DNA of 64,000 bases from Bacteroidales bacterium (GCA_045606385.1 JAZURX010000021.1:6677-70676); one strand, 5' to 3'. Positions 1 through 64,000 are shown, counted from the first letter of the stretch. A program made the numbers and translations. Notes: a model not told the origin generated them from the letters alone.

Positions 1-163
1 CTAAATAGAAGTGGCGAACACCTAACCATCCTGCAACAGCAAGTATGATAATGAGCAATACGATAGAGATGCGTTTTTGATTTTTTTCAATAAATTGTTC
101 CGATGACGAAAGTACTTCATTTACTTTGTCAAGTTCGTCGGGAGTGTTTTGTTTTTGTGCCAT
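1..163 (-). CDS. N-terminal part of a membrane-anchored protein; the gene runs off the window start. Resembles the TPR/YfgM-like protein often found divergent from recF in Bacteroidales
   Basis: ATG at 163-161 on the minus strand reads MAQKQNTPDELDKVNEVLSSSEQFIEKNQKRISIVLLIIILAVAGWLGVRHFYL, open to position 1. Polar head followed by one hydrophobic helix. Absent from the ORF track because there is no stop in the window. Confidence 0.6.
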   Translation of the reverse strand, partial: MAQKQNTPDELDKVNEVLSSSEQFIEKNQKRISIVLLIIILAVAGWLGVRHFYL

Positions 164-328
164 ATTTTATTTGTTTTTTATTGCGTAATGTATTTTTGGG
201 CAGACAAAAGTACGCTTTTATATTTATAAATGAAAACATCAAGCTGTTTTTTTAACCTTTTAAGGTGTTGAAATCGAAATATTCTGCATTTTAAATACCA
301 AATGAAGGCTAAAATGGAAAAATTTGTG

Positions 329-336
329 TACGTTTG
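329..336 (+). promoter_or_regulatory. Bacteroidetes-type -7 promoter box (TAnnTTTG) upstream of recF
   Basis: TACGTTTG, about 70 nt upstream of the recF ATG. Confidence 0.4.
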
Positions 337-407
337 CACTCTAATTTGAGAATATATATCGATGGGTGATTATTGCCAGAGATGATACATACGCATAGAA
401 AAATGTT

Positions 408-1508
408 ATGATACTTTCCCGCATATCGATAGTGAATTTTAAGAATATTGCGCAGGCCGATTTGGAATTTTCGCCCGGGCTCAACTGCCTATTGGGTAAT
501 AATGGAATGGGAAAGACCAATCTGCTTGATGCTTTGTATTATTTGTCGTTCTGTAAAAGTGCGACAAATGTTATCGATTCGCAAAATATACGTCATGACG
601 AGGATTTTTTTATGTTGCAAGGTCTCTATACTGCGGGTGAAGATACGACCGAAGAGGTATATTGTGGTATGAAACGTCGACAAAAGAAAGTGTTTCGTCG
701 CAACAAAAAAGAATACACTCGACTGTCCGACCATATCGGTCTCGTACCATTGGTAATGATTTCGCCCGACGATTCACAGTTGATACAAGGAGGAAGCGAA
801 GAACGAAGACGTTTTCTTGATATGGTGATTTCGCAGTTTGATAAAGGGTATTTAGAACGATTGATGCGTTACAATAAGGCTTTGCAACAGCGTAATGCGT
901 TGCTTAAACAAGAAATTACCGATGCTACAATGTATGAGATATGGGAAGAACAAATGGCTCATACCGCTATTGATATCTATGCGGCTCGGTGTCGTTTTCT
1001 CAATGAATTTGTCCCGGTATTTCAGGAGTTTTATTCGGTTATATCGGGTGGTGATGAGGCGGTGGGTCTCTCCTATGTGTCGCACATGCAACGGGGCGAT
1101 TTGCGTGATCTGTTGGCCGAGGTGCGAGATCGCGATTTGATTTTGGGATATACCTCGCGGGGTGCTCATAAAGATGACCTCGAAATGATGTTGGGAGAGT
1201 ATTCGATGAAACGCATCGGATCGCAAGGTCAGAACAAGACATTCCTTGTTGCGCTGAAATTGGCTCAATTCGATTATCTCAAAAAAAATGGTCATACCAC
1301 ACCGTTGCTTTTGCTCGATGATATTTTCGATAAGCTCGATTCTCATCGTATGGAACGTATAATTTCTTTGGTCTCACAAGAGCGTTTCGGGCAGATATTT
1401 GTGACCGACACCAATCGTGAGTATCTCGATGCCATTGTGCGTCGTGTAGGTGGTGACTATCGTATCTTTTGTGTGGAAAATGGTTCGTTTTCGGTAATTA
1501 CTGATTGA
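408..1508 (+). CDS. recF: DNA replication and repair protein RecF
   Basis: 366 aa. N-terminal Walker A GNNGMGKTNLLDA, SMC-like signature region, C-terminal LLLDDIFDKLD Walker B. Confidence 0.95.
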   Translation: MILSRISIVNFKNIAQADLEFSPGLNCLLGNNGMGKTNLLDALYYLSFCKSATNVIDSQNIRHDEDFFMLQGLYTAGEDTTEEVYCGMKRRQKKVFRRNKKEYTRLSDHIGLVPLVMISPDDSQLIQGGSEERRRFLDMVISQFDKGYLERLMRYNKALQQRNALLKQEITDATMYEIWEEQMAHTAIDIYAARCRFLNEFVPVFQEFYSVISGGDEAVGLSYVSHMQRGDLRDLLAEVRDRDLILGYTSRGAHKDDLEMMLGEYSMKRIGSQGQNKTFLVALKLAQFDYLKKNGHTTPLLLLDDIFDKLDSHRMERIISLVSQERFGQIFVTDTNREYLDAIVRRVGGDYRIFCVENGSFSVITD

Positions 1509-1509
1509 T

Positions 1510-1800
1510 ATGGAACGGAAAGACGCGCAGTTGTTGGTCGATTTGTTGCCTCAGGTATTGGCCGAACAGAAGCTCGATAAACGGCTCGATGAAACTCAAG
1601 CATCGGTTTTATGGGGGAAATTATTCGGGAATGCTGTGGCGCAATATACTACACGTGTACAAGTGCGCGCCGGAGTGATGTATGTTTCGCTCTCTTCGGC
1701 AGTGTTGCGTAACGAGTTGCTTTGCAATAAGGTTTCTTTGATAGATCGCCTCAATGAGGAAATGGGGCATATGGTGATAAAGGATATAATTTTCAGATAA
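1510..1800 (+). CDS. DUF721-type small protein coupled to recF
   Basis: 96 aa, starting 1 nt after the recF stop. Size and position are typical of the DUF721 gene that follows recF in Bacteroidetes. Confidence 0.75.
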   Translation: MERKDAQLLVDLLPQVLAEQKLDKRLDETQASVLWGKLFGNAVAQYTTRVQVRAGVMYVSLSSAVLRNELLCNKVSLIDRLNEEMGHMVIKDIIFR

Positions 1801-1803
1801 AAG

Positions 1804-2232
1804 ATGGATAGTATAGAGTTCAAACATTCTGTGCCGGTACAATTGCGATTCAACGATATTGATTCTCTCGGGCATGTGAATAATTCGGTATATTTTTCTT
1901 TCTATGACTTGGGGAAAATCAACTATTTTACGACTATACGTCCCGAGATGACTTCGGTGCGCGACATCGATTTGGTGGTGGCGAATGTGAATGCCAATTT
2001 TCTGTTGCCGACATTTTTGCACGAGCAGGTGTCGGTGCAGACTACGACTGTGGCAATAGGCAATAAAAGCATCAAATTGTTGCAACGCATTATCAATGAA
2101 CAGCTGGATGTAAAAGCCGTATGTGAGACCGTATTGGTGGGGTTTGATTTCAAGTCTGGTGAGACAAAGCAAATCTCGGAGGAGTGGCGTAGGGCCATTG
2201 ATACATATGAGCAACGTGTAGTTACGAAATAA
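1804..2232 (+). CDS. Hotdog-fold acyl-CoA thioesterase (4HBT/YbgC-like)
   Basis: 142 aa with the motif RFNDIDSLGHVNNSVYFSFYD, typical of 4HBT thioesterases. Confidence 0.8.
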   Translation: MDSIEFKHSVPVQLRFNDIDSLGHVNNSVYFSFYDLGKINYFTTIRPEMTSVRDIDLVVANVNANFLLPTFLHEQVSVQTTTVAIGNKSIKLLQRIINEQLDVKAVCETVLVGFDFKSGETKQISEEWRRAIDTYEQRVVTK

Positions 2233-2255
2233 TAGTCTGTATATAGAAAAACAGA

Positions 2256-2292
2256 AGTGGCTGCCTTACTCTCAAAGGTAGCCACTTTTTTC
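2256..2292. terminator. Bidirectional rho-independent terminator between convergent genes
   Basis: 10-bp stem AGTGGCTGCC / GGTAGCCACT (one G-U pair), 11-nt loop, T-run on the plus strand and a T-rich tract on the minus strand. Confidence 0.75.
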
Positions 2293-2308
2293 GATGAAAT
2301 CGCTGTTT

Positions 2309-3250
2309 TTAGATATTTCCAGCGACTTGGTATGTGTCAATGTGCCGTTTCTTTTTTTCTTCGAGTATTTCATCTATTGCGATAAGAATACCGGATTCTT
2401 CTACGTCGCCGAACTCGTCGTTGATGGCAGTGCCAAACATGCGCATGGTGGGCGAAAGACTCATGTAGCTGTTTACCAATGGAGGTATGTTGAATCCTAA
2501 ATTGCGAACTTCTTGGTTGAGTATTTTGTAGTCGTCTTTGAATGAATTTTTTTGGGGAAACAGTCGGGATAGAGTCTCGATATCGCTATTTGTTTCGAGC
2601 GGTGTACGAGGCCATACAAGTTTGTCTTTATCTGCAAAATGCTTGTTGAGAAAATAGAGTATCATGTTGCGTCCGGGAACCGAGAATGTGGGATACATGG
2701 TTACTTTGCCGAAGAAGTATTTGATTTGCGGGTATACAATGGTGAGTGCGCCCAATCCGTCCCATAGATTGTCGAGGGCGAACAATCCTTTTGCTCCGGC
2801 TTTACTTGATTGGTATTCTACAGATACAAATGAGCGTCCCAATTCGATGGTATAAGGCATGAATTCATTGATGAATTGGGTCGAAAAATCGAACATGTGT
2901 GAGGTGGCAATGATAGGGCGACCTTGCTCGTCATAACGCATATTTTCACCCAATATATATCGATATCCACCGATAATCTCTTGTGCGTCGGGATTCCATA
3001 CGATAAGTTGTTGGCATGGAATAGCCATGGTATCATACATGTCTATGTCAATCTCTTTACCGGTACCGCCTCCGGCAGCCCTGAAAGCTATTTCTCTCAA
3101 TCGCCCGATTTCACGCATGGTATATGGCGCGTTTTCATGGTCGATAATGTAGATTTCGTTTCCCCCTTTATTGGTTTTTCGTAAGAAACGTTCCGGAGTC
3201 AATTCTGCAATTATTTTTCCAGTTTCTACGGGGGTAATAATTTCTTTCAT
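2309..3250 (-). CDS. glsB: OlsB-like N-acyltransferase (GNAT/hemolysin-like), glycine-lipid synthase type
   Basis: 313 aa with REIGRLREIAFRAAGGGTGKE and LFALDNLWDGLGAL motifs. Its start overlaps the stop of an upstream PlsC-type acyltransferase gene, the pairing known for Bacteroidales N-acyl-glycine (flavolipin precursor) synthesis. Confidence 0.75.
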   Translation of the reverse strand: MKEIITPVETGKIIAELTPERFLRKTNKGGNEIYIIDHENAPYTMREIGRLREIAFRAAGGGTGKEIDIDMYDTMAIPCQQLIVWNPDAQEIIGGYRYILGENMRYDEQGRPIIATSHMFDFSTQFINEFMPYTIELGRSFVSVEYQSSKAGAKGLFALDNLWDGLGALTIVYPQIKYFFGKVTMYPTFSVPGRNMILYFLNKHFADKDKLVWPRTPLETNSDIETLSRLFPQKNSFKDDYKILNQEVRNLGFNIPPLVNSYMSLSPTMRMFGTAINDEFGDVEESGILIAIDEILEEKKKRHIDTYQVAGNI

Positions 3251-4095
3251 ATCCGCTTGGGTTTGTTAAGTCTGTCTCGTATTTCATACACTTTGTCTTT
3301 GACATATTGTGCCCACTCCATTCTCGAATGAGTTTTGTCGAAAGTCTGCCATGGTATGGGTGTGCCGAAGTGTATGGTGAATGTTTTGTTTTCGCTTTTG
3401 AACATTTCGTCGGGCAGATATATCAACTCGATGTTGAATTTTATGCCAAGACGTTTGCGCCAATGTGCGAAATTATAGAAAAATCGGGAGTTATACCCTT
3501 CGAACCACACAGGTATAATGTCTCTCCGGTATTGAATGCTTTTAGCTATAAAAGCTTTGTTCCAAGTGAGGTCTTTTATTTCTTTTCCTTGTCGACGCGA
3601 AACAAGTCCGGCAGGGAACATAGCCATTTGTCCATCTCCTTCATAAGCTTGCGCAAGAGTATCGGCATTGTTTTTGTCTTGTTTCCCGTATTTGTTGATG
3701 GGGAGAAAATGTTCCGAAAGCGGTTTCATAGCCATGAGTAAATCATTGACAACCACCTTGAAATTGCGATTGTATTTTTTCCCCAAGAATGAGATGAGGG
3801 CGACACCGTCCATCCCTCCCAGCGGGTGGTTCGACGCAAAGATGAAACGTCCGTCTTGTGGAATATTTTCTTCGCCGTCGATGAGTAGGTTGATGTTGAG
3901 ATATGCCAATAATGCATCAGCAAAATCCACGCCTTTTTCATCGGGGTGAGCCGACAAAAATTCATTCATGCGATCCTGCTGTATGGTCCGTTTGATATAA
4001 TTGAAAACGAACCGAGGAATTTTTTTTGCGATTCGAGGTGATTTGGCTTTAACTACACCTTCGACATCGATACGTAGTGTTTCTTTTTCCCTCAT
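3247..4095 (-). CDS. glsA: Lysophospholipid/1-acyl-glycerol-3-phosphate-type O-acyltransferase, partner of glsB
   Basis: 282 aa with the PlsC motif FASNHPLGGMDG and a PAG motif (MFPAGLVSR). Shows a 4-nt ATGA overlap with the downstream gene. Confidence 0.75.
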   Translation of the reverse strand: MREKETLRIDVEGVVKAKSPRIAKKIPRFVFNYIKRTIQQDRMNEFLSAHPDEKGVDFADALLAYLNINLLIDGEENIPQDGRFIFASNHPLGGMDGVALISFLGKKYNRNFKVVVNDLLMAMKPLSEHFLPINKYGKQDKNNADTLAQAYEGDGQMAMFPAGLVSRRQGKEIKDLTWNKAFIAKSIQYRRDIIPVWFEGYNSRFFYNFAHWRKRLGIKFNIELIYLPDEMFKSENKTFTIHFGTPIPWQTFDKTHSRMEWAQYVKDKVYEIRDRLNKPKRI

Positions 4096-4284
4096 GGCAA
4101 TATGAAAAAGTCGGGCAAAGATAGTGATTCTTTGTGTAAAAGTACTTTTTATGATAGAAAAATGTTCTTTAATAGTTCTATTTTGTATGTTTTGTCCTTT
4201 TTTTTACAAAAATTGATGATAAAAAGTATCTAAAATGTTGAAAAAAAAAATGAGAAAGATGATGTCTTTCCGTGTTTTTATGTC

Positions 4285-4292
4285 TATTTTTG
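4285..4292 (+). promoter_or_regulatory. -7 promoter box (TAnnTTTG) for the dcw cluster
   Basis: TATTTTTG immediately upstream of the rsmH start candidates at 4302 and 4323. Confidence 0.4.
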
Positions 4293-4301
4293 TCGGATAT
4301 A

Positions 4302-5231
4302 ATGAAATTTTTTACAAGTATCATGCAAAATCCTGTATATCATGTTCCTGCATTGCTTGCTGCATGTGTCGAAGGCTTGAAAATAGAGTCTAGCGGGACA
4401 TATGTAGACGTTACATTTGGGGGCGGAGGGCACTCTCGCGGTATATTGAGTCGCTTGGGTGATGAAGGACGGCTATACTCTTTTGACCAAGACGAAGATG
4501 CTTGTGCCAATATTATCGAAGATGCTCGATTTACATTTGTGCGTTCGAATTTTCGTTATTTGAAAAATTTTATGCGTTACTATGAAGTGGAGACCATAGA
4601 CGGTTTATTGGCCGATTTAGGGGTTTCGTTTCATCATTTCGATGCGTCGGAGCGAGGATTTTCTTTCCGATTTGATGGGAAGTTGGATATGCGTATGAAC
4701 AGTAAGGCGAAAATTTCGGCGGCCAATATTATCGAAGAATATACACAAGAGCAGTTGGCCGACATTTTTTATTTGTATGGAGAGTTGCGTTCGGCACGTA
4801 AATTAGCGGCAGCAATAGTGGCGGCGCGTCGTGATTCAAAAATCGATACAACGAAACGCTTGGTCGAAGTTGTTACTCCGTATATCGATAAACGATTGGA
4901 GAAAAAAGAACTGGCACAGTTGTTTCAAGCATTGCGCATAGAGGTAAATCAAGAGATGGAGGCATTGCGTAAGATGCTTATGTCGGCATGTGCTTTGTTG
5001 CGTCCGGGGGGGCGTATCGCTGTTCTTACATACCATTCTCTCGAAGACAGATTGGTGAAAAATTTTTTCAAGACCGGCAATTTTGAAGGACGTGCCGAAA
5101 AAGATTTCTTTGGAAGAGTGTCGGCTCCGTTGCGACCGGTAAACAATAAGGTTATAGTGCCCGATGAGTCGGAAGTGTTGGCAAATCCACGGTCTCGAAG
5201 CGCGAAATTACGAATTGCAGAAAAATTATAG
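4302..5231 (+). CDS. rsmH: 16S rRNA (cytosine1402-N4)-methyltransferase RsmH
   Basis: YHVPALL N-terminal motif, SAM site DVTFGGGGHS, conserved EDRLVK. The track ORF starts at a GTG at 4272. The ATG at 4302 or 4323 (MQNPVYHVP) fits better given the -7 box at 4285. Confidence 0.9.
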   Translation: MKFFTSIMQNPVYHVPALLAACVEGLKIESSGTYVDVTFGGGGHSRGILSRLGDEGRLYSFDQDEDACANIIEDARFTFVRSNFRYLKNFMRYYEVETIDGLLADLGVSFHHFDASERGFSFRFDGKLDMRMNSKAKISAANIIEEYTQEQLADIFYLYGELRSARKLAAAIVAARRDSKIDTTKRLVEVVTPYIDKRLEKKELAQLFQALRIEVNQEMEALRKMLMSACALLRPGGRIAVLTYHSLEDRLVKNFFKTGNFEGRAEKDFFGRVSAPLRPVNNKVIVPDESEVLANPRSRSAKLRIAEKL

Positions 5232-5233
5232 CT

Positions 5234-5623
5234 ATGAGTGGCGAAAACACAAGTGACAACAAATTGAATTATATGCGTGAAACACGCAAATTTTTCAAAA
5301 AATATATCGATCTCGATGTTTCAGAAAACGAATGGGTATCTATACATTCGATTTTGCGTAATTGGAAGTCGATATTACTTGTCGTGGTTGTGCTGGTGCT
5401 TTATATTGGTAATCGTTATAACTGTACAAAGAAAATGCAGGAAGTGAGGCGATTGCAGTCGCAGATTATGGAGTTGCGACATGAGTCGGTGTCATTATCG
5501 TCGGAACTTACCGGTATAGGACACCCCTCGCAGATAGAGAAGCAATTGAGAAACAGTGATATAGAATTGAGCCCGGCGACTGAGCCCTCCTATAAATTAA
5601 TCCGCAAAGATTATGAAGAATAG
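5234..5623 (+). CDS. ftsL: FtsL-like cell division protein
   Basis: 129 aa with a single TM helix followed by a coiled-coil-like stretch. Sits between rsmH and ftsI. Confidence 0.75.
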   Translation: MSGENTSDNKLNYMRETRKFFKKYIDLDVSENEWVSIHSILRNWKSILLVVVVLVLYIGNRYNCTKKMQEVRRLQSQIMELRHESVSLSSELTGIGHPSQIEKQLRNSDIELSPATEPSYKLIRKDYEE

Positions 5624-7781
5624 AAAGTATGGTCGCTATGGAGCCATAGTGCTTGTTGTCTTGATTTTGTGTGTGGCAGTCGTCTACAAAATGAGTCGCA
5701 CAATTTTTGGTGCTGAGGAAAGTGTTGCATGGCAACATAAGATCGATTCATTGCGTTTTGACACGACAAAAGTAGACGCTATACGCGGTGATATATTGGC
5801 TGCCGATGGTAGATTGTTGGCCGCCGAAGTGCCTGTATATCGATTATATGTCGATGTGCAGATATTTATGCGCAATAAATATACTGATATAATGCAGACG
5901 CGTCCGGATACGGCGTTTGATCGAAAATTTGACTCTTTATGTGCCGGACTGTCGCAGATATTGGGAGAGCGTACTCCCGCCGAGTATAAGCGTCATTTGC
6001 AGGAAGGATTGTCGTCGCCTTATGTGCATTTCTATCCATTGACTCGCAAGAAAGTGTCGCATTTGCAAAAGATGCAATTGCTCGAATTGCCCATTTTCGA
6101 CAGCAAGGACTCGAATAAGTCGGGGTTTATAACGGTAGCCGAAACGGTACGCTCTCGCCCCTTTGGCGATTTGGCGCGTTCTACGTTGGGTGGGCTCAAT
6201 CGAGAGAAGGGGATTGGTGTTACTGGGTTGGAATTGTCGTTTGACTCTTTATTGCGAGGTGTTGATGGAAAACGAGCACATCTGCGTGGGCGTAGTTACT
6301 CGTTGAGTGTCGATAAGATAATAGAAGAACCTATACCGGGCAAAGATTTGGTAACTACACTCGATGTTGATATACAGGATATGGCCGAGTCGTCGCTTTT
6401 GCGTATGTTGCAAGAGGTTGATGCCGACTACGGTACAGTCGTGATAATGGAAGTGGCAACAGGAGCCATACGAGCGATGGCCAATCTCAATAGAGATGCC
6501 GAAGGACAATATAATGAAGGTTTGAATCATGCTGTGTGTGATCTTATAGAGCCCGGATCTACCATCAAAACCCTGTCGATGATGATTGCATTGGATTCGG
6601 CCGTTGTGAGCCCCGATGATGTAATCGATACAGGTAACGGAGTATATCGATATGGTGGTCGTGAAATAAGAGATCATAATTGGCGTAAAGGCGGTTATGG
6701 AAAGATTACGGCGGCACAGACGATATGGTATTCCTCCAATGTCGGAATATCCAAAATCATACTGAAGGGATTTGAACATCGGCCATCTGATTTCATAGAT
6801 GCAATATATGCCAGAGGTCTGAATAAAAAAATAGATATACCGCTCCCAGTGCCTGCGACTATAGGCCCCCAGATAAAACACCCGATAAAAGATGGAAAAC
6901 CCAATCCTACCTGGTGGAAGACCTCATTGCCGTGGATGAGTTTTGGTTATGAAACCTCTTTCCCTCCTATTTATACGTTGATGTTTTACAATGCCATAGC
7001 CAATGGAGGTAAAATGATAAAGCCGTATCTTGTTGCCGGAATAAGTGAGAATGGTGATATGTTGGAGGAGTTTGAGACAGAAGTTATTACAGAACAGATA
7101 TGTAAACCGCAGACACTGAAAGAGATACATCAAATGTTGCTGGGCGTGGTAGAACATGGAACCGCACATGGTCGTAATGCTGCAAGTTCTGATTATGTGC
7201 AAATTGCCGGTAAGTCGGGTACGGCGCAGATATATGAAGAGTCTGCTCGACGACATGGAAATCGTCATCGCGTTTCATTTTGTGGGTATTTCCCGGCAGA
7301 GAATCCCAAATACACAGGTATAGTAGTTGTATCAAACGCGCGAAGAGGATATGCGGGGTCGATACCGGGTACTGTGTTGCGTACGGTGGCGGAGCAATTG
7401 TATGCGCGTGGATTTCTTCCCGGAGAGCAACAACTACCTATCGATACAGTGTCGGTAAAGATGCCTCAAATAAAGAGAGGGGCGTATAGTGATACCAAGG
7501 TGGTGTGTGATGAATTGTCGCTTACTTATTCATCTCCCGAAGGAGGTGCCGAGTGGGTATCGGCCAAATCGCATGATCATGCTATCTCGATGGAAAAATA
7601 TGCTCCTCGCAAAACCCTCATGCCTATGGTTGTGGGAATGGGTCTCTCTGATGCCATTTATTTGCTTGAAACCTATGGATTGCATGTGGAGATAGAGGGC
7701 AGTGGCCGTGTTTCGCAGCAGTCGATACCTGTGGGACGCGTGGTGCGTAAAGGTGATTATGTAAAGATTGTATTGAAGTAA
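5613..7781 (+). CDS. ftsI: Class B penicillin-binding protein (PBP3/FtsI) with C-terminal PASTA-like domain
   Basis: 722 aa with transpeptidase motifs STIK (GSTIKT), SSN (YSSNVG) and KSG (GKSGTA). Position is consistent with the dcw cluster. Confidence 0.92.
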   Translation: MKNRKYGRYGAIVLVVLILCVAVVYKMSRTIFGAEESVAWQHKIDSLRFDTTKVDAIRGDILAADGRLLAAEVPVYRLYVDVQIFMRNKYTDIMQTRPDTAFDRKFDSLCAGLSQILGERTPAEYKRHLQEGLSSPYVHFYPLTRKKVSHLQKMQLLELPIFDSKDSNKSGFITVAETVRSRPFGDLARSTLGGLNREKGIGVTGLELSFDSLLRGVDGKRAHLRGRSYSLSVDKIIEEPIPGKDLVTTLDVDIQDMAESSLLRMLQEVDADYGTVVIMEVATGAIRAMANLNRDAEGQYNEGLNHAVCDLIEPGSTIKTLSMMIALDSAVVSPDDVIDTGNGVYRYGGREIRDHNWRKGGYGKITAAQTIWYSSNVGISKIILKGFEHRPSDFIDAIYARGLNKKIDIPLPVPATIGPQIKHPIKDGKPNPTWWKTSLPWMSFGYETSFPPIYTLMFYNAIANGGKMIKPYLVAGISENGDMLEEFETEVITEQICKPQTLKEIHQMLLGVVEHGTAHGRNAASSDYVQIAGKSGTAQIYEESARRHGNRHRVSFCGYFPAENPKYTGIVVVSNARRGYAGSIPGTVLRTVAEQLYARGFLPGEQQLPIDTVSVKMPQIKRGAYSDTKVVCDELSLTYSSPEGGAEWVSAKSHDHAISMEKYAPRKTLMPMVVGMGLSDAIYLLETYGLHVEIEGSGRVSQQSIPVGRVVRKGDYVKIVLK

Positions 7782-7789
7782 AATAGACT

Positions 7790-9244
7790 ATGCTACTCAA
7801 AAATCTTCTTCAAAAAGTGCCGGTAATATCGTTGACCGGTAATGAAAATATAGATATAAAATCGGTTGAGGTCGATTCACGTCGTATCGTTGCCGGCTCT
7901 CTCTTTGTGGCAGTACGCGGAACAGCGGTTGACGGGCACACATTCATAACGAAAGCCGAATCACAAGGTGCGGTAGCTGTCGTGTGTGAGGAACTGCCCG
8001 AAATTATCTCAAAAGATATAACATATGTTCTTACACCCGACTCGCACGAGGCTCTCGGGCTATTGGCTTCGGCGTGGTATGGAGACCCTTCGCGAGAACT
8101 GATACTTGTGGGAGTGACGGGTACTAACGGTAAGACTACGATAGCTACCTTGTTGTACAAGATGTTCCGACTTTTTGGAGAGAAGGTGGGCTTGCTTTCA
8201 ACAGTATGTAATTATGTTGATGATAAGTCTATACCGACCAGTCATACAACGCCAGACCCGTTGACATTGAATTGTCTTCTGCGCCAAATGGTCGATACCG
8301 GTTGTCGATATGCGTTTATGGAAGTTAGCTCTCACTCGGTCGACCAACGACGTATTGCAGGGCTTGAGTTTGACGGAGGAATTTTTACCAACCTTACTCG
8401 CGATCATCTCGATTATCATAAGACGGTAGATGCCTATCTGAAGGCAAAAAAGCGTTTCTTCGATGACCTTCCTACCGGTGCGTTTGCATTGACCAATGGT
8501 GATGAAAAGACCGGAGCTGTGATGTCGCAAAATACGCGAGCCTCACGTAAGGTATATGCTCTCAATACATTTGCCGATTTCAAAGGGCGCATTATAGAGA
8601 GTCGTCTCGATGGAACCACCCTCGAAATCAATGGACGAGAATTGGAAGTATTTTTTGTCGGTAAATTTAATGCATATAATTTGCTGGCGGTATATGGTGC
8701 CACATGTTTGTTGGGGAAAGTCCCTGAAGAAGTATTGGTAAATATGAGTATGCTTGTACCGGTTTCGGGCCGATTCCAGACCATGCATTCTCCACAAAAG
8801 TATACTGCCATAGTTGATTATGCCCATACCCCCGATGCATTGACCAATGTGTTGACATCGATACGCGAGGTAGTCGGCGATAAGGGCAATGTCATAACCG
8901 TTGTCGGTGCCGGAGGTAATAGGGATAAAGGTAAGCGTCCATTGATGGCACAAGAGGCAGTGAAGTGGAGTGATAAAGTGATTTTGACATCGGATAATCC
9001 TCGCTTTGAAAAGCCACAAGATATTCTCGACGATATGATTGCCGGACTCGACAGTGTGCAGCGTCGTAAGACCCTCGTGATAGTCGATCGTAGAGAGGCA
9101 ATACGGGCAGCGACACAATTTGCCACACCTGGTGATGTGGTGCTTATTGCAGGTAAAGGTCATGAAGACTATCAAGAAGTCGAGGGCGTAAAATACCATT
9201 TCGACGATTGTGAAGAGGTGAAACGTATTTTCGACGAGCAGTAA
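7790..9244 (+). CDS. murE: UDP-N-acetylmuramoyl-L-alanyl-D-glutamate--2,6-diaminopimelate ligase
   Basis: 484 aa with the Mur ligase P-loop [10 protein letters not shown] and a DNPR motif (SDNPRFE). Confidence 0.93.
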
Positions 9245-9274
9245 AATAATCAGGATTTATAAAAAGAACACGTT

Positions 9275-10528
9275 ATGCTATATCCGTTATTCCAATATCT
9301 CGACAGTCTCGATATTCCCGGTATGGGAGTATTTCGATATATCTCATTTCGTGCCGGAATGGCATTGATATTATCATTGTTTATATCGACAATTATTGGC
9401 AGACGTATAATATCCCGATTGCAGAAGATGCAAGTAGGTGAGATTGTCCGAAATCTCGGGTTAGAGGGCCAAATGAGTAAGAAAGGCACTCCTACCATGG
9501 GTGGTATCATCATTATTATATCTATACTCGTTCCATGTTTATTGGTGGCACGTCTCGATAATATATATATAATATTGATGCTTATAACCACGATATGGTT
9601 GGGTACTATCGGTTTTCTCGATGATTACATGAAATTGAAGTACCATAATAAGGAAGGATTGCATGGCCGATTCAAAATTTTCGGGCAAGTAGGTTTGGGT
9701 TTGATAGTTGGTTTAACCCTCTATCTTAGTCCCGATGTAGTCATTCGTGAAAATGTGACGGTGCAGAACAATAATACAGAGGAGATACACTATCTGCCCG
9801 AAAATATAAAATCGACGCAGACGACAATTCCTTTTTTCAAGAACAATAATTTCGACTATGCCGAGCTTGTTCCATTTCTTGGAGAGCATGCGCAAGCAGC
9901 AGGATGGATAATTTTTATACTTGTCACAATATTTGTGGTAACAGCAGTCTCGAATGCGGCCAATCTTACAGATGGCCTTGATGGATTGGCAACAGGAAGT
10001 TCTGCCATCATTGGGGTGGCATTGGCTATATTGGCCTATTTGTCGGGTCATATCGCATACGCATCTTATCTCGATATAATGTATATACCGGGTGCGGCCG
10101 AACTGGTGGTATTTTCATGTGCATTTATAGGGGCTACCATCGGATTTTTATGGTATAATGCATTTCCGGCACAAGTATTTATGGGCGATACAGGCAGTCT
10201 TACGCTTGGTGGTATTATAGCTGTGTTTGCGGTGATTATACACAAGGAATTGTTGATACCTCTGTTGTGCGGAGTATTTTTGATAGAAGCCTTGTCGGTC
10301 ATTATGCAAGTATCCTATTTCAGATATACAAAAATGAGATATGGTGTAGGTCGACGTATATTCAAGATGACACCTCTGCATCACCATTTCCAAAAGTCTG
10401 GAGAAGGTATAGATGCCTTATGGAAAAAACCATTTGCTCCTATCCCCGAGTCGAAAATTGTAATACGTTTCTGGATTGTGGGTATAATTTTGGCTGTATT
10501 GACATTGGTAACACTGAAAATGCGATAA
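9275..10528 (+). CDS. mraY: Phospho-N-acetylmuramoyl-pentapeptide transferase
   Basis: 417 aa, polytopic, with [13 protein letters not shown] and MGDTGSL motifs. Confidence 0.95.
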
Positions 10529-10529
10529 A

Positions 10530-11870
10530 ATGAGTAAACGTATAGTTATATTGGGGGCCGGAGAGAGTGGCGCGGGTGCTGCTGTATTGGCGAAAGTCAA
10601 GGGATTTGATGTATTTGTATCAGATATGTCGATCATTAAGCCCACCTATAAAGATTTGCTCGATAGCTATGGCGTGTTGTGGGAAGAAGGTGTGCACACG
10701 GAATCAAAAATCTTGAATGCCGATGAGGTGATAAAAAGCCCCGGAATACCATCGACTGCACCTATCATTCGGGCTTTGGAGCAGCAAGGAACACCGATAA
10801 TTTCAGAAATCGAATTTGCAGGACGCTATACCGATGCCCGTATGATATGTATTACAGGAAGTAATGGAAAAACTACAACAACTTTACTTACCTATCATAT
10901 ATTGAAAAAAGCCGGGCTCAATGTAGGACTTGCCGGTAATGTTGGTAAAAGTCTTGCTTTGCAAGTAGCAACAGAGCATTATGATTATTATGTAATAGAG
11001 TTGAGTAGTTTCCAACTTGATAATATGTATCGTTTCAAAGCCGATATTGCCGTGTTGCTCAATATTACGCCCGACCATCTCGACCGCTATGGTTATGACA
11101 TGCAGAATTATGTCGATGCCAAGTTTCGCATTACGCAGAACCAAACCGAGAACGATGCTTTTATCTATTGGAATGCCGACCCTATTATCAGCAGAGAGTT
11201 GGAGAAGCATCAGCTCAAAGTGCGAATGTATCCGTTTTCTGAGACAAAGGAACCCGGCGTGAAGGCGTATACCGAAAACGAGCATTTATATATAGATGTA
11301 GAAAATACTGAGTTGTTTGATATAGACGAGGCCGAGTTGGCTCTGTCGGGGCGACATAACCTATATAATTCGATGGCAGCCGGTATATCGGCACGTATTC
11401 TCGAAATACGAAAAGAAGAGTTGCGAGCCGCGCTATCCGATTTTGAGGGCGTAGAGCATCGACTCGAGAAGGTTACGTGTGTAGGCGGTGTTCAATTCAT
11501 AAATGACTCCAAGGCAACGAATGTAAATTCATGTTGGTATGCCTTGGAAAGTATGACTACTCCCGTGGTATTAATACTTGGTGGAAAAGACAAGGGAAAT
11601 GATTATACCGAGATAGAGGATTTGGTTAAAAGCAAAGTACGAGCCATCGTGTGTTTGGGCGTGGATAATACGAAATTACATACATTTTTCGATGGGAAAG
11701 TACCCTATATATGCAACGCATCTTCTATGGAGGAGGCTGTAATGAAGGCTTACGAGGCTTCGCAACCCGGTGATGCTGTGTTGCTCTCACCCTGTTGTGC
11801 AAGTTTCGATTTGTTCAAGAGTTATGAGGATAGAGGCCGTCAATTCAAAGAGTGTGTCCATAAATTATAA
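10530..11870 (+). CDS. murD: UDP-N-acetylmuramoylalanine--D-glutamate ligase
   Basis: 446 aa with an N-terminal Rossmann GAGESG and the P-loop ITGSNGKTTT. Confidence 0.93.
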   Translation: MSKRIVILGAGESGAGAAVLAKVKGFDVFVSDMSIIKPTYKDLLDSYGVLWEEGVHTESKILNADEVIKSPGIPSTAPIIRALEQQGTPIISEIEFAGRYTDARMICITGSNGKTTTTLLTYHILKKAGLNVGLAGNVGKSLALQVATEHYDYYVIELSSFQLDNMYRFKADIAVLLNITPDHLDRYGYDMQNYVDAKFRITQNQTENDAFIYWNADPIISRELEKHQLKVRMYPFSETKEPGVKAYTENEHLYIDVENTELFDIDEAELALSGRHNLYNSMAAGISARILEIRKEELRAALSDFEGVEHRLEKVTCVGGVQFINDSKATNVNSCWYALESMTTPVVLILGGKDKGNDYTEIEDLVKSKVRAIVCLGVDNTKLHTFFDGKVPYICNASSMEEAVMKAYEASQPGDAVLLSPCCASFDLFKSYEDRGRQFKECVHKL

Positions 11871-11888
11871 AGCAAGGAGAGGCCGCAG

Positions 11889-13100
11889 ATGACAGAGAAA
11901 AATTCCATATTTAAGGGCGATAGTTATATTTGGGGTATATATATAATATTGTGTGTGATTTCGATAATTGAAATATTCAGTTCGTCGAGTTACCTTATTC
12001 GCAAAAGTCAGGATTTCATGTATCCGCTTATGCGTCAAATGGCCTTTGTCGTAGCCGGAATATTGCTGGTCGTAGTATGTCATAATTTCCATTATAAATG
12101 GGTGAAAGCGATGATGGTTCTGTTGTTGCCGGCATCTTTGTTCTTGCAGGTTGTGGCACTCTTTTCAACTCGTTGGTTAGACTTCGGATTTTCGGTGCAG
12201 CCTTCGGAGTTGTCAAAATTGGCAATGATTATCACATGCGCTTTTATACTTTCCCGTTTTCGTGACAAAGATCGAGATATTCCTAACAATGATGCATTCA
12301 AGAGGTGTTTGATAGTGACCTGTACTTTGTGTGGCCTTATAATCTTTCAAAATTTCTCGACGGCATTCATGATGGGTTTAGTGAGTTATTGTATGATGAT
12401 AGTAGCGCAAGTCGAGACCAAAAAATTATTGATTTTGGCAGGATTGGCCGCAGCGTTGGTCGGGGTGGTGTTGTCTATATCTGTATCTGTACATCTCTAT
12501 GAGCGCGAGCATCAAACCAAAACATGGATTGGCAAAGAAACCCGATTTGATGTATGGGGCGAACGCTGTGTCAATTTCTTCGGCTCTGACCCGGCTCATC
12601 TCCAGAAAATAGTAGACTCCAATCGTCAGGAACAGCATGCTTATATGGCGGTATATAACAGCCGAGGTGTAGGTGTGATGCCGGGCAATGGTTTAGGTCG
12701 AGATTTTATACCCGATATATATACCGATTATATGTATACTGTCATTATTGAGGAATGGGGTATTTGGGGCGCATTAATTGTCATGTTGCTCTATGTGATA
12801 TTATTCTTGCGAGCGGGTAAGATAGCTCGAGAATGTAAGAAAAAATATCCGGCTTACCTTGTGATGGGATTGATGATGATGATAGGATTCCAAGCCATAG
12901 TAAATATGGGTGTATCGGTGGGATTGTTTCCGGTAACCGGACAACCGCTTCCGCTTATCAGTCGTGGAGGGTCTTCGTTTTTGGTTACAAGTATGTATTT
13001 TGCGATTATGTTGAGTGTGAGCCGTTTTGCCGAGCGCACTACATCGGGCGACAAGGAACAAGATGAGTCCGATGCAAACGATGTATCGGTATTGGCATAG
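11889..13100 (+). CDS. ftsW: SEDS-family peptidoglycan polymerase FtsW
   Basis: 403 aa, polytopic, with conserved PSELSKL and TGQPLPLISRGGSS motifs. Lies between murD and murG. Confidence 0.9.
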   Translation: MTEKNSIFKGDSYIWGIYIILCVISIIEIFSSSSYLIRKSQDFMYPLMRQMAFVVAGILLVVVCHNFHYKWVKAMMVLLLPASLFLQVVALFSTRWLDFGFSVQPSELSKLAMIITCAFILSRFRDKDRDIPNNDAFKRCLIVTCTLCGLIIFQNFSTAFMMGLVSYCMMIVAQVETKKLLILAGLAAALVGVVLSISVSVHLYEREHQTKTWIGKETRFDVWGERCVNFFGSDPAHLQKIVDSNRQEQHAYMAVYNSRGVGVMPGNGLGRDFIPDIYTDYMYTVIIEEWGIWGALIVMLLYVILFLRAGKIARECKKKYPAYLVMGLMMMIGFQAIVNMGVSVGLFPVTGQPLPLISRGGSSFLVTSMYFAIMLSVSRFAERTTSGDKEQDESDANDVSVLA

Positions 13101-13121
13101 TAAAAACGTAAAAATAATAAT

Positions 13122-14231
13122 ATGGCACAAATCAGAATGTTGGTAAGCGGAGGCGGAACGGGTGGACACATTTTTCCCGCTATCTCTATTGCTAATGCGG
13201 TAAAAGCAAAATGCCCCGATGCCGAAATCCTGTTTGTCGGTGCTGAAAACCGCATGGAGATGGAGAAAGTGCCTGCGGCGGGCTACAAAATAATAGGCCT
13301 TCCGGTGAGTGGTTTCTCCCGACGACAAATTTGGAAAAATTTCAGAGTATTGTATCGATTGGCCAAAAGTATATCGCGTGCTAAGAAGATCGTTAAAGAT
13401 TTTACTCCCGATATAGCTGTGGGGGTCGGAGGATATGCCAGCGGACCTACTTTGTGGGCGGCAGCGCATCAAGGAGTGCCGACACTAATACAAGAACAGA
13501 ATTCATATGCCGGCGTTACCAATAAGTTATTGGCATCTAAAGCAGTAAAGATATGTGTGGCCTATGACAAGATGGAGCGTTTCTTCCCGTCAGACCGTAT
13601 AGTGATGACCGGCAATCCTGTGCGGCAGGAATTACAGGAAATTACCACTACTCGAGAAGAAGCATTGCAATTCTTTGGTCTCGACCCGCAGAAGAAAACG
13701 CTGTTGGTGGTAGGAGGAAGTTTGGGCGCACGTACTCTCAATAGTAGTATGATAGAACACCTCGGAGATATACCCGAAGATGTACAAGTGATATGGCAAA
13801 GTGGTAAATTTTACGATGAAACCGCTAAAAAAGCTTTGTCTGAAGGTGATTATCCGCATATTGTGCAGATGCCGTTTATTGCTCGCATGGATATGGCATA
13901 TCGCGCAGCCGATTTAGTCGTGTCGCGTGCGGGTGCGGGCTCTATTTCAGAATTGTGCTTATTGGGTAAACCCGCTATACTTGTGCCGTCGCCGAATGTA
14001 GCTGAAGATCACCAGACCAAAAATGCTATGGCATTATCGGAAAAAGGAGCAGCGTTGCTTATACCCGATGCCGAGGCGGTGTCGCGTCTTGTAGGTAAAG
14101 CGATAGATATAGTGCGTAATGATGAGTTGCTTGTAAATATGCACCAGCGTATATTGGCACTCGCTCAGCGTGATTCGGCCTCTCGCATAGCCGATATTAT
14201 TTTCGAAATTATAGAACAATCGAAAGCATGA
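13122..14231 (+). CDS. murG: UDP-GlcNAc:lipid I GlcNAc transferase
   Basis: 369 aa with GGGTGGHIFPA and SRAGAGSISE motifs. Confidence 0.95.
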   Translation: MAQIRMLVSGGGTGGHIFPAISIANAVKAKCPDAEILFVGAENRMEMEKVPAAGYKIIGLPVSGFSRRQIWKNFRVLYRLAKSISRAKKIVKDFTPDIAVGVGGYASGPTLWAAAHQGVPTLIQEQNSYAGVTNKLLASKAVKICVAYDKMERFFPSDRIVMTGNPVRQELQEITTTREEALQFFGLDPQKKTLLVVGGSLGARTLNSSMIEHLGDIPEDVQVIWQSGKFYDETAKKALSEGDYPHIVQMPFIARMDMAYRAADLVVSRAGAGSISELCLLGKPAILVPSPNVAEDHQTKNAMALSEKGAALLIPDAEAVSRLVGKAIDIVRNDELLVNMHQRILALAQRDSASRIADIIFEIIEQSKA

Positions 14232-15607
14232 AACCGATTACAGAGTATACATCACTCTATTTTGTAGGAGCCGGTGGTATAGGAATGAGTGCCCTGGTAC
14301 GGTATTTCTTGTCAAAGGGGTATCGCGTGGCGGGATATGACCGCACGGCAACCGATCTTACTGCGGCACTTGTGCGTGAGGGAGCTTCGTTGGTCTACGA
14401 CGAGAGTGAGTCGTTGATTCCCGAGTGGTGTCGTGACGCGGAGCACACATTGGTGGTATATACTCCGGCTATTCCGTCAGACCACGCGGGGCTTGTCTAT
14501 TTTCGCAGAGCCGGTTTTGCGGTTGTAAAAAGAGCCGAGTTGTTGGGTATGATTACACGTGCGTCGCGTGGACTTTGTTTCGCAGGTACACATGGAAAGA
14601 CTACTACATCGAGTATGGCAGCACATATACTCAATCAGTCGCCTATTGGGTGTAGTGCATTTCTTGGAGGAATATTGAAAAATTACGATAGTAATCTTAT
14701 TCTTTCCGATGGTAGCGATTATGTTGTTGTCGAAGCAGATGAATATGATCGTTCGTTTCATCATTTGAATCCGTATATGGCGGTGATTACGGCGACTGAT
14801 GCAGATCATCTCGATATATATGGTACTTATGAGGCTTACCTCGAGAGTTTTCGCCATTTTACATCACTGATACACAAAGATGGCGTATTAATCGTAAAAA
14901 AGGGGATAAATCTTATTCCCGATGTCGTCGACGGAGTGAAAATATATAGTTATTCACTCGATGACGGAGGTGATTTTTATGCGCGAAATATTCGTATCGG
15001 TGATGGTCGAATAGTTTTCGATTTTGTCACACCCCAAGAAGTGATACCCGACATCGATTTGGGTGTGCCGGTTCGTATAAATATAGAGAACGGTGTGGCA
15101 GCCATGGCTGTCGCCTATCTTTGTGGTGTTACTCCCGATGATATGCGTGAAGCGATGAAAAGTTTTGCCGGAGCTCGTCGCCGTTTCGATTATTGGGTAC
15201 GGGAAGGGAAAATAGTTCTTATCGATGACTATGCTCACCACCCCGATGAGATACGTGCGAGTCTCTCGTCGGTAAGGGCTTTGTATCCCGAGAAAAAATT
15301 ATCGGTGATATTTCAGCCCCATTTATATACACGGACTCGTGATTTTTGCGATGAATTCGCAGAATCTCTTTCTCTCGCCGACGAATTGATACTCCTCGAT
15401 ATATATCCAGCGCGTGAATTACCGATACCCGGTGTTTCATCGCAAATTATATATGAAAAAGTAAATTGTAAAAATAAAGTACTTTGCACGAAAGAAAAGT
15501 TGCTCGAAACAATAAAAGAACGTAACTTTGAAGTCTTAATAACCCTGGGCGCCGGCGACATCGATCGGTTGTTGCCCGACATACGTGATATAGTAACCCG
15601 AAAATGA
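14228..15607 (+). CDS. murC: UDP-N-acetylmuramate--L-alanine ligase
   Basis: 459 aa with GAGGIGMS and the P-loop GTHGKTTTS. Overlaps the murG stop by 4 nt. Confidence 0.95.
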   Translation: MKPITEYTSLYFVGAGGIGMSALVRYFLSKGYRVAGYDRTATDLTAALVREGASLVYDESESLIPEWCRDAEHTLVVYTPAIPSDHAGLVYFRRAGFAVVKRAELLGMITRASRGLCFAGTHGKTTTSSMAAHILNQSPIGCSAFLGGILKNYDSNLILSDGSDYVVVEADEYDRSFHHLNPYMAVITATDADHLDIYGTYEAYLESFRHFTSLIHKDGVLIVKKGINLIPDVVDGVKIYSYSLDDGGDFYARNIRIGDGRIVFDFVTPQEVIPDIDLGVPVRINIENGVAAMAVAYLCGVTPDDMREAMKSFAGARRRFDYWVREGKIVLIDDYAHHPDEIRASLSSVRALYPEKKLSVIFQPHLYTRTRDFCDEFAESLSLADELILLDIYPARELPIPGVSSQIIYEKVNCKNKVLCTKEKLLETIKERNFEVLITLGAGDIDRLLPDIRDIVTRK

Positions 15608-16341
15608 AGAATTTGTTAATATCTATATTTTCAATGGTTCTTGTGTTCTACCTGTGTGCCACATATGTGTGGAGTGGATCGGAGCATGAGCAATCGAAGT
15701 TTGCAGGGTTATATGTAGAGGTTGTCGACAGCAGTAAGAGTAAGACGCAATTTCTTTCTGCTGCAGAAATTCGTGCAGCCGTATATAGAAATATACCGAT
15801 GCCTTCTGACTCGCTCTTGTCTCACATCGATACTGATTCTATTGAGTCCTTGCTTCTTCAAAATCGTCTTATAAGTCGAGTTAATTGTTATACTACTCCA
15901 TCGGGATTGTTGCGTATAGATGTGTGGCAACGTATCCCCATATTGCGAGTAGAAGATGGGGCAAAAACTTTTTTTGTCGATGAAAATGGTGAGATTATCC
16001 CCGGACGTATGCCTGTACCTGTGCGTGTACCTATAGCAACAGGCTCTATAAGTAAGGATTTTGCGACCGGTGAATTGTATGATTTTGCCGGCTATCTGAC
16101 AGAAAGTGATTTTTGGCATGCTCAAGTAGAGCAGATATGTGTATCGCCCGAGGAGGAGGTATCCATTATTCCGCGAGTGGGAAATCATTGTATTATATTG
16201 GGCTCAATGTCGGACTATAAAGAAAAATTGAATAATTTGAGATGCTTTTATGATCAGGCACTCTCGAAATGTGGGTGGAACAAGTATCATACCATCAACC
16301 TAAAATATAAAAATCAGGTGGTGGCAACAAAACGAAAATAG
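15604..16341 (+). CDS. ftsQ: Cell division protein FtsQ
   Basis: 245 aa with one N-terminal TM helix, then a POTRA-like region. Lies between murC and ftsA. Confidence 0.8.
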   Translation: MKNLLISIFSMVLVFYLCATYVWSGSEHEQSKFAGLYVEVVDSSKSKTQFLSAAEIRAAVYRNIPMPSDSLLSHIDTDSIESLLLQNRLISRVNCYTTPSGLLRIDVWQRIPILRVEDGAKTFFVDENGEIIPGRMPVPVRVPIATGSISKDFATGELYDFAGYLTESDFWHAQVEQICVSPEEEVSIIPRVGNHCIILGSMSDYKEKLNNLRCFYDQALSKCGWNKYHTINLKYKNQVVATKRK

Positions 16342-16349
16342 AAAGAGGT

Positions 16350-17648
16350 ATGCAAGAACAGGGGAAAAATTATATAGTGGCTGTAGAACTTGGCTCAGCG
16401 TGTATATCTATGGCTGCCGGCTATCGTGACAGCGATGGTAAACTTTGTGTCGATGCAGTAGAAACGATTGAGAGTAATGGTTGCATAAAACGCGGACGCG
16501 TAGTGAATGTCGGTGATACCGCTCATAAAATCAATATGTTGCGTCGTCGTCTCGAAAATCGTATATCCCCTTACAAGATTTCGAAGGTGTATGTGGGTAT
16601 AAGTGGGCAGTCGATACGCTCTGTCGAATATCGTATTACACATACTATATCGAAAGATATTGCCATCGACGAGACTTTGTTGAAAGAGATTTCGGAAGAG
16701 GTGCTTGTTCGTTCAAAAAACGTGAATTACGAGATTTTTGACATTATAATGGGCGAGTGTCGCGTCGACGATCGTATGACAAGTAATCCTTGTGGGGAGT
16801 TTGGCTCGGAAATACAGGTGTCGTTTCGTCTTATCGTGGGTAATGATATACATAAGCGGAATCTCGAAAAAGTTTTTGAGCAATCGAAACTTCCGGTAGC
16901 AGGTTATATTACAACTGCTTTAGCAACGGCTTGTGTTGTCACGTCGAAAGAGGAGATGCACCAAGGTCTTGCTTTGGTCGATTGTGGAGCAGAGACTACT
17001 ACTCTATCGATATTCCGAGAAGGTCACTTGGTATATTTGGTAACAATACCTTTCGGTGGAAACAATATTACGCGTGATATTTGCGACTTACATATACAAG
17101 AGCGTGAAGCCGAGGAGTTGAAACGGTGCTATGAGCCGAAGCGCGATGGCGAATTGTCGGTTTCTGAGTCGTGGGAGCAACAAGGATATTATGATATAAA
17201 GCCCGAGAAATTGGAGGAGGTAATCGTTGCGCGTCTCGAAGAGATAATAGCCAATGTAGTGCATCAACTCGAAGAGTCACGTCATAAGCCATATCTTGCA
17301 TATGGTATAACTCTTGTGGGAGGCGCTCGAAAGCTCAAAGGTCTGCGTGAAATGCTGAAACGTACTTCCGGACTTGATGTGTATGTGGGCAGTATAATGG
17401 GTGTGAATCTCCCTAAAAATCATAATGTGAGTGATATGGCACAAGTCGTAGGTTTATTGCAAAAGGGAGACACAGTATGTGCCATAGCCGAAGTGTTTGA
17501 GAATATGGCATCTCACTCTGTGTCACCATCGGTCGAGCAGAACTCGCCGAATACTCCGAAAGAGGAGCCAAAAGTCCGTAAATCAGGCGCAAGGGCTATG
17601 GAAGGCATTGAAAAGTTGTTCAAGGACATTGTGGGCGGAGATGATTAA
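16350..17648 (+). CDS. ftsA: Cell division protein FtsA
   Basis: 432 aa, actin-like ATPase fold (VELGSACIS, DCGAETTT, GGARKLKGL), C-terminal amphipathic tail. Confidence 0.93.
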   Translation: MQEQGKNYIVAVELGSACISMAAGYRDSDGKLCVDAVETIESNGCIKRGRVVNVGDTAHKINMLRRRLENRISPYKISKVYVGISGQSIRSVEYRITHTISKDIAIDETLLKEISEEVLVRSKNVNYEIFDIIMGECRVDDRMTSNPCGEFGSEIQVSFRLIVGNDIHKRNLEKVFEQSKLPVAGYITTALATACVVTSKEEMHQGLALVDCGAETTTLSIFREGHLVYLVTIPFGGNNITRDICDLHIQEREAEELKRCYEPKRDGELSVSESWEQQGYYDIKPEKLEEVIVARLEEIIANVVHQLEESRHKPYLAYGITLVGGARKLKGLREMLKRTSGLDVYVGSIMGVNLPKNHNVSDMAQVVGLLQKGDTVCAIAEVFENMASHSVSPSVEQNSPNTPKEEPKVRKSGARAMEGIEKLFKDIVGGDD

Positions 17649-17668
17649 CCCCAAAAACTTTATGACGT

Positions 17669-18871
17669 ATGGAAGAAGAAAAACCTCAAATAATAGTGGA
17701 AGATACGCGCGAATTGCCGGCAATCATCAAAGTTGTGGGAGTAGGAGGCGGCGGTGGTAATGCCGTAAAAAATATGTATAATACCGGTATCAAAGATGTA
17801 TTTTATGCACTTTGCAATACCGATCGTCAGCATATGAAGCGTACTCCGATAGAGCAAACGGTCGTGTTAGGCGCTGCTGGTCATGGCGCCGGCGGGATAC
17901 CTGAGGTGGCTCGTAAGTTAGCCGAGGAGAGTGTTGAAGATATTCGTACTCTGTTCAAGGACGTGGATATGACCTTTATCACCGCCGGTATGGGTGGAGG
18001 TACCGGTACCGGAGCCTCGCCTGTCGTGGCGCGTGTAGCCAAAGAGATGGGTGTGCTTACCGTAGGGATTGTAACGTTGCCTTTCAGTTTCGAGGGCGAT
18101 TACAAGATAAATCAAGCTGTGGAAGGTGCGCGAGAGTTGGCAAAAAATGTCGATGCATTGCTTGTAATAAATAATGAAAATCTACGAAAAGTCTATCCCG
18201 ACTTTTCGGTGTGGAACGCATTTGCCAAAGCCGATGATACGTTGACCCTGGCTGCAAAAAGCATAGCCGAGCTTATTACACAAGAGGGGTATATCAATGT
18301 CGACTTCAAAGATGTGCAAAATACGCTCTCAGATGGTGGATTGGCCATAATGAGTACCGGCTATGGTGAGGGTACAAATCGTATTACAAAAGCGATAGAT
18401 GATGCGCTTCATTCGCCGTTGATGGCAACCAATGAAATTTATAAGGCCAAGAAGATACTCATAAACATGTATCTGAGTCGCAACAGTGGTGAGGATCAAG
18501 TGGTCATGCATGAGTTTAGACAACTCAATGATTTTGCCAAAAAGTTCAGAGATGCCGGAGTCGATGTGCAGACCATTACGGGGTTGACACAAGATGATAC
18601 ATTAGGCGGTAAGGTGAAAATTACCATCTTGGCATCTCATTTCGAAAATAAGGAAAATATTCCTATCAACGATTTATATACCGACGATAAGGAATATGCC
18701 ATACTCACGGTGGCTCAGATGGACAATAATGCCTTACTTGAGATGGTCGATCGTACTCCGGCCTATAAGCGTCCGTCGGACTTTTTGGATCAACTGAAGA
18801 ATATTGTTCCTGCACCTAAATCGACCGAGCAGGTACATAGTGCCGATGGAGCTATTTGTTTCCACGATTAG
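17669..18871 (+). CDS. ftsZ: Cell division GTPase FtsZ
   Basis: 400 aa with tubulin signature GGGTGTGA, plus [11 protein letters not shown]. Confidence 0.97.
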
Positions 18872-18951
18872 TGATTGTGCAAATCTTTTACACAATTGTT
18901 GTTCGGTCATACGTTACATAGAATATAATATAACATATAATAAGAAGAATT

Positions 18952-19401
18952 ATGAGTTTGTTCGATCAAATCAGTAATGACATCAAGGCCGCAATGTTGG
19001 CACGCGACAAGCAACGTCTCGAAGCTCTTCGCGGTATCAAGAAAGAATTTATAGAAGCGAAAACCGCCAAAGGCTCTGATGGGGAACTTGCCGATGATGT
19101 GGCAATGAAGATACTTGCCAAAATGGCGAAACAACGTCGTGAGAGCGCGCAGATATACACCACCCAAAATCGTCCCGATTTGGCAGAACCCGAACTTGCC
19201 GAAGCCGCGGTTATCGAATCGTATTTACCCCAACCTATGAGCGATGAAGAGTTGACAGCGGTTATTAAAGAAATTATTGCCGAGGTGGGAGCTGCATCGG
19301 TCAAGGAGATGGGAAAAGTGATGGGTGTCGCATCGAAAAAATTGGCCGGTAAAGCCGATGGTAAAGCCATCTCAGACAAAGTCAAGGCCCTTTTGGCGTA
19401 A
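18952..19401 (+). CDS. GatB/YqeY domain protein
   Basis: 149 aa beginning MSLFDQISNDIKAAMLARDKQRLEALRGIK, typical of YqeY-like proteins. Confidence 0.85.
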   Translation: MSLFDQISNDIKAAMLARDKQRLEALRGIKKEFIEAKTAKGSDGELADDVAMKILAKMAKQRRESAQIYTTQNRPDLAEPELAEAAVIESYLPQPMSDEELTAVIKEIIAEVGAASVKEMGKVMGVASKKLAGKADGKAISDKVKALLA

Positions 19402-19446
19402 CAGAGAACGAATAAAAAAGATTGTTTACCATAAATTGACAAAATT

Positions 19447-20718
19447 ATGCTTACACTTGCCGCGATAAAAGAGAATCCCGAAGAGATAATTCGGAAGTTG
19501 GCAAAAAAACATTTCGATGCCCGAGAAGCTATCGAAAAAGTATTGGAACTCGATAAAGTACGTCGTGCATCACAAGTAGAGCTTGATAACAGCCTTTCTA
19601 ATCTTAAAGGTTTGGCTGCACAGATAGGCAAATTGATGAAAGAGGGCAATCGTGAGGAAGCCGAGGCCGTAAAACAGCAAGTAGCTGATATAAAAGAAGC
19701 CAATAAGCAACTCGAAGAAACCATGACTTCGGCCGAGAATGGAATTACAGAGATATTGCTCTCTGTGCCCAATGTACCGTGTGATATGGTACCCGAAGGT
19801 CGTACTGCCGATGATAACATAGTGGAGCGTATGGGTGGAACTGTTCCCGAACTTGCTGCCGATGCGATGCCCCATTGGGATCTTGCACGCAAATATGATC
19901 TTATCGACTTCGAATTGGGTGTGAAGATTACCGGTGCCGGATTTCCTGTTTACAAAGGGAAGGGTGCACGTTTGCAGCGGGCACTCATCAGCTTTTTCCT
20001 CGACAATGCCCGCGAGGCCGGTTATCTTGAGATACAACCTCCTTATGTGGTAAATGCCGCTTCGGGATATGGTACCGGTCAATTGCCCGACAAAGAGGGG
20101 CAGATGTATCATTGTACCGCCGACGATCTCTATCTTATACCTACCGCCGAGGTGCCTGTCACCAATATCTATCGCGACGTAATACTCGAGGAGTCGCAAC
20201 TCCCCGTGCGCAATACCGCCTACTCGGCTTGTTTCCGTCGCGAAGCCGGTTCTTATGGAAAAGATGTACGTGGTCTCAATCGTTTGCACCAGTTCGATAA
20301 GGTCGAAATCGTGCAGATACAGCACCCCGACCACTCATATGAGTCACTTACCGAAATGGTAAATTATGTGCAGACGTTGGTTGAGAAACTCGAGCTCCCG
20401 TGGCGTATACTCCGCCTATGCGGTGGCGATATGAGTTTTACTTCGGCCATTACATTCGACTTTGAGGTATTTTCGGCTGCACAGCAACGTTGGCTCGAAG
20501 TAAGTTCGGTGTCGAACTTTGAGAGCTACCAAGCCAATCGTTTGAAATGCCGTTTCCGTGGTGCCGATAAGAAAATACGTCTTGCACATACTCTCAATGG
20601 CAGTGCTCTTGCTCTGCCTCGTATTGTGGCGGCTCTGCTCGAAAATAATCAGACCCCCGAAGGTATTCGCATACCTAAAGCACTTGTGCCTTATACAGGA
20701 TTTGATATCATAGACTGA
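19447..20718 (+). CDS. serS: Seryl-tRNA synthetase
   Basis: 423 aa with an N-terminal coiled-coil arm and class II motifs (FRREAGS, GSALALPR). Confidence 0.96.
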   Translation: MLTLAAIKENPEEIIRKLAKKHFDAREAIEKVLELDKVRRASQVELDNSLSNLKGLAAQIGKLMKEGNREEAEAVKQQVADIKEANKQLEETMTSAENGITEILLSVPNVPCDMVPEGRTADDNIVERMGGTVPELAADAMPHWDLARKYDLIDFELGVKITGAGFPVYKGKGARLQRALISFFLDNAREAGYLEIQPPYVVNAASGYGTGQLPDKEGQMYHCTADDLYLIPTAEVPVTNIYRDVILEESQLPVRNTAYSACFRREAGSYGKDVRGLNRLHQFDKVEIVQIQHPDHSYESLTEMVNYVQTLVEKLELPWRILRLCGGDMSFTSAITFDFEVFSAAQQRWLEVSSVSNFESYQANRLKCRFRGADKKIRLAHTLNGSALALPRIVAALLENNQTPEGIRIPKALVPYTGFDIID

Positions 20719-20735
20719 TAAAGCAACATTTATCG

Positions 20736-20767
20736 ACGGGAGATATTATGTATCTCCCGTTTTTTTG
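20736..20767 (+). terminator. Rho-independent terminator of serS
   Basis: ACGGGAGATA / TATCTCCCGT 10-bp stem, 5-nt loop, T7 run. Confidence 0.85.
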
Positions 20768-20819
20768 TCGAAATAGTTGCTATTATGTAGAGGAAGATTA
20801 ACTTTGTCGTGTAAATCGT

Positions 20820-21563
20820 ATGAATATGAAACGAATAGTGATAGTGGGGGCAACCTCGGGTATAGGTATGGAAGTGGCTCGGCTGTGTATAGCTGCCGGT
20901 TGGAGAGTGGCTGTCGCCGGTCGTAGGGTCGAGCGGCTCGAATCGTTACGTGCGCTTGCTCCCGACAGGGTCATCACCGCGGCGCTCGATATTACCGCCA
21001 TCGATGCCGATGCCCTGCTTATGTCGATGGTCGATGCCTTGGGGGGAATGGATATATACTTCCATGTGTCGGGTATCGGTAGGCAGAATATGTTGTTGGA
21101 CCCTTCGATAGAGCTACGTACGATGCATACCAATGTTGTGGGTTTCACCCGCATGGTAGTGGCGGCGTATAATTATTTTGCCGTCAAAGGTGGCGGACAT
21201 ATAGCGGCAGTATCGTCGATTGCGGGAACCAAAGGGCTCGGGTCGGCACCGGCATACTCGGCCACCAAGCGATTCCAAAACAATTATCTCGATGCATTGG
21301 CGCAGCAATCGCGTATGCGACGTCTGCATATTGCTTTTACCGACATACGTCCCGGATTTGTAGCTACCGACCTGCTCGACGGCGACAATCACTATCCGAT
21401 GATGTTGAAGGTCGACTATGCGGCACGAAAGATATTCCGAGCCATAAAGCAGCGTCGCCGTAGAACGATTATCGATTGGAAATATGCTATTTTGGTCGCT
21501 TTCTGGCGACTTATACCATCGTATATTTGGGAACGATTGCCGATAAGAACTCGCAAGAAATAA
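20820..21563 (+). CDS. Short-chain dehydrogenase/reductase (SDR) family oxidoreductase
   Basis: 247 aa with GATSGIG cofactor motif and YSATK catalytic motif. Confidence 0.88.
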   Translation: MNMKRIVIVGATSGIGMEVARLCIAAGWRVAVAGRRVERLESLRALAPDRVITAALDITAIDADALLMSMVDALGGMDIYFHVSGIGRQNMLLDPSIELRTMHTNVVGFTRMVVAAYNYFAVKGGGHIAAVSSIAGTKGLGSAPAYSATKRFQNNYLDALAQQSRMRRLHIAFTDIRPGFVATDLLDGDNHYPMMLKVDYAARKIFRAIKQRRRRTIIDWKYAILVAFWRLIPSYIWERLPIRTRKK

Positions 21564-21569
21564 AAACAC

Positions 21570-21600
21570 AGAAAGCCTCTGTTGGGAGGCTTTCTTATTA
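21570..21600. terminator. Hairpin terminator after the SDR gene; also terminates the convergent minus-strand small-ORF array
   Basis: AGAAAGCCTC / GAGGCTTTCT 10-bp stem, 6-nt loop, T-rich tracts on both strands. Confidence 0.75.
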
Positions 21601-21608
21601 TTGTTACA

Positions 21609-21626
21609 TAATTTATATTATGTTAA
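21609..21626. repeat. Copy 1 of the 18-nt motif TAATTTATATTATGTTAA
   Basis: Exact copy. With its 6-nt left extension GTTACA it also matches copy 2 (GTTACG). Contains the stop codon of small ORF A. Confidence 0.9.
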
Positions 21627-21697
21627 GAAAGAAGATATAACAAACATGTTGCATAGATCAAAATATAGAAACCAACTTTTATTATTTTATCTTCCAT
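21623..21697 (-). CDS. Candidate 24-aa hydrophobic micropeptide (unit A)
   Basis: My own translation gives MEDKIIKVGFYILIYATCLLYLLS. A TATATTTG -7 box lies 16 nt upstream. The stop falls inside the repeated 18-nt motif. Confidence 0.35.
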   Translation of the reverse strand: MEDKIIKVGFYILIYATCLLYLLS

Positions 21698-21713
21698 TTT
21701 TTTTCTTTTGATG

Positions 21714-21721
21714 CAAATATA
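21714..21721 (-). promoter_or_regulatory. -7 promoter box for small ORF A
   Basis: Minus strand reads TATATTTG. The 28 nt before the ATG are 21/28 identical to those upstream of ORF C. Confidence 0.45.
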
Positions 21722-21741
21722 TTCGTTTTTTTTTATTATGC

Positions 21742-21758
21742 AATTCTGTGACTTTTGC
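21742..21758. repeat. Copy 1 of the second repeated element AATTCTGTGACTTTTGC
   Basis: Near-identical to 21940-21955 (AATTCTGTCACTTTGC). Occupies the same position relative to the 18-nt motif. Confidence 0.8.
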
Positions 21759-21780
21759 TTGGGTGGACAAGTGTGTTACG

Positions 21781-21798
21781 TAATTTATATTATGTTAA
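21781..21798. repeat. Copy 2 of the 18-nt motif TAATTTATATTATGTTAA
   Basis: Exact copy. Contains the stop codon of small ORF B in a different frame from A and C. Confidence 0.9.
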
Positions 21799-21906
21799 TA
21801 ATACAGATAACACTCCTATAGACAAAATTATCATAACGCTTAATAACATAGAGGCTAAGTATAACATTATTAAGACAAGGACTGTTTTTATTAGTTTCTC
21901 AATCAT
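21790..21906 (-). CDS. Candidate 38-aa hydrophobic micropeptide (unit B); alternative 25-aa form starts at the ATG at 21867
   Basis: My own translation gives MIEKLIKTVLVLIMLYLASMLLSVMIILSIGVLSVLLT. The TATATTTG box sits only 4 nt upstream of the first ATG, so the internal ATG may be the true start. Confidence 0.3.
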   Translation of the reverse strand: MIEKLIKTVLVLIMLYLASMLLSVMIILSIGVLSVLLT

Positions 21907-21910
21907 ACGC

Positions 21911-21918
21911 CAAATATA
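21911..21918 (-). promoter_or_regulatory. -7 promoter box for small ORF B
   Basis: Minus strand reads TATATTTG. Confidence 0.4.
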
Positions 21919-21939
21919 TGTATTTATTTTGATAAAAAA

Positions 21940-21955
21940 AATTCTGTCACTTTGC
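21940..21955. repeat. Copy 2 of the second repeated element (AATTCTGTCACTTTGC)
   Basis: See 21742-21758. Confidence 0.8.
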
Positions 21956-21966
21956 CCTTTTAAGAA

Positions 21967-21984
21967 TAATTTATATTATGTTAA
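21967..21984. repeat. Copy 3 of the 18-nt motif TAATTTATATTATGTTAA
   Basis: Exact copy. Contains the stop codon of small ORF C. Confidence 0.9.
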
Positions 21985-22075
21985 GCCAACCATATATTAC
22001 CGAAATTATTATTGCTAACACACGGAATATAATAGGCAAGGCAATAAAGAAAAGCATTATTTGTATGAAACGCAT
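21971..22075 (-). CDS. Candidate 34-aa hydrophobic micropeptide (unit C)
   Basis: My own translation gives MRFIQIMLFFIALPIIFRVLAIIISVIYGWLNII. A TATATTTA box lies 16 nt upstream, and the leader is homologous to that of ORF A. Confidence 0.35.
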   Translation of the reverse strand: MRFIQIMLFFIALPIIFRVLAIIISVIYGWLNII

Positions 22076-22091
22076 TTTTTTTCGTTTGAGA

Positions 22092-22099
22092 TAAATATA
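22092..22099 (-). promoter_or_regulatory. Near-consensus -7 box for small ORF C
   Basis: Minus strand reads TATATTTA (final G replaced by A). Confidence 0.3.
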
Positions 22100-22146
22100 T
22101 CGATTTTAATATGCAATATTTATTCTATTCTTTGGTATTATATAGT

Positions 22147-23148
22147 TTAAATATTTTTGCAGACATAAAGGCGGGTCTCGGCGCAAAATTCTTCGCCCGG
22201 AGCGATGGATTGGAATCCGTATGCCTGCGGGTTTGAGAGGTTTGGCGCGTTGATGGCCCATGTTTGTGGCTCGGGGCAGGCGTAGGGTACATTGCCACCG
22301 TTGTTCCAGAAAGTCCAATATTTGAATTGGTCATCGACTTCGTAGCATACCGACATACCTGTCTCTGTGTCGGTAACGATGGCGCCACTGAAAGGCTCTC
22401 CATCTATTTCGAGCGGGTTGTTTACAAGTGCCCATTCCATGGCTATGCCACAGGGTTTTATTCCGTTCTCGCGGAGAGGCGCAGAATCATGTGTAAGGTG
22501 GAATACGGTTTCGGTGGGCAGACCTCGTTCGTTGAGTTCCATCAATCCATCGACCGACATACGCAGACGATAGTTGTCGGCATTGCCATCGGCCGTGAAA
22601 GGCACGTTTATGGGAGTGTGAAATCCCATGCCTACCGGCATGTTTTCGTTACCAAAGTTAACAAAAATTGTGGCTTGATGCAACCCTTCGCTGTCGAGAC
22701 GGAATATCATGTGACAAGCAAATTCGTGGGGGAAGTTGCGATATATGGCGTCATTTATGCGATTACAATAATATACGGCTTCGATTTCGACATAGTCATC
22801 ATCTTCTTCGGTACGGCATACAGTGAAAGGTTCGCTCTTGATGATACCGTGGTGATAGTTGTTTTGCGCCGGTATAGTGATGGGATATTGGTATGTACGA
22901 CCATCGAATGTGTATTTGCCGTCGGCGATGCGGTTGGGCGGGAACAGCAGCGGAAGACCATATATTTGCGGGCGTTCTTTGAAATTTTCCATCTCTTCGG
23001 CAGAGGGAGTGCGTAAGATATTTATGCCCGATGCAGTGTGTTTAAGGGTTACAACATTGGCACCGACCGATGGTACCAATACCGCTTCGTATCCTCCGGC
23101 AGCGAATTTTACAGCCGGGATACCATTGAAATCGATTTTTTCAATCAT
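22147..23148 (-). CDS. Aldose 1-epimerase (galactose mutarotase-like) family protein
   Basis: 333 aa with LFPPNRI and HHG motifs; overall pattern is typical of the aldose-epimerase superfamily. Confidence 0.8.
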   Translation of the reverse strand: MIEKIDFNGIPAVKFAAGGYEAVLVPSVGANVVTLKHTASGINILRTPSAEEMENFKERPQIYGLPLLFPPNRIADGKYTFDGRTYQYPITIPAQNNYHHGIIKSEPFTVCRTEEDDDYVEIEAVYYCNRINDAIYRNFPHEFACHMIFRLDSEGLHQATIFVNFGNENMPVGMGFHTPINVPFTADGNADNYRLRMSVDGLMELNERGLPTETVFHLTHDSAPLRENGIKPCGIAMEWALVNNPLEIDGEPFSGAIVTDTETGMSVCYEVDDQFKYWTFWNNGGNVPYACPEPQTWAINAPNLSNPQAYGFQSIAPGEEFCAETRLYVCKNI

Positions 23149-23238
23149 GGTATATAGGTATTAAATGAGAAGTCTTGTTATTTCATTTCAAATATAGTCA
23201 TTTTTTTTAATAACGATTGCTATTTGCACGATTTTTGC

Positions 23239-23273
23239 GAAAAAAAACGACTGTGCCATGAGACACAGTCGTC
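23239..23273 (-). terminator. Rho-independent terminator of mdh
   Basis: Minus strand reads GACGACTGTG-loop-CACAGTCGTC followed by a T8 run. Confidence 0.85.
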
Positions 23274-23295
23274 GCATATGTTATCAGGAATGATA

Positions 23296-24225
23296 TTAGA
23301 GGTTGAGGGCGGCGTTGGTTTTGCGCACAGCTTCGGCACTTGCTTTGAAGAGGGCTTTTTCTTCGTCGTTGAGTTTGAAATCGACCACTTTTTCCCAACC
23401 GGTGCGACCCAAAACAACGGGAACACCTATGCAAATGTCGCTTTCACCGTATTCTCCTTCGAGGTAAACACTGCAAGCGACAATCTTTTTTTGGTCGCGA
23501 ATAATCGATTCGGCAACGTATGCAGCTGCAGCACCGGGAGCGTACCATGCCGAGGTGCCGAGCAATTTGGTGAGGGTGGCACCACCTACCATGGTGTCGG
23601 CGGCAACTTTGTCGAGGGTCTCTTTGTCGAGTAATTCGCTTGCGGGAATACCTTTGTATGTGGCCAATCGGGTGAGAGGTATCATTGTGGTATCGCCATG
23701 GCCGCCTATAACTATGCCTTCGATTTCATTAGGGTTGGCATTGAGAGCTTTGCTCAAGTAACATTTGAAACGTGAGCTGTCGAGTGCGCCACCCATTCCT
23801 ATTACACGGTTTTTGGGGAGGCCGGTGGTTTTTTGTATAAGGTATGTCATGGTGTCCATCGGGTTGCTTACGCATACGATGATGGCGTTGGGCGAGTGAG
23901 CCAATACGTTATCGACTACCGATTTTACGATACCGGCATTTACGCCGATGAGTTCTTCACGAGTCATACCCGGTTTGCGGGGAATACCCGATGTGATAAT
24001 CACTACGTCCGATCCGGCGGTTTTGGTGTAGTCGTTGGTCACACCGTTTACTTTAGAATCGAACCCAAGCAGCGTTGCGGTTTGCATCATATCGAGGGCT
24101 TTGCCTTCAGATACACCTTCTTTGATGTCGAGCAAAACGATTTCGTCTGCAACTTCATTGAAAGCCAATACATTGGCGCAAGTAGCACCTACGTTACCGG
24201 CGCCTACGACTGTAATTTTTGCCAT
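23296..24225 (-). CDS. mdh: Malate dehydrogenase (LDH-like MDH)
   Basis: 309 aa beginning MAKITVVGAGNVGATCANVLAFNEVADE, with GIPRKPGMTREEL and GGHGDTMIPL-type motifs. Confidence 0.95.
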   Translation of the reverse strand: MAKITVVGAGNVGATCANVLAFNEVADEIVLLDIKEGVSEGKALDMMQTATLLGFDSKVNGVTNDYTKTAGSDVVIITSGIPRKPGMTREELIGVNAGIVKSVVDNVLAHSPNAIIVCVSNPMDTMTYLIQKTTGLPKNRVIGMGGALDSSRFKCYLSKALNANPNEIEGIVIGGHGDTTMIPLTRLATYKGIPASELLDKETLDKVAADTMVGGATLTKLLGTSAWYAPGAAAAYVAESIIRDQKKIVACSVYLEGEYGESDICIGVPVVLGRTGWEKVVDFKLNDEEKALFKASAEAVRKTNAALNL

Positions 24226-24280
24226 AATCTCTATAAATTAAAATGTTGTACGTTCTTATTATAATGTGTCAATTCGCATA

Positions 24281-24288
24281 CAAAGGTA
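24281..24288 (-). promoter_or_regulatory. -7 promoter box for mdh
   Basis: Minus strand reads TACCTTTG, about 55 nt upstream of the mdh ATG. Confidence 0.5.
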
Positions 24289-24545
24289 GTAACCTTTTTG
24301 TTTATGGAAAAATTTCCGTATTTAATTTTATTGAAAAATATATCGAAAAACGTACCGATGTTGTGAAAAACAGTATATGTCGGGTGAAGTTTATTATTTT
24401 TGCAGTAAGTTGTTGTGCTTGTTGAAAGAGCATTTTGCAAAGTGAAGTTGTCAAAATAGAACATAATATGGGAATTTTCAGAGAAATAGAAAAAAATAGC
24501 AGTTATTTTTCTTGGTTAAAAATATGTGATTAAAGATAAAATAAC

Positions 24546-24553
24546 TACCTTTG
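24546..24553 (+). promoter_or_regulatory. -7 promoter box for gap
   Basis: TACCTTTG, about 80 nt upstream of the gap ATG. Confidence 0.5.
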
Positions 24554-24611
24554 CGGTCGAAAATGGAGAAATCGTATTTCGAACAAAGTAAACAAAGAAA
24601 CGTTATTATAA

Positions 24612-25640
<1,029 letters not shown>

Positions 25641-25664
25641 TATTATATATCGTTATACAGAATA

Positions 25665-25700
25665 ATCGGCGGCTCATTGCGAGTCGCCGATTTATTTTAT
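25665..25700 (+). terminator. Rho-independent terminator of gap
   Basis: 11-bp stem ATCGGCGGCTC / GAGTCGCCGAT, 5-nt loop, T-rich tail. Confidence 0.8.
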
Positions 25701-25886
25701 AAATATAGGCAATGTCGGGATTCTATATGTAAATATTATAGTTTTTTTGGGAAGGTGCTTATAAACTGTTTGAAAAGCTGTTGTCGCTTTTTTGAGCATT
25801 TTGATGAGTATTGTGTGCTGATTTGTTTATGAGTGTCGGCAAAAATTAAAATACTATAAAAATTAGTTTTGTTTGCGTTTTTTGCA

Positions 25887-25894
25887 TATATTTG
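25887..25894 (+). promoter_or_regulatory. -7 promoter box heading the 12-gene SusCD/ABC array
   Basis: TATATTTG, 31 nt upstream of the ATG at 25926. Confidence 0.55.
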
Positions 25895-25925
25895 CATTTC
25901 AATTTACAAGTATCTTGAACCTGTA

Positions 25926-28388
25926 ATGGAGAATCTTTTCCCCAAAAAATATATAGTGGTTATAAGCATGCTGATGTGTGCTTGTGTCTTGTCGCATGCG
26001 CAAAATGATGGGCAAGAAGCAAAGATGGCCGACTCCGGTAAGGAACATGCGATGCTTGCCGGTGACAGAGTGCTCTCGGGAGAGGATTTGCGACAAGTAG
26101 GAGCTGTAAATCTTTGGGGTGCCATTACGGCTATGGAGCCGGCTCTTATCGATGACGCCGTGACGCTTTATGGTGATGCTCCCTCGTTGTACGAGCACGA
26201 TGTGGCAATACAAGGCCATTATACTTGGTCGGCATGGGGTAGTGCGCCATCTGTAGCCTATTATATTGATGGTGCAGAGGTTACAAGTTATCAATTCTCG
26301 TGTGTCAATATACAAGATGTTGCCGAAGTTATAATATATAAAGACCCAATTTCTCTTTCTCGTATGGCTATCGGTGGCGCGGAAGGAGCCATAGAGGTGG
26401 TGACTCGCACACCCGACAAGGGAAAGTTGCGGGTAAATTATATGTTTGATGCGCAATTCCAATCGCCTGACCGCAGGAATCGAGTCGTGACGTCGGGTCT
26501 GCCGGGATATGATTGGAAAGAAGAGCCTTTGCGTACAGGGTTTTCGCATCGTCATAAAGCCGATGTGAGTGGCGGAGATGATTATGTGCGATATAGTTTC
26601 TCGGTCGAAGGAGACCCTTCGGGACAAGGTGTGATGAAAGACGACTATCACAAGACGCTTGGTTTGAGTAACTATATTTCGTATCGCAAGCAGGCGGTAT
26701 CTATATCGAACCGATTATCGTTTTATCAAACAAAAGACAATGCAAGTCCGTATGGCTCGTACGACTATTATACAGCATTGTCGCCTTCGATATATCCATA
26801 TAGTAAGAGTGGAAATACGCTGACATTGTTGCCCGATGGGTCGCTCAATCCTTTGTATGAGGTATCGACCGGCAGTTTCAGTCGGGATAAAATACAGACT
26901 ATACAAGATCATTTGCGTATCAATGTCGCATTACCGTATAATTTATCTATCGATGGCGCATTTACGTTTATTCGAGAAACGGCACGCAACAATTTATACA
27001 TATCGCCCTCGTCGGGAAGGTATGCCGATGCCGAAGCAGGCAGCCACACCGGACGTTACGATATAACGCGCGATAACGAGTTGTCGTTCGATGGAGCCTT
27101 TGCATTGAACTATGATAAACAGATACAAGGGTCGCACATATCGGCATCGGGAGCTGTATCGGTACAAGGTGTGACAACTTACGATGAGACCTACGGAGGG
27201 ATAGGTATATCGACCGATCGTATGGCACATATTTCGTTTACAAAGAGTTATAATACCAACGAAAAGGCTGTGGCACATCGTTATTACGATCGTAGTATTA
27301 CAGGGGATTTTTCGCTCGAATATAGTTACAAAGGACGTTATAGTGCTATTGGTGGGCTTGTGTTGCAAAAATCATCGATATTGGCTCCTGAGTCACGATT
27401 GGCAATATTTTATAATGCCGGTGCGCAGTGGAATCTGCATAATGAGTCATTTATGCAAGATACGGAGGTAGACCGATTGATAATTTCGTATGCGCATGGT
27501 ACAAGTGGAGATGTGATTTTCGGAGATGAAGCGTATCGGGTTACGTATGATACCAATGTGGGCAATGAATATATATATAACTATTATTTAATAGGTTCTT
27601 CGATAGTGATGATGCCCAATAATGCATTGAAACATTATAAGGTGACTCGCAATCAATTGTTGCTTTCGACGCAGTGGCGAGGTTTGTCATTATCGTTTAT
27701 GGGATATGCTCATCGCACGATCGATATGCCTATTATCAGTAGATTACCTCTTGCGACCGGTTATCCCCATACGTTCGATAATGGAGGTGAGCTTATCAAT
27801 CGTGGCGTGGAAATGAATCTGTCGGCCGATATATTGTCGAAGGGAAATTACAGCTTTTCCACTTTTATTTCATTGATGCACAATCGTAATCGCATCGAAA
27901 AGTTGCCCGAATATTTTGCCACGATCTATAATAAGACACTGACCGATAATTATGAAACTGTGGTTGCCGAAAATATAGTACCTTATTTCTTGCAAGAGGG
28001 ACATTCGGTGACCGAATTATATCGCCATGCCGATGATGGAACTCTTGTGGCTGTAGGGTCTACTACTCCTAAGATACAAGGTAATTGGGGATTTTCGGCA
28101 GGATACAAGCAGTTGCGTTTGAATGTAGTAACCACTTTCTCGGCCGGGGCAGTGGCGTTCAATCCCGATGTCGCCATGGAAGCGACAACTGAAGTGGAAG
28201 CAAAAGATAATCGTTTTGGCCTACGTTCGGTACAATTGTCATATACTTTCTCTCCGTGGAAAATTTCCCGCATACAATTTTTGGCTACCGGTGAGAATTT
28301 AGTGCGTTATACATCGTCTCCTTATGGATTAGGACGTTTGTATCCATGTGCGAGAACATTCACATTATCACTTCGATTAGAACTTTGA
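25926..28388 (+). CDS. Short, divergent SusC/RagA-like TonB-dependent outer-membrane protein; lacks the N-terminal STN and carboxypeptidase-regulatory-like domains
   Basis: About 820 aa from MENLFPKKYIVVISMLMCACVLSHAQ (signal peptide). The plug region aligns by eye with the SusC at 29867 (IQG/IRG, YIDGAEV/ILDGFEV, GKLRVNY/GKLQVSY). The C-terminus is LRLEL rather than the usual terminal Phe. The track start at 25869 is rejected. Confidence 0.75.
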   Translation: MENLFPKKYIVVISMLMCACVLSHAQNDGQEAKMADSGKEHAMLAGDRVLSGEDLRQVGAVNLWGAITAMEPALIDDAVTLYGDAPSLYEHDVAIQGHYTWSAWGSAPSVAYYIDGAEVTSYQFSCVNIQDVAEVIIYKDPISLSRMAIGGAEGAIEVVTRTPDKGKLRVNYMFDAQFQSPDRRNRVVTSGLPGYDWKEEPLRTGFSHRHKADVSGGDDYVRYSFSVEGDPSGQGVMKDDYHKTLGLSNYISYRKQAVSISNRLSFYQTKDNASPYGSYDYYTALSPSIYPYSKSGNTLTLLPDGSLNPLYEVSTGSFSRDKIQTIQDHLRINVALPYNLSIDGAFTFIRETARNNLYISPSSGRYADAEAGSHTGRYDITRDNELSFDGAFALNYDKQIQGSHISASGAVSVQGVTTYDETYGGIGISTDRMAHISFTKSYNTNEKAVAHRYYDRSITGDFSLEYSYKGRYSAIGGLVLQKSSILAPESRLAIFYNAGAQWNLHNESFMQDTEVDRLIISYAHGTSGDVIFGDEAYRVTYDTNVGNEYIYNYYLIGSSIVMMPNNALKHYKVTRNQLLLSTQWRGLSLSFMGYAHRTIDMPIISRLPLATGYPHTFDNGGELINRGVEMNLSADILSKGNYSFSTFISLMHNRNRIEKLPEYFATIYNKTLTDNYETVVAENIVPYFLQEGHSVTELYRHADDGTLVAVGSTTPKIQGNWGFSAGYKQLRLNVVTTFSAGAVAFNPDVAMEATTEVEAKDNRFGLRSVQLSYTFSPWKISRIQFLATGENLVRYTSSPYGLGRLYPCARTFTLSLRLEL

Positions 28389-28389
28389 T

Positions 28390-29856
28390 ATGAGTAAAAT
28401 CTTGAGTTATATATTTGCGTTATCATTGTTACTGCCCACATTGTCGTGTAGTGATTGGTTCGATGTGCCATCGGACAATGAAAATATACCCGATTATAAA
28501 TATTTTGGAGACGAAAGTGCGTTTTACAACGCATTGGTAGGGGTATATACGCAGTTACGTGATGCCGATTTGTATGGTGAAAATCTTACGCTTGGTATGC
28601 TCGAGTATATGGGACAGAATTTAGTGCCAACCGATGCCACATCGCAGAGTATGAGTAAATTTTGCTATGATGATGCGGCAGTTGGAGAGAAAATCGTCAC
28701 AGTGATGCGGGAGATGTATCGCAGTATAGCAGCTTGCAATCGTATCATAGCCGAGATAGAACGTACCGATGTGGTATTTTATAATGTCGGACAGAAGGAG
28801 ATAATCGCCGGTGAATTATATGCTTTAAGAGGTGCCTTACATTTTGATTTACTACGTCTTTTTCACCCGAGTTACACATGCGATGCAACATTTGAAGGTA
28901 TATCGTATGAAACTGATTTTGCGAAGGCTACGGATAAACCGTTGACGACAGAGGTACTTATCGATAGTATAGTGAGTGATATAACGAGAGGGGCCGATTT
29001 ATTGTATCAACACGATCCTGTGCTCTCAGGTAAAAACAGTTATATAGCATTGCCGGGCGAAATTGATAGTCGTACACGTACATTTTTCTTGAATTATTAT
29101 GCGGCAACCGCGTTGCTTGCGCGGGTATATCTATATAAGGGCGATTATGTCAATGCTTATTCCTATGCCGAGGAAACATTCAATCATTTGCGTAAACTGC
29201 CGGTAAATGCTCAAATTTTCTACTATGTATCACCGGGAAAATATATAAGCGATTTTTGCTTTTCGCGGGAGCATATATGGGGAATATCATCACTGCCCAA
29301 TGGATTTACCGCATTGTCTGATTCGTTGTTTGCAACGATAGGAGTGAAAGTACGCAGTGATTTATCGGTAATATATCCCGATGTGAACGATACTCGTTTC
29401 AGAGAGTGGTTTACTCTTTGCGACGATGGTACGTATACGTTGCAACACAAGTTTGGAGCGAGTACATTGCTTACCGACTATGTGACCAACTCCGGAGGTA
29501 CTGCCACAGATCTTCCGGCACGAATCCCTATGATAAAATTGGGAGAGGTCGCTCTTATAGCGGCAGAGTCGCTCAATGAGCAGAATCTGCCTGATGAGGC
29601 TGCAGAATGGCTAATAGAGATGCAGGAATCGAAACGAAATTCGATAGTAAGTACGTTGAAGGCGGAAGGAAAAATTTCGGTAGAAAATATAAGAATGGTT
29701 ATTGCCGACGAATATAGACGAGAGTTTTGGGGAGAAGGACAACTATTCTATTTTTATAAAAGAAAAGGTTTGTCGCCCATACTGTCGAGTTCGGGTCATG
29801 AGATAATTATGACCGAAAGCGAATATACATTGCCAATACCCTCGGATATAAAATAA
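28390..29856 (+). CDS. SusD/RagB-family outer-membrane lipoprotein
   Basis: 488 aa with lipobox LLLPTLSC. N-terminal pattern SDWFDV...AFYNALVGVYTQLR and C-terminal EFWGEGQLFYFYKR are typical of SusD-like proteins. Starts 1 nt after the upstream stop. Confidence 0.88.
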   Translation: MSKILSYIFALSLLLPTLSCSDWFDVPSDNENIPDYKYFGDESAFYNALVGVYTQLRDADLYGENLTLGMLEYMGQNLVPTDATSQSMSKFCYDDAAVGEKIVTVMREMYRSIAACNRIIAEIERTDVVFYNVGQKEIIAGELYALRGALHFDLLRLFHPSYTCDATFEGISYETDFAKATDKPLTTEVLIDSIVSDITRGADLLYQHDPVLSGKNSYIALPGEIDSRTRTFFLNYYAATALLARVYLYKGDYVNAYSYAEETFNHLRKLPVNAQIFYYVSPGKYISDFCFSREHIWGISSLPNGFTALSDSLFATIGVKVRSDLSVIYPDVNDTRFREWFTLCDDGTYTLQHKFGASTLLTDYVTNSGGTATDLPARIPMIKLGEVALIAAESLNEQNLPDEAAEWLIEMQESKRNSIVSTLKAEGKISVENIRMVIADEYRREFWGEGQLFYFYKRKGLSPILSSSGHEIIMTESEYTLPIPSDIK

Positions 29857-29866
29857 TATTTCGCAA

Positions 29867-32800
29867 ATGAATATACGGATACTATATATATTGTTGTCGT
29901 TTTTGATGGGAGGTATATTCTTTCCGACCGAGAATATCAGTGCGCAAAAATATATTTCGATGCATATCGATCGTAAGCCGTTGGGCGAGGTTCTGATTGC
30001 TGTGCGCAACTTGTCGGGGTATAATCTCTATGTATCGCCGACGGTAGATGTAGAAAAAGTGGTTTCGGTCATGTTGTCGCATACCGATGTGATGACACTT
30101 CTGCAATCGTTGGATCGAACATTGTCGTATAAGATTGTAGATAATACAATAATTGTAACTCCAAAGAAAGAGCACTTATTACCATCGAAGATATACGGAG
30201 TAGTGGTCGATGAAAATCGAATACCTGTCGTAGGGGTAGTGGTGCAGTGTGGTAAGAAGGCTACTGTTACCGATGCCGAAGGCCGATTTGAAATTACACG
30301 TGACGCTGGCGACAGGACATTGACAATATCATTTATCGGGTATCGTAAGGAAAATGTTGTGATAGGCAAGAAAAATTTCTTTGCCATACAGCTTGTTGCC
30401 GATGTAAACGAACTCGAAGATGTGATAGTGACCGGCTATGCACCGAAGGCTAAGAACAGCTTTACCGGAACAGCAGTGCAGGTAAAGGGCGAAGAATTGC
30501 GTATGATAAACAACAGCAGTTTCTTTGATGCATTGAAGGTGTTTGACCCGTCATTTCAGACGGTCGATACGCGCGGTATGTTTGGCTCGGACCCCAACCA
30601 TGTACCTTCGCAAATAGAAATACGTGGTCAAAATAGTTTCCCGGATATATCGGAAAGCAGTCTCAAAACCGAAACCAGTCTGCCGGTATTTATTCTCGAT
30701 GGATTCGAGGTAAATGTAGAGAAAATATATGACCTCGACATGAATCGTATACAGAGTGTAACGATACTTAAAGACGCGTCGGCATCGGCAATTTATGGTT
30801 CGCGAGCTGCCAATGGCGTGGTGGTGATAGAGAGTAAAAGTCCCGAGGCGGGGAAATTGCAAGTGAGTTATTCTCTCATAGCCGGTATGCAGATACCCGA
30901 CCTTACATCGTACAATCTGATGAATGCCTCGGAAGTACTTGAATTTCAGCAGTCTGCAGGAGTGTTTGATGCGTATGACGTTGGTCAGGACCCCGGGACT
31001 CGTCTCAATTCGTATAATGTAATAAAGAAAGAGATTATGAGTGGAACAGACACGTATTGGCTGTCGAAGCCGTTGCGTGTGGGATTCCAGCATAAACACT
31101 CTCTAATTATCGATGGTAGCGTAAATAACGACACAAAAGAAAAGGAAAGTGGTAGTGTACGTTATTCGGTAAATTTGGCTTTCGGGCAAAACAATGGAGT
31201 GATGAAAGGGTCTGATCGTACAACCTATGAAGCAGGAACAAAACTTATATATAATAGCAAGAAACTATATGTGACCAACGATTTACAATTTGGTATGGTC
31301 AATAGCAGTGAGTCGCCATACGGCTCGTTTTCAAATTATACGCAGGCATTACCCTATCATAGAGAGAAAGATGAGAATGGGGATTATTATCGATACTTGT
31401 CGTTGGCGAATGTCGCTCCTAAAGATATGATTCTGGGTATATTGGCGCAACAACGCTCTCCGATGTATGAAGCCAAATATTTAAACTCGTTCTCAACCAA
31501 AGAGAATTACAACATCAGTAATCGTACGGCTATCAACTGGGAAGTGTTTTCGGATTTGCGGATACGTGCCAATTTTGCTGTCAATTATGATGTGAATCGT
31601 ACCGATGCTTTTATATCACCGCTGAGTTATAATTACACCAACACCAACGATAATTCCTCTACTTCGCCCGGAGTGCTTTACAGTAGAGGTAAATATACAT
31701 TAAATAACAGCAATTCATTGGGCTATGATGGTAATATAGTTGTGTCATATTCTCACTCGTTTGGCGCGCATGATTTGCAGGCCATATTGGGTGGAGAGGT
31801 GAGTCAGGACGATTATGATAGTGATAGTTACAGCCTGACCGGATTTTTGGGCGATGCACACGACTATCTTTCATACGGGATACAATACGAATTATACGGT
31901 CGTCCGTCGGGAAGTGAGAACCTTGTCCGTACAGCCGGAGCGTTTACCAATATCAACTATTCTTATGGTAATAGGTATCTTGTGGACGTTACAGGACGAA
32001 TCGACGGGTCGTCGGTGTATGGAAAAAATCAGCAGACAGCGCCTTTCTGGTCGGTGGGTATCAGGTGGAATGTGCATAATGAAAAGTTCCTCAAGGGTAA
32101 TGATGCCGTACAGAAGTTGGCATTGCGAGCCAATATAGGAACGACCGGTAATCAGAATTATACCAAAAGCCAGGCTACCAGTTTGTACACTTTCCTTACA
32201 TCGGTGTATGGCGGTTACTTTGGTGCATTGATTACCACACTCGGAAATCCCGATTTGAAGGGGCAGGTTACTTTCAATCGTAATATCGGTATCGAAACGA
32301 CGATGTTCAAGAATAAACTTAATTTCGATTTCAACTACTATTATAATACCACAGAAGGTAATCTTACCGATATATCTATAGCGCCTTCTATCGGTTTCGA
32401 TTCGTTCAAAACCAATATGGGAAATCTTACCAATCAGGGGGCTGAGTTCAGTATCAGTTATGTTCCTATACGTACAAGAAATACGATGCTCAATTTTACC
32501 TTGAACGGTGCGCACAATAGCAATAAGATTACAAAAATATCGGACACATTGCGTAAATACAATGAGCAGATAGGTGCCGAGGCCGAATCGGGAGCGGCAA
32601 ACGTATTCTTATTTAAGGAGGGTGAGTCGATGAATACTATCTATGCTGTACGTAGTTTGGGAATAGATCCCGGTACGGGAAAAGAGGTATTTCTTACCAA
32701 AGATGGTCATAAGACTTATACATGGAATTCGGCCGATCAAGTACCTGTGGGTGTAAATGAACCTATTTTACAGGGCTATATAGGTGCTAATTTCAGACAT

Positions 32801-33211
32801 AAAGCGTGGGAATTGGGTGCTACGTTCAATTATTCATTTGGTGCAGACAAGTACAATTATACCTTACATGAAAAGATAGAAAATGTCGATTATATGGTAA
32901 ACAATGATCGACGTGCGCTTACCGAGCGCTGGAAGCAGCCCGGTGATATAGCCCGGTATAAGGCTGTAAACGATAACAGTGTGACGCGCTCAACCTCTCG
33001 ATTTGTGCAACGTGAACGATTACTGAGCCTTACTTCTGTGCGTGTAAGTTATACTCTGCCCAAAGAAATTTTGAAAGGGAAGAGTCTTTCGATGTTGAAG
33101 TTGGCTTTGACTTGTAACGAGATATTCTATTGTTCGACGATAAAGCAAGAACGAGGGTTGGCTTATCCGTTTGCACGTTCGGTCAATTTCTCGGCGTATA
33201 TAAACTTCTAA
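29867..33211 (+). CDS. SusC/RagA-family TonB-dependent receptor with N-terminal STN (FecA-type signalling) domain
   Basis: 1114 aa. STN-like segment KYISMHIDRKPLGEVLIAVRNLSGYNLYV...IVDNTIIVTPK, then a carboxypeptidase-regulatory-like domain (GVVVDENRIPVVGVVV), a plug (ILKDASASAIYGSRAANGVVVIE) and a barrel ending SAYINF. Confidence 0.92.
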   Translation: MNIRILYILLSFLMGGIFFPTENISAQKYISMHIDRKPLGEVLIAVRNLSGYNLYVSPTVDVEKVVSVMLSHTDVMTLLQSLDRTLSYKIVDNTIIVTPKKEHLLPSKIYGVVVDENRIPVVGVVVQCGKKATVTDAEGRFEITRDAGDRTLTISFIGYRKENVVIGKKNFFAIQLVADVNELEDVIVTGYAPKAKNSFTGTAVQVKGEELRMINNSSFFDALKVFDPSFQTVDTRGMFGSDPNHVPSQIEIRGQNSFPDISESSLKTETSLPVFILDGFEVNVEKIYDLDMNRIQSVTILKDASASAIYGSRAANGVVVIESKSPEAGKLQVSYSLIAGMQIPDLTSYNLMNASEVLEFQQSAGVFDAYDVGQDPGTRLNSYNVIKKEIMSGTDTYWLSKPLRVGFQHKHSLIIDGSVNNDTKEKESGSVRYSVNLAFGQNNGVMKGSDRTTYEAGTKLIYNSKKLYVTNDLQFGMVNSSESPYGSFSNYTQALPYHREKDENGDYYRYLSLANVAPKDMILGILAQQRSPMYEAKYLNSFSTKENYNISNRTAINWEVFSDLRIRANFAVNYDVNRTDAFISPLSYNYTNTNDNSSTSPGVLYSRGKYTLNNSNSLGYDGNIVVSYSHSFGAHDLQAILGGEVSQDDYDSDSYSLTGFLGDAHDYLSYGIQYELYGRPSGSENLVRTAGAFTNINYSYGNRYLVDVTGRIDGSSVYGKNQQTAPFWSVGIRWNVHNEKFLKGNDAVQKLALRANIGTTGNQNYTKSQATSLYTFLTSVYGGYFGALITTLGNPDLKGQVTFNRNIGIETTMFKNKLNFDFNYYYNTTEGNLTDISIAPSIGFDSFKTNMGNLTNQGAEFSISYVPIRTRNTMLNFTLNGAHNSNKITKISDTLRKYNEQIGAEAESGAANVFLFKEGESMNTIYAVRSLGIDPGTGKEVFLTKDGHKTYTWNSADQVPVGVNEPILQGYIGANFRHKAWELGATFNYSFGADKYNYTLHEKIENVDYMVNNDRRALTERWKQPGDIARYKAVNDNSVTRSTSRFVQRERLLSLTSVRVSYTLPKEILKGKSLSMLKLALTCNEIFYCSTIKQERGLAYPFARSVNFSAYINF

Positions 33212-33214
33212 GGC

Positions 33215-34651
33215 ATGAAATCGATAAAATATATATACTATATCTTGCCGGTCATTACGACGGCTTGTTCGTGGCTCGATGTGGGAACAAAATCGGAGGT
33301 CGACGCAGATGAGATGTTCCTTACGACAGAAGGATATTATACCGCACTTACGGGAGTATATGTGAATATGGGAAATGCTGCGTTGTATGGCGGATATATT
33401 CCATTGTCGGCCATAGAATCTCTTACACAACAATATATATTACCGAGCGACGATACCGATCGCAGCAAATGGGGGCAGTATGATTATACTACGCCCGGAG
33501 CCAAGTCCTATATCGATGAGGTGTGGGGTGAAATGTATAATACCATAGTGAATTGCAACTTGTTACTCGAAAATCTGAGAAAAGAGGATTGTCCGGAGTT
33601 TGAGGCAGGTGTGTGGGAAGTACTTACCGGAGAGGCGATAGGCCTGCGTGCCTATATGTTTTTTGACTTGTTGCGTATATATAATGAGTCTTACCTTGTA
33701 AATCCTCAATGCGATAATGTGCCATTGAAGAAAGATTTTGGATTCAATCTTGGTGAGCAGATTACAACAGAGAAGGCCATGGAGCTTCTTATGGAAGATT
33801 TGGAATATGCTCGCGAACTATTGAAAGACAATGACCCTATTTCGACGAATAAAATATATGAGGACAAGTATCTTTCTTATGATCGTTCGCAACGAATGAA
33901 TTATTATGCCGTAACAGCGCTTATGGCGCGCATGAAGATGTATCGAGGAGATTATGCCTCGGCATACGATTATGCTTGTGAGGTAATAGAGTCGACCAAG
34001 TTCAAATTTATCGAAACCGATAAAATAATAGAGACCGATATGTATGGTAAGGAACTGAAAGTCGATAGAATATTTATGCCTGAAATGATTTTTGCGTTGG
34101 CCAATGACGATATATTATCTACGTCGCGCTCGTCATACGAAAGCTTGAACGGCGATTTTATAAAGAGCGATAATTGTTATGATGCCGATGATGTGCGTCG
34201 TAATTGGCTCTACACCAATCCCAGTGCAAAAAACAAAATCAATCTTATACGTTATCAACGATCGACGCTTGCCGAAGATGCTTATAAGTATCATGTGTCG
34301 GCAACTCCTATGTTGAAGTTGGGCGAAATGTATCTGATTCTTGCGGAATCGGTGTTGAAAGATGCGTCGATAGGTGGTGTTGCGCCCGAGGAGAGTCTCA
34401 ACGTACTCAAAGGTCATCGTAACGCCGGTCAACTTGCATCGGGTATTGATGCAAAGACCATAGATGCCCATATTACTCGCGAATATATTTGCGAATTTAA
34501 GGGCGAGGGTCAACTATTTTTTTACTATAAGCGACGCAATGAACAGGCAGTCGATGATGGTCATTACACAGGGAATACCATCAAGATGAGAACAGCAGAT
34601 TATACGTGGCCGTTGCCTGAATATGAGCAGGATTTTGGTTATGGCAATTAA
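33215..34651 (+). CDS. SusD/RagB-family outer-membrane lipoprotein (paralog of 28390-29856)
   Basis: 478 aa with lipobox VITTAC. SusD-like N-terminus (EGYYTALTGVYVNMG) and C-terminus (EFKGEGQLFFYYKR). Confidence 0.88.
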   Translation: MKSIKYIYYILPVITTACSWLDVGTKSEVDADEMFLTTEGYYTALTGVYVNMGNAALYGGYIPLSAIESLTQQYILPSDDTDRSKWGQYDYTTPGAKSYIDEVWGEMYNTIVNCNLLLENLRKEDCPEFEAGVWEVLTGEAIGLRAYMFFDLLRIYNESYLVNPQCDNVPLKKDFGFNLGEQITTEKAMELLMEDLEYARELLKDNDPISTNKIYEDKYLSYDRSQRMNYYAVTALMARMKMYRGDYASAYDYACEVIESTKFKFIETDKIIETDMYGKELKVDRIFMPEMIFALANDDILSTSRSSYESLNGDFIKSDNCYDADDVRRNWLYTNPSAKNKINLIRYQRSTLAEDAYKYHVSATPMLKLGEMYLILAESVLKDASIGGVAPEESLNVLKGHRNAGQLASGIDAKTIDAHITREYICEFKGEGQLFFYYKRRNEQAVDDGHYTGNTIKMRTADYTWPLPEYEQDFGYGN

Positions 34652-34661
34652 AGAAAAAAGC

Positions 34662-35375
34662 ATGAAACGATATATATACATATTACTACTCTTGTGCGTA
34701 GTTTTTGCATGTAAAGAGGATAAACTGGATCTCTATGATGCGTCGCGCCCCTCTTTGAATATTGCCAAGGGAAATTTCAATCCCGGTGAATATTCCGAGT
34801 CGTACTCTTTCAATGCCTATTTCTTAGGAGTCGGTGCAGGAGATTACATATTGCAGATACCGGTGCGGCTGTCGGGTGAAATAGATTATGAACGCGATCG
34901 TCGATATAATGTAGAGGCCGATGTCGATTCGAGCCGTAATGCAGTGAACGGAGTACATTACACCCTCGACAACGAGCAATTGTTTCGTAAGGGAATGTAT
35001 CAAGATACCATAGCGGTGATTATACATGTCGGAGCCCTCAATACTACCGACGATTATCGTATATGGCTCAAATTAATACCGAATGAAACTTTTGATGTCG
35101 GTATTCCCGACTATCAGTTTGTCTCTATTGATTTTATGAAAAATCTCAATACTGCCCCCCCCTTTTGGGAAAATAACAGTAAATTGGCAAAATTGCCATA
35201 TCACCCCAAAAAGTGTGAGGTTTTTCTCGAGATAAGCGGTATAACCGATCCCGAGTGGGTAGACCCGGGAGGTACCATACAACTCGAATATTGGATAAAT
35301 CTCTGTACGCAATATTTTATTGATAATGAGATTTATGATGAAGAAACAGGAAATCGTATCTATTTTGACCAATAG
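34662..35375 (+). CDS. Surface lipoprotein, probably DUF4843 family (family label from memory of typical SusCD accessory genes)
   Basis: 237 aa from MKRYIYILLLLCVVFAC (lipobox), directly after SusD. The track ORF start at 34623 would overlap the SusD gene. Confidence 0.6.
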   Translation: MKRYIYILLLLCVVFACKEDKLDLYDASRPSLNIAKGNFNPGEYSESYSFNAYFLGVGAGDYILQIPVRLSGEIDYERDRRYNVEADVDSSRNAVNGVHYTLDNEQLFRKGMYQDTIAVIIHVGALNTTDDYRIWLKLIPNETFDVGIPDYQFVSIDFMKNLNTAPPFWENNSKLAKLPYHPKKCEVFLEISGITDPEWVDPGGTIQLEYWINLCTQYFIDNEIYDEETGNRIYFDQ

Positions 35376-35379
35376 TGAT

Positions 35380-36885
35380 ATGGATATAAAAAAACATATA
35401 TATATATTTTGCATGCTATTGTTGTTGAGTAATAGTTCTTGTCTGCAAAATAAAGATAAATCGGCAACATGGGATCCCGATCATGTAGAGAAAGTCTCGG
35501 GTATATCCGAAGATGGATATATACTTTACTTGGGAGATCGTTTCATATGTACGCCCGAAATAACATTCTCTGACAGTACGACAGCCGATGATTATACATA
35601 TCGTTGGATTATCGGCAACAGTGAAGTAATAGGTTGTGATAAGAGATTGGATTGGGAGATAGAATTACCCGTAGGATATAAACTCAACACTGCTATACCC
35701 GGAGTATTTGTAGCGCGTAATAAAATAAATGAACTGGAATTTCGTCAACCATTTACCATAACTATTCTTACAGGTTATACACCTACGTATATTGCTGTGT
35801 ATGAAACATCTGAAGGAAATATAGAATGGACATCGTTGCAAGGAGAACCTCGAGAGTTTACCCGATGGTTTGGCGGAATGGTGGATCGTGTAAATCATGA
35901 TACAATTCCGGGCCCGTTTGTCGGGGCTTTTAATTCTACCGACGAACTTGCTATTTTTACAGCTCATGCTTCGGATTATGGTTATACGATAAGCATGGTC
36001 GACTCGGAGGAGGGTTCTGATTTTGTGGCCAACGTTGGAGAAATCGTAGGTGAAATAAGCGAACGTGTCTATCATGGTACTGCCGAAAATCCTCGCATCA
36101 GCAATGTAGTGTATGGAGTAGGTGCCAGTAAATACCTTATAAGCAATGGTAATTTGCATGTGTTTAACGGCCTTGAAAAACGATTGCCGATGTATAATGA
36201 GGATACTTATGTGAAAAGTAGAAATGTATTGCAGGCGGTCTCTTCAAAACAATTTATGCGTTTCAAAAAGGCTACATTTGTACGTCATACCGATAATCGT
36301 ATAGGTTGTTTCCATGTATATAATGATAAGATGGAATGGGTTACCGATGGAGGAGAGGTATTAAAACTTGATTCGTTATATGGCGCATTCTCGCAATCTA
36401 CAGGAGAAGGTTCGAACAAGCCTTATGATATATATCTTGTTTCCAAGTCGGGCAATGCGTATGAAATGTTGCGATTCCATGTAAATTATGTAAAAACTGC
36501 AGTCCAGCCGATAATTCTTGAAACTCGTTTTGACTTGCCGTCGGATATTGTAGAGAATACCCGTTATTGGTTTGGCTCGTTTGGAGAGGAGTATGCGTTC
36601 TATGTAACACGTAATGCGATATATCGGTTCGACTATCACGATATGACTGCATTTACACCGGCCGAAAAGCCTTTGGTACAATTCTCTGACGATGTGGTAA
36701 TAACAGAAATTTTCCCTTTGCAAGGAAGTACGTTCCGTGACGAAGACGATTGCACGGTAGTTTATCTCTATAATGAGCAGAAGAAAACTACCTCTCTATA
36801 TATTTATGATACTGTTACAGGTCGTAAATTGGCCGAATATCCCGATATATTGCCGGGTAAAGGGCTCTATTTCACCAAACGATAA
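35380..36885 (+). CDS. Surface lipoprotein of unknown function (position and size match the PKD-like family lipoproteins that follow DUF4843 genes)
   Basis: 501 aa from MDIKKHIYIFCMLLLLSNSSC (lipobox). No catalytic motif recognised. Confidence 0.55.
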   Translation: MDIKKHIYIFCMLLLLSNSSCLQNKDKSATWDPDHVEKVSGISEDGYILYLGDRFICTPEITFSDSTTADDYTYRWIIGNSEVIGCDKRLDWEIELPVGYKLNTAIPGVFVARNKINELEFRQPFTITILTGYTPTYIAVYETSEGNIEWTSLQGEPREFTRWFGGMVDRVNHDTIPGPFVGAFNSTDELAIFTAHASDYGYTISMVDSEEGSDFVANVGEIVGEISERVYHGTAENPRISNVVYGVGASKYLISNGNLHVFNGLEKRLPMYNEDTYVKSRNVLQAVSSKQFMRFKKATFVRHTDNRIGCFHVYNDKMEWVTDGGEVLKLDSLYGAFSQSTGEGSNKPYDIYLVSKSGNAYEMLRFHVNYVKTAVQPIILETRFDLPSDIVENTRYWFGSFGEEYAFYVTRNAIYRFDYHDMTAFTPAEKPLVQFSDDVVITEIFPLQGSTFRDEDDCTVVYLYNEQKKTTSLYIYDTVTGRKLAEYPDILPGKGLYFTKR

Positions 36886-36904
36886 AATCAAAAAACTTTA
36901 TACT

Positions 36905-37798
36905 ATGAACGAACCCCGTCCTGTTATCGAATGTCGAAATCTTACCCATTATTATGGTAAGAAATTGGTGTACGAAAATCTGAACATTGTTGTTCCCGAA
37001 GGGCATATTATGGGCTTGCTGGGTAAGAACGGAGCAGGAAAAAGTACGACTATTAATATATTGAACGGTTTTCTTGAACCTCGTTCGGGCGAGTGCCTTA
37101 TCTATGGAGAAAATTCGCAACATTTGTCACCCGAAACCAAAAAACGTATAGGATACCTTATCGAGGGGCATATCCAATACAGTTTTATGAATGTGCATCA
37201 GATAGAAAAGTTTTATTCAGGATTCTATGAAAATTGGAAACGTGATGCCTATTGGGAACTTATCAATCGACTGAAAATAACTCCAAAACAACATATATCT
37301 ACCATGTCGTGCGGGCAACGTGCGCAAGTGGCTCTCGGTCTTATCTTGGCTCAAGACCCAGATTTGTTGATACTCGATGATTTCTCGCTCGGTCTCGACC
37401 CCGGTTATCGTAGGTTGTTTGTTGATTACATGCGGGAATATTGTAAAGCCGAAAATAAAACGGTATTCCTTACATCGCACATTATACAAGATATGGAGCG
37501 TCTCATCGATGATATTCTTATTATGGATTATAATCGTATGTTGGTACAAGGACCTACGCGTGATTTTGTGGAACGGTTCAAAGGCTTTTCTTTTGAACTC
37601 GACCGTGCCGATGTGGTGTTTGACGATCCGGAGGCTGCCAATGTAGAGCATATCAATAATCATTATGAGTTTTATACTTATGCCGAGGAGAGTGATGTGA
37701 AGGCTATTCTCGGCCGTAAGGGGTTGAGATATAATAATTTCGAGCGTATGTCGCTCACCCTTGAAGATGCCTTTATCGGTCTCACCGGAAAATATTAG
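36905..37798 (+). CDS. ABC transporter ATP-binding protein with non-canonical signature and Walker B motifs
   Basis: 297 aa from MNEPRPVIECRNLTHYYG. Walker A GKNGAGKST, signature MSCGQ (canonical LSGGQ), Walker B LLILDD followed by F (canonical D-E), H-loop TSH, and a C-terminal extension of about 80 aa. The track start at 36773 is rejected. Confidence 0.9.
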   Translation: MNEPRPVIECRNLTHYYGKKLVYENLNIVVPEGHIMGLLGKNGAGKSTTINILNGFLEPRSGECLIYGENSQHLSPETKKRIGYLIEGHIQYSFMNVHQIEKFYSGFYENWKRDAYWELINRLKITPKQHISTMSCGQRAQVALGLILAQDPDLLILDDFSLGLDPGYRRLFVDYMREYCKAENKTVFLTSHIIQDMERLIDDILIMDYNRMLVQGPTRDFVERFKGFSFELDRADVVFDDPEAANVEHINNHYEFYTYAEESDVKAILGRKGLRYNNFERMSLTLEDAFIGLTGKY

Positions 37799-37803
37799 GA
37801 GAT

Positions 37804-38487
37804 ATGAAGCCGATTTTGCATCTTTTCTATAAAGAGTGGATAAAGACACGTTTAGGATTTATCTGTTCGTTGCTTGCCAGTATAGGAGTCGTGTTTTATA
37901 TCTTTTTGGTGGTAGAAAACAAAATGACTTTGGTAGGGGCCAAAAATTATACGATGAATGTGTTGTATAATAACCCTCCGATTATATACTATTCGTTATT
38001 GCGATATATACCCATACTTATAGCCGTATGTGTGGGCGTATTGCAATATATGCCCGAGGTAGCACAAAAACGTATACGTCTTACCCTGCATTTGCCGGTC
38101 GATAACAATCGATTGTTTCTCTGTATGGTAGCATTTGGCGTGACTCTTATAACGATAGCTTATATCGTGATTTTTACGTTTTTCTGCTGGAAAAATCACT
38201 CTTTGTTCCCAACAGAGGTGACCTATCCTGTGGAAATGACTGCAATGGCATGGTTTCTTGCCGGGTATATTGTATATAATTTTATTGCCATGGTGGCCAT
38301 GGAGCCCAATCGCATACGTCAAGTATTTTATGCGTTGATCGGGCTTATATTGTCGACGCTCTATTTTCATGAGATTCCTTATCATGGAGCCTATGCCGAC
38401 TCGTTGCCGGTATTGACTGTATTGGCGGTAGTTTCATTCCCGCTTATGTTGTTCAGCGGTTTCCGCTTCAATAAAGGAGAACGTTAA
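37804..38487 (+). CDS. Six-helix ABC-2-type permease-like membrane protein, copy 1
   Basis: 227 aa with about 6 hydrophobic helices. The post-TM2 motif PEVAQKRIRLTLHLPV resembles the E-x-GT-x-L-P-V loop of ABC-2 permeases. Starts 5 nt after the ATPase stop. Confidence 0.7.
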   Translation: MKPILHLFYKEWIKTRLGFICSLLASIGVVFYIFLVVENKMTLVGAKNYTMNVLYNNPPIIYYSLLRYIPILIAVCVGVLQYMPEVAQKRIRLTLHLPVDNNRLFLCMVAFGVTLITIAYIVIFTFFCWKNHSLFPTEVTYPVEMTAMAWFLAGYIVYNFIAMVAMEPNRIRQVFYALIGLILSTLYFHEIPYHGAYADSLPVLTVLAVVSFPLMLFSGFRFNKGER

Positions 38488-38488
38488 T

Positions 38489-39724
38489 ATGGTACATAAA
38501 ATTCTACATATTTTAGCCGTTTTGTTTGCATCTCTTGCCATGTCGTTGATAATTTCGTATGGTCGCGGTCAAGTATATACACATGGCGACTATACCGATG
38601 TGGTTTATTCGGAGTTGTTACACGATTTTATTGTATCTTCGTATGAATATAACGGAGATACTGAAAATCCGCAGCTGTATCGGGTATATAGAGATACGCA
38701 AGGTGCGATAATAGACGAGTCGCTTATCGACTCATTATGCCCGCTCAATAATGCGTCGCAGTTGGCTTTTGAGAATCGTTTCCCCGAGAGCGTGTGTGGA
38801 GTGCCTGTCACAGCTCGTGAGGCGTCCGATGCCGTATATCATCATCGAATCGTAGGCGACGGTCTCGATTATGGCTTGTATGACTTGATAGATGCACATA
38901 GTTATCTATCGCAGCAATTTAGCACAAAAGACCTTTTCCGTTTTACCGGCAAGGGGATAGAATTTATTTTGCCGGAGACAAACAGTGTTGATATTGAAAA
39001 GACAAAATTATTCAATGATGCATTGTGCAATGCGGGTTTTCGCCTCGGAAAAACCGGAATATGGAGTCCTTCGAATCGTACCGATTTGGAACGATATGGA
39101 TTTTTTGTAGCCGATGCCGATGGCCGGTTGTTCCGATTGTCGATGAAAGAGGGCACGCCGATAGTTGAGGCCTTGCCACAGCCTGCCGGCAAATCCATAA
39201 AGTTTATAAGTTTTGTCGACAGAAACGAGTATCTTGCCTTTGTGGTAACGACCGATGGAGCATCTTATGTGCTTTCGCGTGAAGACTATAACTATCGACA
39301 GTTACCGTTACCCTCGCTTATCGATTTCAGTGTGGATATTGATGCCAATCTGTTGTATAATACGTTTGAGTTGACAACATCGGATTTGGTGTTATATATT
39401 GTTCTCGATAAGAACTGGTATCCTGTGGCTCAGTATGAGCGTGAGCGCAAATTTATGCGCCATGTCGATATTAAACCCTATTATATGCCCATATTTGTAT
39501 ATGATACGGCACAAAACGGGGTAGAAATAGAGTTTTCATCGGTGTATAAATTTATTTGGCTCAATCTTGTTCTGGCTGCATTGACATTTTATCTGCGTCG
39601 TCGCAAGGGATACACCCGTTATGTGCAGATTGCCGATACATTGATAGTGATATTGTTGGGGTTGGTGGGTATGATAGGCGCATTTGCCATACCTTATCGT
39701 CGTATTGATAAAAAAATGAAGTAA
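38489..39724 (+). CDS. Membrane-anchored protein of unknown function, copy 1 (I believe DUF4857-like)
   Basis: 411 aa with an N-terminal hydrophobic helix, a soluble region of about 330 aa, and a C-terminal pair of helices separated by RRRKGY. Starts 1 nt after the upstream stop. Confidence 0.6.
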   Translation: MVHKILHILAVLFASLAMSLIISYGRGQVYTHGDYTDVVYSELLHDFIVSSYEYNGDTENPQLYRVYRDTQGAIIDESLIDSLCPLNNASQLAFENRFPESVCGVPVTAREASDAVYHHRIVGDGLDYGLYDLIDAHSYLSQQFSTKDLFRFTGKGIEFILPETNSVDIEKTKLFNDALCNAGFRLGKTGIWSPSNRTDLERYGFFVADADGRLFRLSMKEGTPIVEALPQPAGKSIKFISFVDRNEYLAFVVTTDGASYVLSREDYNYRQLPLPSLIDFSVDIDANLLYNTFELTTSDLVLYIVLDKNWYPVAQYERERKFMRHVDIKPYYMPIFVYDTAQNGVEIEFSSVYKFIWLNLVLAALTFYLRRRKGYTRYVQIADTLIVILLGLVGMIGAFAIPYRRIDKKMK

Positions 39725-39726
39725 AT

Positions 39727-40413
39727 ATGATACCTATACATATAAAACATCTTATATATAAAGAGTGGATAAAAACACGGTGGTATGCGGTGTTGGGAGT
39801 GATATTGACGTTTGCACTCTCGATCGTGATGTGTATGAAGACTGTTCTGACGTTTCATCACATGGATAGTGCCATGTACTATTCGATGTTGATGTCGGGA
39901 AATCTCTCACTTTTCACTATGCTCAAATTTAAGTATTGGGGATTGATAGTGGCGTTGCTTATAGGCCTGCCGCAATTCCTTCCTGAAACAGCCAGTAAAC
40001 GCATACGTCTGACTTTGCATCTACCGGTGAGTAGTGCGACAGTTGTATATTCTATGGTCATATATGGCTTGTTGTTGTGCTGTGCTGTGTTGCTCCCGGC
40101 CCTACTGGTAATTGTAATCACATTAGTCGCTATGTTCCCGAGTGAGGTTATTGTTCCTACTTTGCAGACAATGTTACCATGGCTGCTGGGCGGTATTACC
40201 GGTTATTTCTTTATTGCCATGATTGCATTCGAGCCTATAGCAAAATTCCGTGTATTGTATATCTTGGCAGCCTATTTTGTATTGCGATTCTTTTATATAT
40301 CGTATGGTGTGGGAAATGCAGTGACTGTATATCCGTTATTATTTATCATTACGATTGTGGCAAGTTTATCGGTACTTTATACTTCTCATCGTTTTAATAA
40401 AGGAGAGCTCTGA
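39727..40413 (+). CDS. Six-helix ABC-2-type permease-like membrane protein, copy 2 (paralog of 37804-38487)
   Basis: 228 aa sharing YKEWIKTR, KRIRLTLHLPV and RFNKGE with copy 1. Confidence 0.7.
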   Translation: MIPIHIKHLIYKEWIKTRWYAVLGVILTFALSIVMCMKTVLTFHHMDSAMYYSMLMSGNLSLFTMLKFKYWGLIVALLIGLPQFLPETASKRIRLTLHLPVSSATVVYSMVIYGLLLCCAVLLPALLVIVITLVAMFPSEVIVPTLQTMLPWLLGGITGYFFIAMIAFEPIAKFRVLYILAAYFVLRFFYISYGVGNAVTVYPLLFIITIVASLSVLYTSHRFNKGEL

Positions 40414-40415
40414 TT

Positions 40416-41633
40416 ATGGTAAAGATTATACGAATTCTTCTTATACTGATTACAATTTTTACGATGGCTTTTTATATGCCGTCGACCTATCGTAAAGCAG
40501 TAGAGCGTCGTCCGATGAAGACGATGATATATTTCAGTGAAGTATCAAAAGATTTTGTGATAGCTCGTGAAACCGGTGATTCGATAGGTGGGCAGGCCAC
40601 CATGCGATATTATACGCCGGGAGGCAAGTTGCTCACAGAAAATGAATATATGAGTCTGCTCCCCTTTAACAACCGACGTAAATTGAAGTTGATGGGAGTC
40701 ATGCCCGACTCGTTACATGGTGTAGCGCTTACGACCGATGTGTTGAAAAATGTGAAACGCAGTATGTTGCTTGCGGAGCGTTCGTTCCAATATGAGTTGA
40801 ATCCACTGTTTGAGTCGCAGCCCGATCGCCTTGGAGTATCATTACCTGACGATCTTTTCAGAATGAGTAATACCGGTATAGAGTTTATAGATTGTGCTAC
40901 GGGTGATATACTCGAAGAAAAATCGGAACTTTTTTCCGAGGCATTGTATGCCACCGGCTTTGTTGCTCCGGCACGCGATGTTTATGGTATTCCTTCGGTT
41001 TTGAAACGTTGGGACAGCGGGTATTTCATTGTCGATGCACAAGGGACTCTTTATCATCTGATGATGGTGAAAGGCACTCCATTCTGTCGTAGAATAGAGA
41101 CCGATATCGATGTAAAAAATATGAAATGTCATACCGATGAAGAGATCTTCGCTCATATTTTCGACACGGACAATCGAATGTATGTTTTGACTACCGATTA
41201 TAAGGTGTATCCGCTTGAAACCGATATACTCAACGGCCGATTCTTTATGACATCGAACTGTTTCTATCGTACTTATAAAACGAGTGATGCCGATAGTAGT
41301 ATTATGTATGTATATGATGCTAACTTTGCGCCTGTAGGTCGTTATGCCGAGGTGGTAGACCATTATAGCAATACTCGTGAAGCCGCGTGGGAGCAAAGGG
41401 TATTCCCGTTTTCGGTAATGAAGACTCCGGGATATGCCCATTATATTCCTATTTTCAATCCCATAAAAATGTTTTGGCTTGCCAATGTGATATGTGCCTT
41501 TTTGTGGTTAATCATGAAATTACATCGTCGTCGTAATCTTGCACGTCCCGAGAATATTGCCGACTTGGCTATCATATTGCTTACCGGAGTGTATGGATTT
41601 CTTGCAGTGCTTATATTCCCTAATCGTAAATAA
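40416..41633 (+). CDS. Membrane-anchored protein of unknown function, copy 2 (paralog of 38489-39724)
   Basis: 405 aa sharing LxPxNN, DLFR-x4-GIEFI, G(Y/F)F(I/V)xDAxGxL...GTP and the C-terminal RRR-flanked hydrophobic hairpin with copy 1. Confidence 0.6.
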   Translation: MVKIIRILLILITIFTMAFYMPSTYRKAVERRPMKTMIYFSEVSKDFVIARETGDSIGGQATMRYYTPGGKLLTENEYMSLLPFNNRRKLKLMGVMPDSLHGVALTTDVLKNVKRSMLLAERSFQYELNPLFESQPDRLGVSLPDDLFRMSNTGIEFIDCATGDILEEKSELFSEALYATGFVAPARDVYGIPSVLKRWDSGYFIVDAQGTLYHLMMVKGTPFCRRIETDIDVKNMKCHTDEEIFAHIFDTDNRMYVLTTDYKVYPLETDILNGRFFMTSNCFYRTYKTSDADSSIMYVYDANFAPVGRYAEVVDHYSNTREAAWEQRVFPFSVMKTPGYAHYIPIFNPIKMFWLANVICAFLWLIMKLHRRRNLARPENIADLAIILLTGVYGFLAVLIFPNRK

Positions 41634-41655
41634 TCACATATAAAAAATTAATCAA

Positions 41656-42534
41656 ATGGAAACAAATGTACAACAAAAACAAAAACGTTCGTTTATCGGT
41701 ATTGCGGCTTTTTTGATTGTCCTTTTTACTATGCCTTTGGGACATGCCGCTATGATAGCGATGGAGAATTTTCTTTCAGGAACGGCTCTTACTATGGGTG
41801 CCTTTTTGCTTGGCCTTATTGGTGCCGCATGGACCATCTGGGGCTTCTATATGAAGAGCGAAAACGCAGCGACCTTTGCCGGTCTTATGGGTGGTTTGCT
41901 CGTATGGACGGGTTGGATAGAGTTTACCTATGTATATTATGCACATCGCTATGAGGTTGCTCCTCTGACCGATGCCGGCGGTGAGATTGTGACCAAACCC
42001 GAATATCTGATATTGATGTCGTCGGTAGGCTTTTTGGCTATCGTTATGATGTTCTATACTTTCAGCGCCCGCACCAAATGTGTCTTTTTCTGTTGGTTGC
42101 AGAAGCAGTTGCGTATTGATCGTCATCAAGACAATATGCAGGTGGTGACACGCAACAATTCTATGACTACATTTATGGAAATAACCGTGTTGTTGTGGGT
42201 AAGTTACCTTGTGCTCATGTTTGCCTATGACGATCATCTGCTGGGCGATCGTCACCCTGTGACAGCTTTCATTGCATTTGGCAGTCTGGCTTGGTCGGCA
42301 TATCTATTTGTGAAACTTATGAAGATACGTAAAATAGGTTATGCGGTGCGTTATGCAATTCCTACTGTAATTATTTTCTGGACATTTGTGGAGATATTGG
42401 GCCGCTGGGATATGTTCAGTGAAATATGGACAGAGCCAGCAAAATACAAAATGGAGATGATAACCTTGTTTGTTGTTTTTGTCCTTTTTTCTATATATCT
42501 GTTTGTGCATAAAAAACAAAATAATAAAAAATAG
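41656..42534 (+). CDS. Polytopic (about 8 helices) integral membrane protein of unknown function
   Basis: 292 aa, last gene of the array. No motif recognised. Confidence 0.6.
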   Translation: METNVQQKQKRSFIGIAAFLIVLFTMPLGHAAMIAMENFLSGTALTMGAFLLGLIGAAWTIWGFYMKSENAATFAGLMGGLLVWTGWIEFTYVYYAHRYEVAPLTDAGGEIVTKPEYLILMSSVGFLAIVMMFYTFSARTKCVFFCWLQKQLRIDRHQDNMQVVTRNNSMTTFMEITVLLWVSYLVLMFAYDDHLLGDRHPVTAFIAFGSLAWSAYLFVKLMKIRKIGYAVRYAIPTVIIFWTFVEILGRWDMFSEIWTEPAKYKMEMITLFVVFVLFSIYLFVHKKQNNKK

Positions 42535-42535
42535 T

Positions 42536-42543
42536 TATCTTTG
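42536..42543 (+). promoter_or_regulatory. Possible -7 box for the LRR gene
   Basis: TATCTTTG directly after the upstream stop. The hairpin at 42554-42590 would then lie in the 5' leader. Confidence 0.3.
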
Positions 42544-42553
42544 TAAGATAATG

Positions 42554-42590
42554 AGCCAAAGAGGACGACTACACGCCTCTTTGGCTTTGT
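42554..42590 (+). terminator. Hairpin ending the 12-gene array
   Basis: 11-bp stem AGCCAAAGAGG / CCTCTTTGGCT, 11-nt loop, weak TTTGTGT tail. Confidence 0.55.
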
Positions 42591-42619
42591 GTAATATTAG
42601 TTGAAAATATATAACGCGT

Positions 42620-43669
42620 ATGAAAAAATTATTACTCTTATTTACAATTGTAGGTTGTGCCACAGTGGTTATGGCTCAAAGTAAGACTGTAGAAGTAAAA
42701 ACTGCAGGGACATTGACATTTACCGAAGAAGAAAGAAACACGCTTGTGAGTCTTCAGGTTTCGGGTGTCATCGACAGTACCGACTTGGCTGCCCTAAAGA
42801 CGCTATCCAAACTTGAGAACCTCGACCTCGCACAAGCCGATATAGTGGCAGTGGGAAATTGTAAGGCTAATGAGATACCTGCAGATATGTTCAGAGAAAA
42901 TACAACTTTGAAGGCTATAAAATTCCCTAATACGCTCGAATCAATAGGCGATTATGCATTTTATACAAGCAGCGCAATTACAGAATTTGATTTCAGTAAT
43001 TGCCCCGATTTGAAAAAAATAGGATATTATGCTTGTGGTTCTATTCAGGAGACTCTTACTTCTATATCTTTTAATGGTTGTGCCGCATTGGATACTATTG
43101 GAGAGTATGCATTTGCTCAAAGTAAAGCTGTGGAGAATATTGATTTTACCGGATGTGTTTCGTTGAAATATATTGCCAATCGTGCTTTCCTCAATAATAC
43201 ATCGGTAAAAATGCTTGATCTCTCGTCGTGCACGGCACTTACTGAGATTACCGCCAATTCGTTCCGTCAAATGAAAGGTGTAGAAACTCTAAAACTCCCA
43301 ACGACGGTAACAAATATTACATCAAATGCGTTTTATCAATTCTCGGCACTTTCATCGGTGGTATGTATGAATACGGTAGTGCCGACAATAGCCTCTGATG
43401 CATTTAAGAGCACCTCGGTAAGCGGTTGTACACTTACAGTGCCTGTCGGAGCCAAAGCTGACTATGAAGCTGATGCGGTATGGGGCACATTCGCCACGAT
43501 TATCGAGTCTGCCGGTATCGAGGGTGTCGTTGTAGAGAAATCGGTGGCAAAAACCGTTATTTATTCGATAAGTGGTGCGCAACTCCCTACTCTTGTGCGA
43601 GGGGTGAATTTTGTCAAAATATTCTATACCGACGGAAGTGTAGAAGTGAAAAAAGAACTTGTACGATAA
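42620..43669 (+). CDS. BspA-type leucine-rich-repeat surface protein with T9SS C-terminal sorting domain
   Basis: 349 aa with a signal peptide and repeated xIGxYAF/xIxxxAF LRR_5-type units. The C-terminal segment KTVIYSISGAQLPTLVRGVNFVKIFYTDGSVEVKKELVR resembles a type A Por/T9SS CTD. Confidence 0.75.
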   Translation: MKKLLLLFTIVGCATVVMAQSKTVEVKTAGTLTFTEEERNTLVSLQVSGVIDSTDLAALKTLSKLENLDLAQADIVAVGNCKANEIPADMFRENTTLKAIKFPNTLESIGDYAFYTSSAITEFDFSNCPDLKKIGYYACGSIQETLTSISFNGCAALDTIGEYAFAQSKAVENIDFTGCVSLKYIANRAFLNNTSVKMLDLSSCTALTEITANSFRQMKGVETLKLPTTVTNITSNAFYQFSALSSVVCMNTVVPTIASDAFKSTSVSGCTLTVPVGAKADYEADAVWGTFATIIESAGIEGVVVEKSVAKTVIYSISGAQLPTLVRGVNFVKIFYTDGSVEVKKELVR

Positions 43670-43687
43670 TACATGTGGCTTATTATA

Positions 43688-43730
43688 ATATCGCCGTCAC
43701 CCTTTATCGGGCGACGGCGATATTTTTTTA
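43688..43730 (+). terminator. Rho-independent terminator of the LRR gene
   Basis: 11-bp stem ATATCGCCGTC / GACGGCGATAT followed by a T7 run. Confidence 0.85.
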
Positions 43731-44034
43731 TATGTTGATAGGACAGTATGTGCGGTAATTGAGCAGATATGCGTTGATGTATTGCTTTGTGCGGAGGCAT
43801 AATTCGAGATAGGTGCCGGTGATAGGTATTGTATCGCCATCGGGTGTCTCTATGGCAATATATATATCGACAATATCCCCGCGTAGCGATGCAAAGCAGG
43901 CTTGGATAAATATACGTATCGGTTGCCCTCCGATGGTCGTATCGTAATCGTATCGGCAGTGAGGCGTGTTTATTGTGTAGTTCAATCATAGGTTATATAT
44001 CATTTGTTGTGTGTTGTATAATACCCCATCAGTG

Positions 44035-44098
44035 CAGGCGACGCAATTGCCCGATGTCGATTTTTCTGTTTTTTTGTGAATTTTTATTGTGTCGCCTG
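44035..44098. repeat. 13-nt inverted repeat (CAGGCGACGCAAT / ATTGTGTCGCCTG) separated by 38 nt, upstream of the LexA-like repressor gene
   Basis: 12/13 complementary (the one exception is a G-T pair). No U-tract on either strand, so it is not an obvious terminator. Confidence 0.6.
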
Positions 44099-44187
44099 TC
44101 TGTGGGTATAGGTATAAAACCATTTATCGGTAACTTTTTGAGTTGATAAAAAATGACCAATATGTTCGGTTTTATAAATAGTTTGTT

Positions 44188-44195
44188 TACCTTTG
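44188..44195 (+). promoter_or_regulatory. -7 promoter box for the XRE-S24 gene
   Basis: TACCTTTG, 66 nt upstream of the ATG. Confidence 0.5.
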
Positions 44196-44261
44196 TGTTC
44201 GCAAATGTATGGTAATATACCCATAATTATGTGTGAAATTTATCAAATCATAGATTGAAAT

Positions 44262-44948
44262 ATGTCAAACGAGGAACTTATAGGCCGTATACGAGAGTTG
44301 ATACGTATCTTGCAAGTGACACAGAATGAGTTTGCAGATCGTATTAAGACCGACCGTTCTAATTTTTCGAAACATGTCAATGGAAAACTTCCTATCAATG
44401 AGTCGCTCATTAATAAAATAGTGGTGGGGCTTGGAGTATCGAAGGAGTGGCTGGAAAATGGTCGTGGAAATATATTCTATATGACACCGATGTCGCATAA
44501 TGCTACGGTATCGTTGCCTATTTCGGCTATACGCAACGATGTGCCAAGCGGAGCAAGGGTGTACGATGTAGATGTTACGGCAGGTAGTATGGGGCGTAGT
44601 ATGATGTTTTCGGACGATAGGCTTATAGGTACTATCAATATGCCGTTTATAAGTCCTGATTGCAGTGTGGTTCGCGTGAGTGGAGACAGTATGCAACCGG
44701 TAATATGTAACGGTGATATGGTGGCTGTGCGTGAAGTGCATAATCTCGACCTTATATTTTGGGGGCAGATTTATGTTGTACTCCTCGAAGACTATCGTAT
44801 GGTAAAATATATTCGTAAGCACAGCGATCCTGCGATGGTAATATTACGTAGCGCCAATAGTGAATATGACGATATAGAGATACGTAAGAGCGAAATCCGT
44901 GATTTGTATATTGTAGAACATATAATACGTTTTGACTCTCGTATATAG
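44262..44948 (+). CDS. LexA/CI-like repressor: XRE-family HTH fused to an S24 self-cleaving peptidase domain
   Basis: 228 aa. HTH QNEFADRIKTDRSNFSKHVNG, candidate Ala-Gly cleavage site (VTAGS), nucleophile motif VSGDSMQP and the downstream Lys in RMVKYIRK. Confidence 0.85.
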   Translation: MSNEELIGRIRELIRILQVTQNEFADRIKTDRSNFSKHVNGKLPINESLINKIVVGLGVSKEWLENGRGNIFYMTPMSHNATVSLPISAIRNDVPSGARVYDVDVTAGSMGRSMMFSDDRLIGTINMPFISPDCSVVRVSGDSMQPVICNGDMVAVREVHNLDLIFWGQIYVVLLEDYRMVKYIRKHSDPAMVILRSANSEYDDIEIRKSEIRDLYIVEHIIRFDSRI

Positions 44949-44973
44949 TGTGTAAGAATCTGATTGAAATAAT

Positions 44974-45732
44974 ATGGGAAAAAATAAGTTACAGAAATTC
45001 GATGATATGAGCGGATACCCGCATGTTTTTCAATACCCGTTTGCCGTGTTGCAAGAAAAAGGCTTTTGTATGCGTGGACGCTGGAATACCGATTTTTTCG
45101 GGAACGATAATCCTATTGTTCTTGAATTGGGCTGTGGAAAAGGAGAGTATGCCGTAGGCTTGGCACGTAAATATCCTAATAAGAATTTTATAGGTATTGA
45201 TATAAAGGGTGCTCGTATGTGGACAGGAGCGAAAGCATCGTTGCAAGAGGGTTTGAAAAATGTAGCTTTTTTGCGAACCAATATAGAACTTATCGACCGA
45301 TTTTTTGCTACTGATGAGGTGTCTGAAATATGGATTACATTTCCCGACCCACAAATGAAAAAAGTGCGTAAACGTCTTACCTCTACACGATTTATGGAAT
45401 TGTACCGTAAATTATTGCGTCCCGATGGCTTGATACATCTCAAATGCGACAGCCCTTTCTTGTATGCATACACGTGCGCGATGGTGGCTTCTAACAATTA
45501 TCCGGTGCAGGTACAGACTGATGACCTTTATCACTCGGGTATCGACGATGATATATTGTCGATACGTACATATTATGAGCAACAATGGCTCGACCGTGGT
45601 ATGAATATCAAATATATACAATTTGTATGTGAGCCGCGAGAGCAACTTATCGAGCCGGATATAGAGATAGAATATGATAGTTACCGCAGTTTCAATCGTA
45701 GTAAACGTGGCGGATTGGCAAGTGGAAAATAA
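44974..45732 (+). CDS. trmB: tRNA (guanine46-N7)-methyltransferase
   Basis: 252 aa with SAM motif [10 protein letters not shown] and conserved FPDPQMKK. Confidence 0.9.
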
Positions 45733-45750
45733 TAGATAAAAAAGAAAGAT

Positions 45751-46857
45751 ATGGCAATTTATCCAAAGTTGATTCTTGATGCACTGGCAACGGTGCGTTA
45801 CCCCGGTACAGGCAAAGACTTGGTTTCGGCAGGAATGGTCGAAGATGATATTCGAATAGACGGAAACAGAGTTTCGTTTTCACTTATATTCGATAAACCA
45901 AATGACCCTTTTCAGCGTTCGGTGGTGAAGGCTGCCGAAACAGCTATTCTCACTTATGTGGGAGAGGAGGTGGAGATAAAGGGCAATATCGGTGTGAGGA
46001 GCCGTCAGGCTGCAGCTCCGGGTCCGGGAAAAATGCTACCGCAGGTGAAGAATGTTATTGCGGTTTCATCGGGAAAAGGCGGTGTCGGAAAGTCGACGGT
46101 TTCGGCCAATCTGGCTGTGGCGTTGGCGAAGGCCGGTTATAAAGTCGGGTTGCTCGATGCAGATATTTTCGGCCCGTCTATACCTAAGATGTTTGATGTG
46201 GAAGATGCACGGCCCTATGCCGAGCAGATTGATGGTCGCGATTTGATCGTACCGGTAGAAAAATATGGTGTGAAGTTGCTATCCATCGGTTTCTTTGTCG
46301 ATCCCGAAAGTGCCGTGGTGTGGCGTGGCGGTATGGCAAGTAATGCTTTGAAACAGCTTATCGCCGATGCCCATTGGGGTGAATTAGATTATTTTGTGCT
46401 CGACCTTCCTCCCGGTACAAGCGATATACATCTGACTCTTATACAGAATTTGGCTATTACCGGGGCTATTGTGGTTTCTACTCCGCAACAAGTGGCTCTT
46501 GCCGATGCACGTAAAGGTATCGATATGTTTACCAACGAGAAAATTAATGTGCCGGTGCTCGGACTTGTAGAGAATATGGCTTGGTTTACACCGGCTGAGT
46601 TACCCGAAAATCGCTATTATATCTTTGGTAGAGAAGGTGCGAAGCATCTGGCCGAATCGATGAATATTCCTTTGTTGGGACAGATACCTATAGTACAGAG
46701 TATATGTGAGGGAGGTGATAAAGGAGCACCCGTAGCTCTCGAAGATAATAGTGTGACCGGCCTTGCTTTCGCATCGTTGGCGCAAGCTGTGGTAGGGGCC
46801 GTAGAACATCGCAACAAAGAATTACCTCCGACGCAAATCGTAGAGACGCATAAGTAA
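45751..46857 (+). CDS. Mrp/NBP35/ApbC-family Fe-S cluster carrier ATPase
   Basis: 368 aa with an N-terminal DUF59-like domain, the deviant Walker A SGKGGVGKST and VENMAWF. Confidence 0.92.
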   Translation: MAIYPKLILDALATVRYPGTGKDLVSAGMVEDDIRIDGNRVSFSLIFDKPNDPFQRSVVKAAETAILTYVGEEVEIKGNIGVRSRQAAAPGPGKMLPQVKNVIAVSSGKGGVGKSTVSANLAVALAKAGYKVGLLDADIFGPSIPKMFDVEDARPYAEQIDGRDLIVPVEKYGVKLLSIGFFVDPESAVVWRGGMASNALKQLIADAHWGELDYFVLDLPPGTSDIHLTLIQNLAITGAIVVSTPQQVALADARKGIDMFTNEKINVPVLGLVENMAWFTPAELPENRYYIFGREGAKHLAESMNIPLLGQIPIVQSICEGGDKGAPVALEDNSVTGLAFASLAQAVVGAVEHRNKELPPTQIVETHK

Positions 46858-46868
46858 AGAACTCTTCA

Positions 46869-46915
46869 TACAGCAAAACAGCCGTACCTTTTAAAGGTAC
46901 GGCTGTTTTGCTGTA
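46869..46915. terminator. Strong bidirectional terminator between convergent mrp and purT
   Basis: Near-perfect palindrome of about 20 bp: ACAGCAAAACAGCCGTACCTT / AAGGTACGGCTGTTTTGCTGT. Confidence 0.85.
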
Positions 46916-46928
46916 TAGTGATATGTAT

Positions 46929-48119
46929 TTATCGGGGAAGTACGTTGATTTTGAGTTTTGCGTAGGCACGTTCGGCTTTGGCAAGAGCCTCTTCTACGGT
47001 ATCGGCGCAAGCGAGGATTACACCCAGACGACGATGACCGTTGACTTCGGCCTTGCCGAATATACGGAGTTGCACGTCCGGCTCACTCAGTACCTCTTCG
47101 AGGTTGTCAAATTCTACTTTGTCGGTATTACCCTCGACTACGATGGCTTTTGAGGCCGATGGAGCGTGGAATCGTATGCCGGGAATGGGAAGCCCCAATA
47201 CGGCACGAGCATGAAGGGCAAACTCCGAGAGATCTTGTGATATCATGGTGACCATACCGGTGTCGTGGGGACGTGGAGATACTTCACTGAATATTACTTC
47301 ATCTCCCTTGATAAACATTTCTACACCGAATATACCCCAGCCACCGAGCGCTTCTGTAATTTTACCGGCAATGTTTTCGGCCGCTTTCAGCGCTGTTTCA
47401 CTCATGGCCTGTGGTTGCCATGATTCACGGTAGTCTCCGTCGACTTGGTGGTGACCGATGGGTTTGAGGAAAGTTGTGCCACCGATGTGGCGTACGGTAA
47501 GTAAGGTAATCTCATAATCGAAATCGACAAAGCCTTCGACGATAACGCGTCCGGCTCCGGCACGCCCCCCTTCCTGTGCGTATTTCCATGAGTAGTCGAT
47601 GTCGGACTCGGTGCGTATCACACTCTGTCCATGTCCCGATGAACTCATAATAGGCTTTACAACGCAAGGCATGCCTATCTCTTTGACTGCGGCGTCGAAC
47701 TCTTCGCGAGTCGATGCAAAACGGTAGGGAGAGGTTTTGAGACCCAGCTCTTCGGCAGCAAGGCGACGTATTCCTTCGCGATTCATGGTGAGGAATGTGG
47801 CTTTGGCTGTAGGTGTCACATTATAACCCTCTTTTTCCAATTCTACAAGTGTAGGGGTGGCGATAGCTTCGACCTCGGGAATGATGTGGTCGGGCTTTTC
47901 GGTTTCGATAATTTCTCTCAATTTATCTCCATCGAGCATCGACAGAACGTGAGAGCGATGGGCTACTTGCATGGCGGGAGCATTTGGATACTTGTCGAGT
48001 GCGACGACTTCTACTCCATAACGTTGCAACTCGATGGTTACCTCTTTACCGAGCTCTCCCGAGCCGCAAAGTACTACTTTCTTGCCCACTTTTGATAGGG
48101 CGGTTCCTATTTTTGTCAT
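46929..48119 (-). CDS. purT: Formate-dependent phosphoribosylglycinamide formyltransferase
   Basis: 396 aa, ATP-grasp fold. N-terminus [14 protein letters not shown] and the overall PurT pattern. Confidence 0.93.
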
Positions 48120-48163
48120 ATTGAATATATATTTTCGTGGGATAAAGATAATGATTTAATACG

Positions 48164-48201
48164 ATAAAAAAAATCCGATACTATAATTTTGTATCGGATT
48201 T
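48164..48201 (-). terminator. Rho-independent terminator after the GH43 gene
   Basis: Minus strand reads AAATCCGATAC-loop-GTATCGGATTT followed by a T-run. Confidence 0.8.
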
Positions 48202-48221
48202 TATTAAATATGATGTGTCTG

Positions 48222-49898
48222 TTATTTTTTTGTGATGCGGAACCAGTCGGCGTCTAACCAGCCGCTGTCGTTGCTGTGCCAATTGCGGGTGCAGAACAGA
48301 CCTACTTTTGCACCTATCCATTTTCCTTCTTTGGCAATAAATGGTTTACCGAATTGACTGAATTTTTTACCGTCTACGCTGTAATAGAATGTGCATTCGC
48401 ATTTATAATCTTCTTTTTTTGTAGGATTTTTGGCCCCTACCTGTTGTACTTTTACGCGTAAGTATATTTCGTTGTCATCGAGTTTTACAGCGTTGTTTTC
48501 CTTTTCCACACCGCCTTTATCTGCTTTTTTGCAGTCGGCCTGCGTAAGGTATATTCCATCGGCGCGGCTGTCGAGTGCGAGTACGGCGTAGTCGAGACCC
48601 ATTACAACAAGTCCGGCGCGTTCTCCTTCCATCACTTTACCTTTGTTATGGCGAGGCATGAATTTTACCTTTGTTGTGGCTGTAAAGTTTTCTGTGGGGA
48701 ATTTCTGTAGGAGCAAGTTGGGAACATCGTAAAGACTCTTCATGCTCGGTGTGTGGTGTGAGTAGAGACGCAATGTAGATGCTGCGGCATCGCAGAAGTA
48801 CCAGAGCGCATGAGGGTTGGCATGCCATTGCCATTGCAAGCCGAGTGTATTACTGTCAAATTCGTCACTGTCGGCGGGAGTAGCTTTGGGATAGGCCTTT
48901 CCTACGTTGGGCTTTTTATAGGTCGATACAGGTTCGCCGCAGCCATCGCCGTCTTTGTCTATACCTATTACGCACCAGCCATTATCGAGCCATTGCATGG
49001 GTTGCAAGTGTACAACACGTCCGTATGCACCTTTGTCTTGGAAGTGTATAAACCAATTTTCTTTTCCGTCGGGAGTCTCTATCCATGCACCTTGGTGAGG
49101 CCCGTTTACATCGCTGTTTCCTTGCGCCATGACTGTTTTTGCCTCATAAGGTCCCCATACATTTTTGGAGCGAAGTACCACTTGCCATCCGGTAGCAACG
49201 CCTCCGGCGGGAGAGAATATGTAGTAGTATCCGTTGCGCTTGTATATTTTAGCACCTTCTATGGTTTCGTTGCCGATGTGCCCGTCATATATTACGCGGT
49301 CTTGTCCGATTGTGGCTGTCCCGTCAGGTGTCATTTCTATCATACCGAGGATACTTTTTACACCTGCTCGACTGCCGGCATATCCATGTGCGATATATGC
49401 TTTACCGTCTTCGTCCCAGAGAGGGCAGGGGTCTATCGAACCCACTGTCTCATACACGAGTATCGGTTCTTCCCATGGGCCTGCAGGGTCGGAAGTTTTT
49501 GATTTTATCATATATATGCCACGATCGGGGTCTCCGTAGCATACGTAAAATATGCCTTTGTGAAAACGTATGCTTGGTGCCCATACGGCGTTACCGTGTT
49601 GTGGCTTTGAAAATACATCTTCCGGTTTCAGACGTTCTGCCGCACAACCTACAATTGTCCAGTTTACGAGGTCTTTTGAGTGGAGAATTTGTAATGCGGG
49701 AATGCAATTGAAACTCGATGAGGTCATGTAGTAGTCATCGCCTACGCGACATACGTCGGGGTCGGAATAGTCGGCATCGATAATTGGGTTTTTGTATTTG
49801 CCGTTACCAAGGTCGGGCGACCATACTTGTGATATGTTTTGCGCTGTTACCGCCCCTGCAAGTATAAAAAACAGGGTAATAAAATGGCTTTTTTTCAT
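48222..49898 (-). CDS. Glycoside hydrolase family 43 (beta-xylosidase/alpha-L-arabinofuranosidase type) with C-terminal beta-sandwich domain
   Basis: 558 aa with a signal peptide, an N-terminal DADYSDPDV motif and WAPSIRF, plus a C-terminal concanavalin-like module. Confidence 0.85.
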   Translation of the reverse strand: MKKSHFITLFFILAGAVTAQNISQVWSPDLGNGKYKNPIIDADYSDPDVCRVGDDYYMTSSSFNCIPALQILHSKDLVNWTIVGCAAERLKPEDVFSKPQHGNAVWAPSIRFHKGIFYVCYGDPDRGIYMIKSKTSDPAGPWEEPILVYETVGSIDPCPLWDEDGKAYIAHGYAGSRAGVKSILGMIEMTPDGTATIGQDRVIYDGHIGNETIEGAKIYKRNGYYYIFSPAGGVATGWQVVLRSKNVWGPYEAKTVMAQGNSDVNGPHQGAWIETPDGKENWFIHFQDKGAYGRVVHLQPMQWLDNGWCVIGIDKDGDGCGEPVSTYKKPNVGKAYPKATPADSDEFDSNTLGLQWQWHANPHALWYFCDAAASTLRLYSHHTPSMKSLYDVPNLLLQKFPTENFTATTKVKFMPRHNKGKVMEGERAGLVVMGLDYAVLALDSRADGIYLTQADCKKADKGGVEKENNAVKLDDNEIYLRVKVQQVGAKNPTKKEDYKCECTFYYSVDGKKFSQFGKPFIAKEGKWIGAKVGLFCTRNWHSNDSGWLDADWFRITKK

Positions 49899-49922
49899 GG
49901 AATATTTTTTATGAGTTAATGT

Positions 49923-50903
49923 TTATTTTTTTTCTTGCCACCAATTGCCTCCAAGGACATTTTCACGAGTATATTTCTTGGATTCTTTTTTTGATAGTTG
50001 TCGACACCAGTTGACACGTTTATCTATTCCGGCTCCTTCACCGTAATTTTGATATTCGTTATATCGGGCTGTTTTTTCGTTCTCAGGATTTCTCCAATTT
50101 TCCCAACCTTCGGGGCGAATGTGTTTGCCAAGGTTACATTTAATGAATGTTACGGCGGCATATGCTCTCCATGGGCGTCCCAAATATACTTTAGTCACAT
50201 TTTTGTCTGCTGTTAAGGTACATTTATGGAATACGTATCCGAATGGATTGTTTTGAGCCGATGAGGCAGCTGTGATGTATGAATTTTGTTTGCAATGGAT
50301 ATGACAATTTTCGAGCCAGCAGGTTGCAGGGCCGAATATAAAGTCGGTCGTACCGTCGATGTAGCAATTCTCGAAATATACGTGGCTCTTTTCGTCACCG
50401 GTGAAGAGGGTGTCTTGATTCCCTTTGAGTTTGCAATTACGTACTATTATTTGGTCTCCTTCGGTGTGTAGGGCTACTGCTTGTCCTACGCGTCCTGCGT
50501 TATTTTCGATAGTAAGATTTTCGAGTGTGATTCTGTGTCCGGCCACCAACATGGTGTGTGTGCGGAAAGTCCCCATTTTAGCAATTGAGTCACCGAAGTA
50601 TATTATGTCTTTGCCGGCAAAATCGCCATGAGTGATAATGGTACTGTCGGCGCATTCTCCTTGTATAGTGATGTCGCATTTCCATGCGGGTATGATCAAC
50701 TTTTCGTCATACGTGCCCTTTTTGACAAATATGGTAATGGGTATGGGGGTGTAGTCGCGGATGGCGTATACGGCCTCTTGTATTGTTGTGTAGTCGCCAC
50801 TACCATCTTGTGCTACAATGAGTAGAAGTTTGGGCTGTGGTGCAGCCGATAATGATATACCGAAAATGGTAAAAAGCAGGAAGATGTTTACTATGCGTTT
50901 CAT
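49923..50903 (-). CDS. Pectin methylesterase (CE8)
   Basis: 326 aa with a signal peptide and the motifs QDGSGDYTTIQEA, GNQDTLF, GTTDFIFG and LGRPW. Confidence 0.92.
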   Translation of the reverse strand: MKRIVNIFLLFTIFGISLSAAPQPKLLLIVAQDGSGDYTTIQEAVYAIRDYTPIPITIFVKKGTYDEKLIIPAWKCDITIQGECADSTIITHGDFAGKDIIYFGDSIAKMGTFRTHTMLVAGHRITLENLTIENNAGRVGQAVALHTEGDQIIVRNCKLKGNQDTLFTGDEKSHVYFENCYIDGTTDFIFGPATCWLENCHIHCKQNSYITAASSAQNNPFGYVFHKCTLTADKNVTKVYLGRPWRAYAAVTFIKCNLGKHIRPEGWENWRNPENEKTARYNEYQNYGEGAGIDKRVNWCRQLSKKESKKYTRENVLGGNWWQEKK

Positions 50904-51059
50904 GGAATGATTGTTTAGTTAAGGCAAAAATACAATATTTTTTCTGTTTGGTAGTGGATTCTTGTCGCAAAAAGGTGTTTTTATTCTTCTATTAGTTGTT
51001 TTAATATACAAATAGTCGGCGTATTTGTGCTGACTATCTGTATATTAAATAAAGTAGAA

Positions 51060-51269
51060 TTACCCGATGAGTACTACTTCGTAGTCACCTTCTACCTCGG
51101 TCACGTTGATTTTATCTTCGCGAGATAACCAGCCGATAGCTGTAAATAACTGTTTGTCTTTCAGTTTAGTGGATTTTTTTAAGCTTTTTACGGTCATTGC
51201 GCCGTTTTCATTGAGGGCGTTCCATACCAATCCGGCATTCATTCCCATTTCTTCTTTTGTCATATTCAT
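51060..51269 (-). CDS. Small winged-helix protein (DUF2582-like)
   Basis: 69 aa from MNMTKEEMGMNAGLVWNALNENGAMTVKSLKK. The track ORF (start at 51344) is trimmed to the ATG downstream of the -7 box. Confidence 0.6.
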   Translation of the reverse strand: MNMTKEEMGMNAGLVWNALNENGAMTVKSLKKSTKLKDKQLFTAIGWLSREDKINVTEVEGDYEVVLIG

Positions 51270-51341
51270 CTGATTTAAGTTACTAAAGAATGTCGTCTTT
51301 ATATTATAAAATAAACAACTTCCTTTAGAAAATTGCGGGTG

Positions 51342-51349
51342 CAAAGGTA
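51342..51349 (-). promoter_or_regulatory. -7 promoter box for the winged-helix gene
   Basis: Minus strand reads TACCTTTG, about 70 nt upstream of the ATG at 51269. Confidence 0.45.
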
Positions 51350-51376
51350 TAATTTTATTTTGAATTTACCAAAATG

Positions 51377-51411
51377 AAAGAGCCATCATGTACTTTCGTT
51401 GATGGCTCTTT
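51377..51411 (-). terminator. Hairpin terminator after the GH105-like gene
   Basis: 12-bp stem AAAGAGCCATCA / TGATGGCTCTTT with an 11-nt loop. The tail on the minus strand is T-rich. Confidence 0.65.
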
Positions 51412-51448
51412 GGTTATATCGACAAATTGATACTTTCTATGTTTGAGA

Positions 51449-52672
51449 CTAATTCCCCATTTCGAGGCATAACATAATGAAAGGAGCGACACCTTTGGGA
51501 TCATTTGGTCGAACCGGTTCGCTGATATAGTATTCGTATGTGGTTCCTCGGCAGGGTTTCCCTCCGAGGCCGGCTACTGCACATACTTGATTGATGGATA
51601 CTAACCCCTTATCATCGACTGTTATGAAGTTGTTGAGTATGCCTTCATAGGCTTTACGTGCGATTTCGATTTTCTCTGGAGCAATGTATCCTTTACGTAC
51701 AGCCTTTGCAATAGAGTAGGCTATCATTGGTGTACAAGACATTTCATGATAGTTGCCTTCGCGAGCGGGTTGATCGAGTACTTGTGACCATGCACCTGTT
51801 TCAGGGTCTTGATATTTGGGTAGGACATCGACCAATCTGCTGAAGATGTCGATGATTTTTTCGCGACCGGGTTGTGTGACCGGCATGAAATCGAGTACGT
51901 CGACCATGGCCATCATATACCAACCGAGGGCTCGCCCCCATACGTGAGGCGAACGACCTGTTTTGTCGGACCAAGGAAGGGCCTTTATTTCGTCCCATCC
52001 GTGACGGTATAGCTGAGTTTCTTTGTCGTATGTACGTTTTGCCACTAATGTAATTTGTCGTACGATGTCGGCAAATGCTCTATCGTTATCGGCATCGAAT
52101 GTCGCCGTGTATTGTGCGTAGTAGGGTGAGCCCATATACAAACCGTCGAGCCACATTTGGAAGGGATATACGCGTTTGTGCCAAAATCCACCTTCGGAGG
52201 TGCGTGGTTGTGAGGCAAGTTGGGCGCGCAATGTGTCCATGGCGATTTTGTAACGGGAATCTTTTTCGCGTTCGTATAGTCTGAATAGTATTTTGCCCGG
52301 GTTTACATGGTCGATGTTGTAGTTTGTCTTTTTGTAGCCATAGATGATACCGTTCTCATTAATCATTGTGTCGGCATATTGTTTTACGTAGGCGTAAAAT
52401 GGTTCGACGGCATTTTTGTATTTTTTGTTGCCGATGTATTGATCATATACATCGAGGAATGATTGACATTCGAGCCCGTGGCAGTAATTCCATTTGAGTT
52501 TGGAACTGAAATCGAGCATCCACCCTTCAGGATTGCGTATGATTTCCGATTGTGCGAGTCGTATAGACATCGGTAATTTAGGGTCGACATCATATTTTTT
52601 CTTGGCAGATAGATTGATACAGCCACAGATAATGATTGTGAGTGATAAAATAAATTTACAGGATGTTTTCAT
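51449..52672 (-). CDS. Glycosyl hydrolase family 88/105 protein, likely unsaturated rhamnogalacturonyl hydrolase (GH105)
   Basis: 407 aa with a signal peptide and the motifs KWNYCHGL, MWLDGLYMG and HVWGRALGWY. Neighbouring genes are pectin-related. Confidence 0.85.
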   Translation of the reverse strand: MKTSCKFILSLTIIICGCINLSAKKKYDVDPKLPMSIRLAQSEIIRNPEGWMLDFSSKLKWNYCHGLECQSFLDVYDQYIGNKKYKNAVEPFYAYVKQYADTMINENGIIYGYKKTNYNIDHVNPGKILFRLYEREKDSRYKIAMDTLRAQLASQPRTSEGGFWHKRVYPFQMWLDGLYMGSPYYAQYTATFDADNDRAFADIVRQITLVAKRTYDKETQLYRHGWDEIKALPWSDKTGRSPHVWGRALGWYMMAMVDVLDFMPVTQPGREKIIDIFSRLVDVLPKYQDPETGAWSQVLDQPAREGNYHEMSCTPMIAYSIAKAVRKGYIAPEKIEIARKAYEGILNNFITVDDKGLVSINQVCAVAGLGGKPCRGTTYEYYISEPVRPNDPKGVAPFIMLCLEMGN

Positions 52673-52680
52673 GAGGAATC

Positions 52681-54834
52681 TTATTTTTTGTGGTATTTCA
52701 GAGTTATACGTTTCTCCAAGTCCGATACGGAAATGAAATATAGTCCTTTTTGTAATTTGGCAATGGGTATTTCTTTGTGGTGTGTACCGGCATGGCGTGA
52801 AGTAGTAACATAGTTATATATCGCCCGTCCGTCGATAGAATATAGTTGTATGCGGATAGGTGATGTCGAATTATGTGTGTAGTATACCGTCAGAATCTCC
52901 CCGGAGGTGTGTAGTGAAGCGACAAAATTGCTACTGTCGATGATGTCGGTGTGTGATGTAGATGTATCGGGCGGAGTAACACTTGGTATGTCGGGTATCG
53001 TATCAGATGGTATTTCGGAGTGTATGGTGTCGCTTGATACTCGACAGTGGAAAGTTACATTTTTGTACGATATGGTGTATTTGTCTTTGCCAAATCCTGA
53101 TGACGGATAAGGTAGAAACCGAAAAACAAAGTCCATGTCGTGTGTAACAACAGCCGGTTGTTGCAGTATGAGCGAATGGCTGTTGTATGCATCGCGTGTA
53201 GGCATTATGTCACGACATAAGTAAGTAGCGTTATTCATGTCGTTATGTGTGTCGTATATAGCCGAAAAATACATTTTGTCTGTCATGGTGCGTAGCGCAT
53301 CGAATGTTATGGAATCGATTGCAACGATATGTCCGTTGCGAGGAGTGATGCGATATTGAATGTAATTCTCGGGGTTTTCACCGCCTTTGTCTTTCCATTC
53401 GGTAGCAGAAAAAAGCATGTATCCGGTAGAACTTTCGGAGAGAAGATTGTTGATGCTCATATCTGTCTCGATTTCGGCGGGTGCTATTGTTGCGGTTGTG
53501 GTGTCGGCCGGTGTCATATACCATACGACTTTGTTGCGATATGAACTATCGGGCATGATGATGGTAGTGTCTGAAGGTACATCGGAGGGGGTGTCGTCCG
53601 GTTTAATACCTTGTGTTCCTATGCGATCCATTTCGATGCATAGCATAATGAATGGTCCCACTCCTTTGGGGTCGTTGTCGACGGTTGATGTTTGGTTAAC
53701 ATAATAGTTGTATGACCCGTCTCGGTCGTTACTGAGACCTGCTACCGAACATATTTTTTTCAATGAGACAAAACCTTCATTGTCGATAGTGAGGTAGTTG
53801 TCGATAATACCCCGATATGCTTTTTTTGCAACGTCTAATAGTGATGCGTCAAGGTATCCGAGACGTACACCTTTGGCAATAGAACGGGCAAACATGGGGG
53901 TGCACGACATCTCCTGGTAGTTTCCTGTGCTGTCGGGGTAGTCAACTACTTGATACCAAGCTCCGGTTTCTTTATTTTGATACTTGGGCAATATTTCGCA
54001 AATACCCTGCAAAATGGATATAAGACTGTCGCGTCCGGTTACGTTTTCGGGAATTATTTCGAGTACATCTACCAAAGCCATTGTGTACCAGCCGAGAGCA
54101 CGTCCCCATACATGTTGCGATTGTCCGGTTACGGGGTCGGCCCATGATTGCTGTTTTTTCTCGTCCCAGCCGTGGCGATACAATCCGCTATGGTTGTCTC
54201 TGGTGTATTTGGCAACTAATGTAAATTGTTTTATGACATCGGCATATGATGCAGAAGGGTCTTCTTCAAATGTTTTGGCATACTCGGCATAAAATGGAGT
54301 ACCCATATATAGCCCATCGAGCCACATTTGCCAAGGATAATTGTTTTTGTGCCAATAACCGCCTTCAGAAGTACGCGGGTGGTCTTTCAATTGATCGCGT
54401 AGTGTGTTCATGGCTGTCATGAAACGGTTGTCGTCGGTGCGTGTATACAATCGGAATAGACATTTTCCGGCGTTTATGTGGTCGATATTATAATTACTTT
54501 TCTTGTATTTGTAAATTGTCCCATCTTCGGTAATGGTGGCACGATAATACCCGTTGACGTATTCTTGTAAATCACTACAATCGAGTGTGTCGTTATGGTA
54601 GTAATCATAGGCATCAAGAATCGATTGGCAGAGTAGTCCATGGGTGTAGTTCCATTTGAGCGATGTGTTGCGATCAATGGTTTTGTAATCGGGGTGTCGC
54701 AGCATTTCAGATCGACAAAAACGTAAGGCTAATGGCAGATCTGAAGGGATTTTTGAATATGAATCGGCGGTCACACCTATTGTGTTGAATAGGAGTGACA
54801 TGAAAATAGCGATATGTATAATATGCGTTTTCAT
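52681..54834 (-). CDS. GH88/105 catalytic domain fused to a region of about 230 aa of unknown function and a T9SS C-terminal sorting domain
   Basis: 717 aa. Residues 1 to about 400 are paralogous to 51449-52672 (KWNYTHGL, MWLDGLYMG, HVWGRALGWY). PSD-rich linkers flank the unknown middle domain. The tail IQLYSIDGRAIYNY...LQKGLYFISVSDLEKRITLKYHKK is CTD-like. Confidence 0.8.
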   Translation of the reverse strand: MKTHIIHIAIFMSLLFNTIGVTADSYSKIPSDLPLALRFCRSEMLRHPDYKTIDRNTSLKWNYTHGLLCQSILDAYDYYHNDTLDCSDLQEYVNGYYRATITEDGTIYKYKKSNYNIDHINAGKCLFRLYTRTDDNRFMTAMNTLRDQLKDHPRTSEGGYWHKNNYPWQMWLDGLYMGTPFYAEYAKTFEEDPSASYADVIKQFTLVAKYTRDNHSGLYRHGWDEKKQQSWADPVTGQSQHVWGRALGWYTMALVDVLEIIPENVTGRDSLISILQGICEILPKYQNKETGAWYQVVDYPDSTGNYQEMSCTPMFARSIAKGVRLGYLDASLLDVAKKAYRGIIDNYLTIDNEGFVSLKKICSVAGLSNDRDGSYNYYVNQTSTVDNDPKGVGPFIMLCIEMDRIGTQGIKPDDTPSDVPSDTTIIMPDSSYRNKVVWYMTPADTTTATIAPAEIETDMSINNLLSESSTGYMLFSATEWKDKGGENPENYIQYRITPRNGHIVAIDSITFDALRTMTDKMYFSAIYDTHNDMNNATYLCRDIMPTRDAYNSHSLILQQPAVVTHDMDFVFRFLPYPSSGFGKDKYTISYKNVTFHCRVSSDTIHSEIPSDTIPDIPSVTPPDTSTSHTDIIDSSNFVASLHTSGEILTVYYTHNSTSPIRIQLYSIDGRAIYNYVTTSRHAGTHHKEIPIAKLQKGLYFISVSDLEKRITLKYHKK

Positions 54835-54845
54835 AGTGCAAACGG

Positions 54846-56492
54846 CTATTTTTCTTTGGAGGGATTCCAGCCGTCAGTGCCACCCAAGACCTTTTTGATA
54901 GAGTATTTTGAAGCCTCTTTTCGATTTAATTGTTTTGCCCAATTTACGCGACCTTCTGTTTTAGCACCTTTGCCCGAGTTTTTGTATTCGGCGTAAGTAG
55001 CAGTGGTTTCATTGCTTTCTTTGCCCCAATTGTGCCAGCCTTCGGTGCGGATATGGTTGCCCATTTCACAATTACGGAATACGACGTGTGCGTATGGTCG
55101 CCACGGACGGCCGAGGTATACTTTCGATACATTTTCGTCGGCAGTGAGAGTACAATTGTTGAATACGTATCCGTATGCTTGCTCTTGCGGGGTGGCTGCC
55201 GCAGTGATGTAAGAGTTTTGTTTGCTGTGTATAATGCAATTCTCGAACCATGCGCAAGCTTTTCCGAATATGAAATCGGTGGTACCTTCGATGTAGCACT
55301 CTTCGTAGTATTGTCGGGTGCCTTCACCATATGTGTAAAGGGTGTCTTGGAATCCTTTCATTTTGCATTTTTTGAATACCGCTTTGTCTCCGGCGACAAA
55401 TAATGCTACTGCTTGCCCTACGGGACCGGCTGTATTCTCGAATGTTACATTTTCGGCAGTAAAGCCTTGCCCATAGATATAGAATGAAGATGACCCCGAT
55501 GTGCCCAATTTTTCTCCGAAGACATTCCGGGTGTTGGCATGGTCGTCGTATGTAAAGACTACGTGGTCGACATCTTCTCCTATGATATGTATATTGTTGC
55601 GGTTGGCGGGAATGGTTATTTTTTCTTTGTATACGCCGTTGCGTATATATATGGTTGTGACAGTTTTTCGGAATGCCGGCACGGCATCGATGGCTTTTTG
55701 TAATGTGAAGAAGTCGCCACTGCCGTCCTGTGCTACAACATAGTCATAACGACGAATGTATTGAGCAAGTTTAGGAATTTTTTTCTCTATGGAGTCTACT
55801 GCCATACGAGCGATGATACGAGCACCTTTTACATTGAGGTGGCTGTCATCTTTTTTACCGTCGGGGCATGAGGGGTTGATACCCGGAGCGACCCACATAA
55901 ATAATTCTTTTGATTTTTCATCGCCAAGTGAGTTAATGAGAGTCTCGGTGCTGTTATTGAGGTCGATACATATGACTTTCATCTCTTCGGCCACTTCTTT
56001 ACAAGCGGGGATATAACGCCCGTGAGTATCGATAAGTTTACCGTCTTCTCCAAATTTGCGTCGTATAATGGATGTGAACAGTACCGGGGTAGCTCCTTTT
56101 TCGCGTGTTTGATTGATGTAATATCGCAGATTATTTTTGAAAGCGGTGTCGGGATCGGAATAGCGATCAGGTTTTTTCTTTTGGTCGTTGTGCCCGAATT
56201 GTATGAATACGTAGTCGCCTTTTTTGAGATTGTCATGAATATCTCTCCAGCGCGACATAAAACTGAGAGAACTGCGTCCATTGAGTGCTCGATTGTCGAC
56301 AACAATGTCGGGAGTGAAAAATCCTTGCAGAACATGCCCCCATCCGCGTTCGGGATTTCCGTTTTTAAGGCTTTTATTGGCCATGGTGGAATCGCCAATC
56401 ATATAAATGACCGGTTTTTGTTTGTCTGATGCTGCAGTCAGAACAATGACCATTATCAGAGCAGAAACAATAGAGATAAATAATTTCTTCAT
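54846..56492 (-). CDS. Bifunctional SGNH/GDSL esterase (rhamnogalacturonan acetylesterase-like, CE12) fused to pectin methylesterase (CE8)
   Basis: 548 aa. The N-terminal half has IYMIGDSTMA (GDS block) and DDSHLN (DxxH). The C-terminal half has QDGSGDFFTLQKA, GFQDTLY, GTTDFIFG and LGRPW. Confidence 0.88.
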   Translation of the reverse strand: MKKLFISIVSALIMVIVLTAASDKQKPVIYMIGDSTMANKSLKNGNPERGWGHVLQGFFTPDIVVDNRALNGRSSLSFMSRWRDIHDNLKKGDYVFIQFGHNDQKKKPDRYSDPDTAFKNNLRYYINQTREKGATPVLFTSIIRRKFGEDGKLIDTHGRYIPACKEVAEEMKVICIDLNNSTETLINSLGDEKSKELFMWVAPGINPSCPDGKKDDSHLNVKGARIIARMAVDSIEKKIPKLAQYIRRYDYVVAQDGSGDFFTLQKAIDAVPAFRKTVTTIYIRNGVYKEKITIPANRNNIHIIGEDVDHVVFTYDDHANTRNVFGEKLGTSGSSSFYIYGQGFTAENVTFENTAGPVGQAVALFVAGDKAVFKKCKMKGFQDTLYTYGEGTRQYYEECYIEGTTDFIFGKACAWFENCIIHSKQNSYITAAATPQEQAYGYVFNNCTLTADENVSKVYLGRPWRPYAHVVFRNCEMGNHIRTEGWHNWGKESNETTATYAEYKNSGKGAKTEGRVNWAKQLNRKEASKYSIKKVLGGTDGWNPSKEK

Positions 56493-56525
56493 GGTTGTAT
56501 AGTGTGTTTTTAATATATATCTATT

Positions 56526-58139
56526 CTATGGTATGCGAAGTATTTGTCCGGGTTTCAAACTATTTGACTTTAATGAATTGGCGGTTTTTATTTGTTGTAC
56601 TGTTACACCGGTAAATTTACGTGAGATGTCCCATAAATTGTCACCCGAGCGCACTTTATAATATCGTATGCCGTTTTTAATCCATGTTTCTCCCGAAGTT
56701 TTATTTGCTTTTTGAACGTTTGACGAACTCTTTTTATTGCGTGAAACCGAGGAATTGACAATAAGTTTCATTCCCGGATATATGTTGTTGCTTTTGAGAT
56801 TATTCCATTTTCTAAGGTTGGCTACGCTGGTACGGTATCTGTGAGCGATGACCGATAGATTTTCTCCTGAGCGCACCCTATGATAGCCTTGCACGGGAAT
56901 ATTTTTTGCTGTGTTTATTTCGGCGGTGATACGTTGTGCATAGAGTGCCGATTGGTAATTGGCTATGGAGTCTTCTATTCCGGCATATTCGTATGCGTAC
57001 TCTTCGGGGAGTATCAAGGCATAGGAGGTTTTAGATGTAGAAGGTATGACATCGCGGCGGTATTGGGGGTTGAGTCTGCGAATTTCTTCGATGTCGATAT
57101 GGAGTACGTCGGCAATTTGTTTGAAATGCAGCCGTTTAGATACGATTACGGTGTCGGTTGCTGTGGGCAGTTCTATTTCTCCGGGTTGTATGTTGTGTGC
57201 GTCGTAATAATTCATAACATAGTTTGCCGCAATAAATGCCGGTACGTATCCTCGGGTTTCACGGGGAAGATAAGGATATATGTCCCAGTAGTCGCGTTTG
57301 CCTCCGGCGCGACGAATGGCTTTGTTTACATTTCCCGGGCCACAGTTATATGCAGCAATGGCGAGAGTCCAATCGCCAAAGGTTCTATGTAATTGTTGGA
57401 GATACCTAAGGGCTTGTTTGGTCGATTTTACCGGGTCGCGCCGTTCGTCGACGATGCTGTTTACTTCGAGCCCCATCATACGAGCTGTGCCTATCATAAA
57501 TTGCCAAAGACCTGCAGCTCCTACGCGCGAGACGGCATTGGGTCGTAGAGCCGATTCTATGACCGGCAGATATTTGAGTTCCAAAGGCATACCGACTTTG
57601 TCGATTTCTGCCTCAAATATAGGCTCGTAGTATATGTTGAGAGCCAATAATTTTTCGACCAATTCTCTACGTTTGTCAGTGTAGAGTGTTATGTATTCTT
57701 TTACCACTTTGTTGTAAGGTAAGTCGATAATGGTCGGTAATTGTCTTAGACGGTTGATGTATACCGAATCGGGGTAGTCTATGTTATCGCCTTTACGGTT
57801 TGATGGAGGTTGCAGGTTGGGCTGCTCTTCGGTAATGAGAGTGTCTACTCCGGTCGAAAGTCCTTCGGGAAGTACAATATCGTTGTCCGAGATAGTATCT
57901 TTTGTAGAGAGAATGTGTGTAACTTGGGGTGTTATGGATAGAATCGTCGTGTCGCTGGTGGTCGCGCTATCGATAGGTGCTATGTATGTGTCGATGTTTG
58001 TGGCGGTTGTATCGGCTGATGATACAATCTCAACTTTGTCTTTGTTTTTGTTCCTTTTTTTTCTGATGCTTATGGCCGATGCGTCGGTCGATGCAAAAAG
58101 GAAGATACTGAGTAATGTGGAAAATATGTATATGTTCAT
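56526..58139 (-). CDS. Membrane-bound lytic transglycosylase (MltD-like) with C-terminal LysM repeats
   Basis: 537 aa with an SLT catalytic region (ESALRPNAVSRVGAAGLWQFM) and two LysM-like repeats (YHRVRSGENLSVIAHRY, YYKVRSGDNLWDISRKF). Confidence 0.88.
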   Translation of the reverse strand: MNIYIFSTLLSIFLFASTDASAISIRKKRNKNKDKVEIVSSADTTATNIDTYIAPIDSATTSDTTILSITPQVTHILSTKDTISDNDIVLPEGLSTGVDTLITEEQPNLQPPSNRKGDNIDYPDSVYINRLRQLPTIIDLPYNKVVKEYITLYTDKRRELVEKLLALNIYYEPIFEAEIDKVGMPLELKYLPVIESALRPNAVSRVGAAGLWQFMIGTARMMGLEVNSIVDERRDPVKSTKQALRYLQQLHRTFGDWTLAIAAYNCGPGNVNKAIRRAGGKRDYWDIYPYLPRETRGYVPAFIAANYVMNYYDAHNIQPGEIELPTATDTVIVSKRLHFKQIADVLHIDIEEIRRLNPQYRRDVIPSTSKTSYALILPEEYAYEYAGIEDSIANYQSALYAQRITAEINTAKNIPVQGYHRVRSGENLSVIAHRYRTSVANLRKWNNLKSNNIYPGMKLIVNSSVSRNKKSSSNVQKANKTSGETWIKNGIRYYKVRSGDNLWDISRKFTGVTVQQIKTANSLKSNSLKPGQILRIP

Positions 58140-58151
58140 AGAGTATATAGT

Positions 58152-58850
58152 CTAAAATGTAATGGCGCATTGAAAGCCTATGGTCGCCATTGAATTACGA
58201 TTTGGCTCGATGACTGTTGGAGACACTTTCATTGAGAGATTGTCGGATATGTCGAAATTGTACAAATGTGCATCGACGTATGCCTCGATCATAGCAACGA
58301 AATAGACGCCAATCATGGAAATTACGCATAGGTCGCGATATTTTCGATAGTAGTCTTTCTTCTTTTTCATGGTACTTTGTAACCAAGACATGTTGGCATT
58401 TATCCATTCGGGGTCGTTGCGACGATTGTAGGAAAGGAAATTGATATAGCTGTCGGTGTATGGGTCATTGTCCATGGCATCGCGGTACGCTATGGAGTAG
58501 TCGGTGTAATATCGATTATTCCAATTGGTTGCATAGATGAGTGCTAAGTATCCGCCAATAATGATGGGTAGTTTCCAATAGCTGCGATTGTATATCTGCC
58601 CTAATCCGGGGCAAAGAGCCGAGTACCATACGGCTTTTGTCGGGTCGGGACAGAAAGCCAAAGTATCTACGGCTAAAAACGAACTGTCGACACTCCCGAC
58701 TTGAATAAAAGTGGTATCGGTCAATAGTATGTTATTGTCGACCGATACATCGTGTCCTTGTCGATTTTGTGCCGATGTCGTATAGCTTATTAGGCTCAAA
58801 ACAATTGTAATGAGCAGGCTTTTGGATAATATGTGTAATCTCCGGACCAA
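58152..58850 (-). CDS. DUF5683-like membrane protein
   Basis: 232 aa with the CPGLGQIYNRSYWKLP motif. The position between parB and the lytic transglycosylase gene is conserved in Bacteroidetes. Confidence 0.7.
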   Translation of the reverse strand: MVRRLHILSKSLLITIVLSLISYTTSAQNRQGHDVSVDNNILLTDTTFIQVGSVDSSFLAVDTLAFCPDPTKAVWYSALCPGLGQIYNRSYWKLPIIIGGYLALIYATNWNNRYYTDYSIAYRDAMDNDPYTDSYINFLSYNRRNDPEWINANMSWLQSTMKKKKDYYRKYRDLCVISMIGVYFVAMIEAYVDAHLYNFDISDNLSMKVSPTVIEPNRNSMATIGFQCAITF

Positions 58851-58857
58851 ATTTATG

Positions 58858-59739
58858 CTATTTCAATTTGTCAAAAAGTGCGATGAGTTTTTCCAATTCT
58901 TCTTCGTTTTTGAATGAGATGGAAATTTTCCCTTTGCCCGAGGCATTACAAGTGAACTTTACGGGAGTGCGGAAAAAGTCGGACAGGTGTTTTTGCAGTA
59001 TTTCGTATTCCTGTGTATTGTTTGGAGAACTGTTTTTATTTTCTGTTCTCGGAGTGTTGTTCTGTCCGGTAAATTCTTTGGCAAGCTCTTCGACTTTTCG
59101 TACGGAATAACCATGCTCTTGTATTTGCTCGTATAGTTTTAATTGTAGAGCGGGATTGTTGACTGCCAGCAAAGCGCGGGCATGTCCCATATCGATTTGG
59201 CGGTTTTTAAGGCCTATTTGTATTTCGGCGGGAAGTTTCAGGAGACGCAAATAGTTGGCAATAGTGGCACGTTTTTTGCCGACGCGTTCACTGAGGCGAT
59301 CTTGGGTGAGGTTGTATTGCTCGATGAGAGCTTGAAATGTAAGTGCTATTTCTACGGGATTGAGATCTTCGCGTTGAATGTTCTCAATAAGAGCCATTTC
59401 CATTACCGTTTCATCTTCGACGGTACGTACGTAAGCAGGGATTGTGGTAAGCCCGGCTTGTAGTGACGCGCGATAACGTCTTTCGCCCGAAATAATCTGG
59501 TAACTCCCATCATGCATTTGTCGTAAAGTGATGGGTTGTATGATGCCCAATTCGCGTATAGAGGTCGATAACTCGTTGAGAGATTCGGGATCAAATTCTT
59601 TTCGAGGTTGGTCGGGATTGGGCGTTATGAGTGAAAGCTCTATTTCGTTTATGGATGACGACCCACCGGTCTTTACGTCGTCCATTTTGATGAGGGCATC
59701 GAGTCCGCGGCCGAGTGCGTTACGTTTTGGTGTCGGCAT
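58858..59739 (-). CDS. parB: Chromosome partitioning protein ParB/Spo0J
   Basis: 293 aa with ParB-box motifs GIIQPITLR and IISGERRYRAS, plus an HTH region. Confidence 0.93.
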   Translation of the reverse strand: MPTPKRNALGRGLDALIKMDDVKTGGSSSINEIELSLITPNPDQPRKEFDPESLNELSTSIRELGIIQPITLRQMHDGSYQIISGERRYRASLQAGLTTIPAYVRTVEDETVMEMALIENIQREDLNPVEIALTFQALIEQYNLTQDRLSERVGKKRATIANYLRLLKLPAEIQIGLKNRQIDMGHARALLAVNNPALQLKLYEQIQEHGYSVRKVEELAKEFTGQNNTPRTENKNSSPNNTQEYEILQKHLSDFFRTPVKFTCNASGKGKISISFKNEEELEKLIALFDKLK

Positions 59740-59763
59740 ATATGAGTTTTTGTTGTGTAGTTA

Positions 59764-60534
59764 TTATTTGTTTTTTTCTCTGTATATCAACTCTTTTGCA
59801 AGTTGCATATGATTGAGCGCCCCTTTGGAGTGCGAGTCGTACATCAATACCGGAATGCCGTGACTGGGTGCCTCACTGAGCCGTATATTACGTTGTATTA
59901 CGGTGTCGAAGACCAGTTCGCGGAAATGCTTTTTGAGCTCTTCGTATATTTGGTTACCCAGCCGTAAACGTGAATCATACATGGTAAGTAAGAATCCTTC
60001 TATTTCGAGGTGAGGGTTGAGTCTTTCTCTGATAAGTTTGATGGTATTGAGCAACTTGCTGATGCCTTCGAGTGCGAAATATTCGGCTTGTACGGGAATT
60101 ATTACCGTATCGGCGGCAGTAAGTGCGTTTACCGTAATAAGCCCCAATGAGGGAGAACAATCGATGAATATATAGTCGTACTCTGTTTTTATTTCATCGA
60201 TAAGTCGCAGGAGAGTACGTTCGCGATTGGCGGTATTCAACAATTCGAGTTCGGCGCCTACAAGGTCGATGTGAGAGCATACGACATCAAGCCCCAATAC
60301 GCATGAACATTCTATGGCTTCACGCATGGAGCATTCTCCTATGAGGCATTCGTAAATAGAGGCCTTTATGGTCGATATGTCAATGCCTAATCCCGACGAT
60401 GCGTTTGCTTGGGGGTCGGCATCGATAAGTAGTACTTTTTTGTCGAGCGCCGCCAGTGAAGCTGCGAGGTTTATGGTTGTCGTTGTTTTTCCTACGCCAC
60501 CTTTTTGGTTGGCTATCGCTATGATTTTGCCCAT
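59764..60534 (-). CDS. parA: Chromosome partitioning ATPase ParA/Soj
   Basis: 256 aa from MGKIIAIANQKGGVGKTTTT (deviant Walker A). The track ORF has 7 extra upstream codons. Confidence 0.93.
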   Translation of the reverse strand: MGKIIAIANQKGGVGKTTTTINLAASLAALDKKVLLIDADPQANASSGLGIDISTIKASIYECLIGECSMREAIECSCVLGLDVVCSHIDLVGAELELLNTANRERTLLRLIDEIKTEYDYIFIDCSPSLGLITVNALTAADTVIIPVQAEYFALEGISKLLNTIKLIRERLNPHLEIEGFLLTMYDSRLRLGNQIYEELKKHFRELVFDTVIQRNIRLSEAPSHGIPVLMYDSHSKGALNHMQLAKELIYREKNK

Positions 60535-60837
60535 GATATATAATTTTCGAAGCAAAAATAATATAAATATTTTATACCATTTGTTATCGTAAGATGTTTT
60601 AATGTTCTAAGTGTTGATAACTTATTATTTGTAGAATATAGAATATGGCTCGGAATAAATAATATCCAATGATTTTTCTCTTTTGTTGTCTTATATTTGA
60701 TTGATGCAGGTCAAAGATAGTATATTACGCATACGATGTGGGAGAAATTATTGATATTTCACATTTTGAAAATTGTTTTCAGATGTTTTTAATAAAATTA
60801 AAATTGATACAATGTTGTTATTGTCGGGATTGTCTTG

Positions 60838-60845
60838 TATTTTTG
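60838..60845 (+). promoter_or_regulatory. -7 promoter box for surE
   Basis: TATTTTTG, 51 nt upstream of the ATG. Confidence 0.45.
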
Positions 60846-60896
60846 CAGTGAAACTCAGAAAGAACGTCTATTTCCAAACGAGTTCTGCATTGACAT

Positions 60897-61688
60897 ATGG
60901 AAGAAAATATTCAAAAAGAATCATCTGCATCATGTCGTATATTGATTACGAACGATGATGGTATACAGGCAAAGGGATTGCATAGTTTAGTTTCGTATGT
61001 GTGTGACATGGGTGAGGTGCTGGTGGTTGCACCCGATTCGGCGCGTTCGGGACAATCGGGGGCAATTACCTCGAATGTACCGTTACGTATGGAGTGTGTC
61101 GGAGAGGAAGAGAACGTGCGATATTATACGTGTTCGGGTACACCGGTCGATTGTGTGAAATTGGCATTGCATTGTTTCCCCGATTTCCGTCCTGATCTTG
61201 TATTATCGGGCATAAATCATGGGTCCAATTCGAGTATAAATATATTTTATTCAGGGACTATGGGCGCGGCGTTAGAGGGATGTATCGCGGGCATTCCATC
61301 GATAGGATTTTCGTTGTTGACTCATGATGCAGATGCCGATTTTTTACCCTCTCGAGATTATGTGCGAAAGATATGCAAAATGGTTATCGATAAAGGACTT
61401 CCTCCGATGGTGTGTCTCAATGTAAATATTCCTGTAGGAGAGATAATGGGACTGAAAGTATGTCGTCAGGCTCGTGGTTATTGGAGTGAGGAGTATCGTC
61501 CGTGTGTAGATGCTGATGGAAAAGAGGTGTATTGGCTGACGGGGTATTATGTAAATGTAGATACCGACGCTGATGATACCGATGAAGCAGCCCTTGCGCA
61601 AAGTTTTATATCGATAGTTCCGTCGACGTGCGATCAGACAGCGCATTGGAGTGTGTCGTCACTGCAAAAACTCGTCGAAAAAGAATAA
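60897..61688 (+). CDS. surE: 5'/3'-nucleotidase SurE
   Basis: 263 aa with ILITNDDGIQAKG and GINHGSN motifs. Confidence 0.93.
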   Translation: MEENIQKESSASCRILITNDDGIQAKGLHSLVSYVCDMGEVLVVAPDSARSGQSGAITSNVPLRMECVGEEENVRYYTCSGTPVDCVKLALHCFPDFRPDLVLSGINHGSNSSINIFYSGTMGAALEGCIAGIPSIGFSLLTHDADADFLPSRDYVRKICKMVIDKGLPPMVCLNVNIPVGEIMGLKVCRQARGYWSEEYRPCVDADGKEVYWLTGYYVNVDTDADDTDEAALAQSFISIVPSTCDQTAHWSVSSLQKLVEKE

Positions 61689-61746
61689 TATCTTATAAAA
61701 AGAAAGTATTTTGAGAGGGTTGAAATTGTGTGTATAAGGGGAAAAT

Positions 61747-61760
61747 TATGAATATTCATA
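61747..61760. promoter_or_regulatory. Candidate ArgR operator: perfect 14-bp palindrome TATGAATATTCATA with further TGAAT/ATTCA half-sites nearby
   Basis: TGAAT and ATTCA are the conserved ARG-box arms. Extra half-sites lie at 61766-61770 and 61793-61797. The arm spacing differs from the E. coli 18-bp box. Confidence 0.4.
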
Positions 61761-61810
61761 AAAACATTCAATTTTTTTCATAAAATTGAGTGTGAATAAA
61801 TTTTTATACA

Positions 61811-61818
61811 TATCTTTG
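61811..61818 (+). promoter_or_regulatory. -7 promoter box for argR
   Basis: TATCTTTG, 29 nt upstream of the ATG. Confidence 0.45.
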
Positions 61819-61847
61819 CGCCATAAATGGAATAAATATACGCAATA

Positions 61848-62330
61848 ATGAAAAATAAAATTAATAGATTAGAAGTTGTAAAATCGATTATTGAGACTCA
61901 TCGAATAGGGGGACAAGAGGAGTTGCTGAATTACCTCCGTGAGGAAGGATTTGAATTGACGCAGGCAACATTGTCTCGCGATTTGAAACAGTTGCAAATC
62001 GTAAAAGTAGCTCACCCATCGGGTGGGTATCAATATATGTTGCCCGAAGATGTGGGGCTTTCTCGCCGTCAACAACTACCTTCGGGAGGTTTTGCATCGG
62101 CTGCGGCTAATGGCTACCTTTCTATAGCTTTTTCGGGCAATTTGGCAGTTATCAAGACACGCCCCGGATATGCCGGAAGCATCGCTTCGGATATAGATAT
62201 GCATGCTATGCCTCAGTTTTTGGGCTCATTGGCCGGCGATGATACTCTGATTTTGGTTATACGAGAAGAGGCATCTCGCGAGGAGGTGATTGATGCGTTG
62301 CGTGTAATAATTCCGAACATTTCATTGTAA
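61848..62330 (+). CDS. argR: Arginine repressor
   Basis: 160 aa with a winged-helix N-terminus (QEELLNYLREEGFELTQATLSRDLKQL) and a C-terminal oligomerisation domain (GDDTLILV). Confidence 0.92.
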   Translation: MKNKINRLEVVKSIIETHRIGGQEELLNYLREEGFELTQATLSRDLKQLQIVKVAHPSGGYQYMLPEDVGLSRRQQLPSGGFASAAANGYLSIAFSGNLAVIKTRPGYAGSIASDIDMHAMPQFLGSLAGDDTLILVIREEASREEVIDALRVIIPNISL

Positions 62331-62363
62331 CTATAATTAAATACTTCGTTATATAGAATAAAA

Positions 62364-62921
62364 ATGGATAATTCACAAATAGATGTGATGGTAGCTGATG
62401 CCTCTCATGAGGTGTATGTCGATACAATATTGGATACCATAAGAGAGGCTGCAAAAGTGCGCGGAACCGGTATTGCCGAGCGTACGCATGAGTATATAGC
62501 GCAGAAGATGAAAGAAGGGAAAGCTATAATAGCTTTGAGTGGAGATGTGTTTGCCGGTTTTACCTATATAGAATCTTGGGGTAATAAACAGTATGTTGCT
62601 ACGTCAGGTCTTATTGTACACCCCGATTTTAGAGGGTTGGGATTGGCAAAACGCATCAAACATGCGTCTTTCCAATTGGCTCGTTTGCGTTGGCCGTGGG
62701 CGAAGATTTTTTCGCTTACAAGTGGAGCGGCTGTGATGAAAATGAATACAGAATTGGGGTATGTTCCGGTTACATTCAATGAACTGACCGACGATGAAGC
62801 TTTTTGGAGAGGCTGTGAAGGGTGTATCAATCACGATATATTGGTCGCCAAAAATCGTAAGTTCTGTATTTGTACGGCGATGTTATACGATCCCAAGGAT
62901 CACCCCGAAGATGAGATATAA
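62364..62921 (+). CDS. GNAT-family N-acyltransferase of the arginine cluster
   Basis: 185 aa with the acyl-CoA site HPDFRGLGLAKR. Lies between argR and argG, as in Bacteroides arg operons. Confidence 0.8.
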   Translation: MDNSQIDVMVADASHEVYVDTILDTIREAAKVRGTGIAERTHEYIAQKMKEGKAIIALSGDVFAGFTYIESWGNKQYVATSGLIVHPDFRGLGLAKRIKHASFQLARLRWPWAKIFSLTSGAAVMKMNTELGYVPVTFNELTDDEAFWRGCEGCINHDILVAKNRKFCICTAMLYDPKDHPEDEI

Positions 62922-62975
62922 AAGATTTCTTGTATATAAGTAAGAATTTGTTTCCGAAATAGAGATTATTGATAT

Positions 62976-64000
62976 ATGGAAAAGAAAAAGAAAGTTGTTG
63001 TGGCATTCAGTGGTGGTCTCGACACCTCATTTACAGTGATGTATTTAGCTAAAGAGAAAGGTTATGAAGTGTATGCCGCATGTGCCGATACCGGAGGCTT
63101 CAGCCCCGAGCAACTAAAGCAAAATGAGGAAAATGCCTATAAATTGGGTGCAGTAAAATATGTAACTCTCGATGTAACTCGTGAGTATTATGATAAAAGT
63201 TTGAAATTTATGGTTTTTGGAAATGTGTTGCGTAACGGCACATATCCTATATCGGTAAGTTCCGAACGTATATTTCAGGCGTTGGCCATTGCTCGTTATG
63301 CAAATGAAATAGGTGCCGATGCCATCGCTCATGGTTCGACCGGCGCAGGAAACGACCAAATACGTTTTGATATGACTTTCTTGGTGCTTGCTCCCGGTGT
63401 GGAAATAATCACCCTTACTCGTGATATGGCGTTGACACGTCAATATGAAATAGATTATTTGAATGAACATGGGTTTGCTGCCGATTGGACCAAATTGAAA
63501 TACTCGTATAATGTAGGACTGTGGGGAACATCGATATGTGGTGGAGAAATCTTGGATTCGGCACAAGGTCTTCCCGAGTCGGCCTATCTCAAGCAGGTGA
63601 CCAAGACCGGTAGTGAGCAATTGCGTCTTGAATTCAAGCACGGAGAGTTGTGTGCTGTTAATGGAGAAACATTTGATGACCCTATCGCAGCGATACAGAA
63701 AGTAGAAGAGATAGGGTCGGCCTATGGAATAGGTCGTGACATGCATGTGGGAGATACTATTATCGGTATCAAAGGGAGAGTCGGTTTCGAAGCTGCCGCT
63801 CCGATGCTCATTATAGGTGCGCACCGATTCCTCGAAAAATACACACTCAGTAAGTGGCAACAATATTGGAAAGATCAAGTGGCCAATTGGTATGGTATGT
63901 TCTTGCACGAAAGTCAATATCTCGAACCTGTAATGCGTGATATAGAAGCTATGTTGCAAGAATCACAACGTAATGTCAATGGTACGGCAATTCTCGAATT
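62976..64000 (+). CDS. argG: Argininosuccinate synthase (3' end beyond the window)
   Basis: My own translation from the ATG at 62976 gives MEKKKKVVVAFSGGLDTSFTVMYLAKEKGYEVYAACADTGG...AHGSTGAGNDQIRFD. Open to the window end and absent from the track because there is no stop. Confidence 0.92.
   Translation, partial: MEKKKKVVVAFSGGLDTSFTVMYLAKEKGYEVYAACADTGGFSPEQLKQNEENAYKLGAVKYVTLDVTREYYDKSLKFMVFGNVLRNGTYPISVSSERIFQALAIARYANEIGADAIAHGSTGAGNDQIRFDMTFLVLAPGVEIITLTRDMALTRQYEIDYLNEHGFAADWTKLKYSYNVGLWGTSICGGEILDSAQGLPESAYLKQVTKTGSEQLRLEFKHGELCAVNGETFDDPIAAIQKVEEIGSAYGIGRDMHVGDTIIGIKGRVGFEAAAPMLIIGAHRFLEKYTLSKWQQYWKDQVANWYGMFLHESQYLEPVMRDIEAMLQESQRNVNGTAILE

Follow-up and report, generated by a model that had tools for sequence, protein, structure and literature searches.

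The ABC module encoded in a 12-gene array of a Coprobacter-like gut bacterium is nearly always found beside a TonB-dependent transporter (TBDT) and, hence, probably constitutes the inner part of a pathway that takes up a ligand other than sugar. The array occupies positions 25926-42534 of the window, i.e. the whole 64,000-nucleotide stretch of DNA analysed here, and all features given with coordinates below lie on its plus strand. Of the 38 related loci whose two flanks each extend over 7 kb or more, 36 have a TBDT within 7 kb of the triad of ATPase, 6-TM protein and DUF4857 protein, while the triad itself is adjacent and colinear in every related locus holding enough sequence. This linkage spans Bacteroidota, Ignavibacteria, Campylobacteraceae and Desulforegulaceae, with the neighbours in the latter two verified as Plug-containing by Pfam. 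The functional link between outer-membrane importer and ABC module, proposed in an earlier note on this DNA, is strongly supported by such comparative genomics. We regard the chances as about even that the array acts as an acquisition operon which is self-contained, conserved vertically and spans the envelope, its ligand being no glycan but perhaps a peptide, protein, cofactor or metal complex.

The consecutive genes g1 to g12 are separated by gaps of 1, 10, 3, 10, 4, 19, 5, 1, 2, 2 and 22 nt, choosing those start codons which give signal peptides or lipoboxes. This exactly reproduces the layout described in the earlier note, and the packing is consistent with the single operon suggested there. 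The upstream edge of the unit is a strong intrinsic terminator at 25664-25692 (12-bp stem with seven GC pairs, followed by a T-run), which belongs to the preceding GAPDH gene (Pfam). Sequence inspection also confirmed the Bacteroidetes-type -7 box TATATTTG of a putative promoter at 25887-25894 as an exact TAnnTTTG, with 31 nt between it and the start codon of g1 (ATG at 25926). The -33/-7 pair is imperfect because the closest TTTG on the 5' side is just 16 nt away from the -7 box, leaving the -33 element at non-consensus spacing; in an alignment, the orthologous arrays L069 and L071 display a similar AT-rich element ending in TTTG at equal distance to the start codon. The tight gaps, earlier taken to leave no room for internal signals, do rule out intergenic ones, but promoters inside coding sequence are still possible: scanning the array gave one -33/-7-like match, at 28384-28417 in the 5' end of g2, and none before the ABC genes.

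The operon end, previously placed at a hairpin at 42554, was probably assigned too early. This stable hairpin (about 42554-42588) lies in the 85-nt spacer between g12 and g13 (-28 kcal/mol, z = -5.1 upon folding), has no U-tract, was not called in a terminator scan and is possibly an attenuator or RNA-stabilising element; the equivalent spacer measures only 11-45 nt in seven orthologous arrays. It is followed by g13 (42620-43669), encoding a BspA-type leucine-rich-repeat (LRR) protein of 349 aa (LRR_5, 100 bits) with an SPI-type signal peptide, which is probably not a lipoprotein since its N-terminal Cys is not conserved. Eight orthologous arrays, located on seven distinct contigs, have an LRR gene at their 3' side, and one comes after g12 in L001, L007, L012, L013, L015, L016, L018, L019 and L024. 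A canonical intrinsic terminator, ATATCGCCGTC...GACGGCGATAT then T7, can be read in the sequence at about 43689-43728, and inverted repeats occur 3' of g13 in at least four of five orthologous arrays inspected. This terminator is the probable true 3' end, g13 probably belongs to the operon, and the unit most likely comprises 13 genes. Pectin-degrading genes are found approximately 5 kb downstream of the array on the opposite strand.

In the two SusC/SusD pairs recognized earlier, g1 is not a standard SusC. Gene g1 (25926-28388) encodes a short SusC-like barrel of 820 aa, composed of signal peptide, variable linker, degenerate plug and barrel, which matches TIGR04056 weakly (186 bits, cut-off 368, model positions 270-861) and Plug only at E = 0.03. 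It lacks a CarboxypepD/NTE domain and N-terminal extension, a TonB-box-like motif is not recognisable, and the 23% identity to g3 starts at the plug. The g1 clade holds 11 clusters of 808-903 aa with 35-65% full-length identity, only one of which has a Pfam match (Plug), and g1 homologues open the array in L069, L070 and L071. In contrast, g3 (29867-33211, 1114 aa) is a full-length SusC/RagA transporter with, in this order, an STN-like N-terminal extension, CarboxypepD_reg, a TonB-box region (EDVIVTGY) and the plug; it scores 540 bits against TIGR04056 (cut-off 368), carries the TIGR04057 signature and matches Pfam Plug and CarbopepD_reg_2. Its STN match is weak (E = 0.012), while clear STN matches exist in the g3 orthologue of L005 and the SusC of the variant locus L006. 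The nearest solved structures to g3 are 8aa4_A, a glycan-utilisome SusC, and then RagA, with BT2264 a distant match (E = 2e-20). Both SusD-like lipoproteins, g2 (28390-29856, 488 aa; SusD-like_3 and SusD_RagB above gathering score; lipobox LSC followed by acidic residues) and g4 (33215-34651, 478 aa; SusD-like_3, 45 bits; SusD homologues detected in the PDB), are 30% identical to each other.

The two further lipoproteins are devoid of any recognisable enzyme domain, as had been assumed. The DUF4843 protein g5 (34662-35375, 237 aa; PF16132, 45.8 bits, gathering score 34.5) has lipobox VFAC followed by KEDKLD, resembling a surface-export signal, and is present in all SusCD-type arrays. The PKD-like family protein g6 (35380-36885, 501 aa) scores just under the gathering score of PF16407 (35.4 versus 39.2 bits), which its orthologues carry; its C-terminal ~360 aa hold no known domain, and no catalytic-domain match was obtained. 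Neither has a PDB relative in single-sequence or profile searches. At the sequence level, no homology of g5 and g6 to any solved structure could be detected, BT2261/2262 included. Likewise, Pfam and NCBIfam revealed no CAZyme or peptidase domain in the 12 genes, in line with the earlier note. No regulator domain is present either, but the reported lack of a regulator is qualified by the STN-like extension of g3 and by an ECF sigma/FecR pair that lies immediately upstream in distant relatives.

The ABC module consists of one ATPase and two copies of a pair made up of a 6-TM protein and a DUF4857 protein. The ATPase g7 (36905-37798, 297 aa; ABC_tran, 81 bits) belongs to the ABC-2/ABCA lineage, with PmtA, DrrA, GldA and NodI as best NCBIfam matches, each under its cut-off, and ABCA3, ABCA7, ABCA4 and ABCA1 as nearest solved NBDs. 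Its motifs are non-canonical (signature MSCGQ, Walker B LLILDDF), with an Asp that aligns with the catalytic Glu of those NBDs. DD[FY] is found in 63 of 63 full-length module ATPases. The exchange of the catalytic Glu for Asp suggests that the ATPase acts as a slow switch and not as a high-flux pump. The 6-TM permease-like proteins g8 (37804-38487, 227 aa) and its paralogue g10 (39727-40413, 228 aa) are 29-34% identical and share the invariant family motifs YKEWIKTR, PE..KRIRLTLHLP, EP and RFxKG, which are grouped on the side predicted to be cytoplasmic and turned towards the NBD. An AF2 model of g8 (pLDDT 87) adopts an ABC-2/type V-like fold, its best Foldseek matches being NosY (TM 0.53-0.56), then CcmB, ABCG1 and ABCG25, with weak E-values (0.03). 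The ABC-2 architecture proposed earlier is supported by permease fold and ATPase lineage, but by no membrane-domain model of Pfam or NCBIfam: g8 has no match in either, and no NosY, GldF, GldG or ABC2_membrane model matches g8-g11. For the permeases, the label ABC-2 reflects a modelled fold similarity at a TM of about 0.55.

The DUF4857 proteins g9 (38489-39724, 411 aa; PF16149, 179 bits) and g11 (40416-41633, 405 aa; PF16149, 244 bits) are 25% identical. In the AF2 model of g11 (pLDDT 84), an N-terminal TM helix precedes a beta-rich, propeller-like domain and two C-terminal TM helices, and Foldseek returned generic WD40/TolB-like matches only (TM 0.2-0.25). The beta-rich domain is probably periplasmic, judging from the family-wide charge distribution, as the topology of g9 and g11 is ambiguous on their own sequences. 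Since the periplasmic loops of the 6-TM proteins are short, DUF4857 is left as the candidate periplasmic element; it has no conserved His, Cys or Met suggesting metal binding. The last gene, g12 (41656-42534), encodes a polytopic membrane protein of 292 aa with about 7-8 TM helices and no Pfam or NCBIfam match. Its unnamed family has 345 representatives among 1.84 billion, and ten relatives likewise lack Pfam domains.

The check proposed earlier, whether the synteny extends beyond one genome, had a positive outcome. Copies of the full array exist in MAGs of Coprobacter, Ca. Caccoplasma, Muribaculaceae and Odoribacter as well as in Coprobacter secundus 177, with protein identities of 35-80% for the array including g1, and no copy of the SusCD-lipoprotein-ABC array examined contains a CAZyme. 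Gene g12 is kept after g11 in the Coprobacter, Caccoplasma and Muribaculaceae arrays and absent from those of Odoribacter. Flanks differ: the upstream neighbour is GAPDH in the window, tyrS in L069 and L071 and an M64 peptidase in L070, and the downstream pectin genes are missing from orthologous loci. At the other extreme, minimal loci (L046, also L036 and L050) hold ECF sigma, FecR, SusC, SusD and the triad, which is the classic arrangement of trans-envelope-signalled uptake. In locus L006, SusCD is separated from two triads by genes for a TlpA-like oxidoreductase, DsbD and an M16 peptidase. Most neighbouring transporters identified possess a lipoprotein lid, either SusD or DUF4876. Overall, the module is rare, as 5.8 billion proteins yielded only 28 clusters of DUF4857 proteins close to g11 and 85 clusters of 6-TM proteins.

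In the favoured uptake route, capture of the ligand and its import would fall to the canonical TonB-dependent pair g3/g4, assisted by g1/g2 (TonB-box-less SusC-like protein and SusD), g5/g6 and the secreted LRR protein g13. A g7 homodimer may sit beneath a heterodimer of g8 and g10, each paired with a DUF4857 protein (g9, g11) that would extend its beta-rich domain into the periplasm. This machine would receive cargo from the SusC barrel and employ ATP binding and hydrolysis to drive it into or through the inner membrane, or else to pass it on within the periplasm, as by a NosDFY, Lpt or CcmAB mechanotransducer. Several points speak against this scheme: to our knowledge, characterised bacterial ABC-2/type V transporters are exporters or extractors and not importers, no periplasmic binding protein of known kind was found, DUF4857 lacks a convincing structural relative, and it is not obvious what a plug-bearing barrel that lacks a TonB box (g1) would do in TonB-driven uptake.

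Given these exporter and extractor lineages (PmtA, DrrA, NodI, GldA, ABCA/ABCG, NosY), the module could instead work outward, exporting or recycling a secreted carrier or 'phore' which SusCD would take back in its loaded form, an emptied carrier or a toxic by-product. PepSY-type putative reductases in a B. thetaiotaomicron locus fit such periplasmic unloading with subsequent recycling, for which PvdRT-OpmQ, recycling pyoverdine after periplasmic unloading, offers an analogy. We nevertheless consider outward transport unlikely: no locus examined holds a biosynthetic or precursor gene, the module is tied to a receptor and not to any biosynthetic cluster, minimal L046-type loci encode nothing that could be exported, and a slow Glu-to-Asp ATPase would be odd for an efflux pump. 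Uptake is favoured over export by indirect evidence.

Still less probable is an envelope-biogenesis device, i.e. an ATP-driven extractor by which cognate lipoproteins (SusD, DUF4843, PKD-like, DUF4876 lids) or lipid would be delivered to the transporter or assembled on it, analogous to LolCDE, LptB2FGC or NosDFY-NosL. Such a role would suit the prevalence of lidded transporters and the combination of ABC-2 permease and membrane-anchored periplasmic domain, which matches the mechanotransducers LptB2FGC and NosDFY; moreover, surface-lipoprotein sorting in Bacteroidota is not settled (cf. PMC12889592). However, hundreds of SusCD systems per genome manage without this rare module, and Campylobacteraceae loci have a TBDT but no homologue among the lid families tested. 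Finally, the weak but detectable resemblance of the SusD-like proteins to glycan-binding SusD structures, the proximity of g3 to 8aa4 and the nearby pectin-degrading genes might indicate an ordinary PUL-like glycan system with enzymes and regulator elsewhere, the ABC genes being unrelated and sharing the transcript by chance. This appears very improbable, as the SusCD-lipoprotein-ABC order is kept across genera without any CAZyme while neighbours change, the triad-TBDT linkage extends across phyla, and orthologous loci do without the pectin genes.

Among known systems, BT2261-2264 and RagAB, SusCD-like complexes for non-glycan or peptide ligands, resemble the array in that two additional lipoprotein genes come after a SusCD core and CAZymes are absent, and RagA is the second-best solved relative of g3; PUL27 (BT2262-64) likewise has no defined substrate. 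The parallel to BT2261-2264 drawn earlier thus applies to architecture, but not to sequence, since g5/g6 have no PDB match and g3 is nearer to other SusCs and RagA than to BT2264. We know of no ABC module reported for either locus. Such a module is present in BT3625-BT3633 of B. thetaiotaomicron, which comprises DUF4857, a hypothetical protein, an ABC ATPase, two PepSY proteins, DUF4876 lids and a TBDT and is induced 37-128-fold on iron depletion (PMC10434189), with BT3633/BT3632 predicted to be transporter and lid (bioRxiv 10.1101/2023.03.17.533168). No other published expression data for this module are known. Both loci share DUF4857, a small hypothetical protein and an ABC ATPase beside a TBDT with lipoprotein lids, but BT3625-BT3633 has a non-SusC TBDT, DUF4876/DUF6850 proteins, PepSY reductases and a single permease/DUF4857 pair, whereas the array has two SusC/SusD pairs, DUF4843 and PKD-like lipoproteins, a duplicated and diverged permease/DUF4857 pair, g12 and the LRR protein. 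Iron regulation pertains to DUF4876-type loci and not to the SusCD type of the array. The layout of BT3625-BT3633 is also present in L004, L008 and L025-L067, and PG1019/PG1020-type TBDT-DUF4876 pairs are grouped with it. Fus/PqqL-type protein import joins a TBDT to an M16 protease and to a transporter of the inner membrane (PMC6793856). In Fus (FusA TBDT, FusC M16 protease, FusD; E. coli YddA-YddB-PqqL), the logic is the same, with a receptor and an exporter-like ABC protein importing a non-sugar macromolecule, and the gene set of L006 echoes it, while the window lacks an M16 protease and Fus receptors are not of SusC type. FusD/YddA are fused half-transporters with an ABC fold different from the array's module. 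NosDFY(L), CcmAB, LptB2FGC and, in Bacteroidota, GldAFG, in turn, share its separate ATPase, 6-TM ABC-2-like permease and periplasmic partner, although DUF4857 is propeller-like as opposed to the NosD beta-helix and Lpt jellyroll, and g7-type ATPases carry Asp for the catalytic Glu. The best superposition of g8 is with NosY, g7 has GldA among its best NCBIfam matches, and GldG is a membrane-anchored periplasmic protein, as DUF4857 probably is.

The twelve genes that the earlier note had read as a single plus-strand array were recovered by ORF listing and translation as consecutive genes, g1 to g12, at 25926-42534 (+). Likewise, its intergenic gaps of 1, 10, 3, 10, 4, 19, 5, 1, 2, 2 and 22 nt were matched exactly, figures which depend on start codons picked as those yielding proper signal peptides or lipoboxes. 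Upstream of the array, a GAPDH gene (24633-25640) is ended by a strong intrinsic terminator at 25664-25692. The proposed -7 box is present as an exact TAnnTTTG (25887-25894), with 31 nt separating it from the g1 ATG, but the strict two-box pattern fails at this site, since the -33 TTTG lies only 16 nt from the -7 box. Inside the array, the sole TTTG-N17-23-TAnnTTTG match (28384-28417, plus strand) overlaps both the stop codon of g1 and the start of g2; as its -7 box falls within g2, it is probably non-functional. A sigma-70 promoter scan gave no excess of sites (61 vs. 61.1 in shuffled sequence), and terminator-like matches inside the array are all located in coding sequence and within ~1.6 sd of expectation; both were disregarded.

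The hairpin previously taken as the 3' end of the operon is real and stable, with the 85-nt g12-g13 spacer including the hairpin at 42554 folding at -28 kcal/mol (z = -5.1), but no U-tract follows it and the terminator scan passed it over; the operon more likely ends elsewhere. Directly after g12 follows g13 (42620-43669), a BspA-type LRR gene matching LRR_5 with 100 bits. An LRR gene is likewise found after g12 in the related arrays L001, L007, L012, L013, L015, L016, L018, L019 and L024, the gap being 11-45 nt in the seven LRR-bearing arrays checked. Behind g13, a canonical terminator is located at ~43689-43728 (11-bp GC-rich stem, then seven T), and inverted repeats occur 3' of g13 in at least four of five orthologous arrays inspected. 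Hence, given the retention of the LRR gene in relatives and the terminator or inverted repeats after it, the unit most likely comprises 13 genes. The 42554 hairpin is most likely an internal element; it was not seen in relatives, whose spacers were compared by length. An assignment of g13 as lipoprotein was rejected, as its Cys is not conserved.

Regarding the outer-membrane components, the presence of two SusC/SusD pairs (g1/g2 and g3/g4) was confirmed in standard form for g3/g4, while g1, with 186 bits against a TIGR04056 cut-off of 368 and a match limited to model positions 270-861, is not a standard SusC/RagA member. The 1114-aa g3 protein is a full SusC/RagA member (TIGR04056 540 bits, TIGR04057 signature 57 bits) carrying CarboxypepD_reg (Pfam CarbopepD_reg_2) and Plug domains as well as a VxVxGY TonB-box region. 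Its STN-like N-terminal extension, a weak match (E = 0.012), is the sole feature that may hint at an unlinked anti-sigma partner. Both g2 and g4 classify as SusD/RagB lipoproteins with a lipobox Cys, sharing 30% identity; g2 scores above gathering for SusD-like_3 and SusD_RagB, g4 for SusD-like_3 (45 bits) but not for SusD_RagB (19.1 vs. 23.1). They are accompanied by g5, a DUF4843 lipoprotein (PF16132), and g6, a PKD-like family lipoprotein whose PF16407 match is just under the gathering score and clear in orthologues. The ~360 C-terminal residues of g6 are of uncharacterised nature and could conceivably contain a novel enzyme. Where the array had been likened to BT2261-2264, sequence homology of g5 and g6 to BT2261 and BT2262 was not shown: phmmer and orthologue-profile searches against all PDB chains, including 5fq6-5fq8, were negative at E <= 1 to 10. 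Nor did the literature yield anything pertinent on DUF4843, PF16407, PF16132, PF16149 or a 'PKD-like family lipoprotein'.

No Pfam domain is found in g1 (Plug at E = 0.03 only), and its alignment with g3, at 23% identity, begins at the plug. The g1 family numbers 11 clusters (808-903 aa) with full-length identities of 35-65%, and identity falls sharply beyond it, with ordinary SusCs at 21-25%. Its members share a layout of signal peptide, non-conserved linker and then directly the plug (GDRVLSG..LRR..NLWNAI..LEPS), a CarboxypepD/NTE domain and a VxVxGY-type TonB box being absent before the plug in all 10 aligned members. Judged by sequence, g1 is a SusC-type barrel in kind, yet a non-standard SusC, and its clade appears to be one of conserved, selected, TonB-box-less SusC-like barrels. 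We know of no characterised counterpart of such a barrel.

A classical polysaccharide utilisation locus (PUL) combines SusCD with one or more CAZymes and a sensor of its own in the locus; by this definition, the array stands outside the class, as had been proposed. Pfam and NCBIfam searches revealed no CAZyme, peptidase or DNA-binding domain in the array, no CAZyme or regulator domain in g1-g13 or in orthologous arrays, and neither HTCS, SusR nor an ECF sigma/anti-sigma pair. A linked regulator was found neither in the 25 kb upstream (dcw cluster, serS, mdh, GAPDH) nor in the ~8 kb annotated downstream, bar a LexA-like repressor gene with HTH_19 and Peptidase_S24 domains at 44262-44948 (+), 0.6 kb downstream of the array. 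This gene is missing from the orthologous loci examined and is therefore probably unrelated to the array. The complete dcw cluster at 4272-18871 (+), comprising mraW, a PBP gene with PASTA, murE, mraY, murD, ftsW, murG, murC, a 245-aa gene, ftsA and ftsZ, confirms a chromosomal housekeeping neighbourhood. The 245-aa ORF, at the ftsQ position (15604-16341, plus strand), and a 197-aa ORF at 1621-2214 (-) are without Pfam match at E <= 1e-4. Further downstream, a minus-strand cluster at 48222-60555 starts with GH43 and pectinesterase genes, with several large ORFs behind them. This cluster probably represents a pectin or arabinan utilisation locus in its own right and is not kept beside the array in relatives.

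The inner-membrane part of the array starts with g7, a putative ATPase that belongs to the ABC fold (ABC_tran 81 bits, Walker A GKNGAGKS and H-loop present). Its best NCBIfam matches (PmtA, DrrA, GldA, NodI) and the nearest solved NBDs (ABCA3, ABCA7, ABCA4, ABCA1) place it by similarity in the ABC-2/type V lineage. A GldAFG identity was rejected, with GldA at 118 bits vs. a cut-off of 402.6 and no GldF or GldG match for g8-g11. The g7 signature reads MSCGQ, and its Walker B motif, LLILDDF, has Asp in the place of the catalytic Glu. In the alignment with ABCA3, this Asp stands opposite the catalytic Glu, a residue changed to Gln in the trapped mutant 7w02. Across the full-length ATPases of the module (g7 and those of the related loci L001-L071), in every lineage sampled, all 63 show an hhhLDD[FY] Walker B, and in all 63 the signature is MS[CN]GQ or LSCGQ, not LSGGQ. 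The Glu-to-Asp exchange is a family trait, which would point to slow, switch-like hydrolysis. As signature and Walker B are both non-canonical in every module ATPase, a g7 homodimer would hold two non-canonical sites.

The genes g8 and g10 encode paralogous 6-TM proteins of no Pfam or NCBIfam family. The ABC-2 architecture attributed to the system earlier is suggested by a fold resemblance (no match at E <= 0.001) but not by sequence models, as no ABC-2 membrane family matches g8 or g10 at E <= 0.01, and a Pfam search with 29 g8-family members at E <= 5 gave noise, including one ABC2_membrane_2 match at E = 0.59. The AF2 model of g8 (pLDDT 87) has six long helices and fits best on NosY of NosDFY (TM 0.53-0.56, probability 1.0, E = 0.03-0.2), followed among PDB matches by CcmB, ABCG1 and ABCG25. 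Invariant residues of the family map without exception to the predicted cytoplasmic face: YKEWIKTR at the N-terminus, PE..KRIRLTLHLP between TM2 and TM3, where the coupling helix is expected, EP after TM4, and RFxKG at the C-terminus.

Each of these permease-like genes is paired with a DUF4857 gene, g9 and g11 (PF16149 179 and 244 bits, gathering score 25). In the g11 model (pLDDT 84), a TM helix at the N-terminus precedes a beta-rich domain of ~310 residues, and two further TM helices lie at the C-terminus; PDB sequences gave no useful match, and the generic WD40/TolB-like propellers returned by Foldseek at TM 0.2-0.25 were not counted as a match. While the positive-inside rule is ambiguous for the window's own DUF4857 proteins, the N-terminal flank and TM2-TM3 loop are consistently basic in diverged homologues, a family-wide charge pattern that tentatively places the beta domain in the periplasm. 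No His, Cys or Met is conserved in DUF4857. With a single ATPase gene alongside two diverged permease/DUF4857 pairs, the complex would be expected to hold an NBD homodimer beneath a membrane part that is heterodimeric. The last gene of this group, g12, encodes a ~7-8-TM protein of no Pfam or NCBIfam family with 345 representatives in an exhaustive phmmer search, and 10 of its relatives, longer ones included, are without Pfam domain. A faint cytochrome b561 match, obtained in locus L005 for the 128-aa gene that occupies this position, was not reproduced with g12 and was dropped.

The array is not unique to this genome. The nearest g11 relatives come from a Coprobacter sp. MAG (77%) and from Ca. 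Caccoplasma and 'Porphyromonadaceae'/Bacteroides MAGs (67%), more distant ones from Coprobacter secundus 177 and Muribaculaceae (52-54%) and Odoribacter (45-47%). All share the order SusC, SusD, DUF4843, PKD-like, ATPase, 6TM, DUF4857, 6TM, DUF4857, to which g12 and the LRR gene are added in Coprobacter, Caccoplasma and Muribaculaceae. A search with g1 found the g1-g2 pair conserved and always first, behind differing neighbours (tyrS in L069 and L071, an M64 peptidase and polysaccharide-export genes in L070). From the shared order and this constant start, the array is a self-contained, conserved unit. In L007 (14554-19220), genes for an ECF sigma factor, a 264-aa protein, DUF4252 and OMP_b-brl_3 lie behind the array; they form a sigma cluster of a different, widespread kind and not of FecR type.

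A profile scan over one genome per species yielded 57 loci, with genes labelled by BLAST and phmmer, in which the triad of ATPase, 6-TM protein and DUF4857 is colinear wherever the locus sequence suffices. In 36 of the 38 loci whose flanks both extend for 7 kb or more (a single contig being counted twice), a TBDT or SusC is encoded within 7 kb; L060 and L061 are the exceptions. The receptors come in four contexts: the double SusCD with DUF4843 and PKD-like lipoproteins of gut Bacteroidales; ECF sigma factor, FecR, SusC, SusD and triad in Chitinophagaceae; TBDT, DUF4876 and DUF6850 in Prolixibacteraceae, Paludibacteraceae, Rikenellaceae, Prevotellaceae, Ignavibacteria and Rhodothermaceae; and a plain Plug-containing TBDT in Campylobacteraceae and Desulforegulaceae. 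The Chitinophagaceae version is minimal, running from ECF sigma factor, FecR anti-sigma (by Pfam in L046), SusC and SusD to ATPase, 6TM and DUF4857 (L046:931-11227, also L036 and L050), with neither enzymes nor further lipoproteins. In a metagenomic variant, L006:1-14765, SusC(STN) and SusD are separated by a TlpA/AhpC-like lipoprotein, DsbD and an M16 peptidase from two complete triads whose ATPases are 96% identical, which suggests a disulfide-containing peptide or protein as cargo in that lineage. M16 peptidases also occur near L051 and L065, while the window array has no M16 domain.

For DUF4857, the only mention found in the literature concerns iron depletion, under which BT3625-BT3633 of B. 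thetaiotaomicron, encoding DUF4857, a hypothetical protein, an ABC ATPase, two PepSY, a fimbrillin-like and two DUF4876 proteins and a TBDT, are up 37-128-fold (PMC10434189). BT3633/BT3632 were proposed as a transporter-lid pair with proximity conserved in 59 genera, in a text that does not mention the ABC genes (10.1101/2023.03.17.533168). Furthermore, the transcriptome of a PG_0686 mutant has the P. gingivalis DUF4876/TBDT pair PG1019/PG1020 among its differentially expressed genes, and a transcriptome on hemin availability lists a DUF4876 protein.

The best reading of these data, held at about even odds, is an envelope-spanning acquisition pathway, in which a non-glycan ligand would be taken up across the envelope and the ATPase/permease/DUF4857 complex would act as inner-membrane or periplasmic acceptor. 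Uptake is favoured by the linkage to inward-working receptors in 36 of 38 loci, the minimal sigma/FecR/SusCD/triad loci, the M16/TlpA/DsbD variant and the induction of a homologous module by iron starvation. It is disfavoured by the absence of a binding protein of known kind and by the fact that, to our knowledge, those type V ABC systems that have been characterised in bacteria export or extract. This precedent would suit a module working outward, in transport or carrier recycling, which is set against the same receptor linkage and is considered unlikely; for a bacteriocin or RiPP export reading, the array leaves no room for small precursor-peptide ORFs, with low-quality ORFs only after g13. 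Less probable still is dedicated assembly of a lipoprotein or complex. An ordinary PUL with a hitch-hiking transporter is very improbable.

Within the uptake reading, the LRR, PKD-like and DUF4843 proteins give no ligand clues. Two-SusCD arrays have two permease/DUF4857 halves and one-TBDT loci have one, with L006 as visible exception. Conceivably, though this is a long shot, the triad could be physically coupled to the barrels, with one half per SusC-type barrel and the switch-like ATPase gating or energising g1. If true, this would be a highly interesting, ATP-powered alternative to TonB for working a plugged 22-strand barrel.

The prevailing view holds that Bacteroidota depend on SusCD/TBDT systems in the outer membrane and have comparatively few inner-membrane ABC importers. 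The locus bears on a little-studied matter, the fate of non-glycan cargo after leaving the barrel, by pointing to an unstudied three-protein ABC module (Glu-to-Asp ATPase, ABC-2-like permease, DUF4857) that is genetically tied to TBDTs in at least four phylum-level lineages and strongly iron-regulated in B. thetaiotaomicron. It also reveals the conserved clade of apparently TonB-box-less SusC-like barrels. Cultured strains, namely Coprobacter secundus 177, whose orthologous array is L016, and B. thetaiotaomicron (BT3625-27), make both accessible to direct tests. The outcome for either could fill in the missing step, at the inner membrane or in the periplasm, in a class of systems by which gut bacteria take up micronutrients or peptides.

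Among known systems, BT2262-64 (PUL27) displays an in vivo fitness phenotype with undefined substrate (PMC8121099). In Fus/protease-associated import, clusters of TBDT, M16 protease and inner-membrane transporter import proteins (PMC6793856); a Fus-type cluster unites its own TBDT, M16 and inner-membrane ABC system, in contrast to the window array without M16. CAZyme-less SusCD loci and TBDT-ABC operons are both already known kinds. What appears undescribed in the literature searched is this ABC module with its phylum-crossing receptor linkage, the ATPase with Asp in place of Glu, the heterodimeric form of the module that arose with duplicated parts next to two SusCD pairs, and the TonB-box-less SusC-like clade.

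What the first reader, a model, noticed from the sequence alone, without database searches (positions are those of the whole stretch)
36905..42534. Orphan ABC-type machine: one ATPase, then a tandemly duplicated [6-TM permease-like + ~400-aa membrane-anchored unknown protein] pair, then an 8-TM protein
Seen in the sequence: a 297-aa ABC ATPase is followed by five genes with gaps of only 1-5 nt between the first four junctions. In order they are a 227-aa six-helix protein, a 411-aa protein, a second 228-aa six-helix protein, a second 405-aa protein and, 22 nt later, a 292-aa polytopic protein. The two small proteins are clear paralogs, sharing YKEWIKTR, KRIRLTLHLPV and RFNKGE. The two large proteins are also paralogs, sharing LxPxNN, DLFR-x4-GIEFI, G(Y/F)F(I/V)xDAxGxL..GTP and an RRR-flanked C-terminal hydrophobic hairpin. 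Each large protein has one N-terminal hydrophobic helix and a soluble region of about 330 aa in which I recognise no catalytic or binding motif, then two C-terminal helices. Established knowledge: ABC-2 exporters use 6-TM permeases. Mechanotransmitting systems (LolCDE, MacB, FtsEX, GldAFG) couple an ATPase to large extracytoplasmic domains, and LolC/LolE are a heterodimeric paralog pair served by one ATPase. Inference: one ATPase dimer may drive a heterodimeric permease pair, each permease with its own accessory subunit, doing envelope work rather than simple solute export. From memory the large protein belongs to a family catalogued only as a domain of unknown function (DUF4857). I know of no experimental function for this module.
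Basis: partly seen in the sequence, partly recalled or inferred. Interest (0 to 1): 0.8.

Follow-up and report, generated by a model that had tools for sequence, protein, structure and literature searches.

The report
ABC machine partnered with SusCD importers
This is a conserved, uncharacterised ATP-driven inner-membrane module (ATPase, ABC-2-like permease, membrane-anchored periplasmic DUF4857 protein, the last two present here as two ancient copies) that in Bacteroidota almost always lies next to a TonB-dependent outer-membrane importer, so it is probably the missing inner-membrane step of those uptake systems.

Summary
Window 36905-42534 encodes an ABC ATPase, two [6-TM protein + DUF4857 protein] pairs and a polytopic protein, with the stated sizes, gaps and motifs.

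It is not an orphan. It forms the tail of a co-oriented array: SusC-SusD-SusC-SusD-DUF4843-PKD-like-ATPase-B1-C1-B2-C2.

Across 78 related loci the ATPase-B-C triad is nearly invariant (ATPase missing only in L056). In 44 of 47 loci with enough flank it sits beside a TonB-dependent transporter, in three architectures.

- B has no Pfam match, but its model folds like type V (ABC-2) permeases; NosY is the best match.
- C has an N-terminal anchor helix and a beta-rich periplasmic domain. Natural B-C fusions exist.
- The B/C duplication is ancient and keeps its order.
- The 8-TM gene is an unrelated, widely conserved neighbour.
- The ATPase subfamily invariably has Glu for the Q-loop Gln and Asp for the catalytic Glu.

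No paper I could search assigns a function. The B. thetaiotaomicron homologues (BT3625-27) are induced 37-65-fold by iron starvation.

Best reading: a periplasm-facing inner-membrane partner of TonB-dependent uptake. Import of the cargo is most likely (about 0.4). A NosDFY-like mechanotransducer is the close rival.

The parts
25869..28388 (+). SusC-like TonB-dependent transporter, short form (839 aa). It lacks the N-terminal CarboxypepD_reg extension and is a paralogue of the next SusC.
   Evidence: ORF; 23% identity to SusC_b, E 2e-34, alignment starting at the plug. Plug match only sub-threshold, E 0.026.
28390..29856 (+). SusD-like lipoprotein a
   Evidence: 30% identity to SusD_b, E 8e-52.
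29867..33211 (+). SusC-like TonB-dependent transporter b (1114 aa) with CarboxypepD_reg and Plug domains and a degenerate STN-like N-terminus
   Evidence: Pfam CarbopepD_reg_2 and Plug. (SusC/RagA structures, E 1e-50). (STN sub-threshold, E 0.011).
33215..34651 (+). SusD-like lipoprotein b
   Evidence: Conserved upstream of the module in all PKD-type loci.
34662..35375 (+). DUF4843 lipoprotein. The likely start is MKRYIY, with lipobox ..VFAC; the ORF itself opens at 34623.
   Evidence: PF16132, 7e-12. Conserved in 20 loci.
35380..36885 (+). PKD-like family lipoprotein. The likely start is MDIKKH; the ORF itself opens at 35320.
   Evidence: PF16407 at 1.7e-08, below the Pfam cut-off. Conserved immediately upstream of the ATPase in 20 loci.
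36905..37798 (+). ABC ATPase of the DrrA/ABCA (type V) clade with non-canonical catalytic motifs: Q-loop E87, Walker B D159, signature MSCGQ
   Evidence: ABC_tran, 1.6e-22. (PmtA, DrrA and GldA best, all far below cut-off). (motifs invariant in 75/75). (residue correspondence against the ABCA3/7 NBDs).
37804..38487 (+). B1: 6-TM type V (ABC-2-like) permease, copy 1
   Evidence: (family motifs). (copy-1 clade). The fold is inferred from the B2 model.
38489..39724 (+). C1: DUF4857 protein, copy 1 (N-terminal anchor, periplasmic beta-rich domain, C-terminal TM hairpin)
   Evidence: PF16149, 1.2e-52..
39727..40413 (+). B2: 6-TM type V (ABC-2-like) permease, copy 2
   Evidence: AF2 pLDDT 88, pTM 0.86. 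(NosY TM 0.62, probability 1.0)..
40416..41633 (+). C2: DUF4857 protein, copy 2
   Evidence: 2.8e-72. (AF2 pLDDT 84, pTM 0.72). (only loose beta-propeller-like matches, TM <= 0.26).
41656..42534 (+). About 8-TM protein of a widespread, unnamed Bacteroidota family. It is an adjacent gene, not a core part of the module.
   Evidence: more than 1,400 homologues, and other genomic contexts in Pedobacter and Parabacteroides; present only in the closest loci L002-L010. No Pfam, NCBIfam or PDB match.

Best explanation
The unit is ATPase (A) + 6-TM type V permease (B) + DUF4857 protein (C). It is the inner-membrane, periplasm-facing partner of a TonB-dependent outer-membrane uptake system.

Shown:
- B has the ABC-2/type V fold. 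Its invariant motifs are YKEWIKTR, PE...KRIKLTLHLP, EP and RF.KGE.
- C is anchored by an N-terminal helix and exposes a beta-rich domain of about 310 aa to the periplasm.
- B and C occur as a single fused polypeptide in nature.
- A-B-C is co-inherited with SusC-type or classical TonB-dependent transporters, and it is the only candidate inner-membrane transporter in those loci.

Inferred:
- B's invariant motifs lie on the cytoplasmic face, where the ATPase docks. This placement comes from the six-helix model plus the usual N-in topology; no topology predictor was run.
- Cargo released into the periplasm by the SusCD complex is captured by the periplasmic domain of C. This would parallel the beta-propeller ligand binders BtuG and XusB at the cell surface.
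- ATP binding and hydrolysis by an A dimer is transmitted through a B dimer to C.
- The cargo is then passed through the B dimer into the cytoplasm. That would make this a binding-protein-dependent importer built on a type V scaffold.
- In this window the transporter is probably heteromeric, A2:B1:C1:B2:C2. This may match the two paralogous SusCD pairs upstream.
- The Q-loop Glu and Walker-B Asp suggest a slow or differently catalysed ATPase cycle.

Confidence that this is a transporter-linked, periplasm-facing ABC module is about 0.85. Confidence that its job is import of the cargo is about 0.4.
For: - Triad conserved with tight or overlapping junctions: window gaps of 5, 1, 2 and 2 nt; L001 gaps of 4 and 1 nt; overlap in L084; 78 loci.
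- A TBDT/SusC gene lies within 6.6 kb in 44 of 47 loci with at least 6 kb of flank. There are three architectures: SusCD+DUF4843+PKD, TBDT+DUF4876(+DUF6850), and ECF sigma/FecR+SusC(STN)+SusD.
- B clades follow locus type, so the module co-diversifies with the outer-membrane system.
- The loci contain no other polytopic inner-membrane protein, except a PepSY_TM-like protein of about 190 aa in 10 loci.
- The minimal loci are only sigma/anti-sigma + SusC + SusD + A-B-C.
- B has the type V fold. The ATPase is closest to ABCA NBDs.
- B-C fusions P0217 and P0265 exist. P0265 lies in a genuine operon directly after the ATPase.
- C topology and beta-rich domain.
- The B. thetaiotaomicron homologues BT3625-27 are co-induced 37-65-fold with their TBDT locus BT3625-33 (37-128-fold across the locus) under iron depletion (PMC10434189). 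DUF4876 is a predicted lid of that TBDT (bioRxiv 10.1101/2023.03.17.533168).
Against: - From my own knowledge, every characterised bacterial type V/ABC-2 system is an exporter, extruder or mechanotransducer. No bacterial importer with this fold is known.
- The conserved residues of B appear to be almost all on the cytoplasmic face, with no conserved polar path through the membrane.
- Iron-linked contexts (PepSY_TM-like reductase relatives, FeoB, DUF4198) fit release of the metal in the periplasm, which would need no chelate importer.
- The ATPase has Asp for the catalytic Glu. In other ABC proteins this marks slow, degenerate sites (PMC7756269).
- The only fitness data I found cover the neighbouring TBDT/lid pair BT3633/BT3632, not BT3625-27; that pair showed no clear phenotype in 519 experiments.
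- 3 of 47 loci have no nearby TBDT.
- The substrate is unknown.
Confidence: 0.4

Rival explanations
1. A NosDFY-like mechanotransducer. Nothing crosses the inner membrane. The ATP cycle of A is transmitted through B to the periplasmic domain of C. C then changes shape to strip, unload or hand over cargo in the periplasm. Examples would be pulling a metal or ligand off a carrier or off the transporter's periplasmic face, and passing it to FeoB or a reductase.
For: - The best structural match of B is NosY in NosDFY(L) complexes. From my own knowledge, in that system a periplasmic beta-rich protein docks on the ABC-2 permease and ATP drives copper hand-over.
- B's conservation appears to be concentrated on the ATPase-facing side, with no conserved membrane path.
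- Metal-related neighbours: PepSY_TM-like, FeoB and DUF4198, plus iron-starvation induction.
- The catalytic Glu-to-Asp change is compatible with a slow switch.
- C is tethered or fused to B.
Against: - C is not NosD, and no nos genes are present.
- The SusCD+DUF4843+PKD loci and the minimal sigma/FecR/SusCD loci contain no other inner-membrane transporter that could take the cargo onward.
- No client protein is conserved across the three locus types.
Confidence: 0.28
2. An exporter or recycler coupled to uptake. The module expels something generated by the uptake pathway from the periplasm or inner membrane. Candidates are an emptied carrier or chelator, or a toxic by-product. The analogy is PvdRT-OpmQ recycling apo-pyoverdine in Pseudomonas.
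For: - The type V fold and DrrA/ABCA-clade ATPase are typical of exporters.
- Type-2 loci carry reductase-like PepSY_TM proteins and a putative outer-membrane protein, DUF6850.
- Iron regulation.
Against: - No outer-membrane exit duct or adaptor is conserved across locus types; DUF6850 is absent from the PKD-type and SusCD-only loci.
- No biosynthetic genes for a secreted carrier occur in any locus.
- A large tethered periplasmic domain is not needed for simple efflux.
Confidence: 0.17
3. An envelope-biogenesis helper. It would act as a Lol-like extractor or chaperone that delivers the locus's own surface lipoproteins (SusD, DUF4843, PKD-like, DUF4876) or helps assemble the outer-membrane complex.
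For: Every locus type encodes at least one surface lipoprotein next to the transporter. Mechanotransmitting ABC systems do such work elsewhere (LolCDE; my own knowledge).
Against: - B has no periplasmic domain and is not FtsX/MacB-like.
- From my own knowledge, the vast majority of SusCD loci function without such a module.
- Minimal loci contain only SusD as a lipoprotein.
Confidence: 0.05
4. A generic ABC-2 efflux or immunity pump (bacitracin, lantibiotic or drug type), or a defence-system ATPase, that lies next to the SusCD genes only by coincidence.
For: The ATPase gives weak matches to PmtA, DrrA and lantibiotic-protection ATPases and to generic ABC-like ATPases in PADLOC.
Against: - All of those matches are far below the family cut-offs. 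B and C have no PADLOC or NCBIfam hit.
- Linkage to TBDTs holds in 44 of 47 loci, across three architectures and several orders of Bacteroidota.
- B clades track locus type.
Confidence: 0.05

Closest known systems
NosDFY(L) copper/sulfur assembly machinery for nitrous oxide reductase (PDB 7znq, 7o0z, 7qba, 7o17)
   Same: An ABC-2/type V 6-TM permease (NosY is the best structural match of B, TM 0.62), a DrrA-clade ATPase, and a large beta-rich periplasmic partner that works with the permease.
   Different: C is DUF4857, not the NosD beta-helix. C is membrane-anchored, or fused to B, rather than soluble. No nos genes are present. The context is TonB-dependent uptake. The ATPase has Glu/Asp swaps at the Q-loop and catalytic positions.
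GldA/GldF/GldG gliding-associated ABC system of Bacteroidota
   Same: It has the same three-part layout: an ABC-2-type ATPase, a 6-TM permease, and an accessory protein with terminal TM anchors and a large periplasmic domain. It is also restricted to the same phylum.
   Different: There are no HMM matches. GldA scores 118 bits against a cut-off of 402.6, and the GldF and GldG models do not hit B or C. The genomic context differs too, being next to TBDTs.
ABCA-family transporters (ABCA1/3/4/7)
   Same: The closest solved ATPase domains by sequence, a type V membrane fold, and a large exocytoplasmic domain mounted on the permease. ABCA4 shows that this fold can move substrate inward (my own knowledge).
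   Different: They are eukaryotic single-chain proteins with the exocytoplasmic domain inserted between TM1 and TM2. They handle lipid substrates and keep the canonical catalytic Glu in at least one site.
Type VII mechanotransmitters (LolCDE, MacB, FtsEX)
   Same: ATP-driven work done in the periplasm by extracytoplasmic domains. LolC/LolE is a paralogous heterodimer served by one ATPase, like B1C1/B2C2 here.
   Different: Those permeases have 4 TM helices with the periplasmic domain inside the same chain (FtsX/MacB_PCD). B has 6 TM helices, no periplasmic domain and no Pfam match to them.
TonB-receptor-coupled periplasmic/inner-membrane systems of Proteobacteria (FhuBCD, BtuCDF; FpvCDEF and PvdRT-OpmQ)
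   Same: The same place in the pathway: an ABC system encoded next to a TonB-dependent transporter that deals with cargo once it is in the periplasm.
   Different: Those use type I/II importer folds with soluble binding proteins, or a MacB-type tripartite pump. Here the fold is type V, and the putative binding subunit is membrane-tethered and of a new family.

Membership tests
ABC ATPase (PF00005 ABC_tran) | Pfam match above the gathering score; Walker A, signature and H-loop present | tested here: met
   81 bits against a cut-off of 25. GKNGxGK(T/S), MSCGQ and TSH are invariant.
ABC ATPase (PF00005 ABC_tran) | Canonical catalytic Glu after Walker B and canonical Q-loop Gln | tested here: not met
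   LILDDF (Asp) and LIEGH (Glu) in 75/75 module-linked ATPases. A neighbouring ordinary ABC-2 ATPase in Pedobacter keeps Q and DEP.
Type V / ABC-2 permease | Six TM helices with an N-terminal amphipathic helix, and structural similarity to solved type V membrane domains | tested here: met
   (AF2 pLDDT 88). (NosY TM 0.62 with probability 1.0; then ABCG25, ABCG5/8, Wzm, PmtCD).
Type V / ABC-2 permease | Sequence match to a Pfam/NCBIfam ABC2_membrane family | tested here: not met
   No hit. No PDB hit with the family profile. hhalign against a Pfam-certified ABC2_membrane_3 protein gave probability 0.09.
DUF4857 (PF16149) | Pfam match above the gathering score | tested here: met
   C1 179 bits and C2 244 bits, against a cut-off of 25.
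GldAFG gliding ABC system | Equivalog-level matches to GldA, GldF and GldG | tested here: not met
   GldA scores 118 bits against a cut-off of 402.6. B and C have no GldF or GldG hit.
NosDFY | NosY/NosF equivalogs, a NosD beta-helix partner, and a nos gene context | tested here: not met
   The only link is fold-level similarity of B to NosY. There are no NosD/NosY HMM hits and no nos genes in the window.
Type VII mechanotransmitters (LolCDE/MacB/FtsEX) | A 4-TM FtsX-type permease with an internal periplasmic domain | tested here: not met
   no FtsX or MacB_PCD match; six TM helices with short periplasmic loops.
Binding-protein-dependent ABC importer (type I/II) | A BPD_transp_1 or FecCD permease and a periplasmic SBP-fold binding protein | tested here: not met
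   no such domains in B or C. C resembles beta-propellers only loosely, not SBP folds.
Binding-protein-dependent ABC importer (type I/II) | ATP-dependent inward transport of a ligand bound by the periplasmic subunit | not testable with these tools
   This needs a transport assay. The substrate is unknown.
SusCD-type (PUL-like) uptake locus | An adjacent SusC-like TBDT and SusD-like lipoprotein in the same orientation | tested here: met
   No carbohydrate-active enzymes lie in the array, so it is PUL-like rather than a glycan PUL.

The most novel reading that the evidence does not exclude
The ATPase-B-DUF4857 triad is a new class of ABC importer. A type V (ABC-2) permease is fed by a membrane-tethered beta-rich periplasmic receptor and powered by an ATPase that uses a Q-loop Glu / Walker-B Asp pair in both sites. 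It would serve as the dedicated inner-membrane step for TonB-dependent/SusCD uptake of non-glycan cargo (metal chelates, possibly peptides) throughout Bacteroidota. In this window it would be an obligate A2:B1C1:B2C2 heteromer matched to two SusCD pairs.
Probability: 0.35. Interest if true: 0.85.

Novelty: new variant of a known kind. Interest (0 to 1): 0.62.

Why it matters
How cargo brought in by the many non-glycan SusCD and TonB-dependent transporters of Bacteroidota crosses or is processed at the inner membrane is largely unknown. Classical binding-protein ABC importers are scarce in this phylum (my own knowledge).

This module is a strong candidate for that step. It is represented by 718 clusters at 50% identity and by more than 549 loci in species-representative genomes. 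It is tied to three different outer-membrane architectures, and in a model gut bacterium it is strongly induced by iron starvation.

If it imports, it would be the first bacterial importer on the type V fold. If it is a mechanotransducer, it extends the NosDFY principle to nutrient uptake. Either way, the invariant Glu/Asp replacement at two catalytic positions of a presumably homodimeric ATPase is a testable oddity in ABC enzymology. B. thetaiotaomicron BT3625-27 offers a genetically tractable entry point.

Tried and rejected
- Profile searches of the B and C families against all PDB sequences found nothing, even at E 10.
- hhalign of the B profile against a Pfam-certified ABC2_membrane_3 protein gave no signal. 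The ABC-2 assignment therefore rests on predicted fold only.
- Searching genome contigs with the C alignment failed because it has no sufficiently conserved 7-10-column stretch. The B alignment was used instead.
- I tried to test whether the second SusCD pair is conserved upstream. The metagenome scan with SusD_a found no relatives. Only L010 shows SusD_a upstream, so a 'two SusCD pairs for two B-C pairs' correspondence remains untested.
- The window's own C2 protein is not on record in the contig index.
- The DUF4843, PKD-like and 8-TM proteins have no PDB sequence relatives. SusC_b is only distantly related to the BT2264 complex, so the solved BT2261-64 complex is not a close model for this locus.
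- The promoter/terminator scan was uninformative, with counts at shuffle level.
- PADLOC gave only generic ATPase similarity, so a defence system was rejected.
- Literature searches for DUF4857, DUF4843, BT3625-27 and related terms found no functional study. The Flavobacterium heme paper turned out to be unrelated.
- The three loci without a TBDT were inspected. Their neighbours (a TolC-like OEP, a methyltransferase, ThiF, GH20, a C10 peptidase) suggest no alternative theme.

Full report
**1. Observation**

| Gene | Coordinates (+ strand) | Length |
|---|---|---|
| ATPase | 36905-37798 | 297 aa |
| B1 | 37804-38487 | 227 aa |
| C1 | 38489-39724 | 411 aa |
| B2 | 39727-40413 | 228 aa |
| C2 | 40416-41633 | 405 aa |
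| Polytopic protein | 41656-42534 | 292 aa |

The junction gaps are 5, 1, 2, 2 and 22 nt. B1 and B2 are paralogues (34% identity, E 2e-31), as are C1 and C2 (27% identity, E 2e-32). Every quoted motif is present.

Both C proteins match Pfam DUF4857 strongly (1e-52 and 3e-72). Neither B protein matches anything in Pfam or NCBIfam.

The ATPase matches ABC_tran. Its best NCBIfam models are PmtA, DrrA, GldA and NodI, the ABC-2-type ATPases, all far below their cut-offs.

**2. It is not an orphan**

Upstream on the same strand, with gaps of 1-19 nt, lie:

- a short SusC-like gene (25869-28388);
- SusD (28390-29856);
- a full-length SusC (29867-33211; CarboxypepD_reg and Plug domains);
- SusD (33215-34651);
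- a DUF4843 lipoprotein;
- a PKD-like lipoprotein that ends 19 nt before the ATPase.

The two SusC/SusD pairs are paralogues of each other (23% and 30% identity). The finding is therefore the distal half of a co-oriented array of about 16.7 kb that begins after gapA.

**3. What the parts are**

*B.* An AlphaFold2 model of B2, built on a 33-sequence family alignment, is confident (pLDDT 88, pTM 0.86). It shows an N-terminal amphipathic helix running into TM1, five further TM helices and a short helix in the TM2-TM3 loop.

Foldseek against the PDB puts NosY first (TM 0.62, probability 1.0). ABCG25, ABCG5/8, ABCG1, Wzm, PmtCD and ABCH follow, all with the type V (ABC-2) fold.

Sequence methods do not see this relationship. 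B is therefore a very divergent type V permease family without a Pfam model.

Its invariant residues are YKEW.KTR at the N-terminus, Q..PE...KR.KLTLHLP after TM2, EP after TM4 and RF.KGE at the C-terminus. On the six-helix model with the usual N-in topology, these all fall on the cytoplasmic face, where the ATPase docks. That placement is my inference. The periplasmic loops are short and variable.

*C.* The C2 model (pLDDT 84, pTM 0.72) has three regions:

- an N-terminal helix, residues 2-29;
- a mostly beta domain, about residues 36-347;
- two C-terminal helices, 354-370 and 378-400, flanking the Arg-rich loop.

Its only structural neighbours are beta-propellers (HOPS subunits, PorZ, TolB, BamB), at low TM-scores of 0.26 or less. 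I therefore call it beta-rich and propeller-like, without a close known relative.

A subfamily of C in Bacteroides, Prevotella and Parabacteroides loci (about 355 aa) lacks the C-terminal hairpin altogether. The essential features are thus the N-terminal anchor and the periplasmic domain.

*B-C fusions.* Two natural fusion proteins, P0217 (663 aa) and P0265 (649 aa), carry all the B motifs, then a short linker, then a full DUF4857 protein.

P0265 sits immediately after its ATPase in an 8.4-kb contig. P0217 is on a short, low-coverage contig.

The fusions argue for a 1:1 physical B:C unit. They also fix C's first helix as an in-to-out TM segment, which places the beta domain in the periplasm.

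**4. The ATPase is unusual**

In 75 of 75 module-linked ATPases the following hold:

- the Q-loop glutamine is Glu (LIEGH);
- the catalytic glutamate after Walker B is Asp (LILDDF);
- the signature is MSCGQ;
- Walker A, the H-loop and the C-terminal LEDAFIGLTGKY are conserved.

Residue-by-residue alignment to the ABCA3 and ABCA7 NBDs, the best PDB sequence matches, confirms these correspondences. An ordinary ABC-2 ATPase from a Pedobacter locus keeps Q, LSGGQ and DEP.

In other ABC proteins the Glu-to-Asp change marks degenerate, slowly hydrolysing sites of heterodimers (PMC7756269). Here a single ATPase gene would place it in both sites.

**5. Distribution and context**

The DUF4857 family has 718 clusters at 50% identity in a library of 1.84 billion proteins. 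The B motifs find at least 549 loci in species-representative genomes. By record title the listed loci are all Bacteroidota (Bacteroidales, Marinilabiliales, Chitinophagales, Flavobacteriales), apart from one contig labelled Clostridium that is probably mis-binned.

I called ORFs in 78 retrieved loci and classified them with profiles made from the window and from a Draconibacterium locus. ATPase-B-C occurs in that order wherever the contig allows. The one exception is L056, which lacks the ATPase.

Of the 47 loci with at least 6 kb on both sides, 44 have a TonB-dependent transporter within 6.6 kb. A more sensitive TBDT profile confirmed that the remaining three truly lack one.

The loci fall into three architectures:

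| Type | Architecture | Form of the module |
|---|---|---|
| i (window type) | SusC-SusD-DUF4843-PKD-like-A-B-C-B-C | Always doubled. 15 loci plus 3 truncated ones are A-B-C-B-C; 4 (Butyricimonas, Odoribacter sp.) are A-B-C-A-B-C |
| ii | TBDT-DUF4876(x1-2)-(DUF6850)-...-A-B-C | Single in 33 of 33 loci; 10 also carry a PepSY_TM-like protein of about 190 aa just upstream of the ATPase |
| iii | ECF sigma-FecR-SusC(with STN domain)-SusD-A-B-C | Single in Chitinophagaceae and Flavobacteriaceae; doubled in Mariniphaga and Maribellus |

No locus contains another polytopic inner-membrane transporter. A neighbour-joining tree of B shows clades that follow locus type, so the module has co-diversified with its outer-membrane partner.

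**6. The duplication**

In the same tree, copy-1 and copy-2 B proteins of type (i) loci form two sister clades. Each clade contains Butyricimonas, Alistipes, Odoribacter, Coprobacter, Muribaculaceae and the window lineage.

The duplication therefore predates these families, and both copies have been kept in the same order ever since.

Where the ATPase is also doubled, the two copies are close sisters, nearly identical in Mariniphaga/Maribellus. This fits one ATPase species serving both B-C pairs.

Two homodimeric complexes sharing one ATPase remain possible.

**7. The 8-TM protein**

Its family has more than 1,400 members, no Pfam model, and about 57% identity as far away as Pedobacter. In Pedobacter and Parabacteroides it sits in unrelated contexts.

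It follows C2 only in the ten closest loci, and Odoribacter, Alistipes and Butyricimonas loci lack it. I treat it as a neighbour, not a subunit. The same applies to the BspA-type LRR protein after it.

**8. Literature**

Full-text searches found no functional study of DUF4857 or of the B family.

One transcriptome paper reports that B. thetaiotaomicron BT3625 (DUF4857), BT3626 (hypothetical) and BT3627 (ABC ATPase) are induced 37-65-fold under iron depletion. The rest of BT3625-33 (two PepSY_TM proteins, a fimbrillin-like protein, two DUF4876 proteins, the TBDT BT3633) rises up to 128-fold (PMC10434189).

A preprint predicts that DUF4876 is a lid for that TBDT. It reports no clear fitness phenotype for the BT3633/BT3632 pair (10.1101/2023.03.17.533168).

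The P0265 fusion lies beside FeoB and a DUF4198 protein. Locus types (ii) and the fusion locus therefore have an iron or metal flavour. Nothing links the window-type locus to iron specifically.

**9. Mechanism**

*Shown:*

- a type V permease fold;
- a membrane-tethered periplasmic domain;
- B-C fusion;
- near-obligatory and co-diversifying linkage to TonB-dependent transporters;
- absence of any other inner-membrane transporter in the loci.

*Inferred:* the module acts on cargo after the outer-membrane step.

I commit to import as the single most likely job, at about 0.4. In this reading C captures cargo in the periplasm, the ATP cycle is relayed through B, and cargo passes through the B dimer. 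Minimal loci consist only of a regulator pair, SusCD and A-B-C, and an uptake locus needs an inner-membrane step.

The strongest rival, at about 0.28, is a NosDFY-like mechanotransducer that moves nothing across the membrane. Four things favour it: the NosY match, B's conservation apparently confined to the cytoplasmic side, the slow-looking ATPase, and the metal-release context.

An uptake-coupled exporter or recycler has about 0.17. A Lol-like biogenesis helper and a coincidental efflux or immunity pump have about 0.05 each.

**10. Comparison and novelty**

The module works like NosDFY, GldAFG and ABCA-type systems: a type V permease with a large exocytoplasmic domain. In the pathway it occupies the place that FhuBCD, BtuCDF or FpvCDEF occupy.

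It fails the membership tests for GldAFG, NosDFY, type VII mechanotransmitters and type I/II importers. The family exists in databases only as a DUF plus unnamed hypotheticals.

I rate it a new variant of a known kind, namely an ABC type V system with a new accessory subunit, a new genomic partnership and non-canonical catalytic residues. Interest is 0.62.

Noticed in passing
window 36905-37798 (and the ATPases of L001-L079): The module-linked ABC ATPase subfamily invariably (75/75) has Glu for the Q-loop Gln (LIEGH), Asp for the catalytic Glu (LILDDF), and MSCGQ for LSGGQ. As a presumed homodimer it would carry the 'degenerate-site' Asp in both ATP sites.
   Followed up: yes
L066 10698-11756, and about 15 other loci (L046, L048, L050, L052-54, L058, L060-62, L071, L074, L076, L079): A short form of DUF4857 (about 340-357 aa) in Bacteroides, Prevotella and Parabacteroides-type loci lacks the C-terminal two-helix hairpin. 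It keeps only the N-terminal anchor and the periplasmic domain.
   Followed up: partly
window 25869-29856, compared with 29867-34651: There are two tandem paralogous SusC/SusD pairs. The first SusC (839 aa) lacks the N-terminal CarboxypepD_reg extension, and its plug is so divergent that Pfam sees it only at E 0.026. Whether two SusCD pairs correspond to the two B-C pairs could not be tested.
   Followed up: partly
window 29867-30190: SusC_b has an N-terminal extension of about 100 aa with only a sub-threshold STN match (E 0.011), and the window contains no ECF sigma/FecR pair. The SusC genes of type-3 loci have a clear STN domain and an adjacent sigma/anti-sigma pair.
   Followed up: partly
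window 41656-42534: The protein of about 8 TM helices belongs to a very widespread, well conserved Bacteroidota membrane-protein family. It has about 57% identity to Pedobacter and Parabacteroides proteins and more than 1,400 homologues. It has no Pfam, NCBIfam or PDB match, and its function is unknown.
   Followed up: partly
window 42620-43669: A BspA-type leucine-rich-repeat protein (LRR_5, 8e-29) follows the 8-TM gene. It is kept in that position in the nine closest loci (L002-L006, L008-L010 and, by contig end, probably L007).
   Followed up: no
L084 2-5534: The B-DUF4857 fusion protein P0265 is encoded directly after its ATPase and downstream of a FeoB C-terminal fragment, a 103-aa ORF and a DUF4198 protein. 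This is an iron/metal context with no TBDT visible on the 8.4-kb contig.
   Followed up: partly
L026 5172-8937, and L001 1-1507: Some type-2 loci carry BNR/Sortilin/PSII_BNR-like beta-propeller proteins next to the module. In L026 two of them sit just upstream of the ATPase, one with a T9SS C-terminal sorting domain; in L001 one sits at the upstream end of the locus, before the TBDT.
   Followed up: no
protein P0021 (alignment A1): This 413-aa DUF4857 protein aligns like copy 2 in its N-terminal half and like copy 1 in its C-terminal half. It comes from a 2-kb contig, so it is either a recombinant or an assembly chimera.
   Followed up: no
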